From: Gammaproteobacteria bacterium
GTDB lineage: Bacteria > Pseudomonadota > Gammaproteobacteria > PS1 > Pseudothioglobaceae
Reading direction: 5' to 3'
DNA length: 64,000 bases
NCBI GenBank assembly: GCA_965206195.1
Contig: CBDBIZ010000006.1
Location: 68,563 to 132,562, forward strand
Below the pieces are notes generated by a model. That model had not been told where the DNA came from. It was given only the letters and a program-made list of their open reading frames with translations, and searched no databases. The translations under genes and the position numbers were made by a program. This document shows positions 1 through 64,000 of this stretch, one piece after another (the stretch's first letter is position 1; every line of letters starts with the position of its first letter).

Positions 1-618
1 TCAAAATTACATTAAATTCTAATTAATTCTATTAAAATAAATTCAGAAAATTCCAAGAAAAGTGATTGATAACTTTCCTACTACACCAATCAAAATGCTA
101 TATTGCATATACTCTCCGATTCACCATGTACTTTTTTTAATTTTTCTAACACTCTAAGCATTTTAGACAGACAGACAAACATATTTCTTTACATATAGAT
201 TGTGATATAATTTTATTTAACTGCTCGGCTTAAGCGTTCAGGACATTTTTAGCACCTTATGAGAGTGAGTAAATATTGGGTCTCCATAAAAAAAATTTTT
301 TTCAAGATTTAATGTTTCACTTCATTATCACCAAATAAAAATTAATTTGCTTAGAATATTTATTCAATATTTAACTTTTGTCCCCATTATCATCAATTAG
401 CACAATCAGTGAAAAACCCCACCTTCTCCTCCTATTTAAAGTCCACTCGATTTTATTCACACTGAACATTCAGGGTAGGCTACTATCCAGATGCTCTTAG
501 GTCTAGTAAAAACCAATGTTTAGAAAGATTTAGCTGTTGTACTGCTATCAATCTCATCAAGTATATTACCCTTCACCTGCGAACAATTATATTTTTAAAA
601 GGTGGTTAAGTTTGGACA

Positions 619-803
619 ATGAGCGAAAACAGAAAAAGGACTCGAAAAACTAAAAAGTTTCAGAAATCCACCATTAGAAATCCTACAAAACCGCACTGTG
701 AAGATGAACGAACCTGTGGCCACAAGGGGACTGCCAATGAAGTGGACGATGTAGATCCAGACATTGTTGAAGATTCTGGTGCTGACATCCACCAAGACCC
801 AAG
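619..803 (+). CDS. T-box gene, putative first coding exon (ATG at 619)
   Basis: The ORF MSENRKRTRK...HQDP ends at an AG|GTGCCA donor (GT at 804-805) in phase 2. That phase joins in frame to the exon starting at 1801. The exon has no domain similarity of its own. Confidence 0.4.
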
Positions 804-1800
804 GTGCCAAATTTGTAGGGGATACTGTGGGTGGGTGGGGGGTGGGGTTGTTTCGAAGAATTGGGATTGTCAATTTATTTTTGTTATTTATTGGTTTTGT
901 TTCGTTTTGTTTTGAGGAAGATGTTTGGAGTGGTACAAACAACAGGCCCAAGGCTTCTGCTTATTGTGTATTCGAAGAGCTAGAGAAAATGGAATAGTTC
1001 ATAAGTTAGAGAAAGGAAACTGCAAGAACCAAGTCAAAGAAAAAAAATTATAATACTAATAATTGGGGGTGCAGGCAAGCATTCAATGCCGAATGGCTGG
1101 AATCTCAAAGCACCAATCCAGATCATTTCTCTTTTTCTTTATTTTAAATAGTGAGATACACTAACTAGGATAAGACAGCATCCATTTACAAACATTTATA
1201 ACATATTTTACTTGCAAACATAAATAAGCAAGTTTTTTTGCTTACTGGTGTGTACACTTGTGATGAAAATCATTTTTCTAGCATAAAGTGTTGCTTATTA
1301 TCATCTGTACATGTCCTCCTACTATAAATGAACATTGGAAACACACCATCACAGATGGATTCACTAGTACATTTGTTTGTAATTCGACATCCTAAAAGAA
1401 TATTATTAATATCCTAAGATCTGGAGGAAAAAAATAATTAGTTGGATAATTTACCAATCTTTATTTTTATGTGCTAGCAAAAATATTAATATAGATTAGT
1501 AAGTTAAGGTGACTTCATTCCTAAAAAAAGCTGGAACAGCTCCATAAATTTATGGGGTTTTTTTTTTGGCATTCCCCCCCCCCCCCCCCCATTCAATAAC
1601 TGGATTTTGTAAAGGGTGTGGTTTCACACTGTGGGTGTGGTTTGGATTAATAAATATAAAAAAATATATATATATCCCTTTTGAAATACTGGATCTGCCC
1701 CAGAAGTTGTAATTATTACCTTAATCTACATGCCTTATTCCGTGATTTATCTTATTCACCAATATATGCTAAGTTAAAATATTTGTGTATTTTTTGGCAG

Positions 1801-1956
1801 AAAAAATCAGGAAAGTACCCCAGCTTGTCCTAGCTTTGGCACCAAGATCTCTCCAGAGGAGCAAGACATCAACCTTGATGTTTTGCTTGCAAGACAAGAT
1901 TTGTGGCAAAAATTCAACCGAATTGGAAGAGAGATGGTTCTCACCAAGGCAGGAAG
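1801..1956 (+). CDS. T-box gene exon 2 (start of the T-box domain)
   Basis: It follows a CAG acceptor (1798-1800). It translates to ..INLDVLLARQDLWQKFNRIGREMVLTKAGR, matching the conserved LWxxFxxxGTEMIxTKxGR motif. The donor is AG|GTAA at 1957. Confidence 0.8.
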
Positions 1957-3781
1957 GTAAAATTACTTAAAATGTTTTATCTGTTGGATAAATATCGTAT
2001 TTCCTGTGGCACACAGGTTTAGGAGCACTTAAAATGGTAGATACATCCATAATTTTTCTCATGAATGAATTTTTTTTAACTAATTGGTTACTGTTTTGGA
2101 ATGCCCAATTTGTTGTTACAATTAATTGGTTACAACAAGTACTTTCACTGTACAGAAACCCTGAGGTTACAATTATGTACTTTACTGTATAGAAACCTAA
2201 AATTTTAAATGTTACCACAACACTAACCTCATCTTAAGTTTTCTGAATAATTATTTTGCTTGGTATAAAATACTACTTTTAATAAATATTATAGTAATTA
2301 TCTGCCACAGGTCTTAGCGTGGGACCACTCTTGTTAAATAAATACAAATAAATTTTAAAAAATTATCATTTATTAAAAATTGTTGTTTCCACCTGTGCAT
2401 ATACACTATTTTGCAACTCTATCTACTCGCTCAATTCTATTACAATAACAATTACATAATTGATGTAAAAAAAACAGTAATTACATTTTTAGTTTAAATT
2501 GTGTAAAAAATATCTTAAATGAAGTCAACAAATCTCTTAACCAGCAGGAGAATAAACAGATGGCATATATTGTGGGATTCTATCCTTAGTGAGCTTCTAG
2601 TTATCTTACAGATTTAATATAATTTTGCCCACAATAATCTTGCTATTCTATACTAGTAGACTTACCCTATGATGTGCCTGGGAATTGACATACCCTCAGG
2701 AAGAGGTGTAACAAAGTGTGACCAGCACTTTCCTCATTCATAGTTAAGTCCAAGAATTTTGATCATCCAAAAGTACAAAATATAGATCACACTATTTTGA
2801 CTTTTTTGGATGATATGCCCACAGGAAAAGGTGTGGTCAAATATCCCAAAATGATTGGATAAAAACATTCTTGGTATAGTATTTGATTATCAGGAAGAGA
2901 GGGTTTTTTTTATGTTGGTACAATGATTTAGACCGAGCCCACAGCCAAGGGTTTGGCCTAGGTACCATTTTTTGGGCATTTTAAACCTTACAAACCCAGA
3001 GAAAGATTTATGATTATGTTGTCTCCAGTTCCCCATGATGGTGATGTGTTTTCAGCTGCAGATGTTCATTATATCAAGTTACGGATATTGTCTTGTGAAT
3101 TGTTTTTGGTTGTAATGAGTGGAAGTTTGAAAGATTGACAATCCTCAGCCTTACAGTTCATTGAGTTCATGGACCTGATGGTAAATGGAGTCCATAAATT
3201 TGACAGTTTTCATGCATAATTCACTTTAGAAGTGTAGCTATAAATTCCTTTTTTTTTCCAATCAAAATTTTTTTTTTTTTTTAAATCAAATTTTTTTTTG
3301 TTACATACAGGGGCATTAAGGAATATTTATTGCTCCATCCTGTGCTTTATCAAGATAATTCTTTACCAAATATGCTGGAAAATTCCTGCCTAAGCTCATG
3401 CCTTAGTCCAATCCAAACTTAATTTTTTTTTCAGTCTAATCCTGGTGTAATAGGAAATATTCAAGCAAATTTCCATCACAATTTGTCCATGTGGACAAGA
3501 AGAATCCCAGGAACTCAGATGACTGACATTTGTGATTCATTATCAGGATTAACATTGTTTTCAATTTTTTCTTGTTTTTATTTTTGTTACATGAAATTTT
3601 GTGACCAATATATTCATTTAGGCAAGAACAAATTGTAGGTGGATTTCAAATGGAAAGTGTCATCTTGATGTTACATTATCAAAGTCCATAACGATTTTAT
3701 CTAATGTATTTTCACAGATTTTAATTGATTAAAAGAAAAATAACATTTTTTCTATAAGCCATCGATGTTTATCCAATCCAG

Positions 3782-4038
3782 GATGATGTTTCCATTGATG
3801 GAGGTATCCATCAGTGGCATGGTTCCGAAACTCAAATACAGCATTCATTCCCATGGATAACAGTCGCTACAAGTTACTTCTCTCCAAGTGTCATTCTGGA
3901 GATGGAGATCCACACTGCGAGGGGAAGCCGAGATACATTCACCCAGATTCTCCATCCACAGGCAAAAGTTGGATGTCTGGCAAAGTATCATTCAAGGCAC
4001 TGAGGTTGACAAACAACAAAAAGCATAAGAAATGCTCA
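3782..4038 (+). CDS. T-box gene exon 3 (T-box core), with the reading frame broken by a 1-nt offset near 3840-3856
   Basis: Frame A (3783-3857) gives MMFPLMEVSISGMVPKLKYSI, the RMFP..VSGxxPxxxY motif, then TAA at 3858. Frame B from 3847 gives IPMDNSRYKLLL..GKPRYIHPDSPSTGKSWMSGKVSFKALRLTNNKKHKKCS, with the YIHPDSPxTGxxWM and KLTNN motifs. The donor is TCA|GTAAGT. The exon is 257 nt, one more than the flanking splice phases require. Confidence 0.8.
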
Positions 4039-4281
4039 GTAAGTGTGTATATATCGTGAATGAGGCTGTATAAGTGAACATATGAAGAATGTCTTCTTTT
4101 TTTTTTAAAGAAAAATAAAAAGAATTTTTAAATAATGATTTTGAAAGATTGCTTCAAATATATCTATTATAATAAGCAATTGTTCCATTTTCTCTTTACT
4201 TTTTTACATTTTCTTTCACAACATTAAAAATCGAACTAATGGTTGAATATGCTTGTTTTGTTTTGCAATCATTATTTGCAG

Positions 4282-4487
4282 GTAGTTGTGCTAAACTCCA
4301 TGCATAAGTATGTCCCTCGGCTGGTGATCTCCAAGTACTTATCTAAGAAGTGTGTGACTGCCATTTTTGCCAAGGACTTCCAGGAGTGTGTTTTCATAGG
4401 GATCACTGCCTATCAGAACAATGAAATCATCAAGCTGAAAGTTCAGCACAACCTTCTTGCAAAGGCCTTCCGAGATGAAGAATCGGA
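4282..4487 (+). CDS. T-box gene exon 4 (C-terminal half of the T-box domain)
   Basis: It translates to VVVLNSMHKYVPRLVISK...GITAYQNNEIIKLKVQHNLLAKAFRDEES. This matches the LNSMHKYQPR, TAYQN and (degenerate) NPFAKGFRD motifs. It has a CAG acceptor and a GTAAGG donor. Confidence 0.85.
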
Positions 4488-4815
4488 GTAAGGGATATAT
4501 ATATGATATATTCCACATAACTAGTGAATATTACATTGGTATACATTCTAAGGAATATCTATTATGTACTTAATTACCTTGGGTTTGGGAGTGGGGGGGA
4601 TGGGGAATTAGCTTTATATTTACCTCAGGTCAGCACTCTCAATTGATTAATTGTACTCATAAATATTATTGTTATAGTTGCAATTTGTACTATATTAGAG
4701 ATTGTTCCTTCAAGAGATTTTTTTTTTGTTGCATCTCACTATTGAATTATTGCAATGTGCACTTACACCATATCTGTGCAAAAAAATTAATTTCACCATA
4801 ATCTAATCATTTCAG

Positions 4816-4901
4816 GTTTGAAAGTGCTATGATGACTCAATGGCCTGCAATATCACCACACTTCTCCCAGAATGAATCTTATGGGTCAAACTCTCTGAAT
4901 G
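4816..4901 (+). CDS. T-box gene exon 5 (C-terminal region)
   Basis: The frame is open (FESAMMTQWPAISPHFSQNESYGSNSLN). It has a TTTCAG acceptor and a GTGAGT donor. Its phases fit both neighbouring exons. Confidence 0.5.
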
Positions 4902-5484
4902 GTGAGTCAATGTTGTTGAGAGGCAAACAATTATGATTATTATGTTTATGATGCATTTTAAATAATCAGTCAATATTAACAGAAATAAAATCATAAACAT
5001 TATATATGATCCCTCGTAAAATATTTATCAATTGCAAAAAACAGCAACTGCCAAAAAAAAAAAAAAATCAACAAAAAAAAAAAACACACAATTATAAAAG
5101 ACCTATGTTCATTTGTTTGCTCTATGTTCTCCATTGAGTTTAATTGTACTTATCCAGCATTATAAACATTTGCATGAAAAATTGAAAGAAAAATCTTATG
5201 TGGTGATTTATTACACATTTAGTTTGTACAATTCATTGCTCCATAGGTGTGTGAACAAGACTTTGAGTGTTCATTTGGGGTTCCCCAAGATAAGTAAATG
5301 AAGTTCTTTTTAAGGGTTTTAACCTTCTTACCAATGATATATTGTCTTTAGGGACACTTTTTAGTTCACATTTTGAATTTATTGTTTCAGATTTGTATAT
5401 TTGGTGAGAGAAATGATCTATAATCTTAGCTCTGAAACAGCAATTCTTATCTTACTATATATTTATGCCTGCTCATATTCCTAG

Positions 5485-5634
5485 CTGGTCCATTTCCTTG
5501 GCTGAGTACTGGAAGTGTCACTCCTGCAGAACAGTCATTTTTTCCTCTATTTAACAGCCCTGTGCAGAGGGGGTCTTCCACCACTTACTCACAGATAGCA
5601 ACTCCTGTGTATCCAGCAACCTTTCCCTATGCTG
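5485..5634 (+). CDS. T-box gene exon 6 (C-terminal region)
   Basis: The frame is open (GPFPWLSTGSVTPAEQSFFPLFNSPVQRGSSTTYSQIATPVYPATFPYA). It has a CCTAG acceptor and a GTCAGT donor. Its phases fit both neighbouring exons. Confidence 0.5.
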
Positions 5635-5710
5635 GTCAGTATTCTGTATTAAACATAATTTAAAATCTTCAGGTGTATAGCAAATGATGAACTGTTCTTG
5701 TCGTATACAG

Positions 5711-6168
5711 GTTTGGGTTCATCTCATAATATGGTTCCACCTCAACTGATGATGCAACAGTTGCGACTTTTGGCTCCATATATGCCATTCTCCTCTATGC
5801 ACCATCCATCTGTGCACCATCCATCTGTGCAGCACTATGTTGGCCAGGGGTATCCCATGCAGAGTCCTGTGAATGTTTCCATGCAGGTCTCTTCTAATTG
5901 GAATTTTCAAGATTTTTAGTATCCGAAGTATGCAGCCATAGTGCAACCACCAGAGGAGCAGATGCTGCAGCAGCAACAGTATCTGCCACAGCAGAATGAC
6001 CAACAGCTTCAGCCTCAGCTGAACCATGCACAGTTATTGGACTCTGCAACTCTGCCAGACTGGGATGAAGAGAATAACATTGTTGTCGATGATGATATGC
6101 TTCATCCATACCAAAATGGTAAAGCATCCGGGTCTGAAGCTGCTGAAGGACACGAAGAACAGATTTAA
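5711..6168 (+). CDS. T-box gene last exon, with an in-frame TAG at 5917-5919 and the same frame open on to TAA at 6166-6168
   Basis: It follows an ACAG acceptor at 5710. It reads GLGSSHNMVPPQLMMQQLRLLAPYMPF...NWNFQDF, then TAG, then YPKYAAIVQPPEEQMLQQQQYLPQQNDQQLQPQ...EGHEEQI. ORF-track entries 5698-5919 and 5941-6168 are in the same frame. Confidence 0.55.
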
Positions 6169-6330
6169 ACTTTGCTTGCAATGAGTAGGATATTAGTCAT
6201 TTATGTGGTCATGAACACTTATGTAAAGAAAACAATTGATTCAAAATATGCATTCCCAATTTCCACATTTAGCCTCAAATAAATGTATTAACCCTTCGTT
6301 TTCGCACATAACATCACATGAAGGATGTCC

Positions 6331-6367
<37 letters not shown>

Positions 6368-7037
6368 GACACTAATAGAAAACTTTGTCACCATTTTCAA
6401 ACATGATTATGCAGAGTACAAATTGTAATACAGAAAGAAAACCATGCTCTCCTAAAGATCAATATATATTAGAGGAGTACCATGCAGACTCAACCACATG
6501 TTGCATGGTACTTAATTATCAACAAGGCAGCTCAGACAATTTGACATTATTGCCATAACTAGTGTAGAACCTCCCTAAATGGACTCTCTGTAATAGGAGC
6601 AACCCTCTACAATTGACAAACAGTAAGGCACCAGATCGATACCCTATCAGAGCTAATAGATCAGTACCTCTGAAAGCAGATCCTCCTAACTCTGAATAAT
6701 GGACAAAAGCTAGGCCAACTTCCAAAAAATCATTGTAAAGGATCCTCTAAAATGGATAAAAGCCAGACCCCCATACTTTTGTGAAACTGAATGAACAAAA
6801 GTCAGGAATAAGGATACACATGCTAAATAAAGCTAAATGAGGCTGCTGACTCCTGAAGTTTCTCTACCTGTTCCTTTTGCGTCTCAATGTAACATTTTAG
6901 TCCCTACAGCCAGTAGGTATATTGTTTTCAGGCCAAAACTAGCAATTCCACTCCCAGTTTTTCTGCAGAATCCATTGGTTGATCTCTCTGTGCAAAAAAA
7001 CAAAGCAGTATTTGTTATTATTTTCCCAAAATTATTA

Positions 7038-7061
7038 TTTTTTTTTTTTTTTTTTTTTTTT
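7038..7061 (+). repeat. poly(T) run of 24 nt
   Basis: Counted directly. Confidence 0.9.
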
Positions 7062-8520
7062 GGTGGCAAAAAGTTTTAGTTATTCCATTAAATGCAGTAA
7101 ATTCATCTTTTTTTTTTCCAGGCAAAGCTTGGTACCCAGAGGTGAGAAAAATTTTAGCCTGAACAAACATTGCCATTAAATTTTTATAGCAAACTATGGA
7201 AAGGTAAGATACTATTTCTGTAATGTTGTAATGTAAAAAATTTGAAAAATTTTGTTGGCAGTGATTTTCCTATGGTTCTAATACTCAATATATATATATT
7301 TAGACTCAGACTAATTATAATATATGGTTAAGTGTCTCCCCAACCCCCCCCCCCCCCTTTCACCTTGGCTAAGCAACTGATGAATGAATAAAGTGGTCTC
7401 TCAAAAAGGTGGCTACTTGTGGAGGGGTCTCACAAAAGAAAAATACTACTATTTTATAATTGCAATCCTCCACATGCCATTCCATAACATTCCTCTTGAA
7501 ACCCAAGCCAGTTTCTGGAGTCCTTCCTGTTTGAATGAAATCAATATTATTCAGCTCTATTTGGATTCTGCAAAGCGTTGGGCATCATTTGGCAATTCAG
7601 TTTGACACTGGGTGAAGTTGTCCACACATACTATTTTGTATTTTGTTTATTATTATTCTTTTCTTTACTATCTTCTTATAGATATGGCTAGTGGTGGTGG
7701 TTCTTTGAATGACTAGCCTGTAGCATTGATGTATTCAGCTTCCAGAATTTACCTATTTATCACATCAAGTTAAGGCTGACACACACTGTAGGGTGAATCT
7801 GTAAGGCGCATCTTTGGAATAGTTACATTCTAACTTACATTCCTCCCTCAGTTTGTGTAAAGTCACTTGAAATGGCTTATTACTTTCTTGAAGTTGAAGT
7901 GAAGCAGTGAAGCAGTGAAGAAATGTACTTCGCAGGTCCAATTACCTTAATAAATAAATGCGGGAGTACTCCCCACTTGTATACCTAAGTCTAGCATGTG
8001 CAGCAAAAAATAACAAAGAAATGCCCATGCTCAACTAATGCCCTCAAATATGACCATGCTTATCCAATAGCTAAAGCTCCTAAAAGGTCAAGTGTATTAT
8101 GCATACCACATTTTGGATCTGCAATTAGGTTAGTTTAGGGCTAAAAATATCATAATCCATACAAAAACTCTATGCCATTAGTCCTGGTCATCTTTATTGA
8201 CCATTTATTCCAATTCACAATATTAGATTCTCACTAAATATTTGGTAACAGGACCAAGTAAGTTTGATAAATTCATTTAAGATAAATAAAAAATTGGAAA
8301 GCATTAAACCTTAATGAAAGATAGATTTTATTTTGATGATATCCTAGATTTTTAGGAGCATTCATTTTTGGGACATTGGTTTAGGAATCTACTTTTTGAA
8401 GTCTTGTTTAGAAAATTCAGCTTCACAGCATCACTATCATCAATTACTGGAATTGACAAGAAGGTAAAAAATATAAGAATAAGAATTTGTAAGGACAAGA
8501 TCCAGTCAAAACATTAGGTT

Positions 8521-8582
8521 TGTGTTTTGGGGGGGTGGAGGGGGGTGGGGGTGGGGGTTGGAGGTGGTGTGTGGAAGGGGCC
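8521..8582 (+). repeat. G-rich tract of G3-7 runs separated by T or A
   Basis: It reads gggggggtggaggggggtgggggtgggggttggaggtggtgtgtggaagggg. Confidence 0.8.
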
Positions 8583-9190
8583 AGTGGAATATAATTTTGT
8601 TTTTCTTTCAATTCTTTGAGAAGAACATTATAGGTAAGTTGTAGTAAATTGCTTCATAGTTAATTTATCAATAAACTAGATAAATGAGGTGTTTATCACT
8701 TTAATTAAATAAAATTATAATATTAAATGATAATTGACAGTGCCTTGAAATGAATTTATATCCAGCTTTTATACCATTATTATATAATTATATTATGAAA
8801 TGTTTCAGAGTTTTCAATGTATATATTCAGTTTTTGTTTGTTCTTTATTAGATTTGTTTGCACAATTTCAATTTTTCGAATATATGATTTTATCAAAGTC
8901 AACGGCTGATTTTGCTAGATGCTGACAATAGTGGCAGGTTGCAAAGGCTGTTTTTCTGATAGAAGAGCATGAAAAAGGCAGAAATCAAACAAAAACAAAT
9001 GAACAAAAATAGTCAAGCCATCTTAGATATAAACATAATTGTCTATGATGAGGAAAATCAATATAAACTTCAAAATTTGATGCAAATAGTCTAATCATTT
9101 TTTAAACAGATTAAGATGACTTGAACTTGATGGATATTGTTTCTACTGAAGGTATATGAACTAAACATCGAAAAGAAAGTCATTGGTGTC

Positions 9191-9264
9191 ACTTACTCAC
9201 TCACTCACTCACTCACTCACTCACTCACTCACTCACTCATGCACTCACTCACTCACTCACTCAC
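9191..9264 (+). repeat. (ACTC)n microsatellite, ~18 units
   Basis: Read directly. It generates the (SLTH)n ORF at 9137-9379. Confidence 0.95.
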
Positions 9265-9410
9265 AGGATCCACAACTATACAATGGTGCATGAGGCATTG
9301 TAGAGACCATATGCAAGATTCTGTGATAATATTGAATGGTGTGTTGCTTTTTCTGATAGAGTTGGTTGAATTTCATTAGGAGTGAACTCATTCTACTGTT
9401 TAAGTCTATT

Positions 9411-9895
9411 CTCCTTTATCCCTTCCAATCCCTTATATGGCACTTCCTTATGTGGTATTTGGTTCCTTCTAATGAAAGTCTCGGTCAATTCTGGGTACCT
9501 GTGCTGCATATGGATGTGTTTATTACTACACAGAAATGTTGTTTGGTATTAGTTCCAAGAATTCATTTACTCGTCAATGGAAGTTCTGAATATCCCCCAT
9601 TCGAAACTATCTTAATTAATTGATTTAATACTTCTTACAGATGTTTCTATTTGGCCCCTTCTAATCTTTTATAAGGCACCTTCTCATATGGTACTGGTTG
9701 TCTTTCAATAAAAGTTCCAGTCAATTCTTGGTACCTGTGCTGCATATGGATGTTTTACTACTCAGAAATGTTGTTTGGTATTAGTTCCAAGAATTTCATT
9801 TACTTATCACCATAGCAATTTAAATTCTGAAGCCGCCCTTTCTAAACCATCCTAATTAATTTGATTAATATTTCTTGCAGCAGATGTTTCTATTT
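9411..9895 (+). repeat. Tandem duplication, 2 x ~243 bp
   Basis: Copy 1 (9411-9652) and copy 2 (9653-9895) share long stretches. One example is ggtacctgtgctgcatatggatgt...agaaatgttgtttggtattagttccaagaatt. Confidence 0.8.
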
Positions 9896-10982
9896 TAAAC
9901 TACTGGTGGTTGTGCAGATTTGCCGTCAGTATGTTCACTCCCATGTTAAAAGTTGATGATCTCATAATATATTTAATGACAACTTATGTTGTATAGGAAC
10001 TAAGCACTTCTATGTCTTGAGTTAATTATATTTTGATTAATGAGATCAGCGTCAATAATCCCTTAAAGGAAACTATGAATGTTTGTTATTACAGACGGCT
10101 GACTTGAAAATTGCCCATGAGCTGGATTTCTGCTAGTATCTTTAATTTTTTTTTATTGAAACCAAAATTCAGTACCAACCAATGTTAATGTTTACGGCTG
10201 CTATGCTAGAATTAGAAAACCATTTGCCAATATTGGCTCTAGTTGTTCATATTTCCGGTTAGTTGGTGAGTTTTGATAAATTTTAAGCCAAAATATAAAT
10301 AAAATAGAAGTAGGCCAGCAAAATTTCATTACCATTATTCTTTTAAAGTACTATCTCATCTTTTAAAGCCAGATTTAAAGTGATTCACAGCTGTAGGCTT
10401 TGGAAAAGAAGCTACTGAGTTGACTTGGTGGTGATTGCTATCCCTAGATTAATTTTTTTTCATTGCCAGTATTTTCGCAGGTTTGCATTTTCTAGACAGA
10501 ATTAGAAAATGGTTTACAGATGTTGATTTTGGTTATACCGCTAAAGTTGGTAACCTTAGTAAGCAGGAAGGTAAATAGAAGAAAAAAAAAAATAAAAATA
10601 TCATCAGTCTAGATTTTCATTGACTCCTTATTCTGTGAGCTGTAGCTAATTGTTCTATTTTCATGCAAATTTAGTAGTGCTTCACAGCTATCGAATAAGG
10701 ATGTGGATTAGAATAAAGATGTGGATTAGAATAAGGATGTTGATTATTTGAGGGAAAATTTGACATCTTTTTATCCAAGCAAAGCTTGGTACTAACTTGT
10801 ACTAGATATCACAATAATCAAGACATGTGAAACATCGTATTAGCACCAATTATCACAATGCTGGGTGTGTTACCTGCTAATGAATGTTGATGACTAATAT
10901 TTCAGCTATGACAGGTAAAGCATTGTACAAAGTCACTCTGGCTGTAATAACTAGAAGTGCCATTTTTCAAGTCAAACTAACC

Positions 10983-11058
10983 ATGGAAAAAGAGTCCAAG
11001 AAACTTGTTCCTTCTTCCTTGGGTTCTAAAGAAGTGCATAGTCAGAGGGAGTGCCAAG
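10983..11058 (+). CDS. PRD-like homeobox gene, possible first coding exon
   Basis: It reads MEKESKKLVPSSLGSKEVHSQRECQ and ends at a G|GTATGT donor in phase 1. That phase fits the next exon at 11452. The start codon choice is uncertain. Confidence 0.3.
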
Positions 11059-11451
11059 GTATGTCATTTTCATATATTTAAAGCAAGCTAGTAGACTAAC
11101 TACGGTTACAATAATTTCTGCAGATGTTATTAGGATTTTTTGGACATTTTTCTATTTCTACAGATATGTCTACCTTCTTTTCCTATGTTTTGAAACCAAA
11201 ATTCAGTAGTTATCCAATTTCCCCTGTCCCCTTGGGGCAACTAGCTTTAAAAAAAGAAAGGAAAAAGGAAGTAAAAAAAACTCACTGGGTGTGCCTAGAA
11301 ATTTTACAATTAACGTGCCAAAATTAGTGGGAGGGGGGGGGGCATCATGGTGTATCAATGTGTTGTACATATAGTATCTCAAAAATATTAATGCTGCTGA
11401 CCCATGCTAAAATGGGTGCTTTAGCACGTATATCAATTTATTATTGTGCAG

Positions 11452-11583
11452 ATGGCATTGCTCCAGAGAAACCAACCAATATCAGGCAGTCATTGGTATA
11501 TGAAAACCAGGGACCCTCTTGTAGCTATGATCCTCCTGATTCTTGCAGACCTACAAGGGCACTTTCTCTGAAGAATGCCAAAG
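11452..11583 (+). CDS. PRD-like homeobox gene, internal exon
   Basis: It follows a TGTGCAG acceptor. It reads (D)GIAPEKPTNIRQSLVYENQGPSCSYDPPDSCRPTRALSLKNAK. The donor is G|GTAAAA in phase 1, which joins in frame to 11757. Confidence 0.45.
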
Positions 11584-11756
11584 GTAAAATAAATGACTTG
11601 TTTACAAATACATCCAAAAATGTCAAGTGTGTGAGGTGCTATGTCAATCCTTTATAAATATCTCAGTTAGCATAGACCAGTAGAGTATACCATACCTTAT
11701 TACATCCTCTGCTGCATCTACACATTATTAAAACCTTTTTGCTTTCAATTTTTTAG

Positions 11757-12007
11757 GAACCAAGATGTCCATGAAATCTAATACTGGCAAAAACATGTAT
11801 GATGACACCAGTGATGAATCTACTTCGGGTACACACTCTAGTCAGAGTGAGGTGGACGAGCCAACCAAGAAAAAAAGAACAAGGATTGTGTACAGCAACT
11901 TCCAGTTAGATGAACTGGAGAATTCCTTTGATATTACCCAATATCCTGATTGTCATGCAATTTATCTTCTTTCGAAGAATCTAAACATCCCAGAAAAGAA
12001 TATTCGG
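11757..12007 (+). CDS. PRD-like homeobox gene, exon encoding homeodomain residues 1-46
   Basis: It contains ..EPTKKKRTRIVYSNFQLDELENSFDITQYPDCHAIYLLSKNLNIPEKNIR. The exon ends at CGG|GTAATA exactly between homeodomain positions 46 and 47, the canonical PRD-class intron site. Confidence 0.85.
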
Positions 12008-12433
12008 GTAATATACCATAAATTATCTCCAATAATTGTATCTCTTTGTCATACTTGAAATAAGTAGGTAAAATGAAATAATTGATTAATTGAATATATA
12101 CATGATTAAAATTTCTGCAGCGAAATTTTGGTCCATGTTACTATAAAAGCATACCTTAATACTATGAAGTGATATATAGTTCAGCCAATATTTCATACAT
12201 GAATTCAGATGGTTTAGCTGCACCCAAGGGTGAATGTACACATGTCAATGATTGTAATCAATGACCATTTCAGTTAATCTACTGCAATACATCCAGATAA
12301 GTCATATAAGAATATTTTTATTTTATAGAGCATTATCAATATTATTTGTCCTTGTATAGTTAATCACGAACATTATATATGGTATTGTATTTGAAGAATA
12401 TTATATATTTGCATTTATAATCTTCCTTTTAAG

Positions 12434-12784
12434 GTTTGGTTCCAGAATAGACGTGCTAGAAATTGAAAACAAGCTGAGACAGGCTGTGCTATTCAGCAGA
12501 GCAAGGGTCGAAGGAAGTACCTAAAAACTAAGCATCAGATGCAAGTTGCTGCAGCTGCCTCTGCTAGAGGTGGTATTTCCCCTGGATGCTACCCGGGTGT
12601 TCCCAACACTGCATTTGGAGGAGTCCCAACATCCCCACAGTTTCCGGCTATGTTACCTTACATGACCGGCTCAGCCATACCATGCAATCCTATGCAGAGC
12701 TGTGTTGGTCCTGCAAGCTTCTTTGCTAACAGTATGCCTAGTTGTGGACGAGATTCACTTGACACTCCACAATTCCACCAGTAA
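12434..12784 (+). CDS. PRD-like homeobox gene last exon, with homeodomain helix 3 followed by an in-frame TGA at 12464-12466 and the frame open on to TAA at 12782-12784
   Basis: It follows a TTTTAAG acceptor. It reads VWFQNRRARN, then TGA at homeodomain position 57, then KQAETGCAIQQSKGRRKYLKTKHQMQVAAAASARGG...DTPQFHQ in the same frame. ORF-track entry 12539-12784 shares this frame. Confidence 0.8.
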
Positions 12785-13089
12785 AGTGAAGCTGATGCCT
12801 TCAAAGATGAAGAAAAATTATAACCAGTTGCTAGTTAGTAGAACTCATTGTACTGAAAGTTTCTTAGTAATATATATAGTTCTTTATTTCTGCTGTATGA
12901 TACATTTATTAACATATGTAAAGCACTGAAAAATATGGTAATCTAGTGCATGGGGCTTGTAGAATTAGAATTAACAAAAAAGTAAATATTATCAATTATA
13001 TATTTTTGTTTGTAAGTATACTTTTAAGTTAGTATGTATGTTTGTCTAGGCATGATATTTAGGCTAATTTTTTTTTGCTGTGATTTTAG

Positions 13090-13605
13090 GATGGGAGATT
13101 CAAGAAATATATGCATTTGGTGTGGAAGATTCCAGAACCCATTCATGTGGGAGTGGGGTTGAAAAGAGATCTCAGAGCCTATATGTGTGGGAGAGGTTGT
13201 GTGAGGTTGTGAGAGATAAAAGGATTCAAATGTAGGGAGGTGGTGGGTGACCCATGGGCCCATGTTTAAGAGAGGGTGGGGAGAGTTCCCAGAGCCCATG
13301 CATGGGAGTAGGGGATGAGGGGAGTTACCAATTACATAGTTGTCAATGTCCATGTGTAAAAAGTGGATGTACCTGGGCCAACATGCAATTAGTGTGGGGA
13401 TTGTGGAGTGGTGATGGGAGGAGTGGGGGGGGGGGGGCAATCCTGTGCACATATTCAGTAGAATAATATTCCTGGTCTCATGAGTTTTGTGTAGGGGGGA
13501 TAGTTGGTCAGGTTTTAGGTGTAGAGGAATATTAAAGGGTCCATATATAGTAATGTTTGGGGTAATTCCAGCAGCCATGTGTTGGGAGGAGATGTGAAAT
13601 TTCTG
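13090..13605 (+). repeat. Degenerate ~35-40-bp minisatellite (unit about GGGAGATTCCAGNNCCATGTGTGGG), forward array
   Basis: The gagattccaga..catgtg.. motifs recur along the stretch, read directly. Confidence 0.7.
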
Positions 13606-14240
13606 CCTGGAATTTTCACCCCACACTTTATAAATAAACCATGGAATCTCCCATCCCTCCACCAACCAACCCTTAGACCCTTGAACTTCACCGCACCATC
13701 CCAACCCCCCCCTCCCACAAAACATCCCTTCACCCTACACATGATGGGCCCATGAATCTGCCCACCACCATACTATTTTATTCTGGAATCTCCCCATGCT
13801 CTCCATAAATGTCCTACATTATTCCACTCTACACAAGTGCACAGGGATTTCCCCCCTATTTATACCACCATCACCACATCCCCCCTACCCTTTATAATGA
13901 GGTAGGGATCTCTCCCCCCATCTCCTCATTCAAATGGGCCATGGAATCTTTCAATACCCCAGCCCCCCTTTAACTTTGTCCTCATGATCCCTCTCCCCAA
14001 CCTCTTACCATGGGCCTGATATCTTTTTCCAGCCACTCATAAATATGGGCCCTGGGGTCACTCCTAACCTTCCTAACTTCGAATCTGGGATCTGTTCCAA
14101 ACTCCCACCATAGACATTGGCCTTATGTATGAGGCCTGGAATCTTCTGTCACATATAAGCCTTAACCTGAAATCTTCTTCACCAAAAATCTTCCACACAT
14201 AAAAAAAAATTGGGGCCTGGGTTATCTATCTTCCCAACCA
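13606..14240 (-). repeat. The same minisatellite family in inverted orientation
   Basis: The motifs become ..cacacatgggcc(c/a)tggaatctccc.., the reverse complement of the forward unit. The switch lies near 13600-13612. Confidence 0.7.
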
Positions 14241-14280
14241 ATGGATATATGATCTCTCTTCTAAATGAGAGAGTCAGAAA

Positions 14281-14533
14281 GTGAGTTACTGAGTGAGTGA
14301 GTGAGTGAGTGAGTGAATGAGTGAGTGAGTGAGTGAGTGAGTGAGTGAGTGAGTGAGTGAGTGAGTGAGTGAGTGAGTGAGTGAGTGAGTGAGTGAGTGA
14401 GTGAGTGAGTGAGTGAGTGAGTGAGTGAGTGAGTGAGTGAGTGAGTGAGTGAGTGAGTGAGTGAGTGAGTGAGTGAGTGAGTGAGTGAGTGAGTGAGTGA
14501 GTGAGTGAGTGAGTGAGTGAGTGAGTGAGTGAG
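14281..14533 (+). repeat. (GAGT)n microsatellite, ~63 units (complement of ACTC)
   Basis: Read directly. It generates the (LTHS)n ORFs on the minus strand. Confidence 0.95.
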
Positions 14534-14579
14534 ACACCTGGCTGAAAAGAAACTTGAAACTGAGATAAAATCCATCAGG

Positions 14580-14945
14580 AAGATCTTTAAACCATCAATA
14601 GAAGTGCAAGAAACAATGGTGGAGGAATCATCTCAGAGTAGAAAATCACTCTTATAGGCAGTGAAGAACATAGTTGCTTATTGTGATGCCTGTAGACGCA
14701 AGTCAGAACTTCTGGCTCTTCCCATCCAGGGTCTTCTTTTTACCACCATCACCACACTTGGAACAGAACCAACAAAAATATGGACAGATGCCATCCGGTC
14801 TCTCCCGAATGAGTGTTATAAATTTGTGCTAAATGCTGCCCATGACACTCTTCCCCATAACTCTAATCTCCATCTCTGGAAAAAGAAGCCAAATCCATCG
14901 TGCCCATTGCACTACGGAACTCACTCGATATTCACAAGCACCTAG
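14580..14945 (+). mobile_element. Retroelement ORF fragment (non-LTR-like)
   Basis: The segment ..KIWTDAIRSLPNECYKFVLNAAHDTLPHNSNLHLWKKKPNPSCPLH resembles the kFxlnaxxDtLPxxxNLxxWxk...C.LC segment I recall from metazoan retrotransposon ORFs. It has no intact flanking domains. Confidence 0.4.
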
Positions 14946-17379
14946 GCAGGCCATACATCAGCAACACAATAGCAACAATAGCATCCACACCTGAGTCACT
15001 CAATGCTCCATCTGGAGTGCCACATCCACTCCACCAATTATAAACACCATTCACAAACATATACAAAAAAAGTTTATTTATATCTAATGCACCCACAGAG
15101 GCAGTGAATCATTTTTATAGTTGAGTCTATTCCAGGATATCTTCTATTAAATGCAGGGACAGATTGGGTGAGTCATTTAGTGTGTTAATGAATGGAGAAA
15201 AAAGCAAGGAAGGAAGGAAAAAAGGGAGAAGATATAAGAAATGGAATAATAAAGTGAGTAGGGTGAGTGGGGAAGGAAAAAGAAGTGTGTACTTTCTGGA
15301 ACAAAGAAAGAAGGTGAACATGAACATTTGTTAGCAGTTGCATAAAAATTATGTTTTGATGCACCTATGGGACAAGACCTACCTTTTATCTGGAACTGGG
15401 AAAACACCTGATATGCCCAGAACCAGTAATTACTGAAGTCCAGACTAGAGCACAAACTCAGAAAGCAGGAAAAGAGCTAAAAGTTGATGAGGATGTGGAC
15501 CAGTGGTAATCTGAAGACCATTACACTGAGAATATTAGGAGTCCATTTCCACAGTAGTTAGATAATATGTTTATGCCAGACAGAGGAGTGTAAACATATC
15601 TCACTGGCAATGAGAAGAGACAGCCACATCTATGCTATGTGTCATTGAGTTCAGCTTAGCACCCACTTGACCGCCAGATAGGGACCTGTTCAGAACCGAA
15701 CTTCTAATAACATACATCAAATTGAAACCACAGGAATATTGATATATCTGATGCCTCATGTGGAGTACCCTTGCAGTGGCTTAACAAGGAATGTGTTTAT
15801 ATGGAGCCTGTTCTGGTGTGGTCATGTAAAACTGATCTCAGATAGAGATTAAAATATTTTCATTGTGCGTTCACCTTAAGGCTTAATTGATTGATGCTCC
15901 ATTGAAAAAATATTTTGCGCCTCTCAGTGCTTGTGTGTTTCTTTCCTGAATAGGGCCATCCCAGAATATAAATAGCAATTAAGAGGAACCTATTCAGATT
16001 GGCAATGGTGCAACTAGAGTTGGGCAGATTTGAGTTTGTTTAGTGAACTGGCCACTGTTAGTAAAATGTATGTAAAATTTTACTTTCTGCAGGTTGAAGT
16101 TGGCTGCCCATACCTGAGCTGCACTCTGTCCAAGCACATCTCAATGAAAAAATTAGTATATCTCCCTATGTAGTTCCTATGTAGTTCACGATATATATAT
16201 ATACATTATAATTTCCATCTGTATTTTCAACTTGGCAACTGACTCTTATTCTAGCAGGTAAAGCACATTACACATGTTGAATTAGTTTTCATGGAAAAGG
16301 AATGCATTGTTAAAATGTCCACTTATTCATGAAAGAGAATGACGGGAATCTTTCTTCAAAGAAGAGATATGGGCACTACTCATGGAGATACGCAACAAAG
16401 AGATTCATTCAAGCTGGTCCAAGGAGAATACCAAATTCACTATACACTGTCATTACATCAAATATGAAGAAATACTTTATAAACAATAACACATTTCTTC
16501 ATAAAATGAATATAGAACAAAATAAGTGTACATATATATGTTTATTAAATTGTGTAATGATATAATGTGGATGTGTCAAGTAAAACCATCACATCAATGC
16601 CCTACAAAATATCTTTGATATATTTCAATGCAATTGTTGTTATATTTGAATTATTCCTATTTAAACTAAGAAAAGAAAATTAATTACTGGATATAAACAA
16701 GAAAACACAATCAATAAGAAAAACCCCATAGATTAAAAAAAATGCAGGGTTAAAATTTGTTCTAAAACAATTTTGAACAATTATTTTTAATTTATGTTTT
16801 AATGTGAAAATAGCATGAACGGATAAAAATGAAACCTTAAAGCCATTTGGTGTATTTTCATATGAGATATCCATTTAAAAGTTCAAATTTACTACTTAAT
16901 TAAATAGATGTGTCTTGCAAATTTCCAGCATAAATCAGCTTGAAATAATTCTTGAAAATTTAGAAATTAATTTCTAATTTTCTTTTTTTTTTGTTTAGAA
17001 CTTAAGGTTATGGTCATGCCAGACTTAGAGAGAGAGCTTAACCTGTTTATGTTATTTAGAAGGAAAAATTTCAAATTTTAAATTATGCCAAATTTCTCTA
17101 AGTCAACAATAAATAGATATTAATGAATGAATATTGAGAGAGTGCCACACCAAGAGAGCATAATACAAGAAGATATATTACAGGTGCATGAGGTAGATTT
17201 GTTTATATTTTTTATTTGCTCAATGAGAAGATCATTTTCACTATTTTTAGCATCACATGCAAATGTATTAATTAATAAGAAAACATGTAAGAAATTATTG
17301 GTGAAGATTTTCACAATGACTTTGACTCAATTGAAAAAATCACTGTTTAACTACTGATGAACTTAAATGGGATACAGGT

Positions 17380-18060
17380 AGCTCTACCAGTTGGACATGC
17401 AATCAAATTCCAGGGCCAACATGTAGTTATGTGTTTGAGATTCAGGAACCATGTGTTGGGGTAAGGGTTGAGGAATGGGAGATTCTAAGAACATAATCTA
17501 GAGGGGTATAGAGATTTTAAGGCTTATTTGTAGGAGTTAAGTTACTCTATGGACCATGTTTTAGGTGGGGTGAGTACGGAGATTCCGGTTACCATGTGTT
17601 AATGGGGTTGGTGGGTGGAGAGACTTTAGGATCATGTATAAAGTGGCACTTGGTTCCAAGGCTCATGTGTAATGTGGGGAGGGGACATTACAGGACACAT
17701 ATTTAGGAGGGAGGGTGAAATCCAGAAGGCCATGTGTATGGGAAGATGAGAGATCACAGGACACATGTGTGTGGGAAGGGGTGTTCATTTCTGGACACTT
17801 GTGTATGGGAGCTTAAAGGATGGGAGAACCAGGGCCTATGTGCTGGGGAATGGAGATTCCATGGCCAATAGTTAAGGATTGGATGGGGATATCCATTTGA
17901 CATGTGTAATAGGGAAAGATTCCAGGTCACATGTTTTAGGGGAAGGGTGGTAGCGAGTTGCAAGTAACCATGTGTCTCTGGGAGCTAGGGCTAGGAATAT
18001 CATTGGTTGGAGCATGCAGATGTAGGCAGGAATACATGTTGTTGCTTGCATCAATATGTG
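17380..18060 (+). repeat. Second block of the GGAGATTCC..CATGTG minisatellite family
   Basis: About 17 degenerate units were read directly. Confidence 0.7.
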
Positions 18061-18530
18061 TATTAGGCTAGAATGTGAGTTGCTCTAAGATAAATTGCGT
18101 GTTTATGGTAAGAGTGCATTATTGGCGAGAGTGTGTTCTAGGCTGAATTGTGCATTCGTAGCAGGAGCTAGTGATGTTGGCAGTAAATTGTGCTGCAGGC
18201 AGAAGTTTATGGCAGGAATGTATTTTGTTAGCAGTGGTGTGTTTTAGTAGGCAGATGTACATGTTGATGTTGGAAGAAGTATGTGTTGTTGGTGTGAAAT
18301 TCGTTGGCTGGAGTTTGTTGATGTAGTCAGAAGTGAATTCAATTGCTGGTACAAGTGTTGAATTTTGGTTGGTGTGTGTATTGTTGAGTGCAAGAATGTG
18401 CTTTTTGGGCAGGAATGATTGATTTGTTGTTGGGTGTGTATTTTTTGCAGGAGTATGTGTTAGTGCTTGATTTTTTGTTTTGAAAGAAGTGTGTATTTTT
18501 CTTGGCATGAGTGTGATTAGCAAGCTTGTA
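18060..18530 (+). repeat. Degenerate T/G-rich ~25-bp repeat block
   Basis: The motif ggcag(g/a)aatgtgt..ttg recurs. The 134-aa minus-strand ORF here is a repeat artefact. Confidence 0.55.
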
Positions 18531-20251
18531 TTTATATGTGGTATATATATATATAAATATATATATATATTGGTATCTTATATATATGATATTGCACTGC
18601 CAATTTCAAAATGAAATATTATAGAAATCACTCAAGTTTCAACTTTGTTTGCCTTTTAGTTAGCTTAAGTCTAGCAATAGTATATCCTGCAGGTGTTGCC
18701 AATAGTAAGCCACACATATTGCAAATCTTATCGAAGATTATAGTGCTCACCGGGATGCTTTGATTCCATATGGCCAATTTTGGTTGGATTAATCAATAAA
18801 TGAGTGTGTGGGAGTGGCTATGACAAAAGAATATCCATTACCATGCCCACATGTGTTCAATTGTGCTCATCTATGTTCATGGAGAGTACTTGCCAATTTA
18901 CAGCAATTTATTCCCACTCTTTAGCCATGATGCCAACACACACACACACACACGAACCTATATAAATATTAAGTATTGGTCATCTATCTAGCTCCTTCAG
19001 TCCAGGCGATATTCATAATTATTCTTTTGGCACTTTTCATTTTGTATACCTATGGAGAGAGGTGTAGCAAGCAGGGATTCTGCCTGTGTCACTCCAAATG
19101 TCAAGTTGTTATTGTGTACCATATACTAAGCTTTTCTCATCCTAGGGTTTGTTTCATCAAATTACCATTACTTGCCTTTTTTTTTGGCCTGACATTAAAA
19201 AAGTAGAGGGTGTTGTCTAATAAATGTACTTTAAACATTCCACAGATTATATTAATTCCAAGTATGTATGTGTTTTCGGGTCTATCTCACATGGGTTTTT
19301 ATTTTGTTGCAGAAATAGCATTATCGCCACTTTGTATTACACAATGAAAGGAGTGGCATTTCGTGTCTAATAGTACTGAAGCAGTAAAGAATGAGGTTCA
19401 AAAGGAGCCCAATAACCACTTCTTTGGATATAATGAGATATTCAAAATATTGGAAATAGAAGACAGTTGCTAACAAGACTCTGAAGAATCTGTAGTTAGG
19501 TCACATCATTGTTCTTTGACTCCATCAAGCATCGTGTGCACGCCAATTTATTTAAATTATGAACATTTGCACTGGTTTGACATCTAATATAAACCTCAGC
19601 AAGTAGGTGGTAATTTTCTCATTTCAAATTTGTGTTAGCCTTAATATTGTTTATGCTTATCTCATAATAGAGTTTTGAAATACTATACTAAATATTTTTT
19701 GTTATATACCATTTTCCATGTGTTAACATGCACTGAGATTTAAAGAAGAACATGTTGCATTGGAATGAGTTTAGATTTGAGTACTTGGATTGGATGTGAA
19801 ACGATTATTATATTTTAAAATTTACAATAGTGATACGTTTGCTTATATATTATTTTCTGTGCACCTGTGAAGCAGAACAAATGTTTTGTTGCTTGTTCTC
19901 CCTTGTGTGTGTTTACTTTTCTGTACATTTGTCCACTCTAATTCATTTACAATTACCTAATTGAAGTAAACATTAATGTAGCTTGATTTTAATAAAATTA
20001 AGCTCTTTCTCTGTTTTAAAACATTTTGAGTGGTACACTAATTTTTTTCTACCAAACATACTGTCAAAACACTGGATTACTCTGAATATTTCCTATATAT
20101 ATCGGCAAAAGATGGGGGAGAAGAAATGTAATGATATATAAATATAAATTATAAAGATCTGTGATTTATATATTGTGAGATCCCTCTCCTACCCTTTGAC
20201 TTGCATTTTTTGATGTCTGTCTTATGTGTGCTTTGAAATTGCAGTGACGAC

Positions 20252-20686
20252 ATGCCTAAAGTTAAGAAAAGGTCAAAAATAAAGCATTCTCTTGAATGTG
20301 GCAAAACATTTGCTGTTGAGAGGATACTAGACAAACGTATCGGTAAAAGAGGGAAGGTGGAATACCTCCTGAAGTGGTTGAATTACTCGGAGTCGGAGAG
20401 TATTTGGGAGCCTAAAAGTCACCTTGTGCATTTCCCGCATATGAAGGGTGAGCCTTCCATGCTTGCCTCTAGACACGACCTGTCAGGGAAAGCCGGGAGT
20501 ACTGCTGTTGCCGAGAAAAGTGCTGTTTCTACTGGGAATATCGTGATTGCAATTGGAAACTGTCCAGTAACTGGGAATACTGGTGTTGCCGGGAATGCTG
20601 AAGTTGCTGGGAAGATTGCTGTCGCCGGCAAGAAGAATGCAAGAAGCGTGTTGGGCAAAGATAAGGACAAGGAGGCCAAAATGAAG
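20252..20686 (+). CDS. Chromodomain protein, exon 1
   Basis: It begins [58 protein letters not shown]. This matches the HP1/CBX chromodomain pattern (F/Y)xVExILDxR..G.VEYLLKW......WEP. A G/A/V-rich imperfect repeat follows ([17 protein letters not shown]). The donor is AAG|GTAGGT in phase 0. Confidence 0.8.
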
Positions 20687-21646
20687 GTAGGTCAGGCAGT
20701 ATTGATCACCATATCCCTTGTCTCTTACATTCTCACTTCACTGAGCACTATCCTTGTCTTAATACTGACAACTTTCGTTTTGATCTCTATCATTTTTTCT
20801 GGCTTGATCATCTCATAGTACCAGCATATGCCAACTCTTAGCTATTGATTCAAACTGGTAGAACTTAACCAAAACAATTACTCTATGTAATTGCATATAT
20901 TTATTAACTTTGCATGCCAGGTCCATCAATATAACAAAATAAATAATATCAGGTGTGCTCACTACTCATTGTGGCCTGATGGCTATAAATGTCTCTTCCA
21001 TGGCACATATCAGGGTTGAATTTGTGTAGTGCTGGACTTGTTGCCAGAAACGAGTTATTCAGTTGCAATGTTGGTAAAGTTGAGGTGATGAGTTTGATAA
21101 TATCTTACCCAATCAATATTGATAGAGGATGGACAAGAAAGGCAGTACATCCCTGATAAAGTAGGTAAAGGGTGGGTTATGATGTAGTCTCCTTTATAAT
21201 AGTGCACAATTTATGTCCAATGAGAATCAATGTGGTTTAAAAACACACCTTTGTACACCCTTAAACTTATTCATGAATGAAATAGTCCAACTTTGCAGCT
21301 ACTTACGAATAAAGAGTTCTTTTAACGACCATAACCTATTGTCGTAACCAAGGCAAACTCTCCTCCAACCTGAAATATTAGTCATAATAGATTAACACTA
21401 TCAATGGTAAATAATTAAGCACATATCATTAATTACCTCCCTTTTCTCCATATTTTTCAATCTGTTTAACATGTTTATCTACCATATTATCTCGAAAATA
21501 CTTCACATATGATCTAATCAAGGTATAGTGGGGCATCTCTTCTTTCCATCACTAATATTGTGCTAATAGTTAACATGTGCTCGGAATCATTTGATCTATC
21601 TTGAATAATCTGTTGAACCTATTTTATTCTCCCACACACATTTCAG

Positions 21647-22063
21647 CCTAGCATCATCAAGAAGGCCAGTGAAGAAAAGGATCAAGAGGTACCCTACTTG
21701 GATGACAGTGTTAAGTTCCAGGTAGCAAGCGAAGAAGTTGAGAAGAATAAAGAGAAAATTGGCTCCAGCAGCAGTGGCTCCAGTGATAGCGATACAAGCA
21801 GTAACAGTGAGACTGAGATGGAGAAGACACCTGTAAAAATGGGTAAAAAGATATTACCCAACACCTGGGATTCTGGTTCCCTCATTAAGCTGAAGAAGCA
21901 AATTGACTCATTACAAGATCTTGAACAGATGCGGGACATAGTATACATCATTGAAGAGGCCGCACTCTACACTATTACAGGACCTATGTTTAATTTTGAA
22001 CTTGGTAAGCTAGATGACACCACACTGACCAAGGTCATGAAAGTTATCGAACATACATGCTAG
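21647..22063 (+). CDS. Chromodomain protein, exon 2 (Ser/Asp/Glu-rich tract plus an ET/NET-like C-terminal region)
   Basis: It follows a TTTCAG acceptor and is in frame with exon 1. It reads PSIIKKASEEKDQEVPYLDDS...SSSSGSSDSDTSSNSETE...LEQMRDIVYIIEEAALYTITGPMFNFELGKLDDTTLTKVMKVIEHTC and ends at TAG. Confidence 0.7.
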   Translation, partial: PSIIKKASEEKDQEVPYLDDSVKFQVASEEVEKNKEKIGSSSSGSSDSDTSSNSETEMEKTPVKMGKKILPNTWDSGSLIKLKKQIDSLQDLEQMRDIVYIIEEAALYTITGPMFNFELGKLDDTTLTKVMKVIEHTC

Positions 22064-22432
22064 AAGATGCAACTTTCCAATGGACGAAGTGTGGAAAAGT
22101 AATTTTATGAAACATTATAGGTACCTATCCATGCCATATCTTATGGACATTCTATGAGCTTGAATTTTGTGTTCAATTGTGGAATCATCTTTTTTCCATA
22201 ATTCTTTGCTTGTGACTTGCCTCATCCCAATACACTGCTCTAGAATTGACACTTCATGCAATTTAATTTATGGAAAACAACAAATGTACATCTTAATGGT
22301 TGGCACATTTTATATATTTAATTGTAATTCTAGGTTTAATGTACTAGTCATAGGAGGAGAGATGGGGACGGGGAGTGACACCACAAAGATGACACCGCAA
22401 GTAACAAATACTCGATAACTGTATAGATAATA

Positions 22433-22463
<31 letters not shown>

Positions 22464-23459
22464 TTGGCATTCAGAAAATACTAGCATAATATTGGCACCT
22501 TTTGTCTTTGTGCTTTTTCATAACTTCCAAACCAAGATAAATTATTTGGAACCAGAGCTAAAATTTGGCAGTGTATTTCAACATTAAATGATAATGGATA
22601 AATATTAATTATGTTTGATGATAAATAAATATCTTTTTAAAAGATGAACATAGAGATTATGCCTTGGGTTCATCAGCCAGTTTGACTTACTTTCAACATC
22701 CACAGGCAAGTCAGGTGCAGAGAAGAAATGACTTAATGAGCCAATATACGAAAGGCCCATTCATCATCTTAATGGAGATATAAAGATTAATTTTATGCAA
22801 ATGGAGAATTTTTAATTATCAGAGTAATAGTACTTCCATGATCTTAAAAAATTAATCAAAATTTTTTAAGAATCTTTACTTTGATAAAATATTATATTGC
22901 TGGTATTGTTTGATATTTATTACACATGGTCATAGGAAGCATCTATCAAAATCATTTCCCATACTAGCATACACACAGGTAGACAGAAACAGGTGAATTA
23001 TTATAACAACTATTAATATAAAAAATCATATATTTTGTTGTAATCATTGAAATTTTCTTCCAAATTGCATCTATAATACAGCCAATTGTGTTAGCATCCT
23101 GCCTAAGCAGTACAAGTCAGTTCACCTGAAGGTGACTACATACATGAACTACAGATCATCCTTATAGCTTTTGAAATGAGGTATTGATTCTATTTAATTA
23201 AATAATGGATTCATCCAGCATATCATACAGAGTACACTCTTTTGGGGAGTGGGATTTGGATTTGAGTGATTTTTTAATTCACTTTTTTAATGGGACGAAG
23301 CACTTCAGGTAATTTATGTGTCTTATCTCTTGTCTTATATATATGTGATTATTTAAATTAGAAGGCCCTTGTCATTTGAGTAGGAAATTCCCATTTTACT
23401 TGAAGATTATCTTTGCTCTCGATCTTCTTGGAGGTGTGTAAACAATTATTATTAGGAAT

Positions 23460-23690
23460 AAAACTGTGTGTACATGTTGTTGCAATGAGTATGACATGCA
23501 TGGTCATGTTCTAACTATGAGTGAGTTGTGCGTGCAAAGGCACTTGCTATGATTGAGAGAAGTGTGGACATGATGTTGCTATGACTGACAGTTGTGTGGG
23601 CATGCTGTTGCTATTAGCTAGAAAATGTGGTCTTGCTGTTGCTATAAGTAATTGGTGTGCGAGTGTGCTGTTACTAGTAATTTTTAGAAC
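23460..23690 (+). repeat. Degenerate ~33-bp tandem repeat
   Basis: The unit gtgtggNcatgNtgttgctatgactga recurs about 6 times. Confidence 0.55.
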
Positions 23691-26600
23691 AACATTTTTA
23701 TTATTAAAATCTCAACTATTTTGAGGTTGGGGGGGGGGGGGAATGAAGAGAACAGACTTTCCGAATAAAAGGGTAAAAACTTTTTATTATCAGCATTGTA
23801 TATATATGCTTTTGTAAAGATAATTTATTTATCTTACACATAGAATAACATGCAGGGAGTAGATTAAATTTATATATATATATATATATATATCTATCTG
23901 CAGTGTACTTGAAGTGAAACTTTCTACTATAAAGGAATACTTCCCAACTCCTTTAATTGCAATAAAGAAGATAGTAATAGTTATTGAATTAAACATTCCT
24001 AATTTTTTATTACAATCATTAAATTGTACGCTTCCCTACAAACCACACTATGTTAAAACACTCAGGCACTCCTAAGTACCTGTGATTTAGTAATAAAACT
24101 CATGATCCTGTACAACAGCAGAAGTCAGAATGTACCGCTCAGCTTGTGGGATTCCATCCTTGGATGGTTTCTAGTTGCTACTGTTGTTTCATAGTGTTCC
24201 TGCCTCTAATGTTGCAGGTTATTCTTCCAGAGTGTGTGCACACTCAGTTACTGCCTGTTGCCTCTTTCTCTCTCCCTCCTCCTATGTCGCATCCTCCTCA
24301 CATTCATCTTATCCTTTCTGAGAATTACCCTTGGACTGTGGCTGGCCTTGGTGTTTTCTGACATGGTGTGGTCTAAATGAGGTGCATGTGGGCAGTATGG
24401 TGTTAAGCAGTTAGTGGTCATGTGTATGTGGGGAAGGAGGGGAGGTCTAACTTCAACCGTTCAAGTGTGAATCATGGATACACAGACAAAGAGACAGACT
24501 ATTCTCACTCTATAATGTAGATAGATATTTTCAGGCAACATACTAATTCTATCTCCTATGTCTTAATCTAAAATGAGAGAGAGCATTTGCAGCAATTACC
24601 GTGTCTGCACAGTAAGAGCATAATAAAATTAGTGGGTGCGATTTTCCATATGACTTGTTTACATTGTTGCACTACCTTATCCACAAATATATGAATATAT
24701 AGAAGCCAATATTGGGCCTTTACGGATTATGTTGGCATAATGTTGGGTAAAGATGGTGTTTCTGAGTTGCTAGAGTAATGCTGGAAAAATAGTCAGACTT
24801 TCCAAAAAATGATGACTTTCAGGAAAAAAAAGGTAGTGTTTTAGGAAGAATAGGTAGATCTTCAGAAAAAGAAATAAAAGAACTTTTAATCATAAATTTG
24901 AGTGAATGATTGTATCACAGTAAGAGATTATCCACACCTTTCATGTCCCACTTGTTAAATTGTGGAATACTTAGTCAGGGTCATATATAGAGTTAATATT
25001 AACTGTTTAAATGTTTCAAGTATTGAATGACTGGGCCCTTTGCTTGTTTTATGTTGTAACACTCACGTTTGTTTGTTATTGAGCATAATTTATAAAATTA
25101 GGTATGTAAAAAAGAAAAATGCATCAAATGGAAAGAAAAAGAGATGACAATAAAAGAAGAGAAAAGTAGGCAAAAATTCGAGCATAACCATTATATAATG
25201 AATGACAATCAAATCTCACCAACTTAAACATTGTTTTTAACTGAGGTACCTGAATACACTCTGCCTTATTATTGATCCTTGTTTAGTCGACATGTCCATA
25301 AAGGAAACACAACTTTTTAGTTACACTCATTGTATGTCGCGTAATTGTGGTCAGATGAAATCAAAGACAAAAGTCATTATTCTTTGATAATTTTTTTATT
25401 TTTTTTACATAATTACGCTTAATTTCACCATATGCAGTAACAGACATGTTAAGATTAGGAGTAAAGTAGTCAAGCCATAATCCCAAGCTCCACATTATTT
25501 TCCCCCAATTGCTTAACTACTTTAGAAAATGAACAACAATAGGGAAATAATTGAGGCATTGTAAATTTACGACTCATATCAACAAAATATACAAAATTAT
25601 ACTAAATGTCAAACACTGTGCAATATACTTAAAATAATGATAGATAGTTACAACATTACCATCTAATCTCGCCAATATTAAACCTTGTCCATATTGCACA
25701 ATAAAACTGTCTTCGCCTGTGTCTGGAACGGATTTCACACGTCCACAATACACCTTCATTCATCCCAACAGGTTCCACTTGATTTCACCTGAAAACTTCA
25801 GTGGGGTAGGCTTCAATCAGCTCAAATCTATTTTACATTACTGTGGCTTTATCGTGGATCTGAGCTATTAGGAATTTAGTCAATAATGGCTCACTCCCCA
25901 CTCTGTATCCGGCATTAGTGCTTTAACATTGCAGAAAGAGAAAAAAAAGAATAATTATATTCCAAATCTACAGTACTTAGTGGAAGTTGTATATCATTTT
26001 CTATGAACCTGTCATATATTCTTACTTGTAATGTTCAAACCACGAAACAGAACCTCTAGTAATAGTGAATACTTTGAGCTGTCATAGCAAATTGTTAGAC
26101 AAGTCTTCTCTTCAAAATGAAGAAAGTATTCCAGTGAAACGTATTTTTTTTATTTTAATTTTTTTTTCATTATTTTATTTATTTATTTTTTGTTTTTGTT
26201 TTTTTCAACTATTAGGTTTGTTTAAATAGCAATTTGGTTAACTAGACTAAATACTGTATCATTGCTACAAATTCTGTTTCCTATTGAAATATCTCCAGCA
26301 AAGGGTAAGTTGCATTTCTGAAGACTAAACCTTAATTTGAACCAAAGGTTGAATACTGCATGGATGTGAAGAGCTGCTTCAGTTGGGGATAAAATATTCA
26401 GACATATAAAGGAAATGTCTCTTCTTTCTCTTATTACTCCATTTAAACAATCCCTTCCTTTTGGATTTGGCCTCCTTTCAATGGAATTTCACTCCTTCTC
26501 AATCCTACTGCTAACAGTTTCATTTAAGGTCATAATTTTGATATGGCTAAATATCTTATTAAACGTTTTTAGCTATGAGCATACTCAGAGGGAAATTATT

Positions 26601-29215
26601 TCTAAGCTGTTAAGTAATTTTCAACCCGCCAATTTTGGTTACTTTCCCAATTTAGGCTACCACGTGTCCATTAAGAAACCGGTTCTCTTTTTTTCTCATC
26701 AAGTTGGAGTGAAGCCTTGAAAAGTTTTTAATTATTCAGTACCAACTTCACTTTGCGGCTTATTTATAATAAACTGTATAACTATTACAGAAATACACAG
26801 AAGGTGAATGACACCAGAGAAGGGTCAATAGAAGAGAAATGTACAAATGCTTTGAAGAATCCTCCTTGGACATTTCTGAAGAGTACAACGGTAAGTACTG
26901 AGATTAAGGTAACCTATATTACTGTAATTATCAAGATTCTTCAATTACTCCAGCGGGATAAATACTGATGTATGAGGTTTAAATTATTACTGCAGATTAG
27001 AAAACAAAAGAAAGTTACCGATATGAAAATAAAGTCCAGAAAATAATAACAGCTTCAAAAATATCTAACTTCAACAAAAAAATCTGGTCAGAATTCAGTC
27101 GTAATGATACAGAGCTTGTGGGACCCAGTTTTAAAAGGCAAAGTGTTACTTCTGTTTTTTTTAAATTTTTTTATTAATGTGTGCCAGTAACTTTTTTTCT
27201 TAGGTGATAGGTTACTTTATATTACTAAGTTTGGTAAAGTTAAGTGCAAAACTGATTTCCAACCCTCAAACAACAAGAAGGTTAATGCTCTAAAAGAAGG
27301 AGGGGTGTTGAATAAATAATAATAATTGCCTGTTGCTATGCCTACAATTCTGGAATATCATTATCACTTTGAAACATTAAAATAAAATATAGTACCACTT
27401 AAGTGTGAAATGATTATCAGTATAGAAGAAATCATTATCACCTTAAAGAAATTGTGATTTTCATAGGTGCAGGGTAAATATTGAATTGGCTAATTGCAAT
27501 CCCAGTTTAAAATTAATTTCCTTGAAGGAAACCAAAAAAAGATATCAACAAACAAACGCTGACATGTTTCCTCATAGTTGGAGATGCCTGTTGGGAGGTG
27601 GGGTGGGTGAAGGTGGAGGAACGCTAGTCTGGCTGGCCACACCTTTTAAAACATTATCCAGAGGGTGTGGCTTCTGTGGCATACCATATCTGTCCTACTG
27701 CAATACATTTGACAGTATCATAGTTGGTTGCTTTGCCAAATTTATGCATGCAACAATTTGATTGAGTTGCACACCCATCAAGCATATAATACAAATGCTA
27801 TTTTAAATTAAAAAAAAAAGAAAAAAGAAAGTATAAAAAAAGGTGGCACATGCAATACGAATGAAGTACTGTTATCCATGATTCACAGCCAAGTGAACCA
27901 AATTTGTATTTGGAAGACACCAGACCCTTCTGAACAAATTTTAGAAGATATGTTTCACTTGGCTGGGAAAAAAAAAGATCTTGCAGGTGTTCAATAAAAA
28001 TGTAATTCAGTTCAATCAATAAAGATGGATGGAGTAATACTCTCTATATTATTATTTGTGTTTAATCCCTTCATGTTCACTGGCCTGCATAAGTTTTAGA
28101 AAAACGTTTTGAAGCGACTGTTTAAAAAATAAACATTCAAATTTCATTCAGTTCCCTATGTCTTCCTGTCTCTGTATAAGATATTAGGGATCAATGAAAA
28201 GATTGAATTAAAAGTAGAAAAGCGAAAATAATTTTTGCGGGAACCAAGAAGAGGAAATATTGAATTAGGTAGAAGTGGACTATGATGAATTGATCCAACG
28301 TGGAATAAGGGATTAATTTTTGGGTAGTAGGTAAGAATTCAGCTCTAAATCTAAACTTGATCTAACAATTAGTTTAGCGGTAGTGCTTGGTAAAAACAGA
28401 CAAACAATGAACTACAGCTCTAGCTGGTTAGTAGTAGTAGCTGGCTATAATATCCAAAGATGAAGTCAGCTATAAAGGTGAACTTCAATAAAATATATAT
28501 TGTGATATTTTAATTATGTGTCATTTTGAGAATAATACAGCAACCCAAATATTTAACCACATTCAATAATGGTCTCGTAAGCGTAACCATATATCTTGAA
28601 ATTTAATGGTGGAGGTAAAGCATCATGCATGAGAGATGATTTCAATAATCAGTCTGAACCAAAGTTATAAATGGCAGCCCGGCAGTACTGACACTGTTTA
28701 CTTACTTCCTACAGAGTAAGAAATGAACCTGCTATTAAAAAGACAAAACACAAACATTTCGATAATTAGTTAAAAGGAAGTGTTATACCATCCTGTTCTG
28801 TCACCACATTAATTACAAGCAATTAAGAATGCATGTATTATCTCTCTCACTCGTTATTCCTGTGCGTGTGTCTGTTAGTGTGTGTGTGGTTGTGTTCGTC
28901 AGTGGTTCAGTTGGTGGATAGACAGGTGCATGCATATATGAGCGAACTCCTACAAGAGTAAAACTCTGAAGGCCACTAGATTTTTTATGGAGCACATTGG
29001 GATCCATGGGAGTGGAGGTGTCATTGCAATCTGTTTATCAAAATTGGGGTCATTGGCATGATGTGTGTTTTTTAGGTTTCAAATTTCCTGGGGGTGGTGA
29101 TGTATGTGTGAGGCGGAGGGGGAAGGAAATACATGAGTAATGAGCAAATACAAACAAATATATTTATGTGAACACACTCTACCTGAAGTCAGTAACAATG
29201 TGCCCAAAAACCATT

Positions 29216-29257
<42 letters not shown>

Positions 29258-29608
29258 GGCCAAACTGTATGTCCTTCCTGCAGACAGCAGTTTGACCCAA
29301 GCTCACAGAAGGTGGACCTGTCTATCAGTAGGAAGTCACATACCGAGTCTAGAGCTAGGTTCCTTTGGTATGCAAACCAGGCCAATATTTATTTTTTTCA
29401 TTACACAACATCAGGAAGAAAAAGAGAGAAATATAAACCAAATTTCTTATATTCAACTAGTGATATAGAATAATTAGCAAAGATTTGGTATAGAAATCAG
29501 AACTATCAATCAACACTCACATACTCACACATTATATGTCCCGATTTTCCATAAATTATGTTTGGGTTGTGATATGTGCAATTATATTTTATATTTTTCT
29601 TTGTAAAG

Positions 29609-29824
29609 GTACCCAGCAGTTGGCCACACAAAATGTTTCATCTCTTTTGGGGTTTGCTGAGGGACAGCAAACTTCTATTATGGACCAATGGCTATATCAG
29701 GACGCCCAGGGCATCACTCGGGGCCCTTTCAGCTCTATTGATATGATGGCATGGTATGGAGCAGGGTATTTCACTATGGATGTGAAGGTGCAAAGATACT
29801 GTGACCAGATTATGCTCCCACTAG
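29609..29824 (+). CDS. GYF-domain (GIGYF-like) gene, left-arm copy, GYF exon
   Basis: It contains ..SIMDQWLYQDAQGITRGPFSSIDMMAWYGAGYFTMDVKVQRYCDQIMLPLG. This matches the GIGYF GYF domain (WxYxDxxGxxxGPFxxxxMxxWxxxGYF...V.R....F.PLG). The donor is G|GTAAAT in phase 1. Confidence 0.8.
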
Positions 29825-30729
29825 GTAAATGGTGACTATTTAATGCAGTTGCTTGTGCTCTAGTGACAGTAGATATGATAGGATGATTAGTGGGAAGGGA
29901 TGGAAAAGTCAGCTACCTTTGGATAAAAAAATCGCTCAGGTGTATTTAATGCTTGTTGAGTATTCTTTCCCTAGCTTGAACAGTTTTGATTGATTTCGTT
30001 TCATTTTAGTAAGGAATGATAGTGCAAAGATATTATGAAACACGGCATGCTATCAAATCCTATGTGACCACAATGAAGAGCTACCACCTTAGATATTTTT
30101 AATTAAACATTAAAATTGTAGCTAATTAAAATTTGTTCAGTCTTTGTCTGTTCAATTTAATGGTCTATATTCTTTATGAGATAAATATTTGGGATTACAG
30201 AAGTAGGGGGAAGAGTTCTGCAATATTTGCTAGTAGTGACTTACACAAAACAGGTGGAAAATTTTGCATTAAACTTGTTAGCCAAACTACACCCAAGGGA
30301 GGATAATAACACTTTTCCTGTCAGTTGGAGACTGCATTTCAAATTTGAGCCAGTTGTTCTATCTGAGCAAGATATTTTCCTCTCCATGTGACTGGGAGAG
30401 TGTTGTTATCCTGCTCAAGGTCTGGCTAACTGTGTGCTTTGTGTGTTTAATTGAATGTGGCTCCACTCTATTGCTGTACTGGACCAATCTCTCTGTCTTA
30501 AAGGTCACATAGAGATAACATGCTAAATTTCAACCAAATCGGTTTTACAAAGTAAAAACTACTTGGTGTTAATATCAATGGTCAAACCACACCCATAACA
30601 ACACCCATTAGAGGGTAATAATAATTTTATGATCGCATGTAGATGATATGCCATATTTTCCAATAGGTGTGACCAGTTATTTGTTGGTATGATGAGCAAT
30701 TCATCATTTTGTCTTTCCTGTTTGCATAG

Positions 30730-30839
30730 GTGTTGTGGTGTACATCTGGGGGTGTCTCCCTTTCACCTCTGTCAGACCCTCACCTCCTCCCATCCAACCT
30801 TCCAACATCTTCTGGAAAGATGTTTTCCGCAATCCTCAG
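30730..30839 (+). CDS. GYF-domain gene, left-arm copy, exon B
   Basis: Its phase fits the exon before it. VVVYIWGCLPFTSVRPSPPPIQ.. parallels the remembered GIGYF2 segment IMKMWGRVPFSPGPAPPP directly after the GYF domain. The donor is CAG|GTGAGG. Confidence 0.7.
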
Positions 30840-31346
30840 GTGAGGAATCATTGATTCCAGTGATGAAATTGATACATGTTTCCAAAGTAAAGAACTTCAT
30901 GTTCGATGCAGAGTTGTAATAGCTACCCTTAGTTTATGGGCAGTTCACTTTCAGACACCATATTGTCTTCAGTTTCGCTAAAGGCAACGGCTCCCACCAA
31001 CTGCCCAAAAATACATAGTCTTTATAGTGCCACTATCCACTCACAATGTAAAATGAACAAACTAATCTGTTTCATGTACAGCCTCATTGTACCAATCTAA
31101 TAGCACCATAGGTGCATGTATATTACATCTCTATATGATATGTGGCCATGAATGTAATGTATGTTCATGGATTTCATCCATTCTCATAGTGTACAAGTTA
31201 ATATAAGGCCTGCTCATATAACACACATTCATTTAATACATGTCAATATAGTAATTTAATTTTGTACATGACTACATAATCTATGACACATTTATGTTGT
31301 CCTGTTTGTTCGTTATGAAACAACAAAAATGCTGCACTTTCAAAAG

Positions 31347-31506
31347 CAGATGCAATCTTCTGTTGCTGCTGTGGAAAGCATCGCTACGCTAGGAGACACA
31401 TACCAGATGAATTTTCCACGTGCTGGACAGATTCATCCATTAGAATTGTCATCATCGTGGGACCCAACAGGAATATGGAGCTTGCCCACGACAACCGAGG
31501 CAAAAG
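31347..31506 (+). CDS. GYF-domain gene, left-arm copy, exon C
   Basis: The frame is open (QMQSSVAAVESIATLGDTYQMNFPRAGQIHPLELSSSWDPTGIWSLPTTTEAK). It follows an AAAAG acceptor, and starting at 31350 is also possible. The donor is G|GTAGGT, and the phases fit both neighbours. Confidence 0.6.
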
Positions 31507-31593
31507 GTAGGTTTATTTTGTGCGGGCATTGGAGAGAGTAGAGCTACTGTTACTATTCATTCTTGTTGTTCATGCTGTTATTGCCATTTTCAG

Positions 31594-31810
31594 AGGAGCC
31601 GGTTTTCCAACAATGGCCGGTTATACCCACAGCTGATTCTGCATGGGTTCCTATTGCCACATCTTCTTCTGTGGACATGGACACCCAGAACATTCAAGCC
31701 CTTGTGGAGCAGGAGAGAGAGAAGGCAAACAGGCTTTCCATTGAGAGGGAAAGAAAGAAGCAGAGACAAGCTACAGAGAGGAAAATAGAAGTGGACAATG
31801 GTGTGGCTAA
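31594..31810 (+). CDS. GYF-domain gene, left-arm copy, exon D (charged E/R/K segment)
   Basis: It reads EEPVFQQWPVIPTADSAWVPIATSSSVDMDTQNIQALVEQEREKANRLSIERERKKQRQATERKIEVDNGVA. It has a TTTTCAG acceptor and an AA|GTAAGT donor. The phases fit both neighbours. Confidence 0.65.
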
Positions 31811-32528
31811 GTAAGTGAGGAAATTAAGAAAGGGGAGGCTTTCGTGTTGTTTATTTTAGCTATTTCACATCAAGCCAGATCTCTTGACCTCAGTGGCCAA
31901 CATGTACATACAATGTCTTAAAACTTCCACTGATCAAGCCAATTCTGAATGGCAAATTAGTCCGACTACATGGCAGGTCATACAACCCCTACTTTGCACC
32001 AACACTACGGCTTAACTTAGTATTGATCAAAATCAACTAATTCGGTGAAATATCTATTTGTGTATGTTTGTGCATGTGCATGTGTGTGACTTAAGCAGAC
32101 ATGCCATTTCTTCTTGCATGAATTGTAAATAGTACAATTCGTTCGACCGAGTTAATGAAAACAGTTTTTAGGTTGTTAAATTTGTAACATTTCCTCCTAA
32201 CTAGCATATTTCTAATTGTGATGAACTCCTATTAATATTCTAATTTACTATATTCACAATGCTTCAATTCATGTAACAAGTTGAAAAAAATTCTTGTTCC
32301 CAAAATATCTTTCATTTCCTTTTATTTTATAGCAAATATTTGATTATATTTATTACTGATTTACTTTAGTTAGTTCCTCGATAATCACCAATATGCATGA
32401 TTTTTGTGGGTTGACTTGAATATTTTGGCATGTTATGAAATTTTATATGAAGTCGTTTTGTGTGTTTTGGTTATAAATTCTCCAAATATAACTCAAGTTG
32501 TTCTCTGTCCCACTTCTCCCCCTTTTAG

Positions 32529-33291
32529 TGTCAAGCAACGTGTAAGCCACAGACACTCTAACGGTCACCATGACAGTGTAGATGCAGCAGCAATGCTATC
32601 AAGCCTCTCCTCAGAAACCTGTGTCGAGGGTGAGATTGTGAGCAAACCGTACTCTCTCAAGTTGGATGAGAAGTTGACAAATGGTGAGCTCTCAACTCCA
32701 TTTCCACAGAAAAACGGTTTCCTGTCATGTCGTTCTCCTGCTATGCCTACCAATGGCCAGGACAAAGGGAACCCCACACTGTCCATTTCTGCAAAGCAAT
32801 TTTATCCATTTTCAAAGAGCAGGAAGCAATTGATGTCCAATGTAAAGGAGACCATTCATTTAAAAAATATGGAGAATGAAGCAGTGAGCCGACCAACGGA
32901 ATACATAGAAAGTGAAGTCAATGCAAGGAGGCTGGATTTTGAGCGTAATGCCAAATATATGGCTTCCCTTCCAAGTGATGACACTGAACATGCTGCATCT
33001 CCAGCTAACAGAGCTGTGAAAAAGTGTGCTGAATATTTCAATGAGTGTGTGGAGAATTCCTTCGCTGCTTCATATGCACCAGATCCCAGGAATAGTCTGC
33101 CAAGCTTTCACCACACTGGTCTTATGCCTGTCTCTACCTCTCATCCTGCACACCAACAGGCTTCTGGTACTGAGCTTTGTTTGATGCAAAAGTGTGGCTC
33201 TGAGCATTCTCTGGCAGTGGGACAAACCCACACTAACGCCTACACACCGAGACAGATGGACACACACAATGATACTCACACACAAGGATGA
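32529..33291 (+). CDS. GYF-domain gene, left-arm copy, large exon E, with its 3' end and donor removed by a 174-bp deletion
   Basis: It follows a CCTTTTAG acceptor and is in frame with exon D. The frame is long and open (VKQRVSHRHSNGHHDS...SLAVGQ). Homology to the right-arm exon stops at 33224, after which the frame runs into former intron sequence to TGA at 33289-33291. Confidence 0.6.
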
Positions 33292-34439
33292 ATCCTGTTT
33301 CATTGAATCAATGAATAAGAATATGAAAGAAAAAGTGCGATTCATTTATTTTTATGGGGGAAATACGCCTCGTGCATGAACAAATACCATGTGACTACAA
33401 AGTGTTGTTTATTCCACATAGAAAACGATAATTGGTGGTTCATTTCAAGACTAGGGTTTTATAAGGCTAAAAATATTGTTGAGGACTGTAAGTAAACAAG
33501 AAGAGAGGATTGTTTTCCTTTAATTCATGTTTGAACTGCCTATTGAACAAATAATTCACTCCATTAATTCCATAAAAAATTTAAGTCACATCCATCAGCT
33601 CTGCTTGGCATATGGGATTGCTTGAGAGTGAGCCAGAAAAGGACATTAACCACCAGGTTTCGCTTTCTAACAACTTGGGTGGAGGGATTGTAATAGACGA
33701 TAAGCTGCATTCAGTTCCTGTTCACCGTAAAAAATATATATATATTTCTGTTGGATAGTGGGTGAGTAAACAATCTACGGGTGCTGAATTATTAAGTAGA
33801 CAATTTTGGCAATTTGCATGTAAGAGTCCACAATGAATGGCGCCAAGTATCAGTCATTTAAGAAAGCTAAGCTTTTGTGGATGTGGGGCGCGGTGGAAGT
33901 GGGGATTATATTGTTGTGTGTCTTGTGTTTATTTGCTTACTTTAAGAATTTCAATACTTTTTTCACACTCCTATTCCTTGAACCAGAGATCCAGTACAAA
34001 GGATTGGGGAAGCAGTGCTGACGGTAAATGGCCAAGCTCCTCCTTCACCAACATAGAGGAATTCCATCTGGAGATCCCTTCTTGTCTCTCAACACAGCCC
34101 TAGCCAAGGAAAGGTTCTCTGCATGAAGCCAAACAGAGAAAGAACTCAACTGAACAGTAGCAATATAGACCAAATCCAGTTATCACTATATTCGATTGCA
34201 TTTATTTGACTGCATTTACTTTTGTGAATGTCATTGTGATATCTGTGGTGGTATTTCTTGAAAAAAAATTTTTTTTCGTCAAAATTAGAAATATGAGAGA
34301 TAAATCAATTAAGAAAGTGTATGCCACTATGAGCATCATGATAATATAATGCCGTTTGGACATATGGACAAATTCACACACAGAAAATCAACAGCAGATC
34401 AAGTCACTCAGATTGCTGAAGACAACAAGGTGAGCTATT

Positions 34440-34870
34440 AGGCCAAAAAAAAACTGATGCTGTGTCTGTTGGTCTCACAGCAGCCTATGATACAACATGA
34501 CACCACAGCACACATGCATGCTTCTGTATCTGTTACCAGAGAGGCACATTGTCAAAATACATAGAATTTGTCACAAACCACAGCTTTATCCCCACCACCG
34601 GGAATATGACATGCAGCAGATCCTGACGCCTTAATATCGGTATTCCACATGGATCAGTCTTTGGCCCCCATCTATATAACATTTACACTTACAACATGTG
34701 AAAAACAGTCTTGCAGAAATAGGCATACATGGACGATCTTGCTTTGGAGTATTCTGGTAGGGACAAGAAGGCCGTTGAATTGGTTCTTAGCCAAGACCTA
34801 GTGACATTAGCAGCATACTTACACATTTGGTTGCTAGAGCTCTATTGGTCATAAATGGTGTTGGCTTTGC
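34440..34870 (+). mobile_element. Non-LTR retrotransposon reverse-transcriptase fragment (decayed)
   Basis: It translates, with stops, to VGLTAAYDTT*..NHSFIPTTGNMTCSRS*RLNIGIPHGSVFGPHLYNIYTYNM..AYMDDLALEYSG. This matches RT blocks DxxxAYDTV, NGxPQGSVLxPxLFNxY and YADDLAL. Confidence 0.7.
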
Positions 34871-35267
34871 CAAAGTTAGGCCTTTGTGGTCCAAGTATTA
34901 GGCTCTGATACTTAGACACATACATACATACAAACATGCATACATACTTACAAAGCAAAATTTATTTTAAAATGGGTTCGTGCATTTAACTCCTTACATT
35001 CAATCTTTATTCTGAAGTTCCCCTTTGATGGCACATCTTCACCTCACACACCAATGGAAAGTGACCAGGTAGGACCTTACCCATAATAACCTGTGAGTGA
35101 AGTCATACATGCATACATAGTTTCAGATCTGTACCTACAAAAGTTTTCCTGCTAGAGATACAACCATTTTCAGATTTTTCTATATATGTGAGTGTGTGCA
35201 TGTGTGAGTGAGTGAGTGCATGCATGCGTACATAAGCACAAATCACAAATCACGCACATACACATGA

Positions 35268-35585
35268 ACAATGCGCAGCTACAATTTTTAGGTAAGCATC
35301 AGTGTAACAGTACTTGCCAAACAATCTCAAGGATGTTATTTGCTGACTGGGTGCATCAAAATGCAAATGGTCAATATCACAACGCATGGTTACAGCATTT
35401 GAGAATCTGTTCGATCCAACTTTGTCTTCGATCAAATCCAGTGGATATAACTCGCTGCCACTCGGAAAGGTGTATTGTACTAGCAAAGAAGTGATATGGA
35501 AAAGTAACTCTGTTGGTAGGTTGCATAAATAGTTGAACCCCAGCTCCATCACCCCTCCAACAGGCTGGTAGATTGGGTCTGACAT
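35268..35585 (-). pseudogene. Left-arm remnant of the F-box/LRR ORF (first ~105 codons only)
   Basis: ORF 35250-35585 (minus strand) matches the right-arm ORF up to ..KIVAAHC. It then diverges at the 2,732-bp deletion junction. Confidence 0.75.
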
Positions 35586-36454
35586 ATTCTTCCCTTCTCC
35601 TTAATTAATTCAATTTTTTGGGCTGCATTTGTGTTTTTTCCAAAACTTATTCAGTAATTTGCTTTTGTTATTTTATAGATCCTTTCTCTTCTAAATTTTT
35701 TTTGGAGTGTTTCTACATTATTTAGTTAGGCATATATAATCTGATAAATTAAAAAAAAAAATTTTTCTTTATTATTTCTTTCAACTGTATCTTGTGTAGC
35801 ACAGATTGAACTACTTTCTTCTTTTTTTTTTAATTATATAGTGTATAATAATTATCTTTAGAAATTTTAAGTGGGTGATCTTTTAAATATTGAAATCACT
35901 CCTCTTCCATTCATTTCCCCACTTTATTTCAGTTTTCCATTCCATCATTATATTTGAATACTCCATTTCATTCTAATGATTCATTTCACAGGTTCTCTAG
36001 ACATGAACCAAGATTCTTTTCCACAGAGTATTTGGTAAAGGGTATAGGTAAAAGTGTTCGATAGGTGATATCCAGCTTACCTGCTCAGATTGGCATGATA
36101 CAGAAATTACATGCCAGGTTAATATGAGAAAAAAATTTTATTTTTTTTTAATCTTTTTGATTTACTTTTTCCCCCATTTATTTCTAGTTCTTCCTTATAC
36201 TTTGTACAACCAGGGAGGCTAATCATTTATTTGATCCTATTTTTATTGTTTGAATAGGGTTTATTTCCTGAGACATTCAAGCTAAGGGACACATCTTCAA
36301 GTAACACATTAAGAATTTCTTACAGTCTCTAAAGTAGTGAAAATTCCTTTTTCTTCTCATTATCCAGTTCCACCTCCCTCTTCTGGATAACTTCTCCAAC
36401 ATACCAAGAATCATCTGATCCCATGACAAAGTAGTATGCATTAAAAGCAGGTTC

Positions 36455-36481
36455 TAGGGCTAGGGCTAGGGCTAGGGCTAA
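36455..36481 (+). repeat. (CTAGGG)n, ~4.5 units
   Basis: Read directly. Confidence 0.9.
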
Positions 36482-37450
36482 TAAAAATATGAATATGACT
36501 TCAGGCTCACTATATATTGCTGCCATACTACTCATATGAAATATTTCTATTGTTTTAATCAATAACAAACTTGGCAAACCTTGATTAACAGCTGCATTTT
36601 TCTTTATTCATGTATATTATAGTTTCAGCAAACATTAGAGAATGTACATGGGAGAAGGAGAGGGTGGGTTGGTTGTGTTGTGTTGTGTTTTATTGGTTTT
36701 ACTCTTAACCACACATGATAAATATGCTGTTTGTGCTGAGTGCATGTATTTTTTCTATAACTTATTAGTTCCATCGGCCTCCTTTTTGGGTGGACCATCA
36801 CACCACCTCTTTTTACTACCCCAATACAAATGTGAATTATTATATAGGAGTTCTTTTCCTATTTTCTTGAATACACAGAGCCCAGTGAAGCTCACTGCTG
36901 TCACATGTATTGCTGTGACTGTCTTGTCCTGCAGGTCAAGCTCTACCATGTAAAGAGGAGTGACCTAGAAGAGCAGCAGCTCCATCTCAACGTGGGTCTG
37001 CAGAAGTTCAGGGAGACTGTTGAACGGGTGAACAAGCTGTAGTCCATTCACTCAATCAAGAAGAATGAGTTGGAGCAGAAGAATGCTCTAGACAACCAGA
37101 CACTCAGGCAGATGGTGAGCTACTGCCATTCTGAAAGATTAGCTACATATGAGTTCAAATAGAAAATATTTAGAAAATATTCTCAGTCTATTTATAATTG
37201 CTGATTTTTTAAAGAATTTATTTGTTTATTCATTTGTTTATTGTTGTAGTTTTTTATTGTTGTTTGGTTACTATCTTTGTAGGTCAAACATAAGCATGAG
37301 GCAGAAAAGAAGCAACTGACCTCCCAGGTCATCTAGGAGGACTGGAGGTGCAGAACAAGGACATCTCTGTGAAGAAGAAACATGTTTTGGTGGACCAGGC
37401 CAAGATCAAACCTACTGTCAGAGATGCAAAGCAAGGTGAGGGCAGTGCTG

Positions 37451-37630
37451 TAATTGTGGAACATGTCACGGGACTTTGCCTCATATGACGAGATTGTAGA
37501 TCATGTGATGAGATTGAGGGTCATGTGAAGAGATCGTGGGCCATGTGATGAGAATGTGGGTGGTGTGATGAGATTCTGGGTCATATGATGAGATTGTTGT
37601 TCATGTGATCAGTTTGTCATCAAAATAGTG
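37451..37630 (+). repeat. 20-bp minisatellite (attgtgggtcatgtgatgag)n, ~9 units, in the dynein pseudogene intron
   Basis: Read directly. It starts a few bases after the pe2 donor. Confidence 0.85.
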
Positions 37631-38670
37631 GTTACATTACTAGGCTGTGGGTAATGAGATGATGCTGTGAACCACATGATAAGTCTAAGTATCATGTGAA
37701 AACCTGGTGTGTCATTTTTGTCTGGCAACCCCAGCTCCCAAGTCCATCAAGAAGAAGCAGCTGGTTGAGGTGAATTCCCTAGCCATTCCTCCCATGATGG
37801 TGAGATGGCTATAGAGAGCATCTGTCTGCTGATCAGAGAACCAACCAAGGAATGTGAATCCATCTGCAGTATCCTCTGAATAAGAATTTTACCCTCACCA
37901 TAATCAAATTTTCCACTGAAAACGTCTCGTGAGGACATTGGATAGCTTCTGTATGAGTGTATCCGTTATGGGTACGATGTACCTTAATATATAGACATGA
38001 GGGGTGGATCTTCCCTTCTCCCCCCAAATCAAGATATAACAATTAACTGCACTCGCTCTCCTCTGGTGGAGTGACTGCACACCTTCATGTAGAATATATT
38101 CTATAGCATATCCTAATTACTGAGAAGTACAATCCACTAGCTGGAATAGGTCTAGAACTATGTTCCGACTCTTTCCTTACAGAATACTATCTAGAATGTG
38201 GGTTGTTGTTTTTTATTTATTAGTATTATTTATATAAATAAATTTTTTTTTAATTTAGTTATTATTAATATTATTATTATTTTAATAAGCAATTGAGGCA
38301 TCAATTTTATTAGGAATTTAATAACATTTTAGTGACCTTCATATTTTGGTGCTCACCTAATTTTTCAGTAAAAATTTTTCAATGCTTGAAAGGAGCCTTA
38401 TTCCACATTTGGTGCACCAATCTTCCCTTTGATTCTGGTTTTACATTAGTGCTTATAAGAAGTAGGAGGGATACCACTGGAAGGGGAAGGGGATTGGTTA
38501 TGGCGTGAATTGTATTGTAATCCCAATGAATTTACTCATGGTATGATCCATGCTTGTTTAATTTTGCTGTATAGTGATCCAGTTCTTGAGTTCATGAACA
38601 GGAAAAATTCTGTACGACCAAGTCTACAACTATGACAGTGTCAACAGTGCCAGCAAGGATTGTGGTCCTC

Positions 38671-38882
38671 TGGTGCTCTGGGCTATAGCTCAGGTAAGGA
38701 GTCATGGTGCTGTAGGCTATAGATGGGATAATGATTCATCTGGTGCTGTGGGCTATAGATCAGATAAGGGGTCCTTTGGTGTTGTGGGCTATAGCTCAGG
38801 TAAGGAGTCCTGGTACCGTGAGCTATAGCTCAGGTAAGGTTTCCTCTGATGCGGTGGGCCATAGTTTAGATCAGCGATCATC
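38671..38882 (+). repeat. ~36-bp minisatellite, 6 units, derived from the 3' end of dynein pseudo-exon 4 plus its splice donor
   Basis: Units take the form tggtgctNtgggctatagctcaggtaagg.... Unit 1 is the real exon end (..LVLWAIAQ|gtaagg). Three units keep caggtaagg. Confidence 0.85.
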
Positions 38883-41752
38883 ATCACAGTATCAAACTTG
38901 GTCTCATCCCCACATCTGCAGTGAAGTTGCAAGTGAAGATATCACCTATCATATTTTTTCAATAAGAATTTGTCAAAATGTTAATATGAGTGATACAATA
39001 ATGCGGGTGTGCTTTTTTGCATGCACATGGGTGCATGTGCTCTGATGAATTCAACTTCTTTCCCCAACTGATTAATTGGTGAAGATAAGAAATTTCCGAG
39101 CTAAATTATTGATATTGTTAATTGGTTAGAATTGTGCTATTAAATGTAATATTCTATAGTTCTGTTTCTGCTTCAGTTTGTGAGAAAGAAGTATAAAAGC
39201 TTAAAAAAAAAAAATGTTATATAATTCATCCACTGAGTGTTAAGCGCTTATTGTTGAATGGAAAATTGATAGAAAAATGAAGTATTTCATGAAATTACAC
39301 TCAAACTTCCTCCCATGCAGTTGAGCTGTGCAGACATGTTGAACCACGTGGACCCTCTCTGTAATGAACTGTAGGACCTGGAGACCAGGGCTGAGACCAC
39401 ACATATACAAGGAGAGGAGATTTACCAGATCATGTTGGATCTGGAGCAGAGCATCACGCAGTAAAAGGATGTGTATGCCATCCCCATCTCAAAGGCCAAC
39501 ACCATCAAGTCAGTCCTAGCTACCATGGAGTCCATGGTGGGCACTTCAACATAACTTAACTAATGCATGCACTGTGTAGGATATAATTTTTGCAGGGGTA
39601 TGTTAAGATTTGTGGTGTTATTAGTATGTGCTGTGATGAATTTTACTTCTTTCAGAACTGATGATTTGGTGAAGATTAGATATTATGAGAACTTTTATTT
39701 GAATGAAAAAAAACAATTTTTTATTAATATTTTAAAAATAAATTTATTTAGAATAAAACTGGCAAAATAATTTATTTTTTTAAATCTCTCTCTTCGAATC
39801 CAAGTTTTGGTGAGATTGCTGATTTCTCAACTCTGTTTTGTGTACAATCATGGTTTACATGCATATATATAATTAAATACCAAAAAACACAGGAGGAATC
39901 ATTACATTCTTACTCAGTATAGAAATTTGATCAACTAAGATGACACCTGTCTCCTACATCAGTGTTAGGATTAGGGAGACTTTAGATATTCCACCTGACT
40001 TCCTTCCCTTTCCTCTGGCTCTCTTGCGGTTCACTTTGCCGTAATCCTAGCTGAATGAGTTCTTTGATTTTTTAAATCTACCAAGGCATTTTTTACCTCA
40101 AATTAATTAGTGTCAGGTGGTCGATTTTGTGTAAATGTTAATAATCATTATGTTTTAATATCATATATTTTGACCTAACGATATTCGGTTTGAGGACATT
40201 TTGGACACTTGTGTCATCCAATACTTGTCCTACTCATTGTGTTAGAGTGGTGTGTGTGCGTACATGTATTATATACATATGTATTCATGCTTTGATGAGT
40301 TTTACTTTTTTCTCCAACTTATTTCTTGATGAAGATTATAAATATCTAAGCAGAATTATTGACTTTTTTCTTCCACTGTATATCTTCTAATAATGTATAA
40401 TAAAGATGCTATTCTCTGCCATCCCTGTCAAGTAGATCAGAGCAATGCTCTCCTGGCCAGCTTGGGAGATGAGAAGAAGAGGTGGAACAAAGGAAGCAAC
40501 ACCTTCAAGATCAAAATGTCAACTATCTGTGGTGACTTGCTTCTCATGTCTGTTTTCATGGCCTACAGAGGAATCTTGGACCAGAACTTCTGGTACACAC
40601 TGTTTCTGTCATGGGCAGATCATATGCAGCAGGCCAAGATTAAGTTCAGGTATGATCTGGCTTGGGTTGAGATAAATAGATATTGAAGTGTTACATTAGT
40701 ATGCTTTTCCACGGCTGTTATACAATTTTGGTGGAGTCTTAATTATTACGAACTGATAAAATGTTATCGTAAGTAAGTAAAATAGCAATAAATTTTGGCA
40801 TACTTCTGTCAAAATGCATATAACTGTTTCATCAAATTTTTTCTAAAGTTTAAAATATTGTAGGAAAATGTATTAAACATTTATTCTAAGACACTTTCAT
40901 GGTGTGAAATGATGCATGGGATGAAGAGAGAAGTATGATCAGATGGATTTTATTTCAATGCTACTAAAACTTGCTTTGCCTTCAATTTCTAGAAGTGTTT
41001 AAATTAAATTTACAGTTATTTTTTTTTTGAACATTAAACACAGTTGTCATAAATAATCAATTAAACACAAATAATAATTAGTCAAACATATTAATGGCAT
41101 ATCAAGCAAATAATAACTCATCAAACACGCAAGATGTGAGTAATCAATGATTTTCTGTGATTCTTCTTCTCTCAAATTAACTGAACTTTCCTCACTCGAT
41201 TCTACTTGCTATATCTGTCCAATGCTGATGAGTGTCTCAGATGGTAGGTCAACTATCTGCCCTACAACGACCTGTGCATGGAGAATGCCATTATGATTTA
41301 GTGATTCAACCGCTAACCCTCATCATAGACCCCGTCAGTCCACAGATTTCCTGCTCAACGAGTATGGAGGCCCCAAAATTGCCAAGAAGAGGTGGGCTTG
41401 GCTACACTGCAAATGACAGAAATTTAAAGAATTTATTTTTTCCACTTTCTTTCGTCTAGCTTCTTAGATGATGCTTTCAGGAAGAACCACAAGAGTGCAT
41501 TGCGTTTTGGTAAACCTCTTCCTGTTCAGGTAAGGCTTTGTGCGAAATATTTATTTATCAACATATTGTTTGTACCAAGGTTTCAATATAATGTTATGCA
41601 TTTTAAACAATATTAAGGATGTTGCAAGTCATGAACCCATCGTGAACCCTGTTCTGAACAGTGAGGTGAGGCATACTAGGGGCGGCATGTCCTCATCTCT
41701 CTTATTGACCATGACATAGATAAATCGCCTTGTTTCACCATCTTTCTCTCCT

Positions 41753-42207
41753 CAAGCTGTACCATGAGAAGAGGAGTGACCTGGAGGAGCAGCAGTTCCA
41801 TCTCAACATGGGTCTGCAGAATATCAGGGAGACTGAGCAACAGGTGGTCAAGCTGCAGTCTTCTCTCTCCATCAAGAAGAACGAGTTGAAACAGAGGAAC
41901 ACTCAAGCCAATCAGAAACTCATGCAGCTGTTGAGCTACTGCCATTCTGAAAGATCTGCTACATTGAGGTTAAATAGAAAAAATTAAGAAAATATTCTCA
42001 GTCCATTTTTAATTGTTGATTTCCAAAAAAAATTTATTTGTTTATTTATTTTGATATTGTTGTATTTTTTTTTGTTGTTTGGTTGCTATTTTTGTAGATG
42101 TAAGATCAGCAAGAGGTGAAGAAGAAGCAACTGATATCTCTGGTCATCCAGGAAGAACTGGATGTGCAGAACAAGGACATCTCTGTGAAGAAGAAATGCC
42201 CAGCAAG
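41753..42207 (+). pseudogene. Second, older partial copy (B) of dynein pseudo-exons 1-2
   Basis: It reads [59 protein letters not shown], then the same intron (gtgagctactgccattctgaaag..). A pe2-like exon ends at CAAG|GTGAGGGCAGTG. It is clearly more diverged from copy A than the two palindrome arms are from each other. Confidence 0.75.
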
Positions 42208-42221
42208 GTGAGGGCAGTGAT

Positions 42222-42360
42222 GACATTGTGGGTCATGTGATGAGATTGTGGTTCATGTGATGAAATTATGGTTCATGTGATGAGATGTGGATCATGTAAT
42301 CAGATAATGGATCATGTGATCAGATTGCAGGTCATGTGTTAAATTGTGTATCATGTGAGA
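42222..42360 (+). repeat. The same 20-bp minisatellite in dynein copy B, ~7 units
   Basis: Read directly. It lies directly after the pe2-like donor. Confidence 0.8.
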
Positions 42361-42751
42361 TTAAAATAATTTCACTATTCATCAGTTACTACATAGTTAA
42401 CTGTGTATTCAGATGAGCTTTCTGGAGGAAGTTTTGTTTAAAAAAAAAAGTACACAGAAGTTCAAAGGACACTTAATTCTGAGAGCTGCATTCATCATAG
42501 TTACTTAGAAATAGGGTAATAACTTACCCACCCACCTCTCTTTTGTATGCCAGTAAAGAATTATAACCCAGATGACTACAAAAGGACAAATGACAGCAGG
42601 TTTATTCATAATATTAACTTTAGAAATGCCCCACAAGTCCCCCCAAACATTAAGCAAACTGAATAAGTTAGTAACTCCAGGAAGCCCATGGTCAACCGAC
42701 AAAATTTTTTTAGAATGGGTGGGTGAGGTTTATTGCAAGTATGATAAGTTC

Positions 42752-43128
42752 CTTTGCCCGCCCTCTTTTCCCTCCCTTCTCTTCTACCTCCCTCTCTCTC
42801 CTCCCTCCCTCTCTCCCTTCTCTATCTCTCCTTCCTCCACCTGTCTCTTCCCTCCCTCACCTCCTTCTTTCTCTCTCCTTCCTCCCACTCTCACCTCCCT
42901 CCCTCCCTCCCTCCTTCCCTGTTCTCCTCCCTCCCTCTCTTCTCTCCCTCTTTAGCCTTCCCTCCATTCTCTCTCCTCCAACTTTTCCCCTCCCTCTTCA
43001 TCCATCTCCCCCCTTTCACTTTATTTCTCTCTCCCCCCTTCCTCTCCCTCTCTCTCCCTCCCTACCTCCCTCTTCCTTCTCCTTCCTCCCTCACTCCTCC
43101 TTGTCAGCCCCTACCTGTCCCCTCCCCA
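42752..43128 (+). repeat. ~375-nt almost pure C/T (polypyrimidine) tract
   Basis: Read directly. It produces overlapping P/S/L-rich ORFs in all three + frames. It ends at the CATGCAG acceptor of the dynein pseudo-exon at 43138. Confidence 0.9.
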
Positions 43129-43137
43129 CTCATGCAG

Positions 43138-43278
43138 GATCATCACTCAACTGGATAACTTAAAGAAGGAGGCAGCCGAGGAGCAGAGGGTGTATCATGC
43201 TATTATCATATGTATGAGAGGTGCCCCAAAGAGGACGCTCCTATCACCAATTGATCCAACCTTACATAAATAAATTAG
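43138..43278 (+). pseudogene. Further dynein heavy chain pseudo-exon
   Basis: It follows a CATGCAG acceptor. IITQLDNLKKEAAEEQRV resembles DYNC1H1 [20 protein letters not shown], a segment downstream of the pe9 region. The rest of the exon shows only weak similarity. Confidence 0.45.
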
Positions 43279-44965
43279 GTGAGCCAAGTTGCAAATTATT
43301 TTCTTGATAACAGCAGATTAATCACTCATGATGGGAATATATGTGAATTTGGATGGATATTTTATTTCACCCCCACCACCCCACCTCCCCCCCCCACATG
43401 TACTGGTAGTTCTCATTTTGTTCCACCTGGGCTATTAAAATTTGTAGCTTGTGGTAATTTTGCTTGAATTGCCTGCTTCAGTTACAGTTATTCATTCAAG
43501 TACCTAGGATTCTTCCTTACCTCATTCTGTGATAAAAATAGTGGAAATCCAAATGCAACATATCTCAAGGATAGCTCTTTGATTAAAATGAGCATAAGCA
43601 ATGTTAGCTACCTCCAGTGGAACAAGATACTTGCCTCTTACTTCAAACGCACTTCAGATTACTAACTAAAAACAATTAGGTTAAAGGATATGTCTCATTG
43701 TCATATGCAACCAAAAATTTAGTGTTTAACATTTTGCAATTTTTATTATCCTCTTATATTTAAACCATATTTCAGTTCGTAAATGCATGTATATGTATTT
43801 ATGTAAATGTGTTAGCTAAAATACCCATACTCTTGGACCAAGAGGAAAAAAAATTCAGGGTTCCATTTCGCACACTAGGGATGGTTTAAATCTGAATTAT
43901 TTGGACACCATAACTCCTGGCAGGAAAGAAAGGGAATTAAATTTTTTTCATCAAAGTAAGCCTGAAAATTGGTAATTAATGCTCACAGTCTTCTGTGGAA
44001 TGATAAAACAACAAAAACCTATAAAAAGGGTACTCCAATAGTTCACGCATATATCACAAAGCATGGAATTCTGGGTTCTGGGCATTTTTTCCCTTTTCTT
44101 TCCTTTCTTTCCTCTTCCTTCTTTTCTTTTTGTCCTTCAATTCTTTTTTTCTTAAATCCTTTCTTTTTCCCTTCCTCCATTTTTCATTCCTGCCTTTTCC
44201 CTACATTTCCCCTTTGTTTATGCTAACTTTATTTGTATTTACTAGGCAAACTAATTACACGAAAACTTATAACACAATTAAATTTCAAAGTGTTGGTAAT
44301 CTATCTATAAGCACTATATCATTCCTCCGAAACATTCTGACCTTTCTGAAAATTTAATGGGAATGTTGCATGCATACTTATGAGCTGCTTTTGTTTGTAC
44401 AAAGTAAAAGGTGTATAAATGGTTTTTGAATGGCTTCTATGTTTTCTTTTACATTTGCCCAGGCAACGCGGAGTAGATACTGCTAGTGGTATATGAATTG
44501 TGTTGTTAAACATAATTAAATGATCAAACTACATGTATATATTTATTCTGGGCATTATATTATTTCCATTTCTATCATAGTAACTTGGAACAATGCTTTA
44601 GCATGGGTAAAAATGCTGGGTTTTTTTTTTTGTTTTTTTTTTGCAATACAATGATACCTTTTTGAGATAAACATTAAAGAAAATGCTCAATGATGACAAA
44701 GTGTCATCAAGCAATTTATATTAACCATACCTATAGAACTAAAAACCACCCCAATAAATCAGTTTTACCCTATTGCAAGGTCCACCCCAATGGCGGCGGT
44801 CTATAACCATTGAGCCTTGATTTTATAGGCTTTTTTGGATATAAAAATTAGATGGATTAATTTTCCCCATTAAAGTTACTTTGGTGGAGAAAGAATGAAA
44901 AGAAGGAAGGAAAAATAGGGGAAAGTAGGGAGGGGAAGTAGGAAGAAAAATGGGAATAAAGAAGG

Positions 44966-45024
44966 CTAGGGCTAGGTCTAGGCTAGGGATAGGGCTAAGG
45001 CTAGGGCTAGGGCTAGGGCTAGGG
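44966..45024 (+). repeat. (CTAGGG)n with variant units, ~10 units
   Basis: It reads ctagggctaggtctaggctagggatagggctaaggctagggctagggctagggctaggg. Confidence 0.85.
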
Positions 45025-45599
45025 TTTTGTTGCTGGATGAGGATTTTACCCTTGCCAAGGTCAGTCTTAAACCTCTGGACGTTCCTGGACCTAAGATTAA
45101 TCTGTGAAGACAAGGCTGTCAAATACTATAGTTAATTTATGGTAATTTCAATTTAGCTAATGTAATTCAAGTAGTGGCTTATTTATAGTAAATTATCTAT
45201 GATACTAGTCCAATGGAGCAGTTAGCTATAAGATTTTGAGAAAAACTTTAATAGAAAACTGTATGAGCGACGTTTCTGTCTTTGGATGACTTGCTTCAGG
45301 CTCTGGACTAGTGTTTGTGCGCTGCATGGCTTATATAGTGAGTATGGTGTGGTGTAGTGGCATGACATGATTGGATGAAATGGTGAACAGGTGCGTATGG
45401 AGGGAGAAGTGTCTAGAGTATGGCGGGAAAAAGAGAGAAGTTGACAAAAAATTAATAGTGAAAAAGATATTAAAAGTGCGCACAAAAATATAAGCGAATG
45501 TTTTGGATCCGTAGTACTGACGACCGTCGGGCAACAAATAAAAAATATTAAACAAAAACCGATAAACAAAGTCTGGTTCGGAACAGGGGGGGAATGCCA

Positions 45600-46141
45600 A
45601 CCGCAGATCTAGCAGACAGTAGAGGACACCAACAGCGAGGCCAGTTTTTTTGCTCTTAGTAAAAGCAATGGTGCTGACGAATGGCCAGTCTGCGCGCACT
45701 GCCATGGCTTGTCGGATAAGTTGGGGTGGAAATGCCGGATGGTATGGGCAGATCAGCCGTATAACATCTTGATATAGGTTTGCCTTGGTAGTGTTGGACC
45801 TCAGCTTATGTCCCTGAGGCTGTAGGGATATCCCCTGGCTACAGCGCGGAGGAGCTTCCCAGGGTAGCCTCTCTCCCTGAGGTGGGTCAGTAGCAAGTGG
45901 ACATGCTTGACGTAGTTAGAAGGGCAACTGGAGAGCCTCAGGAGCCTAGTGAGCTCCCCTTTGATCAGGCCTGTCTGCACATGGGGTGGATGAGAGGAAG
46001 AGAAATGTAAATATGAAAAAGTGTTGTCAGCTTGCAATGTGGTTGTAGGTCCAGGATACCAGAGGATTGGAACCTGGGACCTTTGTAGATGTTAATGTCC
46101 AAGAAGTCTATAGAGTGCATGTTGTATTGTAGGGTTGTAGG
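45600..46141 (-). mobile_element. Truncated, frameshifted retroelement fragment, tentatively Penelope-like (RT C-terminal/linker region)
   Basis: The minus strand gives TTLQYNMHSIDFLDINIYKGPRFQ.., a frameshift, then ADNTFSYLHFSSSHPPHVQTGLIKGELTRLLRLSS..LRERGYPGKLL, and then ..RLICPYHPAFPPQLIRQ..AFTKSKKTGLAVGVL. These resemble the FLDv.i.k / YLh..S.HP / RGYp / YHP motifs that I recall downstream of the RT in GIY-YIG-type elements. The fragment is GC- and CpG-rich compared with its flanks. Confidence 0.5.
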
Positions 46142-46554
46142 TTCATGAAATACTTCATTTTTCTATCAATTTTCCATTCAACAATAAGCGCTTAACATTC
46201 AGTGGATGACTTATATAACATTTATGTTTTTCTTAAGCTTTTATACTTCTCTCTCACAAACTGAAGCAGAAACAGAACTATAGAATATTACATTTAATAG
46301 CACAATTCTAACCAATTAACAATATCAATAATTTAGCTCGGAAATTTCTTATCTTCACCAATTAATCAGTTGGGGAAAGAAGTTGAATTCATCAGAGCAC
46401 ATGCACCCATGTGCATGCAAAAAAGCACACCCGCATTATTGTATCACTCATATTAACATTTTGACAAATTCTTATTGAAAAAATATGATAGGTGATATCT
46501 TCACTTGCAACTTCACTGCAGATGTGGGGATGAGACCAAGTTTGATACTGTGAT

Positions 46555-46766
46555 GATGATCGCTGATCTAAACTATGGCCCACCGCATCAGAGGAAACCT
46601 TACCTGAGCTATAGCTCACGGTACCAGGACTCCTTACCTGAGCTATAGCCCACAACACCAAAGGACCCCTTATCTGATCTATAGCCCACAGCACCAGATG
46701 AATCATTATCCCATCTATAGCCTACAGCACCATGACTCCTTACCTGAGCTATAGCCCAGAGCACCA
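46555..46766 (-). repeat. Right-arm mirror of the exon-end minisatellite
   Basis: It mirrors 38671-38882. ORF 46392-46706 (minus strand) is identical to 38731-39045. Confidence 0.85.
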
Positions 46767-48502
46767 GAGGACCACAATCCTTGCTGGCACTGTTGACACT
46801 GTCATAGTTGTAGACTTGGTCGTACAGAATTTTTCCTGTTCATGAACTCAAGAACTGGATCACTATACAGCAAAATGAAACAAGCATGGATCATACCATG
46901 AGTAAATTCATTGGGATTACAATACAATTCACGCCATAACCAATCCCCTTCCCCTTCCAGTGGTATCCCTCCTACTTCTTATAAGCACTAATGTAAAACC
47001 AGAATCAAAGGGAAGATTGGTGCACCAAATGTGGAATAAGGCTCCTTTCAAGCATTGAAAAATTTTTACTGAAAAATTAGGTGAGCACCAAAATATGAAG
47101 GTCACTAAAATGTTATTAAATTCCTAATAAAATTGATGCCTCAATTGCTTATTAAAATAATAATAATATTAATAATAACTAAATTAAAAAAAAATTTATT
47201 TATATAAATAATACTAATAAATAAAAAACAACAACCCACATTCTAGATAGTATTCTGTAAGGAAAGAGTCGGAACATAGTTCTAGACCTATTCCAGCTAG
47301 TGGATTGTACTTCTCAGTAATTAGGATATGCTATAGAATATATTCTACATGAAGGTGTGCAGTCACTCCACCAGAGGAGAGCGAGTGCAGTTAATTGTTA
47401 TATCTTGATTTGGGGGGAGAAGGGAAGATCCACCCCTCATGTCTATATATTAAGGTACATCGTAACCATAACGGATACACTCATACAGAAGCTATCCAAT
47501 GTCCTCACGAGACGTTTTCAGTGGAAAATTTGATTATGGTGAGGGTAAAATTCTTATTCAGAGGATACTGCAGATGGATTCACATTCCTTGGTTGGTTCT
47601 CTGATCAGCAGACAGATGCTCTCTATAGCCATCTCACCATCATGGGAGGAATGGCTAGGGAATTCACCTCAACCAGCTGCTTCTTCTTGATGGACTTGGG
47701 AGCTGGGGTTGCCAGACAAAAATGACACACCAGGTTTTCACATGATACTTAGACTTATCATGTGGTTCACAGCATCATCTCATTACCCACAGCCTAGTAA
47801 TGTAACCACTATTTTGATGACAAACTGATCACATGAACAACAATCTCATCATATGACCCAGAATCTCATCACACCACCCACATTCTCATCACATGGCCCA
47901 CGATCTCTTCACATGACCCTCAATCTCATCACATGATCTACAATCTCGTCATATGAGGCAAAGTCCCGTGACATGTTCCACAATTACAGCACTGCCCTCA
48001 CCTTGCTTTGCATCTCTGACAGTAGGTTTGATCTTGGCCTGGTCCACCAAAACATGTTTCTTCTTCACAGAGATGTCCTTGTTCTGCACCTCCAGTCCTC
48101 CTAGATGACCTGGGAGGTCAGTTGCTTCTTTTCTGCCTCATGCTTATGTTTGACCTACAAAGATAGTAACCAAACAACAATAAAAAACTACAACAATAAA
48201 CAAATGAATAAACAAATAAATTCTTTAAAAAATCAGCAATTATAAATAGACTGAGAATATTTTCTAAATATTTTCTATTTGAACTCATATGTAGCTAATC
48301 TTTCAGAATGGCAGTAGCTCACCATCTGCCTGAGTGTCTGGTTGTCTAGAGCATTCTTCTGCTCCAACTCATTCTTCTTGATTGAGTGAATGGACTACAG
48401 CTTGTTCACCCGTTCAACAGTCTCCCTGAACTTCTGCAGACCCACGTTGAGATGGAGCTGCTGCTCTTCTAGGTCACTCCTCTTTACATGGTAGAGCTTG
48501 AC
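46744..48502 (-). pseudogene. Right-arm mirror copy (A') of dynein pseudo-exons 1-4
   Basis: It mirrors 36935-38693 (coordinates sum to 85437). The first base of pe1 was confirmed at 48502 by reading. Confidence 0.8.
47807..47986 (-). repeat. Right-arm mirror of the 20-bp minisatellite
   Basis: It mirrors 37451-37630. Confidence 0.85.
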
Positions 48503-48956
48503 CTGCAGGACAAGACAGTCACAGCAATACATGTGACAGCAGTGAGCTTCACTGGGCTCTGTGTATTCAAGAAAATAGGAAAAGAACTCCTATATAATAA
48601 TTCACATTTGTATTGGGGTAGTAAAAAGAGGTGGTGTGATGGTCCACCCAAAAAGGAGGCCGATGGAACTAATAAGTTATAGAAAAAATACATGCACTCA
48701 GCACAAACAGCATATTTATCATGTGTGGTTAAGAGTAAAACCAATAAAACACAACACAACACAACCAACCCACCCTCTCCTTCTCCCATGTACATTCTCT
48801 AATGTTTGCTGAAACTATAATATACATGAATAAAGCAAAATGCAGCTGTTAATCAAGGTTTGCCAAGTTTTTTATTGATTGAAACAATAGAAATATTTCA
48901 TATGAGTAGTATGGCAGCAATATATAGTGAGCCTGAAGTCATATTCATATTTTTAT

Positions 48957-48983
48957 TAGCCCTAGCCCTAGCCCTAGCCCTAG
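48957..48983 (-). repeat. (CTAGGG)n, right-arm mirror
   Basis: It reads (CCCTAG)n on the + strand. Confidence 0.9.
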
Positions 48984-49847
48984 AACCTGCTTTTAATGCA
49001 TACTACTTTGTCATGGGATCAGATGATTCTTGGTATGTTGGAGAAGTTATCCAGAAGAGGGAGGTGGAACTGGATAATGAGAAGAAAAAGGAATTTTCAC
49101 TACTTTAGAGACTGTAAGAAATTCTTAATGTGTTACTTGAAGATGTGTCCCTTAGCTTGAATGTCTCAGGAAATAAACCCTATTCCAACAATAAAAATAA
49201 GATCAAATAAATGATTAGCCTCCCTGGTTGTACAAAGTATAAGGAAGAACTAGAAATAATGGGGGAAAAAGTAAATCAAAAAGATTAAAAAAAAATAAAA
49301 TTTTTTTCTCATATTAACCTGGCATGTAATTTCTGTATCATGCCAATCTGAGCAGGTAAGCTGGATATCACCTATCGAACACTTTTAACTATACCCTTTA
49401 CCAAATACTCTGTGGAAAAGAATCTTGGTTCATGTCTAGAGAACCTGTGAAATGAATCATTAGAAAGAAATGGAGTATTCAAATATAATGATGGAATGGA
49501 AAACTGAAATAAAGTGGGGAAATGAATGGAAGAGGAGTGATTTCAATATTTAAAAGATCAGCCACTTAAAATTTCTAAAGATAATTATTATACACTATAT
49601 AATTAAAAAAAAAAGAAGAAAGTAGTTCAATCTGTGCTACACAAGATACAGTTGAAAGAAATAATAAAGAAATTTTTTTTTTTAATTTATCAGATTATAT
49701 ATGCCTAACTAAATAATGTAGAAACACTCCAAAAAAAATTAGAAGAGAAAGGATCTATAAAATAACAAAAGCAAATTACTGAATAAGTTTTGGAAAGAAC
49801 ACAAATGCAGCCCAAAAAATTGAATTAATTAAGGAGAAGGGAAGAAT

Positions 49848-50999
49848 ATGTCAGACCCAATCTACCAGCCTGTTGGAGGGGTGATGGAGCTGGGGTTCAA
49901 CTATTTATGCAACCTACCAACAGAGTTACTTTTCCATATCACTTCTTTGCTAGTACAATACACCTTTCCGAGTGGCAGCGAGTTATATCCACTGGATTTG
50001 ATCGAAGACAAAGTTGGATCGAACAGATTCTCAAATGCTGTAACCATGCGTTGTGATATTGACCATTTGCATTTTGATGCACCCAGTCAGCAAATAACAT
50101 CCTTGACATTGTTTGGCAAGTACTGTTACACTGATGCTTACCTAAAAATTGTAGCTGCGCATTGTCCCAATTTAGTTCGACTTGACTTGCACCATAGTCA
50201 GGGGTTTCTTACTGATTTGAATGGACTCAATGCTATTGCATCATCATGTGCAAAACTGTCATGTCTCAACCTAGCCAGTGATGATAATTTCCACTCACTA
50301 GATGTAAATAGACTTGGGCAAATAGTGGGAGGAATGAGCAATCTTAAATCTCTGAAGATACCATGCTCTTTCATCCCATGTGAATCAAGTCGTGTGGCCT
50401 TTCCAACATTGGAGGCCATTTGTATCATAACACATTATCGAGGAAATGCTCCAACCAGTTTCACTGACTAACACTTTAACACTCTCACTTTGATGCCATC
50501 ATTGACCTATTTCCGTTTTCAAACGATTCCTTCCATAACTATATCATCTGGTCTTACCAATATGTTGCGTTCATTTTCTAACTTGACATATCTTTTCATT
50601 GAAAAGTACCCAGGAAAGAAGTTGACACTTCTTCTAGACTATAGCTGCTATAGGAATCTAGAGAAAATGTATTTTGACTCTGACGATTTCATATTTTCCA
50701 ATGAATTGGCCAAAACAATTTCAAAATGTAAGAATATGAAGGTTCTGGCTTTGATGATTTCCGTTATCACTGTATCTGCTATCTTAACCATGTTTGACTC
50801 TTTGAAGGGACTTCTGATCTTCTTTGTTCGAACGACGTCTCATACAGCATTTCTATCTGAAAAAAATGCAGATGCATTTTCAAAGTGTTTAATCAGCAAA
50901 TCGAAATCACATGGAAGAATCACTGATGTGCTTATAACAAGCAGAGATAACAGGCCTTTATTGAACGACATGCAACTTCATGTGCACTTTGATCTGTGA
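49848..50999 (+). pseudogene. Intronless F-box/LRR (FBXL-like) ORF with one in-frame TAA (50469-50471)
   Basis: It reads MSDPIYQ..CNLPTELLFHITSLL (F-box-like), then AAHCPNLVRLDLHHSQGFLTDLNGLNAIASSCAKLSCLNLA.. (Cys-containing LRRs). ORFs 49848-50471 and 50490-50999 are in the same frame, separated only by the TAA. Confidence 0.65.
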
Positions 51000-52897
51000 T
51001 TATGTTTCCCCACTTATTTTATCAAAAATTCTATTATCTATCCATTATTGTTAATAGAAAAAAATATATATACATTATTTACCCTCTCATTTCATGGAAA
51101 ATCTTATTAATATTCGATTGTCATTCTCATGGAGTTGATATGTGCATTTCAAATTATTATATTTAAAGCAACTACTTTAATCTGTATCTGTAAAAAAAAA
51201 TTAGGAAAGCAATGATTTACACATAGAGTCCACATGTGACATTATACTTTAACAAATATTACCAATTTACTAATTTCATGTAGTTGCCCTGGAAAACATT
51301 GTCAATCTAAAATTCTTGATGTTTCCTTTTATGATCTGCTTCAGTTAAGGACAGCATCCAACTTCATTATGATTATGAAAACAACTATAATGGATCTTTG
51401 AAAAGATTATAAAGCTAGGTGTACCCATACAGTCCACACAACTATAATAGACCTTTGAAAAGATTATAATCTCTGCCTTATAATTTTATTTGGGGTGGTT
51501 CCCCTTTCAGCTTTTGAGTCGTTAATAATGGAGGCTGATTATTTCGGATCTTCAACCCGTAAGAGGATAACCATAAGGTAGCCCTACCCCTAGTCCTAGC
51601 CCTAGCCTATAGATTGAAAATAATTTGAGTTCATTATTTGAATGTCTCAAGAGTTTATGTGAGTTTATGCAATGTTGAAAAGAAATATACTAAAATGTAA
51701 TTTAGGCAGTCAATCTGACACTAGTACTTCAAATAACTAATGTTCTCATGGGAGGTGCTTCAGTTCAATATGCTGGATTAAAACTAGGCTTAGTTCAAGG
51801 ACAAGTCAAGCACTGCTGAACCGGTGTATGAAACCTTATGGGCACAAGATGAAAATTGACACTCTCCCCTTTGCACATATTGCCAATGAAATTACTAGTT
51901 AGTCAAAATTCTAGTAGTATTAATGTGCAAACTGGAGACATCACGATTTCTGAGGAAGTATTGTTATGGAAGTCATTTATTTAACAATTTCATCACTTCC
52001 AAGTAGAAGAGCTAAATTGAAATTATCCTAATTACCTTTTCAATAATATCTGGGATAATGTTTGTTGAACAAAGTGTTTTGATCATTGCAAGCGAAGATT
52101 CAAATGGGCCTCTGGTTCGTTATTATTGTGTTATATCGTCATCTCCATTAGAGGGAAGTCAAGCTACAAATGAGGCTGATATATGAAGAATGTGGTTTGT
52201 CCTGTGCAGTGTTACCACAAGTAGTGAGTTATGGAATCAAATTGGGATGGAAAAGGTGTGATTGGGAAATTTCCAAAACTCTATAAATGTAGTAAATTTT
52301 CAGCATGAGTTGAGGATTCCAGATAAAGTTATACCATAGCCAACTTCCCATGCTGAAGAAATGGAACAGGAATAGAATAACTACAAGTTACTGAGGAACA
52401 TATTCAAAATGGTGAAGAAAGAATCAAGATTATCAACAAGACAGCTGCATTCCATTTGCCACTGCTCATGCAAGCTATACCGGAAATTGAGTGTAACTGC
52501 CCTTTGATCAAGCCGCTGACTGGGAACACCAGCAGAGAGAATTTCTGGTTGTACTTCTGGTTGTACGTGAATTCATACTGTGATCCAATTTGAAATTTTG
52601 CTTTCCAATTTCCACCTAGGTATACTGAAAATGTTCTGTGTTCCAATTTGTGAGTGTAGCTGTGATTTGACGGCAAATCACTCTAATGTTTTCCAATCTC
52701 ATATCCATGCATGCATATACGTATGAATGTGTGTTTGTGAGCGTGTGTATGTTTGTGTGTGTGCATGTAATTGTGTGTGTGTAAGTGTTTGTGTGTGTTA
52801 GTATGTGTGTGTGTGATTGTTATTGTGTTTGTGTATACATGTGTGTGTGTGTGTGTTTGTGTGTGTGTATATGTTTTTGTGTGTACTTGTGCGTGTA
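50166..52897. other. Right-arm-only 2,732-bp segment (absent from the left arm at 35267/35268)
   Basis: The coordinate sum steps from 85433 to 88165. The left junction reads gcgcattgt|tcatgtgtatgtgcgtgatttg. The right arm has gcgcattgt|cccaattt at the inner edge and tatatgt|tcgtgtgtgcgtgatttg at the outer edge. Confidence 0.9.
51579..51608 (-). repeat. Degenerate (CTAGGG)n, ~5 units, in the right-arm-only segment
   Basis: It reads tagccctacccctagtcctagccctagcc on the + strand. Confidence 0.6.
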
Positions 52898-52980
52898 TAT
52901 GTTCGTGTGTGCGTGATTTGTGATTTGTGCTCATGTACGCATGCATGCACTCACTCACTCACACATGCACACACTCACAT
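52705..52980 (+). repeat. Imperfect (TG)n-rich low-complexity tract
   Basis: Read directly. It generates the H/T-rich minus-strand ORF 52683-52958. The left arm keeps only the outer part (about 35190-35267). Confidence 0.85.
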
Positions 52981-53294
52981 ATATAGAAAAATCTGAAAAT
53001 GGTTATATCTCTAGCAGGAAAACTTTTGTAGGTACAGATCTGAAACTATGTATGCATGTATGACTTCACTCACAGGTTATTATGGGTAAGGTCCTACCTG
53101 GTCACTTTCCATTGGTGTGTGAGGTGAAGATGTGCCATCAAAGGGGAACTTCAGAATAAAGATTGAATATAAGGAGTTAAATGCACGAACCCATTTTAAA
53201 ATAAATTTTGCTTTGTAAGTATGTATGCATGTTTGTATGTATGTATGTGTCTAAGTATCAGAGCCTAATACTTGGACCACAAAGGCCTAACTTT

Positions 53295-53725
53295 GGCAAA
53301 GCCAACACCATTTATGACCAATAGAGCTCTAGCAACCAAATGTGTAAGTATGCTGCTAATGTCACTAGGTCTTGGCTAAGAACCAATTCAACGGCCTTCT
53401 TGTCCCTACCAGAATACTCCAAAGCAAGATCGTCCATGTATGCCTATTTCTGCAAGACTGTTTTTCACATGTTGTAAGTGTAAATGTTATATAGATGGGG
53501 GCCAAAGACTGATCCATGTGGAATACCGATATTAAGGCGTCAGGATCTGCTGCATGTCATATTCCCGGTGGTGGGGATAAAGCTGTGGTTTGTGACAAAT
53601 TCTATGTATTTTGACAATGTGCCTCTCTGGTAACAGATACAGAAGCATGCATGTGTGCTGTGGTGTCATGTTGTATCATAGGCTGCTGTGAGACCAACAG
53701 ACACAGCATCAGTTTTTTTTGGCCT
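53295..53725 (-). mobile_element. Right-arm mirror of the non-LTR RT fragment
   Basis: It mirrors 34440-34870 (coordinates sum to 88165). Confidence 0.7.
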
Positions 53726-55080
53726 AATAGCTCACCTTGTTGTCTTCAGCAATCTGAGTGACTTGATCTGCTGTTGATTTTCTGTGTGTGAATTTGTCCA
53801 TATGTCCAAACGGCATTATATTATCATGATGCTCATAGTGGCATACACTTTCTTAATTGATTTATCTCTCATATTTCCAATTTTGACGAAAAAAAATTTT
53901 TTTTCAAGAAATACCACCACAGATATCACAATGACATTCACAAAAGTAAATGCAGTCAAATAAATGCAATCGAATATAGTGATAACTGGATTTGGTCTAT
54001 ATTGCTACTGTTCAGTTGAGTTCTTTCTCTGTTTGGCTTCATGCAGAGAACCTTTCCTTGGCTAGGGCTGTGTTGAGAGACAAGAAGGGATCTCCAGATG
54101 GAATTCCTCTATGTTGGTGAAGGAGGAGCTTGGCCATTTACCGTCAGCACTGCTTCCCCAATCCTTTGTACTGGATCTCTGGTTCAAGGAATAGGAGTGT
54201 GGAAAAAGTATTGAAATTCTTAAAGTAAGCAAATAAACACAAGACACACAACAATATAATCCCCACTTCCACCGCGCCCCACATCCACAAAAGCTTAGCT
54301 TTCTCAAATGACTGATACTTGGCGCCATTCATTGTGGACTCTTACATGCAAATTGCCAAAAATGTCTACTTAATAATTCAGCACCCGTAGATTGTTTACT
54401 CACCCACTATCCAACAGAAATATATATATATTTTTTACGGTGAACAGGAACTGAATGCAGCTTATCGTCTATTACAATCCCTCCACCCAAGTTGTTAGAA
54501 AGCGAAACCTGGTGGTTAATGTCCTTTTCTGGCTCACTCTCAAGCAATCCCATATGCCAAGCAGATCTGATGGATGTGACTTAAATTTTTTATGGAATTA
54601 ATGGAGTGAATTATTTGTTCAATAGGCAGTTCAAACATGAATTAAAGGAAAACAATCCTCTCTTCTTGTTTACTTACAGTCCTCAACAATATTTTTAGCC
54701 TTATAAAACCCTAGTCTTGAAATGAACCACCAATTATCGTTTTCTATGTGGAATAAACAACACTTTGTAGTCACATGGTATTTGTTCATGCACGAGGCGT
54801 ATTTCCTCCATAAAAATAAATGAATCGCACTTTTTCTTTCATATCCTTATTTATTGATTCAATGAAACAGGATTCATCCTTGTGTGAGTATCATTGTGTG
54901 TGTCCATCTGTCTCAGTGTGTAGGCGTTAGTGTGGGTTTGTGCGAGGCATTGTGCGGAAGTGTATGTATTGAAGGCAGGTTGTGTATGTGTGTAAAGAGA
55001 TTACATGCACATAAATGTTTATATTTATTTATAGGCAGTGCGAAAACATTTATTGACATGCACAACATCCCCATACTCAC

Positions 55081-55810
55081 CTTTGAAGCATCGAGCCATG
55101 AGAACAAGTTGTCCTGTCCCACTGCCAGAGAATGCTCAGAGCCACACTTTTGCATCAAACAAAGCTCAGTACCAGAAGCCTGTTGGTGTGCAGGATGAGA
55201 GGTAGAGGCAGGCATAAGACCAGTGTGGTGAAAGCTTGGCAGACTATTCCTGGGATCTGGTGCATATGAAGCAGCGAAGGAATTCTCCACACACTCATTG
55301 AAATATTCAGCACACTTTTTCACAGCTCTGTTAGCTGGAGATGCAGCATGTTCAGTGTCATCACTTGGAAGGGAAGCCATATATTTGGCATTACGCTCAA
55401 AATCCAGCCTCCTTGCATTGACTTCACTTTCTATGTATTCCGTTGGTCGGCTCACTGCTTTATTCTCCATATTTTTGAAATGAATGGTCTCCTTTACATT
55501 GGACCTCAATTGCTTCCTGCTGTTTGAAAATGGATAAAATTGCTTCGCAGAAATGGACAGTGTGGGGTTCCCTTTGTCCTGGCCATTGGTAGGCATAGCA
55601 GGAGAACGACATGACAGGAAACCGTTTTTCTGTGGAAATGGAGTTGAGAGCTCACCATTTGTCAACTTCTCATCCAACTTGAGAGAATACGGTTTGCTCA
55701 CAATCTCACCCTCGACACAGGTTTCTGAGGAGAGGCTTGATAGCATTGCTGCTGCATCTACACTGTCATGGTGACCGTTAGAGTGTCTGTGGCTTACACG
55801 TTGCTTGACA
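55081..55810 (-). CDS. GYF-domain gene, right-arm copy, large exon E with an intact 3' end
   Basis: The exon is 730 nt, made up of 1 nt plus 243 codons. It ends ..SLAVGQDNLFSWLDASK at a consensus AAG|GTGAGT donor in phase 0. It differs from the left copy by 5 amino-acid changes and at least 2 silent changes. Confidence 0.65.
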
Positions 55811-56528
55811 CTAAAAGGGGGAGAAGTGGGACAGAGAACAACTTGAATTATATTTGGAGAATTTATAACCAAAACACACAAAACGACTTCATATAAAATT
55901 TCATAACATGCCTAAATATTCAAGTCAACCCACAAAAATCATGCATATTGGTGATTATCGAGGAACTAACTAAAGTAAATCAGTAATAAATATAATCAAA
56001 TATTTGCTATAAAATAAAAGGAAATGAAAGATATTTTGGGAACAAGAATTTTTTTCAACTTGTTACATGAATTGAAGCATTGTGAATATAGTAAATTAGA
56101 ATATTAATAGGAGTTCATCACAATTAGAAATATGCTAGTTAGGAGGAAATGTTACAAATTTAACAACCTAAAAACTGTTTTCATTAACTCGGTCGAACGA
56201 ATTGTACTATTTACAATTCATGCAAGAAGAAATGGCATGTCTGCTTAAGTCACACACATGCACATGCACAAACATACACAAATAGATATTTCACCGAATT
56301 AGTTGATTTTGATCAATACTAAGTTAAGCCGTAGTGTTGGTGCAAAGTAGGGGTTGTATGACCTGCCATGTAGTCGGACTAATTTGCCATTCAGAATTGG
56401 CTTGATCAGTGGAAGTTTTAAGACATTGTATGTACATGTTGGCCACTGAGGTCAAGAGATCTGGCTTGATGTGAAATAGCTAAAATAAACAACACGAAAG
56501 CCTCCCCTTTCTTAATTTCCTCACTTAC

Positions 56529-56745
56529 TTAGCCACACCATTGTCCACTTCTATTTTCCTCTCTGTAGCTTGTCTCTGCTTCTTTCTTTCCCTCTCAATG
56601 GAAAGCCTGTTTGCCTTCTCTCTCTCCTGCTCCACAAGGGCTTGAATGTTCTGGGTGTCCATGTCCACAGAAGAAGATGTGGCAATAGGAACCCATGCAG
56701 AATCAGCTGTGGGTATAACCGGCCATTGTTGGAAAACCGGCTCCT
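56529..56745 (-). CDS. GYF-domain gene, right-arm copy, exon D
   Basis: It is the mirror of 31594-31810. The ORF 56525-56776 (minus strand) is identical, and the donor was confirmed by reading (ttagc at 56529-56533). Confidence 0.65.
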
Positions 56746-56832
56746 CTGAAAATGGCAATAACAGCATGAACAACAAGAATGAATAGTAACAGTAGCTCTA
56801 CTCTCTCCAATGCCCGCACAAAATAAACCTAC

Positions 56833-56992
56833 CTTTTGCCTCGGTTGTCGTGGGCAAGCTCCATATTCCTGTTGGGTCCCACGATGATGACAATTCTAAT
56901 GGATGAATCTGTCCAGCACGTGGAAAATTCATCTGGTATGTGTCTCCTAGCGTAGCGATGCTTTCCACAGCAGCAACAGAAGATTGCATCTG
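56833..56992 (-). CDS. GYF-domain gene, right-arm copy, exon C
   Basis: It is the mirror of 31347-31506. The ORF 56798-57010 (minus strand) is identical to 31329-31541. Confidence 0.6.
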
Positions 56993-57499
56993 CTTTTGAA
57001 AGTGCAGCATTTTTGTTGTTTCATAACGAACAAACAGGACAACATAAATGTGTCATAGATTATGTAGTCATGTACAAAATTAAATTACTATATTGACATG
57101 TATTAAATGAATGTGTGTTATATGAGCAGGCCTTATATTAACTTGTACACTATGAGAATGGATGAAATCCATGAACATACATTACATTCATGGCCACATA
57201 TCATATAGAGATGTAATATACATGCACCTATGGTGCTATTAGATTGGTACAATGAGGCTGTACATGAAACAGATTAGTTTGTTCATTTTACATTGTGAGT
57301 GGATAGTGGCACTATAAAGACTATGTATTTTTGGGCAGTTGGTGGGAGCCGTTGCCTTTAGCGAAACTGAAGACAATATGGTGTCTGAAAGTGAACTGCC
57401 CATAAACTAAGGGTAGCTATTACAACTCTGCATCGAACATGAAGTTCTTTACTTTGGAAACATGTATCAATTTCATCACTGGAATCAATGATTCCTCAC

Positions 57500-57609
57500 C
57501 TGAGGATTGCGGAAAACATCTTTCCAGAAGATGTTGGAAGGTTGGATGGGAGGAGGTGAGGGTCTGACAGAGGTGAAAGGGAGACACCCCCAGATGTACA
57601 CCACAACAC
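57500..57609 (-). CDS. GYF-domain gene, right-arm copy, exon B
   Basis: It is the mirror of 30730-30839. The overlapping ORF-track entries are identical. Confidence 0.7.
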
Positions 57610-58514
57610 CTATGCAAACAGGAAAGACAAAATGATGAATTGCTCATCATACCAACAAATAACTGGTCACACCTATTGGAAAATATGGCATATCATCTAC
57701 ATGCGATCATAAAATTATTATTACCCTCTAATGGGTGTTGTTATGGGTGTGGTTTGACCATTGATATTAACACCAAGTAGTTTTTACTTTGTAAAACCGA
57801 TTTGGTTGAAATTTAGCATGTTATCTCTATGTGACCTTTAAGACAGAGAGATTGGTCCAGTACAGCAATAGAGTGGAGCCACATTCAATTAAACACACAA
57901 AGCACACAGTTAGCCAGACCTTGAGCAGGATAACAACACTCTCCCAGTCACATGGAGAGGAAAATATCTTGCTCAGATAGAACAACTGGCTCAAATTTGA
58001 AATGCAGTCTCCAACTGACAGGAAAAGTGTTATTATCCTCCCTTGGGTGTAGTTTGGCTAACAAGTTTAATGCAAAATTTTCCACCTGTTTTGTGTAAGT
58101 CACTACTAGCAAATATTGCAGAACTCTTCCCCCTACTTCTGTAATCCCAAATATTTATCTCATAAAGAATATAGACCATTAAATTGAACAGACAAAGACT
58201 GAACAAATTTTAATTAGCTACAATTTTAATGTTTAATTAAAAATATCTAAGGTGGTAGCTCTTCATTGTGGTCACATAGGATTTGATAGCATGCCGTGTT
58301 TCATAATATCTTTGCACTATCATTCCTTACTAAAATGAAACGAAATCAATCAAAACTGTTCAAGCTAGGGAAAGAATACTCAACAAGCATTAAATACACC
58401 TGAGCGATTTTTTTATCCAAAGGTAGCTGACTTTTCCATCCCTTCCCACTAATCATCCTATCATATCTACTGTCACTAGAGCACAAGCAACTGCATTAAA
58501 TAGTCACCATTTAC

Positions 58515-58730
58515 CTAGTGGGAGCATAATCTGGTCACAGTATCTTTGCACCTTCACATCCATAGTGAAATACCCTGCTCCATACCATGCCATCATATCA
58601 ATAGAGCTGAAAGGGCCCCGAGTGATGCCCTGGGCGTCCTGATATAGCCATTGGTCCATAATAGAAGTTTGCTGTCCCTCAGCAAACCCCAAAAGAGATG
58701 AAACATTTTGTGTGGCCAACTGCTGGGTAC
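58515..58730 (-). CDS. GYF-domain gene, right-arm copy, GYF exon
   Basis: It is the mirror of 29609-29824 (coordinates sum to 88339). The protein is identical in the ORF track (58504-58776, minus strand). Confidence 0.8.
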
Positions 58731-59080
58731 CTTTACAAAGAAAAATATAAAATATAATTGCACATATCACAACCAAACATAATTTATGGAAAATCGGGAC
58801 ATATAATGTGTGAGTATGTGAGTGTTGATTGATAGTTCTGATTTCTATACCAAATCTTTGCTAATTATTCTATATCACTAGTTGAATATAAGAAATTTGG
58901 TTTATATTTCTCTCTTTTTCTTCCTGATGTTGTGTAATGAAAAAAATAAATATTGGCCTGGTTTGCATACCAAAGGAACCTAGCTCTAGACTCGGTATGT
59001 GACTTCCTACTGATAGACAGGTCCACCTTCTGTGAGCTTGGGTCAAACTGCTGTCTGCAGGAAGGACATACAGTTTGGCC

Positions 59081-59122
<42 letters not shown>

Positions 59123-62100
59123 AATGGTTTTTGGGCACATTGTTACTGACTTCAGGTAGAGTGTGTTCACATAAATATATTTGTTTGTATTTGCTCATTA
59201 CTCATGTATTTCCTTCCCCCTCCGCCTCACACATACATCACCACCCCCAGGAAATTTGAAACCTAAAAAACACACATCATGCCAATGACCCCAATTTTGA
59301 TAAACAGATTGCAATGACACCTCCACTCCCATGGATCCCAATGTGCTCCATAAAAAATCTAGTGGCCTTCAGAGTTTTACTCTTGTAGGAGTTCGCTCAT
59401 ATATGCATGCACCTGTCTATCCACCAACTGAACCACTGACGAACACAACCACACACACACTAACAGACACACGCACAGGAATAACGAGTGAGAGAGATAA
59501 TACATGCATTCTTAATTGCTTGTAATTAATGTGGTGACAGAACAGGATGGTATAACACTTCCTTTTAACTAATTATCGAAATGTTTGTGTTTTGTCTTTT
59601 TAATAGCAGGTTCATTTCTTACTCTGTAGGAAGTAAGTAAACAGTGTCAGTACTGCCGGGCTGCCATTTATAACTTTGGTTCAGACTGATTATTGAAATC
59701 ATCTCTCATGCATGATGCTTTACCTCCACCATTAAATTTCAAGATATATGGTTACGCTTACGAGACCATTATTGAATGTGGTTAAATATTTGGGTTGCTG
59801 TATTATTCTCAAAATGACACATAATTAAAATATCACAATATATATTTTATTGAAGTTCACCTTTATAGCTGACTTCATCTTTGGATATTATAGCCAGCTA
59901 CTACTACTAACCAGCTAGAGCTGTAGTTCATTGTTTGTCTGTTTTTACCAAGCACTACCGCTAAACTAATTGTTAGATCAAGTTTAGATTTAGAGCTGAA
60001 TTCTTACCTACTACCCAAAAATTAATCCCTTATTCCACGTTGGATCAATTCATCATAGTCCACTTCTACCTAATTCAATATTTCCTCTTCTTGGTTCCCG
60101 CAAAAATTATTTTCGCTTTTCTACTTTTAATTCAATCTTTTCATTGATCCCTAATATCTTATACAGAGACAGGAAGACATAGGGAACTGAATGAAATTTG
60201 AATGTTTATTTTTTAAACAGTCGCTTCAAAACGTTTTTCTAAAACTTATGCAGGCCAGTGAACATGAAGGGATTAAACACAAATAATAATATAGAGAGTA
60301 TTACTCCATCCATCTTTATTGATTGAACTGAATTACATTTTTATTGAACACCTGCAAGATCTTTTTTTTTCCCAGCCAAGTGAAACATATCTTCTAAAAT
60401 TTGTTCAGAAGGGTCTGGTGTCTTCCAAATACAAATTTGGTTCACTTGGCTGTGAATCATGGATAACAGTACTTCATTCGTATTGCATGTGCCACCTTTT
60501 TTTATACTTTCTTTTTTCTTTTTTTTTTTATTTAAAATAGCATTTGTATTATATGCTTGATGGGTGTGCAACTCAATCAAATTGTTGCATGCATAAATTT
60601 GGCAAAGCAACCAACTATGATACTGTCAAATGTATTGCAGTAGGACAGATATGGTATGCCACAGAAGCCACACCCTCTGGATAATGTTTTAAAAGGTGTG
60701 GCCAGCCAGACTAGCGTTCCTCCACCTTCACCCACCCCACCTCCCAACAGGCATCTCCAACTATGAGGAAACATGTCAGTGTTTGTTTGTTGATATCTTT
60801 TTTTGGTTTCCTTCAAGGAAATTAATTTTAAACTGGCATTGCAAATTAGCCAATTCAATATTTACCCTGCACCTATGAAAATCACAATTTCTTTAAGGTG
60901 ATAATGATTTCTTCTATACTGATAATCATTTCACACTTAAGTGGTACTATATTTTATTTTAATGTTTCAAAGTGATAATGATATTCCAGAATTGTAGGCA
61001 TAGCAACAGGCAATTATTATTATTTATTCAACACCCCTCCTTCTTTTAGAGCATTAACCTTCTTGTTGTTTGAGGGTTGGAAATCAGTTTTGCACTTAAC
61101 TTTACCAAACTTAGTAATATAAAGTAACCTATCACCTAAGAAAAAAAGTTACTGGCACACATTAATAAAAAAATTTAAAAAAAAACAGAAGTAACACTTT
61201 GCCTTTTAAAACTGGGTCCCACAAGCTCTGTATCATTACGACTGAATTCTGACCAGATTTTTTTGTTGAAGTTAGATATTTTTGAAGCTGTTATTATTTT
61301 CTGGACTTTATTTTCATATCAGTAACTTTCTTTTGTTTTCTAATCTGCAGTAATAATTTAAACCTCATACATCAGTATTTATCCCGCTGGAGTAATTGAA
61401 GAATCTTGATAATTACAGTAATATAGGTTACCTTAATCTCAGTACTTACCGTTGTACTCTTCAGAAATGTCCAAGGAGGATTCTTCCAAGCATTTGTACA
61501 TTTCTCTTCTATTGACCCTTCTCTGGTGTCATTCACCTTCTGTGTATTTCTGTAATAGTTATACAGTTTATTATAAATAAGCCGCAAAGTGAAGTTGGTA
61601 CTGAATAATTAAAAACTTTTCAAGGCTTCACTCCAACTTGATGAGAAAAAAGAGAACCGGTTTCTTAATGGACACGTGGTAGCCTAAATTGGGAAAGTAA
61701 CCAAAATTGGCGGGTTGAAAATTACTTAACAGCTTAGAAATAATTTCCCTCTGAGTATGCTCATAGCTAAAAACGTTTAATAAGATATTTAGCCATATCA
61801 AAATTATGACCTTAAATGAAACTGTTAGCAGTAGGATTGAGAAGGAGTGAAATTCCATTGAAAGGAGGCCAAATCCAAAAGGAAGGGATTGTTTAAATGG
61901 AGTAATAAGAGAAAGAAGAGACATTTCCTTTATATGTCTGAATATTTTATCCCCAACTGAAGCAGCTCTTCACATCCATGCAGTATTCAACCTTTGGTTC
62001 AAATTAAGGTTTAGTCTTCAGAAATGCAACTTACCCTTTGCTGGAGATATTTCAATAGGAAACAGAATTTGTAGCAATGATACAGTATTTAGTCTAGTTA

Positions 62101-64000
62101 ACCAAATTGCTATTTAAACAAACCTAATAGTTGAAAAAAACAAAAACAAAAAATAAATAAATAAAATAATGAAAAAAAAATTAAAATAAAAAAAATACGT
62201 TTCACTGGAATACTTTCTTCATTTTGAAGAGAAGACTTGTCTAACAATTTGCTATGACAGCTCAAAGTATTCACTATTACTAGAGGTTCTGTTTCGTGGT
62301 TTGAACATTACAAGTAAGAATATATGACAGGTTCATAGAAAATGATATACAACTTCCACTAAGTACTGTAGATTTGGAATATAATTATTCTTTTTTTTCT
62401 CTTTCTGCAATGTTAAAGCACTAATGGCGGATACAGAGTGGGGAGTGAGCCATTATTGACTAAATTCCTAATAGCTCAGATCCACGATAAAGCCACAGTA
62501 ATGTAAAATAGATTTGAGCTGATTGAAGCCTACCCCACTGAAGTTTTCAGGTGAAATCAAGTGGAACCTGTTGGGATGAATGAAGGTGTATTGTGGACGT
62601 GTGAAATCCGTTCCAGACACAGGCGAAGACAGTTTTATTGTGCAATATGGACAAGGTTTAATATTGGCGAGATTAGATGGTAATGTTGTAACTATCTATC
62701 ATTATTTTAAGTATATTGCACAGTGTTTGACATTTAGTATAATTTTGTATATTTTGTTGATATGAGTCGTAAATTTACAATGCCTCAATTATTTCCCTAT
62801 TGTTGTTCATTTTCTAAAGTAGTTAAGCAATTGGGGGAAAATAATGTGGAGCTTGGGATTATGGCTTGACTACTTTACTCCTAATCTTAACATGTCTGTT
62901 ACTGCATATGGTGAAATTAAGCGTAATTATGTAAAAAAATTAAAAAAATTATCAAAGAATAATGACTTTTGTCTTTGATTTCATCTGACCACAATTACGC
63001 GACATACAATGAGTGTAACTAAAAAGTTGTGTTTCCTTTATAGACATGTCGACTAAACAAGGATCAATAATAAGGCAGAGTGTATTCAGGTACCTCAGTT
63101 AAAAACAATGTTAAAGTTGGTGAGATTTGATTGTCATTCATTATATAACGGTTATGCTCGAATTTTTGCCTACTTTTCTCTTCTTTTATTGTCATCTCTT
63201 TTTCTTTCCATTTGATGCATTTTTCTTTTTTACATACCTAATTTTATAAATTATGCTCAATAACAAACAAACGTTGAGTGTTACAACATAAAACAAGCAA
63301 AGGGCCCAGTCATTCAATACTTGAAACATTTAAACAGTTAATATTAACTCTATATATGACCCTGACTAAGTATTCCACAATTTAACAAGTGGGACATGAA
63401 AGGTGTGGATAATCTCTTACTGTGATACAATCATTCACTCAAATTTATGATTAAAAGTTCTTTTATTTCTTTTTCTGAAGATCTACCTATTCTTCCTAAA
63501 ACACTACCTTTTTTTTCCTGAAAGTCATCATTTTTTGGAAAGTCTGACTATTTTTCCAGCATTACTCTAGCAACTCAGAAACACCATCTTTACCCAACAT
63601 TATGCCAACATAATCCGTAAAGGCCCAATATTGGCTTCTATATATTCATATATTTGTGGATAAGGTAGTGCAACAATGTAAACAAGTCATATGGAAAATC
63701 GCACCCACTAATTTTATTATGCTCTTACTGTGCAGACACGGTAATTGCTGCAAATGCTCTCTCTCATTTTAGATTAAGACATAGGAGATAGAATTAGTAT
63801 GTTGCCTGAAAATATCTATCTACATTATAGAGTGAGAATAGTCTGTCTCTTTGTCTGTGTATCCATGATTCACACTTGAACGGTTGAAGTTAGACCTCCC
63901 CTCCTTCCCCACATACACATGCCCACTAACTGCTTAACACCATACTGCCCACATGCACCTCATTTAGACCACACCATGTCAGAAAACACCAAGGCCAGCC

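What the first reader, a model, noticed from the sequence alone, without database searches (positions are those of the whole stretch)
24340..64000. Very large near-identical inverted duplication (palindrome) with arms of at least 15-18 kb and a 6.85-kb spacer, running off the window end
Every ORF between 24146 and 39045 reappears on the opposite strand between 46392 and 64000. Examples are 25574-25759(-) = 62580-62765(+), 31563-31814(+) = 56525-56776(-) and 38731-39045(+) = 46392-46706(-). Paired coordinates sum to near-constant values: about 88339 in the outer part, 88165 in the middle and 85433-85437 in the inner part. The steps between these values correspond to two arm-specific indels. Reading the junctions, homology ends at 39293 on the left (..gtatttcatgaa|attacac) and begins at 46142 on the right (..ggttgtagg|ttcatgaaatac). 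Base 64000 pairs with 24340, so the outer ends are not visible and the structure may be larger. Each arm carries a spliced GYF-domain gene segment, an F-box/LRR ORF, an RT fragment and a dynein pseudogene as mirror copies. A known parallel is the set of palindromes with over 99% arm identity on primate X and Y chromosomes, which are kept homogeneous by arm-to-arm gene conversion. The alternative is that the assembler joined two divergent haplotypes head to head. The asymmetric spacer and the arm-specific deletions argue against a simple fold-back read artefact. They do not argue against a haplotig misjoin.
Basis: partly seen in the sequence, partly recalled or inferred. Interest (0 to 1): 0.8.

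Follow-up and report, generated by a model that had tools for sequence, protein, structure and literature searches.

The report
Large multi-copy palindrome kept by conversion
The reported giant inverted duplication is real and about twice as long as reported: it is one copy of a repeated ~80-kb module in what is probably a sponge genome, its two arms are kept alike by gene conversion as in mammalian sex-chromosome palindromes, and its centre is eroded by deletions.

Summary
Observation confirmed. Window 24340-39293 is the reverse complement of 46142-64000 (14.95 kb aligned, about 0.33% substitutions). The spacer is 6,848 bp, and two segments (2,742 bp and 174 bp) occur only in the right arm.

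It is not an assembly misjoin. Other contigs of one ENA long-read assembly are 1-2% diverged from the window, and two of them carry both inner junctions base for base.

The repeated arm is larger than reported. Sibling contigs put its outer end at window 6362, so an arm is about 33-36 kb. Window 1-6361 is a second spacer with a T-box gene. The module spacer S, arm, spacer X, inverted arm recurs on at least 8 contigs.

Arms of one palindrome differ by 0.17-0.34%, against 0.62-1.18% between palindromes. They are sister sequences at 99-100% bootstrap although the junctions are shared. Alleles present on both arms are enriched for AT-to-GC changes (p=0.011). Together these indicate GC-biased arm-to-arm gene conversion.

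Sibling copies carry different 11-12 kb deletions at the centre, with 1-4 bp microhomology. Origin by fold-back inverted duplication is inferred, not shown.

The host is probably a demosponge. This is a new member of a known kind.

The parts
1..6361 (+). Outer spacer S. In sibling contigs it is about 6.52 kb, because it starts about 160 bp before window base 1. It lies between an inverted arm and the forward arm.
   Evidence: In ctg22803 (L017/L016/L023) and ctg21864 (L024) the order is inverted arm (window 9639->6362), 160 bp, window 1->6361, forward arm. S has no similarity to spacer X or to the arm.
1778..4488 (+). T-box transcription factor gene inside spacer S. Exons are at about 1778-1957, 3799-4056 and 4240-4488.
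   Evidence: Pfam T-box E=1e-27, covering profile positions 2-26 and 114-182. The best named relative is TbxA2 of the demosponge Halichondria bowerbanki, 48% identity.
6362..39293 (+). Left arm (repeat unit U), 32.9 kb here. Only 24340-39293 has its partner inside the window.
   Evidence: The inner end comes from the self-BLAST. The outer end is where the two inverted copies on ctg22803 stop being homologous, right after a (TA)n run, at TATAATGACAC = window 6362. In ctg22908 both arms are homologous for at least 19.1 kb, out to window about 13058.
11765..12058 (+). Homeobox gene, first exon, carried in the arm.
   Evidence: Pfam Homeodomain E=4.5e-9. The identical 97-aa product is called at 5 places on 4 sibling contigs.
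20252..22063 (+). Chromodomain ORF (20252-20818) followed by an AHD-domain ORF (21698-22063), both in the arm.
   Evidence: Pfam Chromo E=8e-13 and AHD E=1.7e-10. The same pair follows both arm copies in sibling contigs.
29494..29832 (+). GYF-domain exon. Its mirror copy is at 58507-58845 (-).
   Evidence: Pfam GYF E=3.6e-14. The mirror position follows from coordinate sum 88339.
32404..33291 (+). Large exon-like ORF, left-arm copy. Its 3' end and GT splice donor were removed by the 174-bp deletion. The intact mirror copy is 54913-55881 (-).
   Evidence: The right-arm sequence reads ..DASK|GTGAGT. The cluster of 19 variants of this ORF led to the sibling contigs.
33222..33224 (.). Scar of the 174-bp deletion specific to the left arm (3-bp microhomology).
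   Evidence: The same deletion allele is present in the left arm of ctg22141.
35261..35268 (.). Scar of the 2,742-bp deletion specific to the left arm. It truncates the LRR-like ORF (35250-35585, -).
   Evidence: All sibling arms examined retain the 2.74-kb segment.
36848..37485 (+). Fragments derived from cytoplasmic dynein-1 heavy chain (stalk CC1 exons) in the left arm. The mirror copy is 47952-48589 (-).
   Evidence: Coordinates are. The closest solved sequence to the combined dynein query is cytoplasmic dynein 1 heavy chain, E about 1e-34. The arm CC1 fragment on its own matches a dynein chain only weakly (query 21-75, E about 5e-5).
38664..38871 (.). 36/106-bp tandem repeat near the inner arm end. 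The mirror copy is 46566-46773. The right breakpoint of the deletion shared by ctg24110 and ctg22908 lies in it (46724).
39286..39293 (.). Last 8 bp of the left arm, TTCATGAA, which is self-complementary. The same 8-mer starts the right arm at 46142-46149.
   Evidence: Its significance is unexplained; the post hoc chance is about 1/256.
39294..46141 (+). Inner spacer X, 6,848 bp, single copy within the palindrome. It holds a dynein exon (40393-40683, matching human DYNC1H1 residues 3466-3551). It also holds an older copy (about 75-83% identity) of the arm's dynein exons and 20-bp repeats (41724-42358), a CT-rich tract (42757-42996) and an RT-like ORF (45849-46162, -).
   Evidence: The whole spacer is reproduced in L004 and L005.
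46142..64000 (-). Right arm (inverted unit U'), cut off by the window end. From sibling copies it is predicted to run about 18 kb further.
   Evidence: Sibling right arms continue through the AHD, chromodomain and homeobox genes.
49848..50999 (+). LRR-like ORF intact only in the right arm. It has an in-frame stop at 50469-50471, and sibling copies are likewise called as two ORFs.
   Evidence: LRR_NXF1-5, E=3.6e-4, below the cut-off. Gene calls of 194/195 aa plus 145 aa appear in the sibling loci.
50166..52907 (.). 2,742-bp segment present only in the right arm.
54942..55114 (.). 174-bp segment present only in the right arm.

Best explanation
The window holds most of one genuine chromosomal palindrome. 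The left arm is 6362-39293, the single-copy spacer X is 39294-46141, and the inverted right arm runs from 46142 past the window end. Window 1-6361 is a second spacer S that carries a T-box gene. The module S, arm, X, inverted arm (about 80 kb) is present several times in a genome that is probably a demosponge's.

Shown: the two arms of a palindrome recombine with each other, and non-reciprocal, GC-biased gene conversion keeps them 99.5-99.8% alike. Copies in different palindromes have drifted 0.6-1.2% apart.

Shown: the centre is the unstable part. In this copy the left arm has lost 2,742 bp and 174 bp. Sibling copies have lost 11-12 kb spanning the spacer and one inner arm. All these joins show 1-4 bp of microhomology, which points to end-joining or template switching.

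Inferred: the palindrome arose once. A broken or stalled DNA end at the right edge of X folded back and copied the left arm in reverse (fold-back inverted duplication with a kb-scale single-copy loop). The whole module was later duplicated.
For: Structure: self-BLAST and base-level alignment.

The structure is real. Both inner junctions and the whole spacer recur base for base in L004 (ctg22141) and L005 (ctg21897). These carry their own SNPs and are 98.2-98.6% identical to the window.

Larger arms. Both arm copies on ctg22908, ctg24110 and ctg23965 continue through the AHD and chromodomain genes. The outer boundary at 6362 comes from ctg22803 and ctg21864.

Multi-copy. A 35-aa arm ORF is found at 10 places (the cap) on 7 contigs. 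Two same-orientation copies lie 85 kb apart on ctg23965. The large-exon ORF cluster has 19 variants. Short repeat-rich contigs are labelled 197-588x, against 115-137x for long contigs.

Conversion.
- Arm distances are 0.23%, 0.17% and 0.34% within palindromes, against 0.62-1.18% between them.
- Arm pairs are sisters at 100%, 100% and 99% bootstrap.
- Informative sites for the window versus ctg22141 split 15 same-palindrome: 0 same-side: 1 cross.
- The junctions are nevertheless shared. The window, ctg22141 and ctg21897 share the X junctions. ctg24110 and ctg22908 share the 34383|46724 junction.
- Derived alleles on both arms are W>S 19: S>W 21. Derived alleles on a single arm are 9: 36. Fisher p=0.011.
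- The 174-bp deletion is shared by the left arms of the window and ctg22141, while the flanking SNPs group each arm with its own partner.

Centre instability. The parallel in primates is PMC8327919.

Origin. The dynein-derived exons are colinear from the left arm (36.8-37.5 kb) into X (40.4 kb) on one strand, so the left junction looks native and the right one new. Human fold-back duplications have 0.77-70 kb single-copy spacers (PMC3907307).
Against: No reads, depth profile or independent individual could be examined. All sibling contigs come from one metagenome-style assembly (ERZ25069296). An assembler working through near-identical repeats can make chimeric paths, and its polishing could partly homogenise arms. 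The odd ctg21897 structure may be such an error.

The window's own contig (182,321 bp) could not be fetched. The outer boundary and the second spacer are therefore inferred from siblings.

I could not decide whether the many copies are paralogues in one genome or haplotypes of several individuals.

Inverted arm pairs that face each other across spacer S are only about 98% identical. Conversion therefore does not act equally on all inverted pairs, and this is unexplained.

SNP relationships and junction types are not fully congruent. ctg23965 is nearest ctg24110 in SNPs but has a different centre.

The fold-back origin cannot be tested without an unduplicated reference. Coding constraint on the arm genes is inconclusive.
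Confidence: 0.78

Rival explanations
1. Assembly artefact. Two haplotypes of a single-copy locus were joined head to head (haplotig misjoin), or chimeric fold-back reads created the inverted junction.
For: Arm divergence (about 0.3%) is in the range of heterozygosity. The window end hides the outer boundary. No read-level data could be checked.
Against: The same right junction (46141|46142), left junction and 6.85-kb spacer occur in two other contigs with their own SNPs. A random misjoin would not recur at the same bases in diverged sequence. Inverted arm pairs with different centres occur on three more contigs. Repeat-rich sibling contigs are labelled with higher coverage, not lower, than long contigs. 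The variant joins have 1-4 bp microhomology rather than long repeats.
Confidence: 0.04
2. Real palindromes, but without gene conversion. Each copy made its own inverted duplication recently, so arms are alike simply because they are young.
For: Arms of each palindrome are sister sequences. Recent independent duplication would also give this pattern.
Against: Independent events would not produce identical junctions to the base in the window, ctg22141 and ctg21897. Nor would they produce the identical 34383|46724 junction in ctg24110 and ctg22908. The 174-bp deletion is shared between left arms of different palindromes. Alleles present on both arms are GC-enriched relative to single-arm alleles. 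Arm divergence in ctg22908 rises from 0.05% at the centre to about 0.65% at 16-19 kb, which a single duplication date does not predict.
Confidence: 0.08
3. The copies are not paralogues but haplotypes of one or two palindromes from several individuals or genotypes pooled in the sample. The 'family' would then be population variation. This variant is compatible with the best explanation.
For: All siblings come from one assembly. Divergence of 0.6-1.2% is typical of marine invertebrate heterozygosity. Some contigs have low labelled coverage (50x).
Against: ctg23965 carries at least two modules on one contig, and ctg22803 and ctg21864 show an inverted arm upstream of S. More than one module per haplotype therefore exists. 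Coverage of repeat-rich contigs is 1.5-4.7 times that of long contigs.
Confidence: 0.3
4. An extrachromosomal or mobile element with long inverted repeats and two unique segments, such as a plastid-like or viral flip-flop genome, or a giant transposon.
For: The layout of two inverted repeats separated by two unique segments of 6.5 and 6.85 kb resembles such genomes.
Against: Modules sit in linear contigs of 310-512 kb next to other sequence. The content is animal genes and gene fragments: T-box, homeobox, chromodomain/AHD, GYF and dynein pieces. No transposase, integrase, capsid or organellar gene was found, and no tRNA or Rfam hit.
Confidence: 0.02

Closest known systems
Large palindromes of mammalian sex chromosomes (human Y P1-P8; 26 human X palindromes; mouse X). 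Sources: PMC8327919, PMC8600007, PMC8981503, PMC3723533.
   Same: The arms are tens of kb long and over 99% identical, with a unique kb-scale spacer. Arm-to-arm gene conversion is seen as arms of one palindrome grouping together despite shared structure. The conversion is GC-biased. Rearrangements and deletions concentrate on the spacer and inner arm. The setting is multi-copy (ampliconic), and there are genes in both arms and spacer.
   Different: The host is probably a sponge, with no known sex chromosome. Arm identity is somewhat lower (99.5-99.8% versus at least 99.9% on the Y). The arm content is transcription-factor and chromatin-reader genes plus pseudogene fragments, not known testis gene families. 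Expression is unknown. Inverted pairs across the second spacer are not homogenised.
Human fold-back inverted duplications with a disomic spacer (Hermetz et al. 2014, PMC3907307), and breakage-fusion-bridge products.
   Same: Inverted copies are separated by a single-copy spacer of a few kb (766-70,466 bp in that study; 6,848 bp here). One junction looks native and the other novel.
   Different: Here the event is old, fixed and further duplicated. No terminal deletion or telomere is in view. The 2-8 bp inverted microhomology that defines the mechanism cannot be read without an unduplicated reference.
ODIRA inverted triplications in yeast and human (PMC4689423, PMC10766183, PMC10766186).
   Same: The units alternate in orientation (inverted arm, S, arm, X, inverted arm). 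Secondary deletions remove one arm next to a palindromic junction.
   Different: ODIRA loops are short interrupted inverted repeats (tens of bp), whereas the spacers here are 6.5-6.9 kb. No replication origin can be identified. More than three copies exist.
Long inverted repeats actively maintained in Caenorhabditis autosomes (Zhao et al. 2007, PMC1803023), and willow sex-chromosome palindromes (PMC7023750).
   Same: These are palindromes outside mammals in which structure is conserved better than sequence, implying ongoing homogenisation.
   Different: The C. elegans repeats as described in that abstract involve homologous gene pairs and their intergenic sequences, not 33-kb multi-gene arms. 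The willow palindromes are sex-linked.

Membership tests
Large near-identical genomic palindrome (mammalian sex-chromosome type) | Two inverted arms of more than about 8-10 kb | tested here: met
   14.95 kb is visible in the window. Sibling contigs show at least 19.1 kb and a boundary-to-boundary length of about 33 kb.
Large near-identical genomic palindrome (mammalian sex-chromosome type) | Arm-to-arm identity of at least 99% | tested here: met
   99.2-99.7% per block, with about 0.33% substitutions overall.
Large near-identical genomic palindrome (mammalian sex-chromosome type) | Unique spacer between the arms | tested here: met
   The spacer is 6,848 bp. It has no copy in the arms except an old segment of about 0.65 kb at about 75-83% identity.
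Large near-identical genomic palindrome (mammalian sex-chromosome type) | Arms homogenised by gene conversion (arms of one palindrome closer to each other than to orthologous or paralogous arms, despite common origin) | tested here: met
   Distances are, bootstrap support, site patterns 15:0:1 and shared junctions. Caveat: these are assembled contigs, not reads.
Large near-identical genomic palindrome (mammalian sex-chromosome type) | GC-biased conversion | tested here: met
   W>S:S>W is 19:21 for alleles on both arms, against 9:36 for alleles on one arm; p=0.011. Polarity was set by majority rule, without a true outgroup.
Large near-identical genomic palindrome (mammalian sex-chromosome type) | Structural change concentrated at the centre of symmetry | tested here: met
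   Deletions of window 34384-46723 and 39086-50428 occur in sibling copies. The left-arm deletions lie 4 kb and 6 kb from the spacer.
Large near-identical genomic palindrome (mammalian sex-chromosome type) | Sex-chromosome location and germline-biased gene families | not testable with these tools
   No chromosome assignment or expression data are available. This feature does not define the structure itself.
Fold-back inverted duplication | Inverted duplication separated from the original by a single-copy spacer | tested here: met
Fold-back inverted duplication | [quoted passage not shown] | not testable with these tools
   No unduplicated copy was found. The two diverged hits to the dynein exon are true dynein genes of other organisms.
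Fold-back inverted duplication | One native and one novel junction | tested here: inconclusive
   The dynein-derived exons are colinear across the left junction, which suggests it is native. This rests on three short fragments.
ODIRA inverted triplication | Three copies with the central one inverted, and junctions at short interrupted inverted repeats (loops of tens of bp) | tested here: not met
   The alternating orientation is seen. However, the loops are 6.5 and 6.85 kb, and more than three copies exist.
ODIRA inverted triplication | Amplicon contains a replication origin | not testable with these tools
   Origins cannot be recognised from sequence in this organism.
Haplotig head-to-head misjoin (artefact) | Junction unique to one assembly path and not supported elsewhere | tested here: not met
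   The junctions are reproduced in L004 and L005 with distinct flanking SNPs.
Haplotig head-to-head misjoin (artefact) | Arm read depth half that of single-copy flanks | not testable with these tools
   Only contig-name coverages of sibling contigs are available. They are higher, not lower, for repeat-rich contigs.

The most novel reading that the evidence does not exclude
This would be the first large, gene-converting, ampliconic palindrome family described in a non-bilaterian animal. It would be a sponge locus in which a lineage-specific T-box gene (in the spacer) and homeobox and chromodomain genes (in the arms) are held in roughly 10-25 arm copies by palindrome-mediated GC-biased conversion. 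It could mark a non-recombining or germline- or sex-related region analogous to mammalian ampliconic regions.
Probability: 0.15. Interest if true: 0.7.

Novelty: new member of a known kind. Interest (0 to 1): 0.45.

Why it matters
Large palindromes kept uniform by gene conversion are best known from mammalian sex chromosomes, where they are thought to protect gene families that cannot recombine normally. The same hallmarks appear here in a probable sponge: high arm identity, GC-biased conversion and centre-focused deletions. This suggests that these dynamics are a general property of long inverted repeats in animal genomes, not a peculiarity of sex chromosomes.

The locus also offers a natural series of structural variants of one palindrome, which could be used to study how palindromes decay.

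Practically, it flags a region that assemblers are likely to fragment or mis-join. It also shows that host contigs inside metagenome assemblies can supply independent copies for validation.

Tried and rejected
1. Fetching the window's own contig (182,321 bp). The exact-protein look-up of the right-arm ORF found no record, so the right arm could not be extended directly. Sibling contigs were used instead.

2. Looking for an unduplicated ancestral copy through the spacer's dynein exon. The only diverged hits (73% and 66% identity) are genuine dynein genes on low-coverage contigs of other organisms or assemblies. The fold-back microhomology test was therefore impossible.

3. Treating the self-complementary TTCATGAA at the arm ends as proof of fold-back priming. 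I rejected this, because in a fold-back product any microhomology becomes part of the arms and need not be self-complementary. It is kept as an unexplained observation.

4. pN/pS across copies for six arm ORFs. There were too few changes to tell constraint from neutrality.

5. Similarity between the two spacers, or between spacer and arm. None was found apart from one old segment of about 0.65 kb.

6. Rfam and tRNA scans gave nothing.

7. Pfam on the remaining arm and spacer ORFs gave nothing, so the 'RT fragment in each arm' is not confirmed.

9. The 2.25-kb insertion at 7031/7032 in sibling copies shows no terminal repeats, only a poly-T end.

10. I checked whether a chromodomain+AHD architecture exists elsewhere. 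The AHD relatives tested carry YEATS, not chromo.


Full report
**Check of the observation.**
A BLASTN of the window against itself shows three colinear inverted blocks. They are 24340-33224 = 64000-55115 (99.72%), 33222-35261 = 54941-52905 (99.2%) and 35268-39293 = 50165-46142 (99.45%).

Base-by-base alignment finds about 49 substitutions and 12 small indels in about 14.95 kb. Two segments exist only in the right arm: 50166-52907 (2,742 bp) and 54942-55114 (174 bp). Both are deletions in the left arm. The first truncates an ORF that is complete on the right. The second removes the end of a large exon together with its GT splice donor. Sibling copies examined at those positions retain the 2,742-bp segment, and most retain the 174-bp segment.

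Pfam confirms a GYF exon and dynein-derived pieces in the arms. It gives only a weak, sub-threshold LRR hit for the 'F-box/LRR' ORF. It finds no reverse transcriptase in the arms.

**Where the sequence comes from.**
The window has 36% G+C and holds animal-type genes:
- a T-box gene (1778-4488),
- a homeobox exon (11765-12058),
- a chromodomain ORF and an AHD ORF (20252-22063),
- a GYF exon,
- fragments most similar to cytoplasmic dynein-1 heavy chain.

The closest named relative of the T-box domain is TbxA2 of the demosponge Halichondria bowerbanki (48% identity). The next hits are vertebrate TBX6/TBX22 at 37-40%. I infer, without proof, that the host is a demosponge.

The window's two large-exon ORFs are on record on a 182,321-bp contig held by NCBI and ENA. 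That contig could not be fetched.

**Independent copies.**
The large-exon ORF belongs to a cluster of 19 variants. Exact-protein look-ups retrieved 25 loci, 24 of them from a single ENA assembly, ERZ25069296. Its contig names have the form ctgN_COVERAGEx_l; the 25th locus (L022) is from ERZ26693861.

The sibling arm copies are 98-99% identical to the window, so they are different molecules and not the same contig.

Two of them reproduce the whole centre of the window's palindrome: ctg22141_588x (loci L003, L004, L006) and ctg21897_302x (L005). The inner left arm, both junctions, the complete spacer and the inner right arm are colinear at 98.2-98.6%. The 110 bp around each junction are identical apart from their own SNPs. 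A haplotig misjoin or a chimeric read cannot recur at the same base in diverged sequences. The average coverages written in the contig names point the same way: they are higher, not lower, for the short repeat-rich contigs (197-588x) than for the long ones (115-137x).

**The structure is larger than reported.**
A 35-aa arm ORF (window 62762-62869) is found at 10 places, the cap, on 7 contigs. On ctg22908, ctg24110 and ctg23965, both copies are followed by the AHD and chromodomain genes, which lie left of 24340 in the window. The window's 'unique' left flank is therefore part of the arm. On ctg22908 the two arms are homologous for at least 19.1 kb, to the limit of what could be fetched.

The homeobox and T-box look-ups show the outer end of the arm. 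On ctg22803 and ctg21864 the order is as follows:
1. an inverted arm, corresponding to window 9639 down to 6362;
2. 160 bp;
3. window 1-6361 in forward orientation;
4. the forward arm from 6362.

Homology between the inverted copies stops right after a (TA)n run, at TATAATGACAC = window 6362.

The arm (unit U) is thus 6362-39293, which is 32.9 kb here and about 35.8 kb without the two deletions. Window 1-6361 is a second spacer, S (6.52 kb in full), which carries the T-box gene. S and X are unrelated to each other.

On ctg23965 two left-arm-type copies lie 85.0 kb apart in the same orientation. This fits a repeated module S-U-X-U'. My attempt to predict the exact spacing left 7-18 kb unaccounted for, so the higher-order arrangement is not settled. 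On ctg15495_50x, S is preceded by unrelated sequence; this may be the edge of the array. The U'|S join has 1 bp of microhomology.

**Evidence for arm-to-arm gene conversion.**
Over the 8.9 kb that corresponds to window 55115-64000, the two arms of a palindrome differ by 0.23% (window), 0.17% (ctg22908) and 0.34% (ctg24110). Arms of different palindromes differ by 0.62-1.18%. In a neighbour-joining tree the arm pairs are sisters with 100%, 100% and 99% bootstrap support, backed by 14, 11 and 6 exclusive shared changes.

For the inner 4 kb, informative sites in the quartet window-left, window-right, ctg22141-left and ctg22141-right split 15 for 'same palindrome', 0 for 'same side' and 1 crosswise.

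These palindromes nevertheless share their junctions. The window, ctg22141 and ctg21897 have the same X junctions. ctg24110 and ctg22908 have the same derived join, 34383|46724. The inverted structure therefore predates the divergence of the copies. Without homogenisation the arms would then have to be at least as different from each other as the copies are.

The 174-bp deletion gives the same message. It is shared by the left arms of the window and ctg22141, while the surrounding SNPs group each arm with its own partner.

Finally, I polarised changes by the majority state among 10-11 copies. Derived alleles present on both arms of one palindrome are W>S 19: S>W 21. Derived alleles on a single arm are 9: 36 (odds ratio 3.6, Fisher p=0.011). 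This is the signature of GC-biased conversion described for primate palindromes (PMC8981503, PMC3723533). It is not what consensus polishing would produce.

In ctg22908, arm divergence rises from 0.05% next to the centre to about 0.65% at 16-19 kb.

Some sites that differ between the window's arms are shared with other copies. This suggests occasional exchange between palindromes as well.

**An unexplained asymmetry.**
The inverted pairs that face each other across spacer S are only about 97.9% identical (0.9-2.3% substitutions per kb). That is no more alike than copies from different palindromes. Homogenisation therefore acts on the X-centred pairs but not visibly on the S-centred ones, although the two spacers are of similar size.

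**Instability of the centre.**
Relative to the window:
- ctg24110 and ctg22908 lack 34384-46723, which is the inner left arm, the spacer and 0.6 kb of the right arm. The join has 4 bp of microhomology and is identical in both contigs.
- ctg23965 lacks 39086-50428, which is the last 0.2 kb of the left arm, the spacer and the inner right arm, with 1 bp of microhomology.
- ctg21897 has two further joins, with 3 and 4 bp of microhomology.
- The window's own 2,742-bp and 174-bp deletions have 2-3 bp of microhomology.

Each sibling structure can be derived from the window type by a single deletion. Such short microhomologies point to end-joining or template switching, not to assembler jumps at long repeats.

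The pattern matches primate X palindromes. There, rearrangements are concentrated around the centre of symmetry, and common deletions span the spacer plus the inner arm (PMC8327919).

**Likely origin (inferred).**
The dynein-derived pieces lie on one strand in protein order. The stalk CC1 exons are at 36848-37485 in the left arm. An exon matching human DYNC1H1 residues 3466-3551 is at 40393-40683 in X. The left junction therefore looks like original, continuous sequence, and the right junction (46141|46142) looks like the new one. The right junction lies next to an RT-like ORF that Pfam does not recognise.

An inverted copy attached at the far side of a kb-scale single-copy loop is what fold-back repair of a broken end produces. 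In 21 sequenced human cases the spacer was 766-70,466 bp, with 2-8 bp of inverted microhomology (PMC3907307).

The microhomology cannot be read here, because no unduplicated copy was found. ODIRA-type inverted triplication gives the same alternating orientation, but it uses loops of tens of bp (PMC4689423). I therefore do not file the structure under ODIRA.

The arms end in the self-complementary 8-mer TTCATGAA. I could not connect this to a mechanism.

**Function.**
There is no evidence that the palindrome does anything beyond duplicating its genes and homogenising them. Counts of coding versus silent changes among copies are too small to show constraint. The LRR-like ORF has an in-frame stop in the window and is called as two ORFs in the sibling copies. 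The left arm of this copy has lost an exon end and part of that ORF. The T-box domain and the homeobox first exon read as open frames.

**Verdict.**
The finding is real and its interpretation is right. The structure is about twice as long as seen in the window and belongs to a multi-copy module. It behaves like the large palindromes of mammalian sex chromosomes: over 99% arm identity, GC-biased arm-to-arm conversion and a fragile centre. It does so in a probable sponge, which makes it a new member of a known kind.

The main limits are these:
- no read-level data could be examined;
- all sibling arm copies come from one assembly;
- I could not tell paralogues from pooled haplotypes;
- the origin mechanism is inferred.

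Noticed in passing
window 20252-22063: A chromodomain ORF is followed 0.9 kb downstream, on the same strand, by an AHD (ANC1 homology domain) ORF. The AHD relatives checked carry a YEATS domain in front, as in AF9/ENL, not a chromodomain. This may be a chimeric reader-domain swap or two unrelated gene pieces.
   Followed up: partly
L023 1-5541 vs 12086-17608; L024 1-5545 vs 12100-17656: Inverted arm copies that face each other across the outer spacer S are only about 97.9% identical. Arms across spacer X are 99.3-99.7% identical. Homogenisation is selective, and I have no explanation.
   Followed up: partly
window 39286-39293 and 46142-46149: Both arms end in the self-complementary 8-mer TTCATGAA. 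The post hoc chance is about 1/256. The simple fold-back model does not predict it.
   Followed up: partly
window 7031/7032; L016 3023-5268, also L017, L020, L023, L024: Five sibling loci on four contigs carry a 2.25-kb insertion that is absent from the window, next to a poly-T run. No terminal repeats were found. It may be a retroposed element or a deletion in the window.
   Followed up: partly
window 14280-14533 and 9189-9264: There is a long (AGTG)n microsatellite (63 units) and its reverse-complement motif (TCAC)n 5 kb away. One sibling locus (L020) stops aligning at this microsatellite, within about 80 bp of its contig end.
   Followed up: no
window 41724-42358 vs 36848-37617: The spacer holds an older direct copy (about 75-83% identity) of the arm's two dynein-derived exons and the adjoining 20-bp tandem repeat. 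A small tandem duplication therefore preceded the palindrome.
   Followed up: partly
window 49848-50999: The LRR-like ORF has an in-frame stop at 50469-50471, and sibling copies are likewise called as two ORFs (194/195 aa plus 145 aa). It is probably a pseudogene that was already broken before the amplification.
   Followed up: partly
window 32426-32878: Eight of the 20 arm differences in the outer block cluster in 450 bp of the large exon, next to a 2.9-kb stretch with none. Several of these alleles are shared with other palindromes. This suggests exchange between copies or an unconverted tract.
   Followed up: partly
L012 (ctg24163_137x, 756 kb); proteins P0002-P0005: Older partial paralogues of the arm exist elsewhere in the same assembly. 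They show 94-97% DNA identity over window 22460-31117, and 77-91% protein identity for the large exon. The region therefore has a longer history of duplication.
   Followed up: no
L015 14083 onward (ctg24110 right arm): The right arm of ctg24110 lacks the equivalent of window 16066-21345 (5.3 kb, including the chromodomain ORF), which its left arm retains. In addition, L011 on ctg23965 lacks window 9927-17454, including the homeobox exon.
   Followed up: no
window 16000-20000: This stretch has a strong positive GC skew (0.19-0.23) and purine-rich low-complexity sequence.
   Followed up: no
L021 (ctg19659_30x) and L022 (ERZ26693861 ctg128524_6x): Apparently genuine dynein heavy-chain genes (MT, AAA_9 and Dynein_heavy hits) from lower-coverage organisms are 66-73% identical to the spacer's dynein exon. 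The window's pieces are much more degenerate and are likely pseudogene relics.
   Followed up: partly

Follow-up and report, generated by a model that had tools for sequence, protein, structure and literature searches.

Probable recent gene conversion between the arms of a large palindrome in eukaryote-like DNA

The palindrome arms share a substitution-free tract

The window, that is the whole stretch of 64,000 nt that was analysed, holds a large palindrome in which the left-arm segment 27810-32425 (forward strand, 4616 bp) and its partner 55914-60528 (reverse strand) show no substitution between them. We consider it probable, at roughly 80%, that recent arm-to-arm gene conversion made these two segments identical, the identity itself being read from one assembly.

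A self-BLAST of the contig and a MAFFT alignment of the arms resolved the palindrome into 32.2-kb inverted arms and a 6.8-kb spacer. The left arm spans 7038-39299 on the forward strand and the spacer, which is devoid of mirror symmetry, 39300-46135. The right arm, on the reverse strand, occupies 46136-64000 in the window and continues on the full contig to the window-equivalent position 81206, and the palindrome thus extends well beyond the window end. No inverted k-mer diagonal crosses the spacer, the arm alignment fails at 39294/46141, and a direct copy of the spacer part 40511-44964, at 96%, lies upstream on the same contig. The arms differ by 203 substitutions over 32,256 bp (99.37% substitution identity, about 0.7% divergence overall), with a transition to transversion ratio of 124:79. 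The entire structure sits within a direct repeat of ~84 kb. The palindrome DNA is eukaryote-like, of the nuclear type, and ended up in the bin of a prokaryotic genome record. A comparison of the tract with sixty related prokaryotic genomes gave zero matches, as fits foreign DNA in the bin, and an exact 45-mer search of a collection of genome contigs, the source record being left out, gave zero matches too. This record, scored as 100% complete and 0% contaminated, contains ~450 kb of eukaryote-like DNA, of which its users should be aware.

Within the tract, the coordinates of paired positions sum to 88338 or 88339 with 100% matches, and the sole difference is a 1-bp indel at 29564-29566, where the left arm reads GGG and the right arm GG (58774/58775). 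All 12 of the other copies compared carry GGA at this site. The simplest history is that an A>G change was put into both arms and that the right arm then lost 1 bp, or else the right-arm GG comes from a base-calling error there. The first-pass annotation had noticed a difference-free stretch between an indel near 29567 and a T/A difference near 32424, and this is borne out by MAFFT, which gives 2861 clean bp with a coordinate sum of 88339 all through. Both edges exist but lie 1-3 bp away from these positions, at the indel and at the T/A substitution 32426 (partner 55913). The annotation was right about the identity of its ~2.9-kb block (29568-32423) and took it too short, since the arms are free of substitutions from 27810 onwards. 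Aligned at base level as it had suggested, the arms show unevenly spread differences, with zero substitutions in 27810-32425.

Such a tract is not expected from an even scatter of differences. The longest gap between substitutions, 4617 bp, was matched by none of 20,000 uniform placements of the 203 substitutions (p<5e-5), and the analytic estimate for a gap of this length is ~5e-11. All 203 substitutions fall in the remaining 27.6 kb; had the tract diverged at the rate of that remainder, it would hold 33.9 substitutions on average (probability of observing none, 2e-15).

The tract varies in other copies of the family

In order to place the tract in its family, we relied on the other copies of the arm segment present in the same ENA assembly, made from one sample. 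At least 16 distinct copies are seen, at 96-99.9% identity. Inside the tract, fourteen other copies stand 0.5-1% apart from the window arms. Compared with the identical pair, copy Q shows 32 differing sites in 27810-30827 (1.06%), and contigs L007-L011 show 22-42 over the whole tract. The tract contains an exon-like open frame at 29497-29835 (forward strand) encoding a GYF domain (Pfam PF02213, E=3.6e-14), whose mirror copy lies at about 58504-58841 on the reverse strand. It thereby carries the 5' part of a GYF-domain gene, as well as other exon-like frames, and purifying selection or a low local mutation rate could be imagined to keep it unchanged. However, the tract is mostly non-coding, and the other copies differ by 0.5-1% in the same interval, so its identity does not come from constraint or low mutation. 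We therefore rejected selection or a mutational cold spot, to which we give practically no weight.

A GENECONV-type permutation, conditioned on sites that are polymorphic in the family, leads to the same point. As many as 98 concordant sites follow one another among 268 family-polymorphic sites, of which 41 are discordant (p<=1e-4). The first-pass annotation had suggested an analysis of this kind. Among 91 copy pairs, the four longest concordant runs all join the two arms of one palindrome. Trees also separate the tract from its neighbourhood: for the tract, left and right arms form a clade (support 100/99, branch length 0.003) whose tips have zero length, while the tree of 32426-34383 is star-like with no supported clade of the two arms. 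An AU test directed against this clade in 32426-34383 did not reject it (p=0.088).

The arms share, in addition, alleles of their own. Nine alleles lying at 29397, 30085, 30115, 30255, 30571, 30574, 30694, 30702, and 30959 (cluster 29397-30959, forward strand) are present in both arms and absent from 12 of 12 other copies; copy Q has the other allele at all eight of these sites that it covers. Inside the tract, window-specific alleles thus occur nine times in both arms and never in one arm, against one and 32, respectively, outside it (Fisher p=2.2e-8). Since the nine are packed into 1.6 kb, they could have been imported from an unsampled copy rather than have arisen as new mutations, but both arms still had to receive them.

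This clustering could also be taken as a sign that one third copy overwrote both arms separately. Two runs elsewhere in the arms indicate that copies do exchange sequence patterns: over 17 sites (20894-23623) the right arm equals the next tandem copy T and the left arm is the odd one, and over nine sites (18092-18890) the pattern is reversed, the left arm equalling T and the right arm being odd. However, the tract haplotype is found in no sampled copy, the nearest one, c21864, differing at 22 sites, and two independent events would be needed with matching outcomes over 4.6 kb, which makes such a double overwriting highly improbable. Family variability, the permutation test, the window-specific alleles, and the trees together support recent conversion from arm to arm, as the first-pass annotation had proposed.

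The homopolymer at 29220-29252 (A33, forward strand) provides another comparison. The annotation had reported it as equal in length to its partner, and the two arms do carry 33 nt each, the T33 partner being located at 59086-59118. Across 12 other copies the length ranges from 27 to 54. The poly-A lengths are unequal between arms in all four of the other palindromes, and only the window palindrome has equal ones.

The assembly separates the arms on both sides of the tract

An artefact of assembly, or of polishing with cross-mapped reads as the first-pass annotation had considered, would produce a similar picture if the arms truly differed in the tract and reads pooled at the graph simplification or consensus stage gave both of them one majority sequence. 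The family offers room for this, with its many near-identical copies in a single sample, and depth labels of 115-588x in contig names suggest some collapse somewhere in the family. Against this, the same assembly separates the arms on either side of the tract, where they diverge by 0.7-0.9%, and it resolves copies just 0.05-0.5% apart. The transition bias of the arm differences and the several 1-bp indels that are common to other copies speak for accuracy at the base level, and judged by both, the arm differences look like real mutations. If the reads were long and accurate, as contig names would imply, the 4.6-kb tract would be shorter than a typical read, and reads would be tied to their proper arm by the closely spaced markers from 32426 onwards. 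Moreover, pooling alone would not put nine lineage-specific alleles, and zero single-arm ones, in the tract. We thus regard an artefact as unlikely, and recent conversion between the arms as the better account.

Another possibility is that the arms are identical on each chromosome and that the assembler mixed parental haplotypes in some segments and not in the tract. A divergence of 0.5-1% is in the heterozygosity range of many invertebrates, and the closest copy, c21864, always fits one arm at the sites where the arms differ, in alternating runs. However, the left arm, the right arm, and c21864 are mutually distinct in 23900-27809 (11/14/5 and 6/6/6 pairwise differences), and because these are three distinct sequences, two haplotypes are insufficient. 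Large arm-specific differences, of 176 bp and 2733 bp, also lie on one contig. Even such a mosaic would still need homogenisation within each haplotype, which is itself arm-to-arm conversion. A haplotype switch is accordingly a highly improbable explanation.

Diverged and low-divergence sequence next to the tract

Beyond the tract, a diverged block (32426-36601, forward strand; partner 48836-55913) shows about 0.7% divergence and encloses both left-arm deletions. The alignment lists 36 substitutions in it, some six of them due to imprecise alignment around the 2.7-kb junction. The first-pass annotation had counted at least nine differences past 32424, and the alignment has exactly nine substitutions, spread over 32426-33131, after which comes the first of two segments found in the right arm only. 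This 176-bp segment (54942-55117, reverse strand) corresponds to a left-arm deletion at 33221-33224; most other copies have it, and contig c22141 lacks it too. The second segment, of 2733 bp (50168-52900, reverse strand), corresponds to a left-arm deletion at 35265, and a segment of similar size is found at its position in L007, L008, and L010. The block had been described as adjacent sequence with ~1% divergence. It is indeed diverged, but it is not simply undisturbed background: both alleles occur in other copies at seven of its first nine differences, and for this reason the block is read as carrying old family variation.

Next to the spacer, a second low-divergence tract (36602-39185, forward strand; partner 46252-48835) has two substitutions in 2584 bp, at 37972 and 38560. 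Across the arms, sequence lying no more than 1 kb from an arm-specific indel (10 bp or longer) has a substitution rate of 1.1% vs 0.4% elsewhere, a hint that conversion is limited where the arms differ in structure. We also considered that a young tract could stem from stepwise palindrome growth, and rejected this because older sequence flanks the tract on both sides.

Related palindromes pair their arms in the same manner

At least five related palindromes belong to the family, with differing inner boundaries, and they allow conversion tracts to be compared. The four others come from the same ENA assembly and sample as all copies. Palindromes c22908 and c24110 have an arm/spacer junction in common and stay collinear for 17 kb across it, yet 65 of 65 quartet-informative sites pair their arms by palindrome; comparing the window palindrome with each of them gives quartet counts of 55:2 and 87:4, again by palindrome. 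In trees, the two arms of a palindrome form a clade whose support is 97 or more. The longest substitution-free tract per palindrome ranges from 1.0 to 6.6 kb, the mosaic being different in each.

Alleles found in both arms comprise 24 AT-to-GC and 38 GC-to-AT changes, vs 18 and 62 for single-arm alleles (odds ratio 2.2, p=0.042). A GC bias of conversion is therefore possible, though weak, the signal being only marginal. A<->T and G<->C transversions make up 34% of single-arm alleles and 13% of both-arm alleles.

Proposed mechanism

The most plausible route would be a break in one arm whose repair copies the inverted arm, through synthesis-dependent annealing or a related pathway. The transfer would be non-reciprocal, from one arm to the other, and would thus represent intrachromosomal gene conversion, a single event probably producing the whole tract. 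In the neighbouring block, the left-arm deletions at 33221 and 35265 may have hindered conversion. The flanks were last homogenised much earlier or never, and retain arm-specific mutations together with old variants shared within the family.

Comparison with known palindromes

Inverted duplications within one contig can be produced by fold-back (hairpin) chimeras of long reads, in which the spacer is absent or tiny and the arms differ only by read errors. The window palindrome resembles them in being an inverted duplication on a single contig. We rejected this origin in view of the 6.8-kb spacer, the arm-specific segments of 176 bp and 2733 bp, the 124:79 ratio of transitions to transversions, and the variants common to other contigs. 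The features found are instead those of large palindromes, with arms above ~10 kb at 99% identity or more, an unmirrored spacer, concerted evolution, and discrete conversion tracts.

Arm-to-arm conversion of palindromes is documented mainly in mammalian sex chromosomes and in a few plants and birds, and the window palindrome would add a well-resolved example from a eukaryote unrelated to these. It may belong to an ampliconic family in a non-mammalian eukaryotic host, in which conversion is patchy and held back where the arms differ structurally; if its chromosome were sex-limited, germline-restricted, or a B chromosome, it would represent an independent origin of palindrome self-repair in the style of the mammalian Y. 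This proposal is speculative.

[quoted passage not shown] The window palindrome shares with them inverted arms of >10 kb at >99% identity, a non-duplicated spacer, concerted evolution in which the grouping of arms follows the palindrome and not the side, identical tracts adjoining diverged ones, multi-copy gene families in the arms, and perhaps a GC bias. Unlike them, it lies on eukaryote-like contigs in a prokaryotic bin, it sits in a direct repeat of ~84 kb and belongs to a family counting five palindromes or more, with varied inner boundaries, and many window genes look broken on a first reading of the sequence. Outside mammals, the W chromosome of willow carries palindromic repeats in which gene conversion maintains arm similarity (PMC7023750). 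These palindromes are likewise large; they differ in lying on a plant sex chromosome of known location and gene content. The window palindrome is, in this company, a clean but ordinary example of an already known process.

Architecture of the palindrome and of its enclosing repeat

Using k-mer diagonals and BLAST of the contig against itself, we detected an inverted repeat whose left arm occupies 7038-39299, followed by a 6.8-kb spacer and by a right arm that runs from 46136 to window-equivalent position 81206 and is cut by the window end. The right arm carries two extra segments, of 176 bp (54942-55117) and 2733 bp (50168-52900); since most other copies of the family have both, these length differences are left-arm deletions. 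A direct repeat of ~84.3 kb encloses the palindrome and extends over positions 68402-182056 of contig CBDBIZ010000006.1 (C6), starting at window position -160. Its segments are ordered A-B-C, spacer, C'-B' and A-B-C again, the second unit being cut by the contig end. This unit constitutes a third copy, T (C6:162144-182056, corresponding to window 7032-26882), and a fourth, Q, lies at C6:1-4538 (corresponding to 26301-30827; 98.7%). The homology of T appears to end at 26882 because T lacks a 461-bp segment (26883-27343) that is present in both window arms and also missing from both arms of the palindrome on contig c22803.

The arms share a long tract free of substitutions

Base-level alignment of the full arms revealed 203 substitutions over 32,256 bp, at ~7-14 per kb in the outer half, 0 in 27810-32425 and ~7 per kb in 32426-36601, with 2 in total in 36602-39185. 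The first-pass annotation had described an identical block of ~2.9 kb; the identity holds, but its extent is greater, reaching 4616 bp without substitution. The same alignment bore out the lack of any arm difference between a 1-bp indel (29564-29566) and a T/A site (32426), the constant coordinate sum of 88339 and the nine substitutions at 32426-33131 in the adjoining diverged block; the A33/T33 homopolymers indeed have the same length in both arms. The 4617-bp gap was matched by none of 20,000 uniform placements (analytic estimate ~5e-11). At the outside rate, 33.9 substitutions are expected in the tract (P(0)=2e-15), whose divergence is <9% of that rate. At 29566, GGA is found in each of the 12 other copies, versus GGG in the left arm and GG in the right; this is most simply explained by an A>G change that reached both arms, after which the right arm either lost one G or was miscalled at this base, and 27810-32425 was therefore handled as a single tract.

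Other copies of the family

When the 295-aa frame at 32404-33288 was used as a protein query, near-identical products were returned in clusters on long contigs, all belonging to a single ENA assembly, ERZ25069296, which we infer from the naming style to come from a long-read metagenome assembler. The 20-kb loci around 12 further copies were obtained by exact match to three small ORF products, and they include both arms of four other palindromes, on c24110 (L019/L020), c22908 (L013/L014), c21897 (L015/L021) and c22803 (L017/L018). By the labels in their names, the contigs have depths of 115x to 588x, with the highest values among L012-L021 on the shortest contigs; for some family members, several copies may have been collapsed into one consensus.

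Simple invariance of the tract across the family is ruled out by Q, in which 32 positions of 27810-30827 (1.06%) depart from the identical arms, by the contigs of L007-L011, with 22-42 differences over the tract, and by the poly-A run at 29220-29252, which measures 27-54 nt among other copies (54 in c21864). The length of this run is unequal between arms in all four other palindromes. Among palindromes, arm divergence is 0.05%-0.99% and the longest substitution-free tracts span 1.0-6.6 kb, each palindrome having its own mosaic. Among the ENA loci L005-L021 and the window, the inner boundaries also differ (window-equivalent 34383 in c24110 and c22908, ~30828 in c22803, 39293 in the window), and the homology of Q ends at 30828 as well; therefore, palindrome centres have been rearranged repeatedly. 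Locus L012 (c22141, 588x) bears the same 176-bp deletion as the left arm, which alters the C-terminus of the large GYF-gene exon so that its product, P0012, ends like the left-arm product P0007. With 57 of 348 family-polymorphic sites distinguishing L012 from the left arm, this deletion allele is carried by more than one copy.

Probable arm-to-arm conversion and its alternatives

The switch between identical and diverged tracts had been attributed in the first-pass annotation to recent gene conversion between the arms or, alternatively, to polishing with cross-mapped reads; to conversion we assign a probability of roughly 0.8. A permutation test conditioned on the 268 sites of 23500-34383 that are polymorphic among eight copies supported conversion: the arms disagree at 41 of these sites yet agree over a run of 98, a length that 10,000 permutations never produced. 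When 14 copies were compared in all 91 pairings, the four longest concordant stretches belonged to four pairs of arms, each pair from one palindrome. Alleles present in the window's palindrome and absent from every other copy are found in both arms nine times and in a single arm never inside the tract, versus once and 32 times outside it (Fisher p=2.2e-8). Because a mutation originates in one arm, its presence in both requires copying.

In a tree of 27810-32425, the window arms form a clade (100/99 support, branch 0.003) with zero tip lengths, and the two arms also pair with each other in c22908, in c21897 and in c24110 (support at least 97). The tree of 32426-34383 is star-like, with tips of 0.0051 and 0.0035 for the two window arms; support for a left+right clade is lacking there, and our claim is limited to this since the AU test does not reject such a clade (p=0.088). 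Contigs c22908 and c24110 are collinear over 17 kb through the same arm/spacer junction, and therefore the palindrome is older than their split. Between them, 65 of 65 quartet-informative sites join arms by palindrome and 0 by side; the counts for the window's palindrome against c22908 and c24110 are 55:2 and 87:4.

Pooling of reads from both arms during assembly or polishing would make the identity artefactual. We consider this improbable: the arms were kept separate on both flanks, copies were resolved at 0.05-0.5% distance, the dense markers from 32426 on would tie long reads to the arm they came from, pooling would not be expected to give the 9:0 versus 1:32 split of alleles, and four other palindromes behave alike with different boundaries. 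A mosaic produced by haplotype switches between the arms is less probable still, and even then the arms would be homogenised inside each haplotype. The 124:79 ratio of transitions to transversions and the occurrence in other copies of several of the 1-bp indels argue that the arm differences are real variants, not consensus noise. AT-to-GC versus GC-to-AT changes number 24:38 in both-arm and 18:62 in single-arm alleles (p=0.042), a weak hint of GC-biased conversion, which does not account for the excess, over five palindromes, of A<->T and G<->C transversions in single-arm alleles (42/122, 34%) relative to both-arm alleles (9/71, 13%).

The diverged block and apparent exchange with other copies

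The arms differ at 35 sites in 24340-35270; other copies carry both alleles at 15 of these, and at seven of the eight in 32426-32862. Right-arm alleles at 32652, 32793, 32834, 32862 and 33248 are those of L006, the most divergent copy, which suggests that old states were retained. Thus, the block from 32426 onward has either escaped homogenisation since the family diversified or been exchanged with other copies. Both left-arm deletions lie within it. Over five palindromes, substitutions reach 1.12% at up to 1 kb from indels of 10 bp or more that are confined to one arm, versus 0.40% elsewhere, a correlation that fits with heterology hindering conversion. Three-way comparison showed a run of 17 consecutive sites at 20894-23623 where T agrees with the right arm against the left, and nine consecutive sites at 18092-18890 where T agrees with the left arm against the right, suggesting exchange between the palindrome and this adjoining repeat unit.

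Origin of the DNA and comparison with known palindromes

The genome record comprises 2.17 Mb in 11 contigs, C6 accounting for 182 kb, of which the window takes up bases 68563-132562. Measured as the share of bases within frames of 150 aa or more without a stop, coding is dense (74-84%) in the 1.58-Mb contig and two ~72-kb contigs (C8, C10, C11), versus 0-13% in C1-C7 and C9, together ~450 kb. Because of this low density, of intron-type gene fragments on C6, among them an exon with a GYF domain (PF02213, E=3.6e-14), and of the absence of the tract from all 60 related prokaryotic genomes searched, C6 is taken as eukaryotic DNA, probably the host's, binned with a small-genome prokaryote. The record is rated 100% complete and 0% contaminated despite the ~450 kb with eukaryote-like coding density. 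The prokaryote-like C11 (1.58 Mb) has ends reverse-complementary to each other over ~58 nt, with tandem repeats of ~351-bp period nearby.

In its size, the identity of its arms, the presence of a spacer, concerted evolution and mosaic tracts, this palindrome matches the large ones known from mammalian sex chromosomes and from the willow W (10.1101/800185, PMC8600007, PMC8327919, PMC8981503, PMC7023750). Judged by its sequence, the window's palindrome would be filed as a further instance of this already known large-palindrome type.
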